Made by a program: the position numbers and the translations under genes. The notes beneath the pieces are model-generated. The model was given only the letters and a program-made list of their open reading frames with translations, did no database searches and had not been told where the DNA came from. Shown piece by piece: positions 1-32,000 of a DNA stretch of 32,000 nt. This DNA is from Paramicrosporidium saccamoebae KSL3 (lineage: Eukaryota; Fungi; Cryptomycota). The stretch's first letter is position 1, and each line of letters starts with the position of its first letter. The stretch spans positions 30,100 to 62,099 of the forward strand of contig MTSL01000149.1 in assembly GCA_002794465.1 (NCBI GenBank), in the 5' to 3' direction.

Positions 1-1039
<1,039 letters not shown>

Positions 1040-1054
1040 TCAAACTATATAGCC

Positions 1055-1414
1055 ATGGATGACATTCTAAAGTTGTTGGATGCAAAGTCTGAATAGTGGT
1101 ATTTGGCAATCAACAGAATCTTTCAGCATTTCCAGGAAGAAAAGTTTGTTCTACAGCTGCCTCGGAGGGAACTCGGGAAATTTGACGCAGCCAATATTAT
1201 ACAGTGTCTAGAGATTTTGTTCAATGGTATTTTCACCCGAAATCTTGGTAAATGCGCCAGCCACGGCACGAAAACCTTGGGGTCCCACCGAATAATTGCC
1301 ACGTTTGTGGATCTTGAGGGGCCTGATTTCGTTCTTTGGATATTCCTGACCGAGAGATGTTGTGATTGGATGCGTCGCATTACTAAAGGAGCGCTAAAGA
1401 TCTCAGTCTCCTAA
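1055..1414 (+). CDS. Small hypothetical protein (~109 aa), one predicted 30-nt intron (1087-1116)
   Basis: ATG 1055 (MDDILKLLDAK) joins the 1103-1414 ORF frame after removing GTCTGAATAG...AACAG. Divergent from RVB1. No family recognised. Confidence 0.45.
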
Positions 1415-1528
1415 GACGTGATACAACTAAATAGATGGTTTGCAAGTCCGAGCGCCTTTAATTGACTATATTTAGCAATTCATGCGCGGGCTCCAAGAAG
1501 ATCCACGGCGAGTCCTCAACAACCCATC

Positions 1529-2284
1529 ATGTTGCGTGTTGACGTTGTAGTTGTTACTCTTCATTTGCTACGAATTGTGGGTACATTGAATGCTCTCTTA
1601 GTGATCTACTCCATAGTGGATGACTTTTTCTCTCTGGATTTATTGTCTACGGTTTGGCGCAGAGTGGTGGCGACAGTCGCAGCGGCCGCCATCTTCAGAA
1701 TGGCAACAACGCTGAGTCTTGTGCCCAGACTTCACATCGTGTGGGTCTGGGTGATCATCGCCACCGGTGCCCCCACCTTTCGAGGCGCATCAAAACCTAT
1801 TACTGCCTTGGCGATGTTTGCGGCGATTATGGTATTCATATGGTTGAACAAACAGGTCAATAAGCATCTGTATAACAGGGCTCGAGTGAGGAGAATTTTA
1901 TCAACTGTTGAATGGTCAAGTCCTATACTGCCACCCACAAGGTACATGCTCGTTGGGTCTCGAATGAGTTTCTTGGAATTTGTTGTTCCCCTTTGCTCGA
2001 GTACCATATTTGCCTCGGCAGGAGCAGGTGACATTGATAGTTGGACTACGGCCTTTCTCATTGGGGTCGGTATTATAGCCCTAACCATAACCGCTCGCTA
2101 CCGTGGGTTCATTGCTGCTCTTCTATTCATGTTTGCCGGATGGGTCTCATTAACATTCTGGTGCATTAAATCTAGCTCAAGCTCTGATGACGATGATTTC
2201 GAAATTCTTTTGCTGATCGCCGAAGCATTAATATCACATTTTATGGTGGCATACGATATCGGCATCTACTTTGGAATTTATTGA
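1529..2284 (+). CDS. Hypothetical polytopic membrane protein (251 aa)
   Basis: Single long ATG-initiated ORF with roughly 7-8 hydrophobic stretches and a short S/D-rich loop; no family recognised. Confidence 0.65.
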   Translation: MLRVDVVVVTLHLLRIVGTLNALLVIYSIVDDFFSLDLLSTVWRRVVATVAAAAIFRMATTLSLVPRLHIVWVWVIIATGAPTFRGASKPITALAMFAAIMVFIWLNKQVNKHLYNRARVRRILSTVEWSSPILPPTRYMLVGSRMSFLEFVVPLCSSTIFASAGAGDIDSWTTAFLIGVGIIALTITARYRGFIAALLFMFAGWVSLTFWCIKSSSSSDDDDFEILLLIAEALISHFMVAYDIGIYFGIY

Positions 2285-2459
2285 AAACTCTGATTGCACC
2301 ACGTAACTCGCAAGTTCAACAGCTATAAAAGTTATTCTGGCTCTCTATGAAAGATACTTCCTTTTGAGATTACAACATTGATGCAAATCTCTTTGTAAGA
2401 GTCGCAAGATCAATGATCCGATTGATACCGACTATTACCTACAATTTCTCATTATAAGA

Positions 2460-5219
2460 TTAGCGTCGCCAGTATTGGGCCCATTTGTGAAGTGTCTCGA
2501 ATACCTTGGGAAAGAGAGCGGTCATGGACTCGTCTATAAGCCGCTCTAACGCTAACAACGCATCTAATTCCTCCAGATCCAGCATTAGCCGATCGTGCAC
2601 ATATCGAGTTCCGACCGGATCTGAAGACAGCGCCAGAAAGGATATCAGTAGCCTTGCATGGCGCCGAAGAAGTGAGAATGCTGCAAAACAGAGCAGCTTG
2701 AAGCGATAGAACAGTGGGCCGGTAGGGCCTCCCATCGTCTCGACCATCTCTTTGCACAGCTTCATTGGAGGAGGAAACGGCTTGGGATCGTTGCCGAACA
2801 AGTAGGAAAAATCTACATGAAATATTCGTCCGTCGCGAGTCAGCAAGAGATTGTCAAGATGCCTATCACCAATTCCAAGTACATATGTGAACACGCAATA
2901 CCCAGCTATCCAGTGAGTAATCGGAAATGAAGAGTACCGCAACTTTTCACAAAGTTATCTAAAACCTCCTCGGGGGCTGATGCGCTGGGAGGAAGATTTC
3001 CGCCGGATGAGGAGCGCTCAACAAGGTCAAACGTCGAAGCGAGACTTGCTAAGGAGGGGTTCATAGATGCTGCGCTCAAATAAGCCAGAACGCTGCCGCC
3101 ATAGGCAGCAATGATGTTGGATAATGGCTCAGAGGGGATAAATTCGAGCATTCCCTCTGTCAGTGATAAGGCGATACATCGATACGGAGTGACTTTTAGA
3201 TCCAGACAGTTTCGTTTCCAAATCACGTCCATCAATCGGAGCACACCCAAGATCAAAGCGTCCTGACGCATGTCCTCACCGGCCTTGACAATGATGGAAT
3301 GTTCACGAATGTCCGTAGTCACAAATGACACCTTGACCGGCATCGCAGTGCTCTTAAATATCAGCAGCTTGTCAGGCAGAGTCCCAGTCACCTTAATGTT
3401 AACATCATATGGGAGTGAAAGCGTGGTGAATGAGAGAATGCCGTTCTTTGGATCACTAGTAACCTCCTTTAGTAGTGATATTCTCTGGTGCCGATTCAGC
3501 CGCACCAAGCGTGTATCTCTAAATAGCAGTGACATTTTCTTGAACAAGTGCTCCTGTTTGAAAAGTGACTGCATTAACTGGGCCGTTTCTACAGTTTTCT
3601 GAAATCGATGCAGCAGCAAACCCAGCAACCTTGCAAAGATATTGTCGCGAGATTCTTTTCCTGCAGAAATTTCCTTGGATCGCACCTTTAACTGCCAGAA
3701 TAGTAGTTGTGCAAACGATGGCCATTCCAGTGCTTTTTCGACGAGAAAATCACCCAGGAGATTCACTGCATTCTTGGCTTGCTTGACGCCCTCCTCGTCC
3801 CCTTCTGCATCCGGATAGAAATCTTGGTAGTGCGAGATACGCTTAAAGTACTCTAGCATGCACGGAAAGATGAGGGTCATCATGTCCAGATCCATAGAGT
3901 AAATACTGCGAGAGAATGCCGCTGCCCAGATTAAATTCACGTCTTCAGACAGAATTGGTCCTTCCACGGACATTAATTCCAAGCAAGTCCATGGTGATGG
4001 CGGGTCCCAGGTGAGCAGAACATCTCGTATCATTTCCACCTCTTCCCTGTCTTCCCAATCGACAATCTGTACAACTTTTGGCAGGGCCTACCCAAATCAA
4101 TACGATGAAATGCCTCTGTACATGTTCGACATTTCTAAGCCAATAACGATATTTCCAAAACATTGCTCTATTATCCGGGGTCCAGTTCCATGTTATCGGC
4201 CGCGCTAGCAATTCCTAAAAGTCCAATTCCAGTCGCTCCGTTATACCATCAAGTATTCATAGGCCATGGCAGAGGGCTCGTGATCCCGTGGATCATCGTG
4301 AACAGTCCGTCTGTACTTTTTCCAATATTTCTCAACAGGGTCCAGCCCCATTTCTGATTCAGCGTCAACAAAGGACTGATCAACAACCTAATTGATCATG
4401 AAAACTTGGGGAGAATACATATTCTTCAAATTGAATCGGCTGAGTTAGGCGCGGAAGCTGAACAAAGACATACATTCGACGCGATTGTTCCGCCTCACGA
4501 CGCTGCATCTGGCCGATCGCATCGGGATGGATTTTGCTATGAAACGCTTCCGGTTCAATAAAGCCATCTTCGTAATCTTTCAAGAGCTGCTACGCGGTAA
4601 GGCGATTACGAATGTTACCTGTTCAAGAAGATTGAGTTTTTGAAATTCGCCAGAAAGGCTGGAATAATCTGGAATACCGTCTGTTTTGCAATTGCTAGGA
4701 TCTGAAGGAAACTCTGCCGGGCTCGTCCACAACATTAACTTGTAATGCCCTTGTCGGAGTATATGCTTCTGCTTTTCCGTCGTGTTGAATAAATACAGGG
4801 TGGTGCCGGCCAGAATCTTTTGGGTGTCACGCTGCACAAGACTCAGAATTAAACAGCTGGTGGGGTTCATTTCATCAATTCGGCAGCCAAAGTCCACCTC
4901 TTCTCCCCATACCGGCTCCCGTCCATTCCTAAACTGTAGGAGAGAGGCTGTCGGTACTGCTGTAAGATGGAGCGCGTTTCAAGCGGGCCAAATATTATCT
5001 CCCCACCATGTGCTAGTTCCACTTGCCAGCTCAACTCGAGCGGACTACAGAGTGAATTGCGAGGCAATATGCCTACTCATCAGACTCGACTCCAAGTGCC
5101 CGTCCAATCGGTCCGATTAATGCGTCTCTACAGAAAATTACAGATATAGGGAGATTATACATTTTAACAATAACGTGATGGTCAACATTGAGAGACGACT
5201 TGACGGGAACATTGTCCAT
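2460..5219 (-). CDS. VPS34: Class III phosphatidylinositol 3-kinase Vps34 (~835 aa), 8 introns
   Basis: Introns at 5128-5160, 5045-5076, 4929-4957, 4590-4618, 4388-4418, 4215-4246, 4088-4121 and 2906-2937. The spliced product has the C2 domain (REPVWGEEVDF), the helical domain, and the kinase motifs KAGEDMRQD, GIGDRHLDN, FHVDFSYLFGNDPKPFPPPMKL, ending in HKWAQYWRR. Confidence 0.95.
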
Positions 5220-5495
5220 TTGATATGAAATCTGTGACGCGAGATAGTATATTTACGGGCCAGGGATTCCCACAAGGGTCTGTTGATGAGCGAATGAATT
5301 GTATTAAAGCATGTAGCAGTTAGATAGCTATCTTTAATACAATTGGGATGGCTTGTGGGATCGCTATTCGAGTCGGGTTTACCAATGGTACGCGAACATT
5401 GTTTAACAGGGTCATTCCTTTCAACTTCACATGGGGAAATTTGTTTTATTTTTGATCAATACTGTGGGTCCCCGATCATTGGAACAGGCGCTTAT

Positions 5496-6947
5496 TCACT
5501 TCCAAGCCGAAGTTATAGGCTGTGACTTGCCAATAATCTCCACGCTAAAGCCAATTTGTCGCAGTTCGATGGGGTCCAGAATCAGACGACCGTCAAAAAT
5601 AAAGGCTGGCTTACGCATTGATTGGTAGATGCGTTTGTAATCAAGGGTCTTGAATTGGTCCCATTCAGTGCAAACTACCAGTGCATCCGCTTCCTTGCAC
5701 GCCTCGTACACATCTGTATTCAATGTAATGTTGGAAGTGCCATTTGGACGGCGGAGAGAGGAAATGTCCTCTAACATCTGCTCGTGACTCACAACTGGAT
5801 CGTAAATGGACAATTGTGCATCCTCGGCCAGCAAACAGTCCACCACTGTGAGTGCGGGGGTTTCCCTCGTATCGCCGGTATTCTTCTTGAACGCAAAGCC
5901 CAGAATGGCAATGCGCTTATTGGAGACAGTGTGGAAGAGATTGCTGATGATTTTTCGTACAAATCGCGTTTTCTGATATTCATTGAGATCAACGACCTGC
6001 TTCCAATAATGGGCCACCTCGGGCAAGTTGAGACTTTCACAGAGATACACCAGGTTGAGGATATCTTTGTGGAAGCAGCTCCCTCCAAAGCCCACACCTG
6101 CCTTTAGGAAGTTGGGGCCGATACGCGTATCCCAACCAACGGCAGTTGCCACTTCATCAATGTCCGCGCCAGTTGCTTCGCAGAGAGCAGAGAGTGCATT
6201 AACACTGGAGATGCGTTGAGCAAGCATTGCATTGGCTGCCAGCTTGCTGAGCTCGGAAGACCACAGGTTGGTTGTGATGATACGTTTGCGAGGGACCCAA
6301 TTGCTGTATATCTTGACGAGCGCCTCTTGGGCATCTTTTCCAGCCGGACTGTTCATCCCACCGATTAGGATGCGATCTGGAGCCTGTAGATCGGCGATCG
6401 CAGTTCCTTCGGCGAGGAATTCGGGATTAGACAGCACTTGGAAACAAACATTTGGGCGACAATTGTTCTCCAGAATGGTCAAGATGCTCTGGGCAGTGCG
6501 ACAGGGCACAGTGCTCTTTTCCACAATAATCTTGTTGCTAGTGGACGCATCAACAATCATCCTAGTAGCCGCTTCAATATACTTTAAATCCGCCGCCATC
6601 CCAGCCCCCAGTCCGGACGTCTTTGTTGGGGTATTGACACTCACAAAGATCAGCTCGGCCTCCTCGATGGCCCGCGTCACATCCGTTGTGAAAAAGAGAT
6701 TTCTTCCACGGCATCGGCCAACTACTTCTTCCAGGCCGGGCTCATAAATGGGCAAGGGACCTTCGTTCCAGAGACGGATCCTCTCCACAGAAATATCAAC
6801 AATGGTGACCTTGATGTGTGGACAACGATCGGCAATGACGGCACATGTGGGACCGCCCACATAACCGGCGCCTATGCAGCAGACCTTTGTAATGTGAGTA
6901 GGGAATCCGTTGGAAGTGGACTCGGCAGCGTTCGTTGGTATCGGCAT
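5496..6947 (-). CDS. UGDH: UDP-glucose 6-dehydrogenase (483 aa), eukaryotic type
   Basis: Rossmann motif [29 protein letters not shown], catalytic [25 protein letters not shown]; intronless. Confidence 0.96.
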
Positions 6948-7234
6948 TTCGAGACTCCCGTAGGGTGGACCGATGTTTTGAGGGACTGCAACTTCCAGAT
7001 CTGGCTTTAATTTGACCTTGCTTGGTCCACAATATCACAAAGGAAAATTGCGTTTATTCTTTCCTCTATTCATATCGGTAGGCTATATTGTCTCATAGTA
7101 CATTTTGTTTGTCAAACTTATCCCGGCAAGGGTGTTCTTAGCAGCTTCCGGTGGCTTGGCCAATAAAACATGTTCATCCATAGTCGCTCTTCTTCTTGTC
7201 ATCACATACAGCTCTTCTAGGGCCTCCTCTTCGT

Positions 7235-8042
7235 CTACATCAATGAGCTGGGAGCTACCAGACGCTTGCCCCTAGCCCCGACTTTCACGTCACATGATGG
7301 GTAAATCCACATCTGATACGCCACCCCCGAGTCGACAATCAGCTGGATGACACCACAAAGAATGAATTGGAGCGGCGAGTTGCGGGCGATGAAGAAAAAG
7401 GTCTTGAACGCATCTCCCAGAAACCATGATCCCAGCAATTCGGGCCTGCCATATTAGTTAAGGATAGATGTAGGTACCTCAGACCACCGGTGGCTTTGGC
7501 TTTCCAATTGCTGTAGAATTGCGGCATCGCCAGAGTTGACTCAATCATCAGGGCAAGTCCCCCCACCGCCTCGGTAATCCAGACGGATCCAAAAATGAGC
7601 TTGTTGAGGATGGTGACGGTGGCAATGGAGAACACAAATAGTCCCAGAAACGCTAGATATTCGCCAAAGTAGTCCCATTGCCAGAAATTTTCCATAGCAA
7701 ATCCTATAGGTGAGTGTAAACAATCCTACTACCTCGAGTAACATCATAATTATGCTTCTCACTCTTGCTCGGACGGTTCTTGAGCTGGACCCTCACAATC
7801 AACTCTAAAAGGACAAGCTGAGCGGCTATCATCATAACACTCTGACAGAGCAGGGTGAGTTCGAATCCCTTGAGAAACCAAAAGAATACGCGCAGGATGT
7901 TGGCGGAAATCAAAATGAAGCAGACGAGGGGGGAGAAGCCCCCTGGATCCTGTGAAGTCCTAATATTCATGTACTGCGGAATGTAGCCCACGATGGGCCC
8001 AAAGATAAGTCCCAAGCAGAGGAGAAGCTCCAGGAATGTCAT
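7235..8042 (-). CDS. ANY1: PQ-loop membrane protein, PQLC1/SLC66A2/yeast Any1 type (~248 aa), introns 7704-7732 and 7446-7477
   Basis: Two PQ loops (GYIPQY, LAMPQF), GFSPLVCFILISANILRVFFW, NFWQW, WFLGDAFKTFFF; splicing restores the frame. Confidence 0.85.
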
Positions 8043-8129
8043 CGGTCCGCCAACCAATCATCGTCAGGATAAATACCATTGTTTAATCTCGAAACTATTT
8101 AATTTTAGAACACTGTGCACCCTAATTTA

Positions 8130-9092
8130 ATGAGAGTCGCCCCGTTGTCCCTCCTCTTTGCTATCTTTGGTAATGTCCAGTCTGCTCAAATGAGGGACCG
8201 TGACATTGAAAAATGTGTTGCGTGCCATGGCCTGGCCAACCATGTGGTGAGTCGTTTGGCGGACACGGAGTCCCGCGCCAACGAGGAAGTGTATATTGGC
8301 AAACGTTTGGATGCCAATGGAAAGGAAGTTCCTAGCCGCGTGATCCGCTATGGAGACTCGTAAGAGCGTTTACTTGAACTTTACTAATCTCATAGTAACG
8401 AGAGACTATTGGACGTTTTGGAGGGTGCCTGTGAGGCCAATTCCAAGAAAGCCCGTGTAACCCATTCTTCTTTTGACTAACGTTAGTGTAACGAGTTCCT
8501 TCATGAACGCGAAGATGAAATTTCCACCTGGTTCCACGAGTCTCGCCGGACAGGCAACTTTTTCAAAGAGGTCTGTGAGGCTCGCATTAATGGATGTAAT
8601 GCTCAAGTGGTGCAAGAATTCTTGGCAAAGGCATCTAAGAATGTTGAAGTTGAGGATGATGTGCCCAAGAAGGAGACCCCGAAAGCGGCGGCACCCAAGA
8701 CCGAGAAGAAAGAGACACCCAAGGTTGAGAAGAAAGAGACACCCAAGACTGAAAAGAAAGAGTCCACTGCACCCACCTTTGATGCTGTCGCCATTGTTAA
8801 AAAGATTGTGAACCGCATCAAGGGCAACATGATTCGCATCTACAATCTCTCTTCCGAGCTTCAGCGTGAGATGGTGCCGATTATTAAGACCAAGAACTGG
8901 GAAAAGCTCAAGACTACCCTGAAGAATAAGGACTTTTACCAAAAATACTGGATCGTCTTTGCGGCCTTTGCATCGATGATCTATTTGCTTGCGTCGTTTG
9001 TGGAAATGATTTTCGGCAAGTCGGGGAAGAAGGTACGTACTGCTGGCACTGCCAAGCGTCGTACTGCGGTAAAGTCCAAGAAGGAAGAGTAA
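8130..9092 (+). CDS. Canopy/CNPY-like saposin-fold ER protein (~298 aa) with C-terminal TM helix; introns 8360-8395 and 8457-8486
   Basis: Signal peptide; CVAC...KRLDANGK...RYGDSNERLLDVLEGAC...CNEFLHEREDEI...VC...GC gives six Cys in saposin spacing. Then a K/E/T/P linker, TM segment YWIVFAAFASMIYLLASFVEMIF, and C-terminus KSKKEE. Confidence 0.75.
8694..8765 (+). repeat. 24-bp coding tandem repeat x3 (PK[T/V]EKKE[T/S])
   Basis: cccaagaccgagaagaaagagaca / cccaaggttgagaagaaagagaca / cccaagactgaaaagaaagagtcc. Confidence 0.9.
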
Positions 9093-9245
9093 TTTCAAGA
9101 ATTTGAATATGCAGAATAAAAGGTTGTGTTAATGAGATTGTGTGGGGGGTTTGTGGGTGGATGAGATGAGGTGTGAGCGAGACGGGCGTGATTGAGATTT
9201 GTGTAGATGTTAATTATCGTTGGTTTCTATATATGTTATACTCTC

Positions 9246-9327
9246 GCACTTTCTGCACTCTTTGTGCTTTGTGCTTTTTGCACTCTTTGCGCTTTTTGCA
9301 CTTTCTGCACTCTGCGCTTTTGCACTT
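9246..9327. repeat. Degenerate ~9-bp pyrimidine-rich tandem repeat (GCACTYTYT-like) upstream of the GPI8 core
   Basis: gcactttct gcactcttt ... gcactcttt gcgcttttt gcactttct gcactct gcgctttt gcactt. Confidence 0.8.
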
Positions 9328-9377
9328 GTTCTCAATTTTATAGGTTTAACAACATTGGACATTTGTGTTAACTGGTC

Positions 9378-10531
9378 ATGCGGCATAGTAACAACTGGGC
9401 AGTTTTGGTGTGCACATCCACCTTTTGGTTCAACTATCGACATGTCGCCAATGTACTCTCCGTTTACCATATTATCAAGCGACTCGGTATTCCTGACGAC
9501 CATATAATATTGATGCTGGCCGACGACATGGCCTGCAATCCACGCAACCCTATCCCGGGTGCCGTATTTAATCATTACAACCATCATCTGAACGTCTATG
9601 GCTCTGATGTCGAAGTGGATTATCGTGGCAGTGAGGTTACGGTAGATAGTGTTTTGCGGCTGCTTACTAGTATCCCACAAAACATATGGAATGATTTGTA
9701 GACCGGCTGCCAGTGGAGACTCCGCAATCAAAGCGGTTGGCAACAGATGAACAGAGCAATGTGCTGATTTACATGACGGGACATGGCGGGGATAATTTTC
9801 TCAAGTTCCAGGACCAGGAGGAGATTAATGCAAGGGACCTAGCTGATGCCTTTACTCAGATGCACGAACGGAGGAGGTATTCTCAGTGTAAATTCCGTAT
9901 TAACCTTGCCAGGTATAACGAAATCCTACTAATGATCGACACTTGCCAGGCTAGCACTATGCACGACCACATTGTGGCCCCCGGAGTCACTGCAATTGCA
10001 AGTAGCATCCGTGGCGAGTCCTCCTATTCCGTAACCAAATCCACCTTCTCACAGTTGTAGTATCAAGTCGACGATGAGCTGGGGGTGGCGGTGCTGGATC
10101 GTTTCACATGGGCACTCTTAGAGTTTACCAAAAATATCAACTCGACCTCCACTGCCACTGTGCAAGATTTATTCGACTCGCTGGATCCCAAGTTTCTCTC
10201 CTCCCATCCTGATCTGAAACAGAGTGATATGGCAACCTCACCTTCCGAAGCACGAATAGTCGATTTCCTTGGCAACGTGCGGACCGTGGAGACGGATGTC
10301 GACCCAGTCTTCTTGCGGGACGGGGTTGAGCTGGAAAAGTTTACTCAGACGCCAAAATTCAAAATTGTGTTGGATGAGTCTCTGTCTTTGGAACAACAGG
10401 TTTTGGGGATTCCATCGAGAGAGTTTTTCCTGTTGAAACCGTCCCAGCCTCTCCTGAGCTCAGTGTTCCCCATGTTTGTATTTTTGATAATTTCATACTC
10501 TTTCTACAAGGCAGTACGTCGGGCACAATAA
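9378..10531 (+). CDS. GPI8: GPI-anchor transamidase catalytic subunit (C13 peptidase; PIG-K); introns 9670-9701, 9877-9912, 10031-10060; true N-terminus unresolved (possibly ATG 9207)
   Basis: [51 protein letters not shown], catalytic YMTGHGG and [16 protein letters not shown]-terminal TM helix. Confidence 0.93.
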
Positions 10532-10578
10532 ACATTCTTCCACCCATCAAAGAGAAACTCGGAGTAATTCGTTTAACC

Positions 10579-11845
10579 ATGGGCGCATGCTTGGCTTGTT
10601 GTGCTTTGGACGCAGGTAATGGGTTGGCTGTCATGTCTCATTCTGCCAGGATGTGGACTTGTCTCGGGCGCTGGCAGCATGATCCTCGGCTGCCTTCCGT
10701 GGAGTAAGAGTAGAGGTGCCCGTTACATGAATGCGGTTGTATTCTTCCTCTACTGTGCACTGATATTCTCCGCTCCGTATTCTCACGACAATGGCTGATG
10801 ATTTAGGTCGTGGTGTGGATATGTGGCCAGAGTGGCTCCCATAAAGGGGATAAAATGTGATGCAGACTGCTACACATTTTATACTGTTTACCGGCTCGGC
10901 TATGCACTGGCGCTGTATCACCTGGTCCAAACAATGGCCTTGATTGGCGTGGAAGATGGCTCCAATCCACGGGCAATCATTCAGAATGGCTTCTGGCCCG
11001 CCAAGTTGTTACTACTAGCAATATTGGCAGTGGGCAGTCTATGGATTCCGCATTGGCTGATCGATTACATGTTTTATCCAACAGTTTTCCTCGGATTCTT
11101 GTTTGTATGTGTGCAGGGAGTATTGCTGGTGGATCTGGCATTTAACTGGGCAGAGGGCATGCTGGAGGGAGCGTCAGACGGAAGTGCCATCTATCAGTAT
11201 TTGATCATCGGCTCCACTGCCATCCTCAATTTAGCAATCATCGGAGTGACCGCTTCAGTGTACTTGTATTTTGAGCGCAATCTGGAGCGGACTTTGATGA
11301 CAGTGACCGCTCTGATCTTGGTTCTAATGACCGTTTGCTCCGCACTTCCATCGGTCCAGGAAAAATCGCCCAGTTCAGGAATCTTTCAATCTGCGGTTCT
11401 CGGCCTCTTTTCGCTACTAGTCATCACCAGCGCCTTTATCAGTAACCCAACCCTGCCCAAGCTGGGCACATCAGTTTCAACCTCATTTCCTGTACTCAGC
11501 AAAATTGTATCGGCCTTTAACATTGTTTTTGCATACTTGGCCGTTGCACAGGTATCGTTCAGCAACACTTCCAGCATATCGCGTCTCACTTCTGACCAAG
11601 AGAATACGACCAGTGATGATGATGATGATGCCGAGTACCATTATACTCTGTTTCATCTGATTTTTGCATTCGCTGCCGTTTACACAGTTCTGTACAGTAC
11701 GTATTGGCAGTACTCTGACGCTGTCGGAAAGGTTGTTGAGAGTGCCTTTGGTTTCTGGACGCGCGTCGTGGCCAGTTGGTTTGACGGGCTGTTGTATATT
11801 TGGATCCTCTTTGCTCCAATTGTTTTGCAAGATTCGCTCTTTTAA
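10579..11845 (+). CDS. TMS1: SERINC/TMS1 family multi-pass membrane protein (~400 aa); introns 10616-10649 and 10777-10806
   Basis: Cys-rich N-terminus MGACLACC, C....VYR, RAIIQNGFWPAK, QGVLLVDLAFNW, SSGIFQSAVL, YHYTLFHLIF, FWTRVVASW, YIWILFAP. Confidence 0.9.
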
Positions 11846-11922
11846 TAAATAAGCAATTATATTGAGCTATAGATTCTTTGCTCAGTTACCCCGCAAGTCG
11901 CCTCAATAACAAACATATTGGA

Positions 11923-12749
11923 CTATGAACTCTTGGTGACTACGATCAGCATAAAGGTAAGTAGCAGCGAGATCAAAACAAAGACGGTCAACAAAATCAG
12001 TTTCCATGTTGTGGCCCAGGACTTTGACGAGAAAGACTGCAAATCGCGATGTTGGTCCTTGAATCGTCCTGCGTTCACCCCTAATGCTAAGTCAGCCTTG
12101 TTCACTATTTCGCGGTCACGTTCCACCAGATCCCGCAGTGCAAAGTTATTGCTCTTTAAACGACGGGCCATATGGACCAATTCGGCAGTCAGTTCGTCGT
12201 GCTCTTTTCGACGCTCACGTGGCCTGTTTGGCTCCTCAGCTACTCGCCAATCCACGTTTGGCTTAGTTCGGTTTCTCGTATACGCCGTTGCCTGTACAGC
12301 GGGACTAGGAATAGCACTATCACGAACATCACCTTCCTGAATCGCAGCTCCATGAGCCGCAGCGTCAGGAGCCGTAGCGTCAAGAGTCATAGTGTCAGGA
12401 GTAGGTGCTACCGGCACAGTTTGTAGTGGCTCAGCATTTGCTACATTTTGTGCTATAATTTCCTGAAGGTGCTTCAGGTCTGTCTCGTTGCTTTACAAAG
12501 TCAGAATGCAAGAGTAGTTGTACCTTTCTAGCTCCTTTTCTATGAGAGCCAGCTCAGCTTCCAATTGCTCCTTTTCCTCGTGAGCACCAGAATGAAGGGC
12601 TGCCCTCAGCTCCACCAACGCCTAGCAAATTCGAACAACAAGCCAAGGTATACGGCGCGTATTTTGGTGACTCGAACCAGTAGACCCTCTGTTGAGGGCG
12701 GAGAGAAGGCGTACCTCTTGGTGCTTTCTAGTAATCTAAATTTTGACAT
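11923..12749 (-). CDS. USE1: ER Qc-SNARE Use1 (~253 aa); introns 12622-12653 and 12491-12523
   Basis: SNARE heptads (HDELTAELVHMARRLKSNN...DREIVNKAD...N..RFK) followed by a C-terminal tail-anchor; spliced N-terminus MSKFRLLESTKRY. Confidence 0.8.
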
Positions 12750-12971
12750 TCTGATTGTTCCAGGGATTGCCTCCAAATAAAATATGATAGATGCGCGAGT
12801 TAATTATGCAGCATCGCTAAACCGTATTGGTTATAAGCTAATTACAACTCCGTAACGGCACTGTCGTATTGGACATCAATTTGAAACCATCCAATCACCG
12901 TTCCTCGAGACTACACCTTCCCGATCAGGCGATCGAGTCACCTTCCTAAACCGGCAACAACTTGGTAAGCA

Positions 12972-14579
12972 ATGCTCCCGCTTCGCAGCGCTCTAACCTG
13001 TGTAGAAGGCTTTCAACGGCCCCGGAAACCACTGGCACTACGACCTTACGACCGACTAGAAATGGAATCGGCTAGCCACACGTCATTGAGCATCACAAGC
13101 ATTGACATGAGCGTGGCAGGCAAGACACCACCAAGAAAAGTAGACATTCCGACGACCAAGTCGCAGGATGAATTGGAAGATGTTGAACTGGACGCGAGAT
13201 TGGAGGTAGAAGGTGATGGAGAGAGGGAGATGATGAGAGAGATGAGGAGGGAGATGAGGAGAGAGATGAAGAGGGAGGAGACTGATGTAATGCCCGAGCA
13301 TGCCCCGCTAGCCTTGCGCTCCAAAATGACAAACGGCTTTATTTTCAATTGGATTAACACGAACCAAGAATTCCTGCGCGTTGTGGAGGGATGCCAGCGC
13401 GCTATTGACCGCAACACTTATCCCTTGAGGATTGGGCAGGGCAGCTCCGGCTCTTATTTTGTTCGCGACGAGTCTGAAAAGATTGTTGGCGTATTCAAAC
13501 CCAAAGACGAGGAGCCTTACGGACATTTAAACCCAAAATGGATCAAATGGCTGCATAGAACCTGCTGTCCTTGCCTGTTCGGACGGTCATTTTTGGTACC
13601 AAACATTGGTTACATTTCAGAGGCAGCGGCCAGCATGGTGGATAGTTTTCTGGGCCTTAATATGGTGCCTCGTACACAGATTGCTCGTCTGAGATCCTCG
13701 GCGTTTGTGTTCCCATGGTGGGAACATGTACGGATATGGAGAGAACGACATGAGAATCCCGTGTCGAGATACCCACACAAACTGGGATCGTTTCAGTTGT
13801 TTGTTGAAGGATTTGAAGATTCTTCGACAGTGATTAGCAAGTTGAACGAACTAAGGCCGCTGGAGCCTGAATTGCGAACGGCATTCCAGGCGGAATTTGA
13901 AAAGATGACCATTCTAGACTATGCCATTCGGAATACGGATCGATCTCTAGATAATTGGCTAATCCATCTTTCCTGGACAGAAAATCCCAATGTTTCCACA
14001 CAGGCAAGACATCCATTGAGCGCTTCAGCCGCCCAAAGTACGGCTGAATTGCACCAAACACACAAAACAGAAAGCGCACCGGATCTGCTTCGCCCGAAAA
14101 CACCCCGACTACTTCCATGTGTCAAGATTGCGTGTATCGATAATGGTCTGGCATTCCCTTTCAAGCATCCCCATGAAGTAAGGTCTTATCCATACAGTTG
14201 GGTTCACCTCCCCGAGGCCCAAACCCCCTACTCTTTGGAGCTGCGCACCAGTCTTTTGGAGAAGCTTGCTGACACTGCCTCCTGGGATCTCCTCATCAGC
14301 CAGCTCCGTCAAATCTTTGAGATTGACTCGGACTTTAATGAGCGCATCTTTAAGAAGCAAATGGCGATCCTCAGAGGACAGTTGTACAATATTGTGCAGG
14401 CGCTACGGGAGGGGGAGAGTCCTGCGCGACTGGTGGAGAGGCCGCTGATGCTAATTGAAGAGGAAGATGAACCAGAGTTGAGCGAAGAGGGATTTGAAGC
14501 AGCCCACACGAGGACAGCACCAAGGAAGAGACACCGACACACTCCCGTAACGGAAAAGCCGCTGTTGACTTGTTGGTAA
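12972..14579 (+). CDS. LSB6: Type II phosphatidylinositol 4-kinase (535 aa)
   Basis: GQGSSGSYF, VGVFKPKDEEPYGHLNPKWIKWLHR, SEAAASMVD, KLGSFQLFV, LDYAIRNTDRSLDNWL, IDNGLAFPFKHP; the start codon is not certain. Confidence 0.93.
   Translation: MLPLRSALTCVEGFQRPRKPLALRPYDRLEMESASHTSLSITSIDMSVAGKTPPRKVDIPTTKSQDELEDVELDARLEVEGDGEREMMREMRREMRREMKREETDVMPEHAPLALRSKMTNGFIFNWINTNQEFLRVVEGCQRAIDRNTYPLRIGQGSSGSYFVRDESEKIVGVFKPKDEEPYGHLNPKWIKWLHRTCCPCLFGRSFLVPNIGYISEAAASMVDSFLGLNMVPRTQIARLRSSAFVFPWWEHVRIWRERHENPVSRYPHKLGSFQLFVEGFEDSSTVISKLNELRPLEPELRTAFQAEFEKMTILDYAIRNTDRSLDNWLIHLSWTENPNVSTQARHPLSASAAQSTAELHQTHKTESAPDLLRPKTPRLLPCVKIACIDNGLAFPFKHPHEVRSYPYSWVHLPEAQTPYSLELRTSLLEKLADTASWDLLISQLRQIFEIDSDFNERIFKKQMAILRGQLYNIVQALREGESPARLVERPLMLIEEEDEPELSEEGFEAAHTRTAPRKRHRHTPVTEKPLLTCW
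13221..13280 (+). repeat. 12-bp purine-rich coding tandem repeat x5 (EREMMREMRREMRREMKREE)
   Basis: gagagggagatg atgagagagatg aggagggagatg aggagagagatg aagagggaggag. Confidence 0.85.
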
Positions 14580-14830
14580 GATACACACTGCTTATAATTA
14601 TAATACACTGGTTGCATCTGGATTAACATAAAGTAAGAGATGGTGAACAGTCTATAGTCTATAGTTGGGATATTCAGTGCTAAACAGTATCCGCTATGAT
14701 TGGTGAGTCTGGCCCAGATTGTAATTCCGCGTCCACTCTTGTCATGTTGAAGATGGCAGGCCATAAAGTTGTCACATACTTTAATAAATTAACTAGCCCG
14801 TCAAAAGACTCTTATACAAGTGATCAAAAT

Positions 14831-17092
14831 TTATTGAGCAGAAATTAGCAATTCATGATCAGTAGCCTGCAGATCCAAATTATGTTCATTCGCAAGATGC
14901 AAAAGACAAATAAAACAGTACGGAACTGAGACGTCCGGCAGCATTTCCTTTGGCATTGAGGTAGCCCCCAGCCCAGAGACGAGGGTGGAGAATGGAGTAT
15001 TTTTACTTGGAAGTGCTTCAATCTCCTCCCACAGGACGCGTTTCAACTCTTGGACGTTGACCTTTTTGGCGCGTCGTGCGTATTGTAAATCGGAAATAAC
15101 TGCGGGCCGGAAGGTATCGACCAGGTCGTTGCCAATTTGCGTATCTGTCACATCAGGCATCGGAGGTTCATCATAGTCACTATATCCACCATCATCAAGT
15201 GGGGCAAACTCGGCAGTCTCTCGAGAATCGACAGCATTAGAGGGGAATCCCGTAGTCTCTTGGAAATTGACAGTATTCTCGGGATCTGCCCAGTATGCAG
15301 TGTCTACCTCACGTGGAATGAGATCGGGCCGGTCCTCGGGCGTCTGCAGTGTGACGCGTCGTTTTCCAATGGTCCAAGAAGGCTTTGTGAACAGTCGAAG
15401 CAATTCTGCTGAAGAGAAATTCAAATCATCCGGCAGCAGGTTGTCCTTAGTTCCGCGTTCGTCCAGGATGCTCTTGGACAGTGTAATGGAGACTGGATTT
15501 GCCTTCACAAAAAGAGTGGAAATGTCTATGGGAGCGGCATCAAAGTCGAGGACAAATTCCTTTTTAGCAACACGTGGCTTGACATCAGCGCGACGGAGTG
15601 AGGGTCGCTGAATCTTCCAATGTTCAGGGCCGGCCCAATTGCGTTGAATCTTGGAGTCGAAATATGACAAAAACGAATCTGCAGTGTCTGCCGAGAATCC
15701 CTGCGTGTCCTCGGTTGTTTGTTGGATGTGTGGATTGTCGTAATGAGGGGACGGCTCGTCCATAAACGCAGATTGTTCCATGAAAGCTGGCTGGTCCATG
15801 AACGCCGGCCTGTCCACAAGAGTGGGTTCATCATACATTCCATCATCTAAGGGAAGAGCCTCATCAAAAGCAGTATAGTCCTCATGAACGTCGTCATCAG
15901 ACTCGACATCCATCTTATTAACTGTCATGGCAGTGAGTTTGGCGACAGTCTCTGACAGCTTTTTGTCCAATTTTCCCAAATCAACGGATCCAAAAGAGTA
16001 ATCAACCAGCGAGGGCAATACAGTCTTGTTTTCCAGATCAGAGAAATGACGTCCATGTGTTTCTAATAGTCGGCTAATGTTGATCATGGACTCATCAGCC
16101 GTTTCTGTGTCTTGCGTAGCGGCGAGACTGGCTGCCTCTGAGGAATCAAACATCAGCCGTCCCTTCTCATCAAGACTAAGAGTGCATGTCAAGAACCCTC
16201 TAGTTCCACTCTCGTCAAACTCGGCGCACATTTTCTTAAAAAGGGGATCGACTGCAAATTCAAGGTCAAAATTCTTTAAATTCAGCGCCTCGAGGGAACG
16301 CTCCAGCGTGTCTACAGCTCGCGATGGTCTCTTATTAGATCGCTGCTTTTTTGACTCGTCTCCATCTACAGTCTCCTCCAGAAAATCAATCTTTGATTCT
16401 ATACCGATCAAACGAGTTATCGAGTGCTTACTTTTACTTCCATCCGCAAGGCCATTCAGCAATTTACCCGTCTCATCGGCAACGGAATCGACTCGAGTCG
16501 CGTAAATCTTTACACATCCATCCAGTGTGCAGGATGCCTTTTGAAAATTGATGGAATCACCGTCGCGGAGAAATGTCAGCTCGCTGAAATAGTCAATCAG
16601 CGACACATTCCAGCTGTTCTTTGCATTAATTTTCTACAAATATTAATCCGCACGTTGGAGAAAAGGTGGTACGTTGTCAGCAGCAATTTTCATCCATTCC
16701 TCAAACATTTTGTTTCGCTGTTCCGCTGTCAATTTTGGTGCTGCCACGGGCTTAATAGCGATATCGGCCATGATTGCACTTGGTGTCAGCGGTGTGGCGC
16801 CCTTTGGTGTAAGCATACTCGGAGGATTTGCCCTCGGTGTGGAGACGGCCGGAGACATTAATGTCTTCTTGGTCTGTTTTCTATTCTTGGCAATCTCTGT
16901 CCTATTCCTCCTCCGTTCGCCCTCATCGTCATTGAGAGGGGTGCGCGGCGGGTTCCGAGTCTCCTCTACCAGTCCCTCCTTCCCGCCCGTGACATTGCGC
17001 AACGGAGTGCGAACAGTGGGTGAGGCATATTCACGGGTCTTCTTGCCAACGACAGCTGGAGAGGGTGTGAAGGGATTGCCTCGTTTCAACAT
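14831..17092 (-). CDS. BRN1: Condensin kleisin subunit Brn1/CAP-H (~730-740 aa); intron 16634-16672, probable in-frame intron 16399-16431
   Basis: Splicing restores FEEWMKIAADNKINAKNSWNVSLIDYF; also NFQKASCTLDGCVKIYATRVDSV, DLEFAVDPLFKKMCAEFDE, NWAGPEHWK, YARRAKKVNVQELK, VPYCFICLLHLANEHNL. The start could be 17134, 17092 or downstream. Confidence 0.93.
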
Positions 17093-17128
17093 TACCCGCG
17101 TTGCAATCTGATTGGACAGTGGCCATTC

Positions 17129-18150
17129 ATGCATTGGGGAGTAGAGGTCGCCGAAGACACGTTCGGAAAGGGGTTTCTGTACGAGGAAGAGTATGCAACA
17201 ATATTTCCAGCCGTGGAGGCGGCAGCTAATTTGTGTGAAAGCATCGCCGACAACAAGGCTAATACTGCCTCTAGCAAAGCCGATGACACTCCAGTGACCA
17301 GTATATTTTTAGCCAGATTGCGTAATTTGCAGTCGCAGACTTGGCTGCGCAGTACATTCTGGTGAAAGCGATTCAGTCAAAATTTCCAAATGACGTGATT
17401 ATAGCCGAGGAGGATCTTGTCAATGTGACAGAGGACCAGAAGTCTCGTCTGGAGACTGTCTTGAATCAAAGCATAACTGTTCAAAAACTGCCACTGCCCT
17501 CTCTTGAAACGAAACGGTTCTGGACAATTGACCCGATTGACGGAACAAAGGGCTACCTTCGGGGTGGACAATATGCAATCTGCGTTGCATTGGTCGTGGA
17601 CCAAGAAGTACAACTTGCCTTTATAGCCTGTCCTCGCCTTCCCACCAGCTTGTCGGACAGCCTAGCAACACTATTTGTGGCCATCCGCTCCTTGGGAGTT
17701 TTGGAAATGAGCTTCTCAGATGGGGGCCATCGCCGATTAGGATTCGGTCTGCGATCATCAAGCCAGACCCAGCCAATTCTAGCAGAATCCTACGAGTCAA
17801 ACCACACGGACCATCAATTTTCCGAGACATTTTCCCGAGCGCTCAATCTTTCCAAAGAGACAATACGTATGGACAGTCAGTGTAAATACGGAATAGTGGC
17901 CCGAGGTGATGCCCATATTTATTTACGGAGACCGACAAAGCCGGGATATACCGAACGAATCTGGGACCATGCGCCGGGAGTGCTAATTGTGGAGGAGGCT
18001 GGGGGAACAGTGACCGACTTTGAGGGGAAAAGAATAGTTTTTGCGCCTGAAGCAGCGCTATCGCGAGCGGGCGGCATACTCGCTACGAACCTACCGACAG
18101 GACACTCCACTGTCCTCACCGTCCTTCAGGCCATTAAGCACTCAAATTAA
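17129..18150 (+). CDS. MET22: 3'(2'),5'-bisphosphate nucleotidase (Met22/Hal2, inositol monophosphatase family; ~329 aa); intron 17301-17332
   Basis: KADDTPVTIADLAAQ, FPNDVIIAEED, FWTIDPIDGTKGYLRGGQYAICVAL, MDSQCKYGIVARG, IWDHAPGVLIVEEAGGTVTD. Confidence 0.92.
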
Positions 18151-18221
18151 ATAATAATAATGTATCAGTATCATGTGTGCTATTTAATTGTATTATAATT
18201 AATGTAGAGTGTTGTGTGTGT

Positions 18222-18410
18222 AGGAGGCGGTTGCACGCATAGTCGAGAGGACGATGCGTTTTGAAAGCCACCGTCATTCTGGCACCACTGTCCACGAAAG
18301 GACACCGCAAGGGTCTTGTCCAGTCTCTAGGTGGCGCCTCCCGGGAGTGAGCAGTGCGACGACATGTACGGGTCAGCACACTGAACACTTCCGGGCTAAC
18401 CAACCCTGGA
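18222..18410 (+). ncRNA. Candidate RNase MRP RNA (compact form)
   Basis: Ordered motifs: P3 hairpin (ACGCAT 18235-40 / ATGCGT 18254-59); CR-I GAAAG 18263-67 plus P4 5' strand AGCCACCG; P8 with GAAAG (GARAR) loop 18296-300; P9 CC-GCAA-GG 18305-12; CR-IV-like AGTGA 18346-50; P19-like hairpin; CR-V-like AACACTTCCGGGCTAAC 18384-400. A TATA-like TATTATAATTAA lies at 18191-202. Boundaries are approximate; this is a hand fold only. Confidence 0.5.
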
Positions 18411-18800
18411 CTGGCTGAAAGAATTTATAGAGCCATTACATAGTCCATTTATGGGACATCCAGACCGGAAGGCTGGCCATGATTAAAGTGTAAAAAGCTA
18501 AAGGACTAGGATTCTATGCCGGGTGGTTGGTCATGATAAAAGTGTCAATGGGACCATTACATATTAAATGAATTGGCAGCCTATACCATCATGTGGTTTA
18601 TGGCATTGTGCCATGTGAGTGTTACAAGTTGTGAACTGTCACTGCTATTTTTACGTCCATACACAATTGTTCATATGTAGGGATGATGATTAACAGTAGG
18701 CTGGTCTGGCACCACCATTCTACAGTGACCGTCTACGAGTAACGCGACGGCACCTCTAGCGGGTGCTACCTACCCCTACCACCCGGTGCCCTTTATACCA

Positions 18801-19598
18801 ATGTCGTCTCCACGCACCCCCGAAGACGGTCGTCGTGCAGAAAACATTAAACAATACTATCAACAGCTGTGTGCCAACTACCGGATGGTGTCCCAGCAGT
18901 TGCAGCACCCCGACCTGCCACCTACTCGCCGCCCGGTCCTTCAGGCGCAGCTGGAGAAGCTACAGACGGCGCTACAGGAGTTTACAGACAAGGTGATTAA
19001 GCCGATAATCAGCGCAAACAAAAGTAGTCCAAGGGGGTCGGTGGGAGGGACACCTGTGCAAAAAGTCAAGCCGGGTCCAATGATTAGTGCACCCGCAACG
19101 CCGCGAGAAACGCCAAACGGAATGGCTATGGGAAAGCTGCCAAAGAGCGGAGCAATGTTAAGTCAAAGCACTCAGCAATTTCTGGATCAAACACGTCCCA
19201 ACGATGGAGTGTTGGTGGAAGTGGGTCCAACTGCGCGGAGTCGAGCATCCGGCACACAGACTGGTGTTAGTGGAAGCATTAGATTGAGCGATGTCCTCCC
19301 AGATGTAAAGCTAACACGGGAGGTGGAGGATGTGTTGCTTACAGTGGCAGATCGGTATCTTGCAAACGTCTGTCAGGGCATCTGCGAGAGTGCCCGTCAT
19401 CGAAAACGGCCAGGAATCTCAACCCGCGATTTTGAATTGGTCATTAGCCGGGAGTTGGGAATGACTACCACCACGGCAGGTATTCCCTTTGCAGTAGGAC
19501 CGGTGGTGCCGCTGAAGAAGAAATCGACTGCCACCAACCCTCACTCGACACGACTACAACAATTGAAGAAACATTTGGCAAATCTTCCCCAGTCCTAA
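18801..19598 (+). CDS. TAF12: TFIID/SAGA subunit Taf12 (histone fold; ~265 aa)
   Basis: LSDVLPDVKLTREVEDVLLTVADRYLANVCQGICESARHRKRPGISTRDFELVISRELGM matches the TAF12 histone fold, after a Q/P-rich N-terminus. First ATG is at 18801. Confidence 0.8.
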   Translation: MSSPRTPEDGRRAENIKQYYQQLCANYRMVSQQLQHPDLPPTRRPVLQAQLEKLQTALQEFTDKVIKPIISANKSSPRGSVGGTPVQKVKPGPMISAPATPRETPNGMAMGKLPKSGAMLSQSTQQFLDQTRPNDGVLVEVGPTARSRASGTQTGVSGSIRLSDVLPDVKLTREVEDVLLTVADRYLANVCQGICESARHRKRPGISTRDFELVISRELGMTTTTAGIPFAVGPVVPLKKKSTATNPHSTRLQQLKKHLANLPQS

Positions 19599-19611
19599 GA
19601 CATGAACATTA

Positions 19612-19748
19612 GAGGGTTTTGAGGGCGTTTGAGATTGTTTGAGGGCGTTGGAGAGCGTTGGAGAGCGTCTGAGAGCGTTGGAGAGCGTTTGAGATCAAGT
19701 CTGAGATCAAGATCGTTTGAGATCAAGATCAAGATTGAGATTGAGATT
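19612..19748. repeat. Compound minisatellite: ~8 x 10-mer (GAGAGCGTTG-like) grading into 6-mers (GAGATC/AAGATC/GAGATT)
   Basis: Directly visible at 19612-19690 and 19691-19748, in the convergent TAF12/SMC4 intergenic region. Confidence 0.9.
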
Positions 19749-19906
19749 ATGCGCGTCGCCCGATCGGTTGGCGGCATTAGATGTGTATAGTATGAGGTTT
19801 ATAGTAAAGCTTTTTCATTTTAATCGCATGTGAAGCTCGTAACAAACCTCTGCATCACAGCTGTACTCCCATTCATAACCACACTCGCTCACATAAAGTA
19901 CAGTGT

Positions 19907-22900
19907 TTATTTCTCATGAGCAACTGCAGTTGGGAGCGCAAATTTACGGGGATCAATGGCAACGCATTTGGTGCGCTGCCATGTCTTGTAGATGCCCACC
20001 AGACGATCCGCCAGCTCAAACATATTGTTTCGCAGACTCACTACAATAAACTGCGCATTTCCTGTGCGTTCCCGGATGTAATGGGCCACAATGGAGACAT
20101 TCCGAAAGTCCAATGCGGCGTCAATCTCGTCCATAATGTAGATTGGCGTTGGTCGGTATGCATGCAGCGCAAACACCAAGGCAAGTGAGCTGAGCGTTTT
20201 TTCGCCGCCCGATAGATTCGAAATGTTCTTCCATGACTTTCGAGGCGGCATGACGCTGAAGAGGACACCTTCTGAGAAGGGGTCGAGACTGTCCACCAAC
20301 TCTAGTTCTGCATTTCCTCCCATAGTGATCAGCTGGTACATTTCTTTGAGTTTTGCGGATATTGTCCGGAAACCGTCCATAAACTCGTCAAAGCGCTTCC
20401 GTCTCAGCTCGTCGTAATTGTGACGGACTGCGTCTCGGTGAGTCTCAATGGTGGATAGCTCAGATTGCTGCTCATGGAGAATGGCCTCTTTGCTTCGGTA
20501 TTCATCGAGAATCTTTAGATTAGGACGCGACTGCTCCAATCGTTGCTTAATAGTGTCAATGGACTGTTTGATCTGGGCCAGGTTCTTTGCAAATTCGGCC
20601 AATTCAACCTCCTCGTATATTGACAGTACGGGTAAAGGCTGACTATGGTCAATATGGTGAAGACGGAGATGTCTCGTCTCTTCCCTGCACGATGCAATCA
20701 ACCTTTCCAACTCGATAATCTTTGACTCATCAGCTTCAATAGCACAGCGGTGTTCATATTCAACCTTGCGGAACTTTGAAACAGACTTGCTCACACTGTC
20801 CAGGGAATCTTTCAGTTCTTGCACCTTGTCACTCCGATTGTCCAAAGTGTTTTGCAGTTTGCTAAACTCTTCCGTGAGCGACACTGCTTTCATGGTGGCT
20901 TCCGTCACGCGCGAATCCAGCTCTGCAAGCTCATTCTCGATTTTTCCAATTGCCGATTCATCGCGCTGTCCAGATCGCAGAGCCGTAAGACGCTTCTCCA
21001 AGGCAACCTTTTCTTTGGCCAATTCAGTTTGACGACGTTCTCCATTCTCAATCTGTTCCTTCAGACCGTCCACTTTGCTGCGCTGTACTTTATATTTGAG
21101 TCCTCCGGCATCAAGAATCTGTTGTTGAATCTTGGAGACGGCCTCTTCGATTGGCACCATCTCTGTTCGAATGGCAGAAATGCGTCCTTCCGCCGTCTCA
21201 ATGTCTCTTGCCAATTTCTTTCGTTCTTTCTCATCATCGCTGGAGATGGTGTGTTCCGCGACCTGGGCCAATTCGTGCAACCTCTTCTGGATCATTTCCA
21301 GTTCAACCGGAAGAGATTCCAACATTCCCTTGAGCAGAGATAATTCGGCCTCGGTACGAATCAGCTGCTCTTCATTGTCGGCGAGTGCAGTCTTTTCCCT
21401 TCCAATGGAAGCAGTGACCTGCTTCAACTCTTCTTGGGCTTCTCGACACTTTTCCTGAAGCAGCTTTACTTGCTCATCACTCACCTGCTCTCCTTTGAAT
21501 TGAGTGCCCATCCCTCCTCGCCTCACTTGTCCTCCGCCAGAGACGGTTCCGCTCATTTCAAACAGCTTTCCATCAACGGTGACAACACGCCAGCGTTTCT
21601 TTCCATAAGCCCACGCCTGCGCCTCACCAAGGGAGGAGGCTACCAATGTGTCAGTAAGCGCAAAGTACATGGCATCCACAAAGCGGTCATTTCCAAGTCT
21701 CACCAGATCAAACAGTCTCTGCGCACCAGTGGGAAGATCGCGCGGAGGCTCACGCATGGCAGCTCTCATCTTGTCCAGAACAATAAAATTGGCACGTCCC
21801 ACATTGTTGCGTCGCAAGAATTCAATGCATTTCTGTCCCACATCGGTAGTGTCTACCACGATATGATCGAGATAGCTGCAGGCAGTGGCGATGGCAACAT
21901 CGAATTGGGCGTCAATGGCTCCAAGATCGCCGAGACGACCATGGATTCCCTTAATACGCCCCGACTTTGACTCTTTCATCAATGCCTTGTAGGAGGCACT
22001 TCCAGATTCATTCTGCTGCATTGATGCCATTGCCTCGGCAGTTGTTGATTGCAAAAGCTGGAGTTGTTTGGTTCGGTTGCTATTTTCTTCCTCGAGACGC
22101 TTAATATGTTCGGCTATTGTCTCTAAATTGCGTTTCATTCCCTTTCTCTGCTTCTCAAGTGTTGTCATTTTGCGTTCAGCATTTGCCACCTCTTCCCGCA
22201 CCTCTCCACCACGGGTAGTGAGCTTTAACTGTTCAATCTTTCCCACCTGACCCTTTTCGTCAATTAATGACAATGCCGCCTTGGAGACATCCAGTTCACT
22301 CTGAACAACGCGTAGCTTTTCTTGCAGTGGAGCCAACTCTTTCTGCTTGGCGTCCAGTTCCTTCTGATGCTTTGCGGTTACTCCTTTGAGGGATGAGCTG
22401 ATCTTGTCCAGCTCGCCACTAGCTTTTTCTAATTCAGCACGGCTGCTTTCCATTTCGCCATCAAGACGCTTTGCAGTGACCGAGGAATCTTCGATGCCTC
22501 TCGTCAGCTCAGCTTCCAATTTTGAACTCTAAACATGAGGCCGCATAAAAGAGCTTACGTCAGCCGATTGCTTGGTCAGCGATTTCAACTTATTCTTCAA
22601 GTGCTTGCGCGTTTCCTGCATTTTTACATCATTCTGCTCCAAAGCGGACAGTTCAGCCTGCAGTTTGCGAGTCTTTTTCTCCAATTCCTACAAATGTCAA
22701 ACTCGATTAAATGGTCAGGTACGGCTGTCTCGGCAGATGCCTCTCTGAGACTATTTTCCAACTCTTCGGCCTTTTCCGATGCTGCCTGATTCTGATCCCG
22801 CTCCCTTTGTAGCTCAATCTTTCTGGCCTCCACCCGTGTTTTGGTTTTGACGAGGTCCTTCTCTGACAGCCAAATGGTGGACTGTAATAGCTCGGACCGT

Positions 22901-23754
22901 TTCTCAGTCTGTGTATTCTCCTGTCGCAAGTACGACTCTGCCTCTTCCTTTTCTCCCACCAATGCTGCACATTCTCGTTCCGCTGCTCTTACCCTTAGGA
23001 ACTTGTCCGCATGTCCCGCACTGGCCTGATCCAACTCTTCTGCCGTCTTGTTGATTGACTCGATATATTGGTTGGTTCCAATAATGTCCTCCAGATATTC
23101 CAACAGGCCCTCTTCGTGTTCCGTGGCGCCTTTTGGCTTCATCATGGCAATAGCCTCAACCTCTCCTTGAAGAATAAGGAAGCGTTTATGGTCAAGATCG
23201 ATTCCATGGCTGCGGAGAAGGGCAGTGATTTCAGTATAATTGCTGGAGGCACCGTTTAGAGAGTAGACATTACGACTGTTACGCCATGCCGTCCTCGCCA
23301 CCACCAATTCTGTCCCAGGAACAATCTGATACGATTCACCGCCCTAAAAGTCAGCGACATTGGGCAAAAGCTTACGAAATCTTGGATGCGGTGAAAGTGA
23401 ACCTCAACTGTGCACGACTCTACCTCTGTAAGGCCCTCAGAGACGTGTATGAGGTCGGCCAGCTTTGTCTGTCGCATTTTGCGCGCACGATATCCGAGCA
23501 CAAACATAATGGCATCGATGACATTTGATTTTCCTGATCCATTAGGTCCCACAATGGAGGAGAATGACTATAATTCGTAATCATATATAATGGATACTTA
23601 CTTTGTGGAAGGGCCCGATTTCCTGGCGACCAGCATATGACTTGAAATTCTCTGCCACAATTTTGTGGATTATAAGGCGGTCAGTAGGTCCAGTATTAGC
23701 ACGGGCATTGGTATCAAGTTCATCGACTTTAGCAAGTGCTTCAGTGCTTAACAT
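19907..23754 (-). CDS. SMC4: Condensin ATPase subunit Smc4 (~1238 aa); introns 23568-23601, 23344-23375, 22688-22722, 22529-22558
   Basis: ENFKSYAG, Walker [37 protein letters not shown], hinge [13 protein letters not shown], signature [11 protein letters not shown], Walker B/D-loop [11 protein letters not shown]. Confidence 0.97.
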
Positions 23755-23925
23755 CTTTGCTGTATTCGAATCCCGCCAACGAAACGAACAATCATTTCTC
23801 CTTAACCACTGAAGATCAACGTGCATGCACAACACGCACAAGTGAACACGAATTCACAGCTGGCTTAGGATAAAGGGGGATTAGCTATTTACAATGTTCC
23901 TTTTGACCGCACAACATGTAGTTTA

Positions 23926-25211
23926 TTATGCTGGAGGATAAAAGTTCATAAATAATACAGATCCAATCAAAGCATAGCCTAAATTTACCCCGACAATTGC
24001 AGATTTGACCCTGTCTGATCCGGTGGTAAAAAAGTGCGCCCAGGCCCAATATAATACTGGCTGGAATGAAAATAACCGAGCAATGATCTGGATATGGACA
24101 ACAATGATAGAATACACAAGTAGAAGGAATAGTAGAACAAAGTGTGGAAGCATAATGTCTCGCAATAAAAAGCTCTTCTTGGACGAGTTAGAGAAGGCAC
24201 CCAATGATATAACTCTCCTCCAGTCTGAATAAAAATACATCCAACAAGCCGAGGCACACAACGTGACGACCGGCCAGGCGATCAGGAAATTTGGCACCTG
24301 GGACAGCTTCCAATACCGAAAAGCGCCGACATTCCAATAGTTTTGTTGGACAAAGCTGTAAATGTTTGGAACAGGGTGGGCACACCAGGGACGAGTAGGA
24401 TTTGGAACACAGTAAGAATGGTATCCATAGTACTGAAATCCCAAAAACCCAGCCGCTGAGATTATAATAGCGAGCGATTCGCGAATCAACACTCGCACTC
24501 CGAGACGACCTTTGGCAAGATGCATCCACAGATCATACAGAAAAAATCCTACCAGCACTATTCCATTTGATCTGGTCAGTCCTGCCAAGCACCAGAGTAC
24601 CGATGCTAAAATGCGCTGTCGCTGATAGAATGCTAACAGTCCCGCAGTAGTCAAAAACGAAAACAGGCTTTCGGCATATCTATCATATTAGACATACCCC
24701 CCAAAAATACAGAGCCGTCTGGAATGGATACGCAACGCTCAGCGTGGCAAATGCTGCCGAGACAAAGGCAAAATGTTCGTCAGCACCAAGTGTCAATGAC
24801 AACCTACCAAAATCAGCAAATAGTCAATTATAACCGAAAAATATTGACGACTGTAAAGAAATGACACAGATTGGCAAGCAGCACGCCAACAAGTAGACAT
24901 CCCGTCAACATTGGCACACCAATCCATTTCAGACACTCAGCCCCCAGTCTCATCATCGCGGGGAGCAGTGGAAAGAAGGCGTGCTGATTCTCAAACTCGT
25001 AGCCGTGCATTGCAATTTGCAGAAAATATGCAGAGTCCCATCGTGCAAATGGCGCTAGGACGGTGCTTAAAAGGTCAGACGAGTCGACTTGAGAGAGGAG
25101 CAGCTCTGTGTGGCTGTTGTACGGGTATAGAAAGCGAGCACTGAAGAGAGCAAGAAGCAGCGAGAGTCCCTTTACGAAAAGAAAGAGGCGGAGTAATCTG
25201 CCCGCATACAT
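23926..25211 (-). CDS. GPI18: GPI mannosyltransferase 2 (PIG-V; ~407 aa); introns 24804-24834 and 24680-24710
   Basis: RWDSAYF..IA.HGYEFENQHAFFP; spliced TALYAESLF; TRSNG, YSFVQQNYWNVG.FRYWKLSQVPNF, IIARLFS.QP.LYW, FMNFYPPA. Confidence 0.92.
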
Positions 25212-25245
25212 TGTTGGTCGAGCGTGAACACCCTTGCTGAATGAG

Positions 25246-26315
25246 ATGACGAGGGAGGAGGAGCTCGATGGTTTGGTCGAGGAAGCTTGGAACACAAATG
25301 GTATCAAATGATGACTCGTTCGCTCATGTTAGATGCATATATTAATGAGGAGCTACTAAGGCGAATATTAGTACTGTGGAAGCCAGGACAGAACACTGAA
25401 GACGATGCTCTCATTCTAGTTAAAGTTCTGCGGTCGTTTCAAAGGACGACAGATGATGTCGACTACGCTACTATAGCTCTAGGGTGCCTGCCACAGTGGA
25501 CACGTTTACTTCGCCCCTATTTTGAGGAGGCAAAGATGGCTACTGTGCCACCAACAGTCCTCGTTCGCCAGCAACTAAACCCAACAGTCGATTCTGAGCG
25601 ACTTGGAATCTGGGACAACTCTTGTAGCTGGAGGAAGGATCTTCGCGTCCCAGAGGCTTTTCTGTTCTGCCTCACTTGTCTTTCCGACAGAGCTATCACA
25701 AATTTAGAAGGTGCTAGCAAGCTGATCCCGTTCTTAATCCATCTTGCAGAAGACTATGTACCTGATTTTCGCATCATTGGCGCAAATTGTATAAGACAGT
25801 TCCTGCGAGTTACTGTTCCCAAGGTCACCACGCAGATGCAAATCGACCTGTTATTCCACCAGATCTTGATGAAGAACTTTGCGTTTGAAAGCTTTGAATT
25901 AAAGAGAGTTTCCTTAGAATGTCTTTTACAAGATTTATACACGCTGGAGACGCTGGGCGCCGACCGGCAACTCGCTTGGCTTGAGGAATTGCTGCGTTTG
26001 ATATTGAAAGAGGCGGCTTTTACAAAGGAGACGGATATTGTTTTGTTATATCTGGAAATGCTGGTCCCACTTGTACGGCTACTTGGACCTGCGACAATCT
26101 GCCATTTACAGTCATTGCTCTCTCTTGTTGTTGATTCCACCGGGAACCGTGAACTGCTTGATCGTCTATCCCCGCTATTATTGGCCATCTTTGATACTGC
26201 ATGGCCACGACTGCATGGACACGTAGTGATCATTGAAGAAATCATGTCCCGTTTCGAAGATGCCCACATTGACTCTTCTCTATTCAAAGAACGGATCAAA
26301 TTAATAAAGCAATAA
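25246..26315 (+). CDS. TTI2: TTT-complex subunit Tti2-like HEAT protein (~345 aa); probable intron 25301-25332 (alternative start 25308)
   Basis: LIPFLIHLAEDYVPDFRIIGANCI, LGPATICHLQSLL and TAWPRLHGH resemble conserved Tti2 blocks as I recall them; not searched. Confidence 0.65.
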
Positions 26316-26391
26316 TTGTCCGAGTGTGAGATGGTTAACTGCGGGCCAGGGATATCAATAAAGGGCCTTTACTCATAACCTCACATTGTTG

Positions 26392-28908
26392 ATGCTCTCA
26401 AAAGGGCAGCGTCTTTTCCTGGAACAATTCACTGCCACTCCAAAGAACGACGACAAACAATGGGAGACGCTCCTTGGGATTGCAGATTTCATGGTGAGGA
26501 CAAGCCAGGTCCTGGATGCAGCTCTACGGACCGTGCTAATAAGTCAAAGCTGTGTGGACATCCGGTTGTCTGATTGTGCGCGGAGAACACTCGAGTCCGC
26601 TGTCAATTATGCATTGCGGTCACTAGAGTCGGATGATATAATGGAAGTGGGTTTGGTATTTGCAAATCTCACTAAAAAGAATGGCATGAAGGGCGCGGCC
26701 AGCTTGCAGAGTGGCGCCATAAAGCGTCTCCTGAAAAGACCGACTGTCAATGAAACCATTGTAAAACTTTTAATGGCATCAGTGGATGAGATGAGTGAAT
26801 TTCTGGCAGAGATTGTCTCTAATAATGGCTGGTCTCAGCAAGTTGTCAATTTGCTGACGCAAATCGTGACGAGAATGGATTATGATGCAAGGAGCAATAT
26901 AATAGAGGGGCTCCCTGTGAGCCAGGTGGATGAACTACCTTTTTTGATGGACCTGGTCAAGAATATTGGTTGCGATATCGACATGATCTTGCGCTTGCAT
27001 GACCATCTTGTGAAGCATAGATATCCATTTCAGCACTGTGAACGCTTCCGGATGCTGTTGGAATGCACACCATTGACAAACAAGTGGGCAATCGCCAACA
27101 TTTGCTCCAACGCTGAGCGGTTTATTGTGCAAAGTCACGACGGGAGTGGCCTTACTGGGCTGGCCAGTGTGATTTCTGCATTGATCGTGGTTGACAGTGC
27201 AGACATTGATCGTGTTTTAGGTGCGCTGTGTAGGGCAATTGAAAAATGTACGCATTTTGATCCGCAAATGGTCTCTGTGCTATCCGAGCTGGTCTGTTCA
27301 ACAGTCAATTTGCATTTAAAATCCTCCCAAGATGCCTGGACCGCTATTTGCCAGAACGCATCCGCTTTGGAATTGATTTTGGATGCTGTGATGACCTCTC
27401 CGAAGCCGTGGTTGCTGTACAATCAATCTCTGGCCACGGGACTCGACTTTCGTGTGCCACAGCAAAGTTCCATTCGCTCTAAAACTCTAGCCAGTATTGC
27501 ACATTTGCTATCATGTACACTTCGATCTGGCTGCCCATTGAGCAAGGTAATAGATGTGGTCATTTTTATTCATCAATAGGAGCCATGTGATACTCTCATT
27601 CTCTTGATAGGCGTCTTGGTAAAGGCACCATTTTCATCGACTGTTTCAGGTCCTGCAGACTTTGCACAGTCAAATTATCCATTGATCTGTAGCATTTTTG
27701 CAGACTTGTGTTTGTATCAAGTAAGAAATTCCTGGAAAACCTGGCGACAGCTTACCACAGAGTACTGCTTTGCTGCTCCATGGATTTTGTATGGAAAGAC
27801 TGTATGGCACATGTACATCCCTCCGGCATTGTATCGGCAATGGTTAAGCCGGGCGGATGTATGCCCCACAGAAATCGCTGATTTAAAGACTGGCTTCAGG
27901 GATCAGATTATCGGCACTGCGATTCTTGATCTGCTACACTGGAATGTACCCGATACTGGCGTGCTTCTGGCGCAAATGCGGCATGTTTTTAGTTTGAGCA
28001 AAGATTTCACAGAATTGATCCGAATGGAAATTACCAATTCTAAGATTTGGTCCCTGTTTCCGCAGTGTACACTGGCTAGTTTGGACTTGATTGTCGTCGG
28101 AAGGGAACAGCACGCACTGAAAGTCATCTTGGGAATTTTGGATTATCCGTGGGAAAACTACACTCTAGAAGGCATCATTATCAAAATGATAAAAGTCTTT
28201 TGTGAAAGACAGTGCTTCTCTTTCAACGTCTTTACCTCCATTGCCAGGATTGTACATGCCACCGGCTCCTCGGCTGCAATTGATGAACTGGATTTGCTAC
28301 TGGACTCGGTCTGTACATTAAATGCTCCCATTTTTCCTGCAACAGTACAGATGACTACCGTCGTGAGCGACTTTCTGCTAACCCGTCTCACTAGCATCAT
28401 CTTTGCCAAACCCCAACTATCAGCCTGCGACAACATGCGTTCTCTCTTGCGAGGGATCTTGAGAGCATTACCGCAGTCCTGGATAGCCAAGTTCCTGACT
28501 AACCTGCTCCCCTTGCTCGTTGATATGCAAGCGAATGATTTTTTATCCTTGTTTCGGCGGTTCGTTACGCAGGTCGTCTTGGAGCGACCAGTTCGGCTGC
28601 ACGGCCTCCCGTTAGGGTTCTTTGATATAGATGAAGACCTGAACGTGTCTCACGCTGCTGATGACGTCACAGATGATGGCAATGATGAGCTGCACGTTCA
28701 TATACTTACTCCCATGCAATGTTGTTCCAAAATGACAATTGATTTGCGGATTCTTGGAGCAGTATATGCTGATTTTGCTCGACCGGGACAAATCCTGGTA
28801 CTTGCCAAGGCTGAAGAATTGGGCTATAAGGACGAAGACATGGCATCCAATGGACTGGTCGCTGCGTGTGGCGAATATAATCCATTGTTTGACATAATCC
28901 TACGCTGA
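26392..28908 (+). CDS. Large alpha-helical (ARM/HEAT-like) hypothetical protein (~827 aa); intron 27547-27579 joins the two track ORFs
   Basis: A 33-nt GTAATA...TAG phase-0 intron fuses 26386-27579 and 27604-28908 in frame; the sequence is Leu-rich and helical; family not recognised. Confidence 0.7.
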
Positions 28909-29066
28909 TTTTTGAACACACTTGCCCAGTAGTTAGGACTGTGAATTTGTCAATATGAAAAACTCGTTTCATTGGTGAAAAAGTCAGCCGACCAATTAAA
29001 GTTGTCCAATTGAAACACTCGTCAGTTCCGCCTATATGGGCCTAGTGGCCTGCATCTGGCTCTGAA

Positions 29067-30746
29067 ATGGGCGTAAAGATCTCTGAAGACTTGGAGGACG
29101 TTGACATTGCAGAGGTAGAGAAGGAATATCTCCTAGGCAAAACCAGCACCGTCAATGTCAAGAGCATCTTGCTGTTGTTTGGTGAAGGAGTTCTCTTTAC
29201 CCTCCTCGCGCTGCTCCCAGCCTTTTTCGTTTGGTTATGCACTGAATTTACAGAATATGACCTGGTTGTTATCAAGGCATCGTCTGGAAGCGACACTCGC
29301 ATGGAATTTATTCGCTGGTCAGTGTTCTCAGCCGTCCTGTACAGCACCTATCTGTCTCTGCTTGTGTCTATTCAGATTGCCCCCAGTATCTTGCTCTGGT
29401 GTATTGAGTCTCTCCGAGGCCGTATCTCTTACACTGCTCGTCGTCAACTGCACCATGCCCGCAACGTGGAACACTGGATTGCTGTTGCCGTCTTTTTTAT
29501 TGCTATTTCCTTTGTCAGCGCACGTCTAATGTACAACACGAGCTTCATCAGCACACTGACAGTGACAATGAGCGGTCAAACGACTGATCAGACGGGAGAC
29601 TTGATTCTGGAGAGATTGTACGTGCTGATTGTACTTATGGCTGTATCGGTGGCGGCTGGCCGCTACCTGCTATCAGTGATATCTTATAGCTTCCTGCAGA
29701 CTGCATTTGCCAAAAGAATTCACATTTGCAACTACAAGTACAGCGTACTGTATCGATTATTTAGCGCACTGTCACGTGGTATCCCATCGGAAAGAAAAAA
29801 GGTTAGTCGTCGCTCGTCGACAGTGTCCTTGGCGCCCGACACTGGAATGGATTTGTCGTCGGGGAAGCGTTCAGAGGAGATTGCTGATCTCATATTTGAA
29901 AAGTTGTGTCCGTCTACGCGAGAGTATTTGCGTGAAGATGACTTTAGCCCGTATTTTGATGCTGACCAGGTGACCAAGGCCTTTAATGTATTCAATGTAC
30001 AAGACACGCCTCGTGTAGAAATTAACGAATTCCGCGAGTCTATCCATCAAATCCACGAGGAACGCCACAACATTACTCGCTCCTTATACTGCCACAATCA
30101 TATTGTCCGCAAATTGGGCTACATTTTTGATGGTCTTGCTGCCATCATGACGGTACTCTTTGGCGTGGCCTTGTTCAAGCTCCAGACTGCCGCGGTCGTG
30201 GTGGTATTTGGGACTGTTTACATTGGCTTGAATTTCGCCGTCCAAACCGGACTGCGGGGGGCCTATGATGCGTTGCACTTTATCTTTGTTGCGCACGTAT
30301 TTGACGTCGGTGATCGAGTAATAATTAATGGAGTGAGCTTGCTAGTGGAGAGGATTGATGTATTTACGACGTTGTTCCGGCAAGCAGACGGCACGGCGGT
30401 GTATATTGCAAATAGCAATCTGACCAACGCCAAGATTTACAACATTCGTCGCTCAGGTCACAGTAGCGAGCTATTCCCAGTCGAGACTGACACTACGGCT
30501 TCCACGGAAAAGATATGGCTACTGCGCGATGCATTGGTGCAGTTCACCTCTGAACACCCACGAGAGTTTACGGGATTGGTTGAGGTAAACGCGCTAGAGG
30601 TTGTTAATGCTACAACTACAAAAGTTGTGCTCCAAGTAGAGTTCCTTGGAAACTTTCAGAACATTTCTACATTGACAATGCGCAAAAACTTAATCTCGAG
30701 CGAAATTGACAGAATCGTAGATCGTCTCTCTCTAAAACCACGATAA
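29067..30746 (+). CDS. MscS-family mechanosensitive channel with EF-hand-like segment (fungal Msy1/2, microsporidian MscS1-like; 559 aa)
   Basis: N-terminal TM helices; LREDDFSPYF...AFNVFNVQDTPRVEINEF; FIFVAHVFDVGDRV.I.G..LLVERIDVFTTLFRQADG..VYIANSNL...KIYNIRRS. Confidence 0.9.
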   Translation: MGVKISEDLEDVDIAEVEKEYLLGKTSTVNVKSILLLFGEGVLFTLLALLPAFFVWLCTEFTEYDLVVIKASSGSDTRMEFIRWSVFSAVLYSTYLSLLVSIQIAPSILLWCIESLRGRISYTARRQLHHARNVEHWIAVAVFFIAISFVSARLMYNTSFISTLTVTMSGQTTDQTGDLILERLYVLIVLMAVSVAAGRYLLSVISYSFLQTAFAKRIHICNYKYSVLYRLFSALSRGIPSERKKVSRRSSTVSLAPDTGMDLSSGKRSEEIADLIFEKLCPSTREYLREDDFSPYFDADQVTKAFNVFNVQDTPRVEINEFRESIHQIHEERHNITRSLYCHNHIVRKLGYIFDGLAAIMTVLFGVALFKLQTAAVVVVFGTVYIGLNFAVQTGLRGAYDALHFIFVAHVFDVGDRVIINGVSLLVERIDVFTTLFRQADGTAVYIANSNLTNAKIYNIRRSGHSSELFPVETDTTASTEKIWLLRDALVQFTSEHPREFTGLVEVNALEVVNATTTKVVLQVEFLGNFQNISTLTMRKNLISSEIDRIVDRLSLKPR

Positions 30747-30953
30747 ACACTATTGAACTGACTTTTTACGCGGCCCATGGCAGGGAGGGTCGATCTAATA
30801 AACACTAGTGAAATGACTTTTTATGTACCCTATAGTGCATTAATTATTTACAATTCTAATAACAAAACGCAGGCTGATCCCGTAGATTTTTTCCATGGCC
30901 AGAGACGGAATCGACGCACTTCTATCGTGGATTGTCATTCTCAATGTTCAACA

Positions 30954-31472
30954 CTAGTCGTTGTAGAAAAAGGCTGGTTCTACGTTGCCATCCACATGTC
31001 TGGATCCCACTACCAGCTTGGGCACCAATCTTTGCAATGCTTTGTTAACAAATGCGCTTCTCAGCCTCACCATGTCAAACCTTAAGAATACCAACGGAGT
31101 TTCTGACACGGCCATCCTTTCCACTGCCTCTCGACTCGCGCCTTCGGCAGCTACTAGCACCCCCACTCCGCTCCCCACGGTGCCCTCCAGCTCTCGCACA
31201 TATGCTGGTGGACAGGGCCGGCTAATGTATTTGCATTGGACAACAACGGGGAGTGGCGTGGGAAGCTGCCACTGGCCACAAAGGTCGATGCCCCCGTCAG
31301 AACGGCCACCAACATGGCGTGTGGTGATTCCGATGGTACGCAACATGGCTTGGCATCTTTCTTCATAGCGACGGCCTATGGTGGCATGGGATTGCTCGCC
31401 AGTCTTCGGAATAGTACTATAAAGTCGGTATACATGAAGCCGCCCTATATGGGGCAAGTGCATTAATCCCAT
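30954..31472 (-). CDS. RRG7: RRG7/DUF2034-like Mrr-type PD-(D/E)XK nuclease-fold protein, probably mitochondrial (172 aa)
   Basis: GRRYEERC...HVGGRSDGGIDL.G.W...VVVQCK...P.YVRELEG; the N-terminus is Arg-containing and acid-free (MGLMHLPHIGRLHVYRLYS). Confidence 0.7.
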   Translation of the reverse strand: MGLMHLPHIGRLHVYRLYSTIPKTGEQSHATIGRRYEERCQAMLRTIGITTRHVGGRSDGGIDLCGQWQLPTPLPVVVQCKYISRPCPPAYVRELEGTVGSGVGVLVAAEGASREAVERMAVSETPLVFLRFDMVRLRSAFVNKALQRLVPKLVVGSRHVDGNVEPAFFYND

Positions 31473-31710
31473 GTCTGTCTATGAGCATCTTTTGCATTTT
31501 ACGATTTGTCTATGGGCGACAGAGGACTGTTTATTAACAACTGGTATGGACTCAGCGGCATAGTGGCACTATGCTAAAACATAGGTAGAGTATCAATCCC
31601 TTCACTCTTCACTCTTCACCTCCGACTCCGACTCCTTTCTGCGTTTGCTCACACAAATACCCAGCTAATCATTTCACCACTTTACATCAGGACGCAATAT
31701 CTGGTGGGCC

Positions 31711-31720
31711 TATATAAAAG
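31711..31720 (+). promoter_or_regulatory. TATA box candidate (TATATAAAAG)
   Basis: Consensus match in the divergent intergenic region between RRG7 and the terminal ORF. Confidence 0.4.
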
Positions 31721-31873
31721 GCTACCATGAACGCATTTAGTGTTGCAGAATTTCCATGTATCACCAATGTGAAAAACTATCGACGCTGATTGGTCAACAT
31801 CTTACAGCGCACCCTTGCAACCTCAATAACTGAGGCCGACAACTCTCAGCGGCATATTACAAAAGGCCAAATC

Positions 31874-32000
31874 ATGCAAAGCGCCCCGTCTCGCGAGTCT
31901 GCTACCACTGGATCATCCGCCGAAGCCCTCCCGCAAGCCAAGGTAGAGTGCCCCATTGTCCTCTCCTCCCCACCACCCCTCTCCCCCCCTCCCGCCGACA
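31874..32000 (+). CDS. Possible 5' end of a gene (MQSAPSRESATTGSSAEALPQAK...), truncated by window edge
   Basis: ATG 31874 is open to the window end, with a possible AAG|GTAGAG donor at 31943 and TATA and CCAAT boxes upstream; no homology visible. Confidence 0.35.
   Translation, partial: MQSAPSRESATTGSSAEALPQAKVECPIVLSSPPPLSPPPAD

Follow-up and report, generated by a model that had tools for sequence, protein, structure and literature searches.

The stretch of DNA analysed here (the window, 32,000 nucleotides) is nuclear DNA of Paramicrosporidium saccamoebae KSL3, from contig MTSL01000149.1, and its SMC4 gene gave a 100% match to Smc4 of this species. This organism, an intranuclear parasite of amoebae with a compact nuclear genome of 7.3 Mb, has been placed on the fungal/microsporidian branch (PMC5701793). 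It is a sister lineage of Microsporidia, branching beside them. An earlier note on this DNA had described 31 ultra-short introns in 13 genes. We have rebuilt the list independently of its coordinates, from Pfam hits on stop-free pieces, a codon-usage dynamic-programming gene finder and homology-guided spliced alignment, in which the protein-to-genome aligner was constrained only by GT-AG ends and intron length was left free between 15 and 400 nt. The outcome was again 31 candidate introns in 13 genes (eight in VPS34 alone), with lengths of 29–39 nt (mean 32.2, mode 32). The donor was GTA in 29 of them, GTC in one (1087) and GTT in one (24804-24834), and the acceptors were 25 TAG, five CAG and one AAG (12491-12523). 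Every number was therefore reproduced, and the two examples quoted in the note, 8457-8486 (GTAACCCATTCTTCTTTTGACTAACGTTAG) and 23344-23375 on the minus strand (GTAAGCTTTTGCCCAATGTCGCTGACTTTTAG), are exact. The comparisons below rely largely on two syntenic uncultured genomes, assembled independently, that we call relatives A (L007) and B (L002).

The eight VPS34 introns lie on the minus strand and all run from GTA to TAG. Introns 1 (5128..5160, 33 nt, phase 2), 2 (5045..5076, 32 nt) and 3 (4929..4957, 29 nt) are bridged in relative A by a continuous ORF of 181 aa (L007 11327-11869), which aligns contiguously across the first of them, a multiple of 3 in length with no in-frame stop. At introns 4 (4590..4618, 29 nt, phase 0) and 5 (4388..4418, 31 nt, phase 0) relative A has GTA..TAG introns of its own, of 29 nt and 35 nt, at the identical codons (after residue 169 in phase 0 and after residue 226, respectively). 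Introns 6 (4215..4246, 32 nt), 7 (4088..4121, 34 nt) and 8 (2906..2937, 32 nt) are bridged in relative A by another ORF free of introns, of 627 aa (L007 12084-13964); the last is located within the kinase domain, and the pieces flanking it both match Pfam PI3_PI4_kinase.

The PQ-loop gene, also on the minus strand, has a first intron at 7704..7732 (29 nt, GTA..TAG, phase 1), with tiny introns at the identical codon and phase in relatives A (41 nt) and B (37 nt). Its second, at 7446..7477 (32 nt, GTA..CAG), is spanned in relative B by an ORF free of introns (L002 9203-9640). In a 93%-identical relative (L001) this intron is also 32 nt long but its acceptor has changed from CAG to TAG, and its identity to that of the window is 75%, versus 86–87% in the exons. 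An additional intron zone, absent from the earlier list, was found at 7248..7310, where the frame switches to a C-terminal ORF; the candidates are 7248-7282 (35 nt, GTC..CAG) or 7255-7310 (56 nt, GTG..TAG). This conserved ORF ends at 7085, L001 keeps the frame open with the same stop, and there is a weak colinear match in relative A.

On the plus strand, intron 1 of g8190 (8360..8395, 36 nt, GTA..TAG, phase 2) has counterparts at identical codon and phase in relatives A (37 nt) and B (44 nt), while intron 2 (8457..8486, 30 nt, GTA..TAG, with TGACTAAC) shows up against relative A, whose ORF is intron-less, as an exact 10-codon insertion with stops. The peptidase C13 (GPI8-like) gene that follows on the same strand carries three. 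The first (9670..9701, 32 nt, GTA..TAG, phase 1) is bridged by the single-ORF orthologue of relative B, and relative A carries a 43-nt intron at the same codon. The second (9877..9912, 36 nt, GTA..CAG, phase 2) is in frame and stop-free. The ORF of relative B reads straight across this site too, and the intron that relative A carries at that codon must be spliced, since its length of 32 nt is not a multiple of 3. The third (10031..10060, 30 nt, GTA..TAG, phase 0) is an exact 10-codon insertion against the ORFs of both relatives. For the Serinc gene (plus strand) there are two candidates, 10616..10649 (34 nt, GTA..CAG), which yields an ATG-initiated, Cys-rich N-terminus, and 10777..10806 (30 nt, GTA..TAG). 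No Serinc orthologue was found in the loci of the relatives, and homologue-guided alignment around the first candidate was inconsistent. In the case of the second, homology begins before ATG 10934, the first in frame; a model begun there loses 30 bits against a family HMM, and a paralogue aligns from 10811. The second intron is thus probable, and the first plausible.

Use1 (minus strand) has an intron at 12622..12653 (32 nt, GTA..TAG, phase 0) across which residues 4-65 of the spliced protein are contiguous with relative A, intron-less there. Its second intron (12491..12523, 33 nt, GTA..AAG) has the sole AAG acceptor; it is bridged by the ORF of relative B, and the 34-nt intron of relative A at the same codon ends in AAG too. 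In the condensin gene Cnd2 (minus strand), intron 1 (16634..16672, 39 nt, GTA..TAG, phase 0) is the sole short GT-AG segment able to join the two Cnd2 pieces, with introns at the identical codon in relatives A (34 nt) and B (40 nt). Intron 2 (16399..16431, 33 nt, GTAAGC..TATAG), in frame and stop-free, was one of three that the earlier note regarded as tentative. This one is supported by an intron of relative A, identical in codon position and phase, that carries an in-frame stop. The inositol monophosphatase intron (17301..17332, plus strand, 32 nt, GTA..CAG, phase 1) is matched in codon and phase in relatives A (35 nt) and B (36 nt).

SMC4 (minus strand) could also be compared with fungal homologues. 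Intron 1 (23568..23601, 34 nt, GTAAGT..TAG) was picked by length-free spliced alignment with the Haplosporangium and Batrachochytrium SMC4 proteins, and its codon position is shared by introns of relatives A (30 nt) and B (40 nt). Intron 2 (23344..23375, 32 nt, GTAAGC..TAG, with GCTGAC) is bridged by six homologues and by a 1187-aa ORF of relative B, intron 3 (22688..22722, 35 nt, GTA..TAG) by every homologue tested and the ORFs of both relatives, and intron 4 (22529..22558, 30 nt, GTAAGC..TAG) is an exact 10-codon insertion against both relatives' ORFs. The two PIG-V introns (minus strand; 24804..24834, 31 nt, GTT..TAG, with a non-GTA donor, and 24680..24710, 31 nt, GTA..TAG) are bridged by an ORF in each relative (428 aa in relative A). 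Finally, the g26392 intron (27547..27579, plus strand, 33 nt, GTA..TAG, phase 0) joins ORFs of 385 and 442 aa, and its codon position (after residue 385) is exactly that of a GTA..TAG intron of 34 nt in relative A.

The other two tentative introns remained unsupported, both on the plus strand. The GenBank model of Tti2 begins at ATG 25308, inside the candidate 25301..25332 (32 nt, GTA..TAG), and the N-termini of the relatives' Tti2 proteins are non-discriminating, with a slight lean to the model with no intron. The candidate 1087..1116 (30 nt, GTC..CAG) lies upstream of ORF 1097-1411, for which there was no Pfam hit, no counterpart in the relatives and no coding call by the codon-usage gene finder; its neighbour at 1529-2284 is a separate single-exon gene.

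Altogether, 19 introns, all of 29–36 nt, were placed by the length-free aligner exactly at points that intron-less orthologous ORFs or fungal homologues cross without a break (four of them being exact 10–12-codon insertions in tblastn alignments), and a further eight coincide in codon and phase with tiny introns of the relatives; these 27 form our supported set. The 19 curated spliced models have zero internal stops, and the 18 complete ones end at a genomic stop, the TIP49 model running beyond the end of the window. Retention would give a premature stop or a frameshift for 28 of the 31 introns. Twelve have lengths that are a multiple of 3, and three of these (5128-5160, 9877-9912 and 16399-16431) are in frame and stop-free, so that their retention would be invisible to translation-based surveillance.

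The pattern is far beyond chance. Only 3.9% of the GT..AG pairs of 15–300 nt measure 29–39 nt, yet all 19 length-free picks measured 29–36 nt, and GTA..TAG pairs of 29–32 nt number 45 versus about 24 expected from neighbouring lengths. Compared with 2183 pseudo-introns used as controls, the supported introns have A at +3 in 26/27 cases (18% of pseudo-introns, p ~1e-18), T at −3 in 23/27 (15%, p ~8e-16) and a YTNAY motif with its A 6–12 nt from the 3' end in 20/27 (10%), the stricter YTRAY appearing in 12/27; over these four signals p values ranged from 1e-8 to 1e-18. The introns are T-rich (0.36 vs. 0.27) and C-poor, a T-rich spacer of 3–5 nt separates the branch motif from the acceptor, and donor positions +4 to +6 are nearly random. 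The branch signal is therefore degenerate, as the earlier note stated, though not absent, and its remark that some introns have no visible branch motif was too strong. The note also proposed length-guided intron definition; given this positional branch-like motif and the strong GTA/TAG signal, recognition need not depend on length alone.

The same class of introns is found in the uncultured relatives (29–43 nt in one and 36–44 nt in another), and presence or absence differs by position among the three genomes, indicating, from these alignments, a trait that belongs to the clade and persists while introns continue to be lost. The density, described before as high, is moderate, ca. 1.2 introns per kb of coding sequence in the window, below the 2.5 per kb of Rozella but far above the 0.01 per kb of Microsporidia (PMC8476143). 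Similarly, 29–39 nt is short, but "near-minimal" goes too far, as introns of 15–25 nt are known from Stentor, mikrocytids, nucleomorphs and Paramecium (PMC10245619; PMC5014332). The S23 gene of P. saccamoebae is reported to contain an intron of 120 bp (PMC6349667), so the length distribution genome-wide is not purely tiny. The gene sample is small, since the window holds only about 20 genes.

Boundaries, statistical signals, restored colinearity and conservation of position are all direct observations. As to their nature, the sequence evidence supports ultra-short introns of GT-AG spliceosomal type, and we estimate a probability of roughly 0.9 that we are dealing with ordinary U2-type (GT-AG) spliceosomal introns whose length has been reduced to some 32 nt (range 29–39). 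Each would keep minimal signals, i.e., a GTA donor, a yTnAy branch site, a short T-rich spacer and an acceptor that is mostly TAG (CAG in fewer cases and AAG in one). The presumed branch A lies 6–12 nt from the 3' end and hence roughly 18–26 nt from the 5' end. The spliceosome would remove them from the RNA, restoring ORFs colinear with orthologues, and recognition may proceed by intron definition over the whole unit of ca. 30 nt. The narrow size band may reflect a deletion bias pressing on a steric minimum.

Most segments interrupt reading frames, as errors or gene decay would do, and the assembly is a metagenome bin (PMC5701793), which could suggest pseudogenes or assembly frameshift and stop errors with coincidental GT..AG boundaries. 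This is very improbable, as random lesions would not all measure 29–39 nt, nor give a GTA start in 29/31, a YAG end in 30/31 and a positional branch-like motif; similar elements appear at the same codons in two independently assembled relatives, and the exons are clearly conserved at the protein level. Even less credible is excision at the DNA level, as in the internal eliminated sequences of ciliates, in spite of a size of ca. 30 bp and TA-containing ends (GTA...TAG) that superficially resemble those of Paramecium. Nuclear dimorphism is not known on the fungal/microsporidian branch, which counts against such a process. It is on this branch that the lineage falls (closest named hits; PMC5701793), and the segments have canonical spliceosomal GT-AG ends, a branch-site-like motif at the canonical distance and positions in common with the GT-AG introns of the relatives.

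Somewhat less remote, though still unlikely, is that the introns are real but inefficiently spliced and often retained, being mainly a burden or a regulatory throttle. Short introns of Encephalitozoon cuniculi are <20% spliced (PMC6349667), donor and branch signals are weak here, and the Trinity-aided annotation missed the introns (PMC5701793), which fits retained or poorly covered junctions. However, retention would cause a premature stop or frameshift in 28/31 cases. The host genes are essential and present in single copy (SMC4, condensin, VPS34, the GPI anchor pathway) and carry as many as eight introns each, so that low efficiency per intron would leave almost no functional mRNA. In any case, poor splicing is compatible with spliceosomal introns and does not replace that explanation.

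These introns have broken many published P. saccamoebae gene models, as the earlier note had anticipated for standard gene finders. In the window, the GenBank MAKER/Augustus models swap tiny introns for others of 258, 179, 54 and 59 nt, fuse neighbours (UGDH with PQ-loop; g8190 with C13 and Serinc), truncate Use1 and VPS34, lack PIG-V and skip the conserved SMC4 exon 23376-23567, even though the published annotation drew on a Trinity transcript assembly as evidence (PMC5701793).

Tiny introns are already known in Blastocystis, microsporidia, ciliates and mikrocytids but were undescribed in P. saccamoebae. The nuclear introns of Blastocystis (human subtypes ST1, ST3, ST4, ST7) are likewise many, spliceosomal and in a very narrow band near 30 bp, in a compact genome with intergenic spacers of tens of bp where standard annotation, too, introduces false introns and joins neighbouring genes (PMC10690189). 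Blastocystis is, however, an unrelated stramenopile, nearly all of its introns measure exactly 30 bp instead of spreading over 29–39 nt, and its missing stop codons are not seen here (18/18 complete curated models end at genomic stops). Paramecium and Nyctotherus also combine tiny introns (ca. 25 bp) with high density (PMC5014332; PMC2633312). These ciliates differ in their AT-rich genomes and shorter introns. In Paramecium, Jaillon et al. in 2008 reportedly found stop-free introns with a length multiple of 3 to be depleted, whereas no depletion is visible in the small sample of the window (12/31 multiples of 3, three of them stop-free). Encephalitozoon cuniculi and other Microsporidia are phylogenetic neighbours with similar small introns and reduced parasite genomes (PMC6349667; PMC10245619), but theirs are very few (0.01 per kb; PMC8476143), alike in sequence and poorly spliced, in contrast to ca. 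1.2 introns per kb here, eight of them in one gene, at any gene position and degenerate beyond GTA and TAG. Mikrocytos mackini, another reduced intracellular parasite, has similarly cut intron length (16–17 nt) without outright loss, and its narrow size range has been attributed to a deletion bias that meets a functional minimum (PMC10245619). The mikrocytid introns have a uniform length, half that seen here, and a conserved sequence, whereas those of P. saccamoebae (ca. 32 nt) span a range of 10 nt and have degenerate sequences.

An intron list built independently from three sources (joins of adjacent open frames, a codon-usage dynamic-programming gene finder and homology) contains 31 segments of 29-39 nt (mean 32.2) in 13 genes, VPS34 alone carrying eight. 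All 31 begin with GT and end in AG; the donors are GTA in 29 cases, GTC in one and GTT in one, and the acceptors are TAG (25), CAG (5) and AAG (1). An earlier note on this DNA had described 31 ultra-short introns, and its lengths, donors, acceptors, 13 genes and eight introns in VPS34 are matched exactly; the observation is confirmed. Positions are those of the window (record position in MTSL01000149.1, assembly GCA_002794465.1, = window position + 30099). The gene finder was crude and served for hypotheses only: with a high intron penalty it fused units of tiny intron, exon and tiny intron into long false introns, and with a low penalty it produced spurious antisense genes. A count of every frame-joining GT..AG pair gave no signal, since open frames often overlap. 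GTA..TAG pairs of 29-32 nt were about twice as frequent as those of neighbouring lengths, and the narrow length class was recovered by a custom protein-to-genome aligner whose sole intron rule was GT...AG, with the length left free from 15 to 300-400 nt.

The window has an even composition of about 48% GC; for the P. saccamoebae genome 7.3 Mb, 47% GC and 3,750 genes have been reported (Quandt et al., 2017; PMC5701793). The 873-aa SMC exon matches "Smc4 [Paramicrosporidium saccamoebae]" at 100% identity, and stop-free pieces carry the domains of eukaryotic housekeeping proteins, i.e., TIP49, a VPS34-type PI3-kinase (in pieces), UDP-glucose dehydrogenase (UGDH), PQ-loop, peptidase C13, Serinc, Use1, PI4-kinase, condensin Cnd2, inositol monophosphatase (IMPase), a TFIID subunit, SMC, PIG-V, Tti2, a mechanosensitive channel and RRG7. 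An Rfam scan found no snRNA genes in the window, and a tRNA scan gave no match in it.

The gene order is retained over most of the length in two uncultured relatives, A (JGI metagenome contig Ga0377238_001527, loci L005 and L007, 45% GC) and B (Logan contig SRR13704943_6052, loci L002 and L004, 60-65% GC); a further, close relative is the short contig L001, with a UGDH of 93% identity. Intron-less orthologous ORFs or homologues run across 19 introns, and removal of these introns gives a continuous frame colinear with the orthologues; already in plain tblastn, four of them are seen as exact 10-12-codon insertions. The ORFs of the relatives bridge six introns of VPS34 (5128-5160, 5045-5076, 4929-4957, 4215-4246, 4088-4121 and 2906-2937), one of the PQ-loop gene (7446-7477), one of g8190, a gene named by its position (8457-8486), three of C13 (9670-9701, 9877-9912 and 10031-10060), two of Use1 (12491-12523 and 12622-12653), three of SMC4 and both of PIG-V. 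In the spliced alignment of SMC4 with six homologues, including those of Haplosporangium and Batrachochytrium, the aligner picked 23568-23601, 23344-23375 and 22688-22722 wherever the homologue alignment extended that far, and 22529-22558 with five of the six, Batrachochytrium leading to a 27-nt alternative.

When the spliced proteins of the window were aligned back onto the relatives, eight further introns were found at the same codon and phase as a tiny intron of the relative itself: 4590-4618 and 4388-4418 in VPS34, 7704-7732 in the PQ-loop gene, 8360-8395 in g8190, 16634-16672 and 16399-16431 in Cnd2, 17301-17332 in IMPase and 27547-27579 in g26392 (likewise named by position). Altogether 27 of the 31 introns are supported (19 bridged and 8 at shared positions), and each of the 18 curated spliced models of the present analysis that lie wholly inside the window terminates at a single stop codon. 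Of the supported introns that are in frame and stop-free in the window, two have a counterpart in relative A that differs in this. At the first, 16399-16431, the intron of relative A has an in-frame stop; at the second, 9877-9912, relative A has a 32-nt intron that, not being a multiple of 3, must be removed. The earlier note had marked three introns as tentative: 16399-16431 is upheld by relative A (same codon and phase, with the stop inside), but 1087-1116 and 25301-25332 are unsupported. The set's sole AAG acceptor, in the Use1 intron 12491-12523 (minus strand; ..TGTAAAG), is also AAG in relative A (L005 20333-20366; ..TCTAAAG). As the two Use1 proteins are about 38% identical (90/240 aligned residues), this match indicates that the non-canonical acceptor is being conserved.

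As a reference for the splice signals we used 2183 GT..AG pseudo-introns with lengths as in the 27 supported introns. An A at +3 is present in 26/27 supported introns and in 18% of the pseudo-introns, and a T at -3 in 23/27 and 15%, respectively. With the branch A placed 6-12 nt from the 3' end, YTRAY occurs in 12/27 supported introns (6% of the controls) and the relaxed YTNAY in 20/27 (9.7%), the latter being missing in seven. The branch signal is degenerate but positional. Almost no base preference is seen at +4 to +9, whereas T is enriched at -7 to -5, the T content of the introns being 0.36 vs. 0.27 for the window, and a U-rich spacer of 3-5 nt stands in for a true polypyrimidine tract. 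Phases 0, 1 and 2 are represented by 13, 7 and 11 introns. The length is a multiple of 3 in 12 of the 31, with no depletion of this class visible in the window, unlike the situation described in Paramecium, where stop-free introns of such lengths are depleted. Three introns that are in frame, stop-free and supported (5128-5160, 9877-9912 and 16399-16431) would, if retained, add 11-12 residues silently. In L001 the orthologue of 7446-7477 is likewise 32 nt long and keeps GTA and CTAATATG, with 75% identity vs. 86-87% in the flanking exons.

The GT and AG ends, the restored colinear frame and the branch-like motif with an A near the 3' splice site are those of U2-type GT-AG introns. A U12-type identity would call for the 5' site /RTATCCTT together with the TCCTTAAC branch site, and these never occur in the same intron; 7446-7477 does have TCCTTAAC, but it starts with GTACCT and the motif is not retained in L001. 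IES-like DNA elements and assembly errors were also considered as the identity of the segments and rejected, and the miniature introns of the Encephalitozoon cuniculi type differ in two ways, in their density of ~0.01-0.02 per gene or kb (window, ~1.2 per kb of coding sequence) and in their common conserved 5' splice site and branch point, the window having a nearly random +4 to +9 and a degenerate branch. The best-supported reading is that the segments are canonical spliceosomal introns, which would be recognised by intron definition through a composite of GUA + yUnAy + UAG over ~32 nt, and we infer that they are removed from the RNA by splicing. Length itself may guide the recognition, as the earlier note proposed more strongly. 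The narrow size band may be the expected product of deletion bias pressing against a functional minimum, an argument that has been made for mikrocytids (PMC10245619). The introns of the relatives themselves range from 29 to 43 nt in A and from 36 to 44 nt in B, and orthologous introns differ by up to ~12 nt, indicating that the band is narrow but the length is not fixed. The genome has longer introns too, since one of 120 bp has been reported in the S23 gene of P. saccamoebae (PMC6349667).

The published annotation was made with MAKER and Augustus trained on Rhizopus, and "intron" and "splic-" occur nowhere in the main text of the genome paper (Quandt et al., 2017; PMC5701793). The prediction that standard gene finders will mis-annotate this genome holds in the window, where the MAKER/Augustus models skip SMC4 exons, fuse genes and omit PIG-V (a GPI mannosyltransferase; 23926-25211, minus strand), a conserved gene uncalled in GenBank. 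By exact protein mapping the GenBank SMC4 (19907-23754, minus) has three exons with introns of 258 and 179 nt; it lacks two conserved exons (23376-23567 and 22559-22687) and includes some translated tiny-intron sequence, and the tiny-intron model is preferred by every homologue tested. For the GenBank Cnd2 (14831-17134, minus) only one exon structure fits, its introns measuring 54 and 59 nt. PQ-loop and UGDH (5496-8042, minus) form a 727-aa fusion, and g8190, C13 and Serinc (8130-11845, plus) are merged into a 990-aa model. Use1 (11923-12749, minus) is an intron-less 155 aa vs. 253 aa when curated, and VPS34 (2460-5219, minus) is 629 aa vs. 835 aa, the curated version aligning end to end with relative A. 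The 683-aa channel model (29067-31368, plus) crosses an antisense RRG7-like gene. At least eight genes are wrongly modelled or chimera-merged in GenBank over these 32 kb, and none of the recoverable official intron lengths falls within 29-39 nt. The default minimum intron of Augustus is about 39 nt, which would account for the mis-modelled tiny introns.

Some gene structures are less certain. The candidate 1087-1116 adjoins an unconserved ORF without family match, its neighbour 1529-2284 being a single-exon gene in its own right, whose ATG coincides with the start of its homologues, and 25301-25332, a Tti2 candidate, is in competition with a plain start at ATG 25308, alignment with the N-termini of the relatives favouring neither clearly. 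The 1.4 kb between VPS34 and TIP49 (1040-2460) is missing in relative A, where the two genes lie 150 nt apart; the 1529-2284 gene codes for 251 aa without a Pfam family and has only 19 homologues among 1.8 billion representative proteins (best, 55% identity). Two Serinc introns are needed in some form, because homology extends 5' of the first in-frame ATG and a model from that ATG loses 30 bits, but their exact structure is a candidate only: 70 homologues in the spliced aligner gave inconsistent N-terminal structures, and the family HMM gives nearly equal scores to the tiny-intron model (174 bits) and to one with a 127-nt intron (177 bits), rejecting only the start at ATG 10934 (144 bits). The PQ-loop gene appears to have a third, frame-switching intron (7082-7320, minus), either 7248-7282 (GTC..CAG, 35 nt) or 7255-7310 (GTG..TAG, 56 nt), leading into a C-terminal ORF (~55 aa, ending at 7085) that is open with the same stop in L001 and has a weak colinear match in relative A; the 56-nt option is favoured because L001 lacks the GT of the other. 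The GPI8-like C13 model has its start (ATG 9378) directly at the conserved domain and lacks a signal peptide. Upstream there is a hydrophobic Cys/Phe/Leu-rich ORF (ATG 9207) on a degenerate repeat (CTTTCTGCACTCTTTGTGC...); a search for a signal-peptide exon there found no class-typical intron joining 9207-9371 to C13, which may have a further 5' exon, absent from the model and connected through an atypical intron.

The spacers between genes are extremely short (17129-17134, 10531-10579, 11845-11923 and 27576-27580). The divergent Cnd2 and IMPase genes have best start codons (at 17134, minus, and 17129, plus, respectively) that overlap by 6 nt, and the C13 stop is 47 nt from the Serinc start. 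Unless at least one of these start codons is wrong, promoters must be located within adjacent genes.

In practice, the tiny introns have left a phylogenetically important genome with a reference annotation of poor quality. As the published annotation was unable to model such introns, fusion, truncation or omission would affect a sizeable share of the 3,750 gene models if the pattern holds, and gene counts, orthogroup analyses and some inferred gene losses of the lineage would need revision; if it extends through the whole genome, odd domain fusions and genes scored as "absent" in comparative work on the lineage may be annotation artefacts. P. saccamoebae is among the very few sequenced lineages between the intron-rich rozellids and the almost intron-free Microsporidia, and serves as a reference for reconstructing gene loss, spliceosome reduction and intron loss. 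No description of a tiny intron size class in Paramicrosporidium was found in PMC Creative Commons papers or bioRxiv; the class is undescribed there, its kind being already known in other lineages.

The density in the window is ~1.2 introns per kb of coding sequence, with 13 of the 19 modelled genes interrupted (11 without the two unsupported candidates). The earlier note had spoken of high intron density, and its interpretation as a whole is partly supported: the value is far above the 0.01 per kb coding of Microsporidia but below the 2.5 of Rozella (PMC8476143). Many intron positions vary in presence or absence across the window and the two relatives. Within the clade the GC content also contrasts (60-65% in L002/L004 vs. 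45-48% in the window and L005/L007), and the GC-rich relative has fewer and slightly longer introns (36-44 nt). We give a probability of roughly 0.5 to the Paramicrosporidium clade being an undescribed intermediate stage toward the nearly intron-free microsporidian genome, one in which the introns had first shrunk to a ~30-40 nt band and their signals to GTA, yTnAy and TAG, with the density still at ~1 intron per kb coding. The pattern points to miniaturisation as a step that can come before the loss of introns in the microsporidian lineage. It is also one more, independent case of weakly marked introns confined to a narrow range of sizes, which bears on the minimal requirements for intron recognition. 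Comparable tiny-intron systems are those of Blastocystis, with almost exactly 30 bp (PMC10690189), mikrocytids, with 16-17 nt (PMC10245619), and ciliates, with ~25 bp (PMC5014332), together with the few miniature introns of E. cuniculi (PMC6349667).
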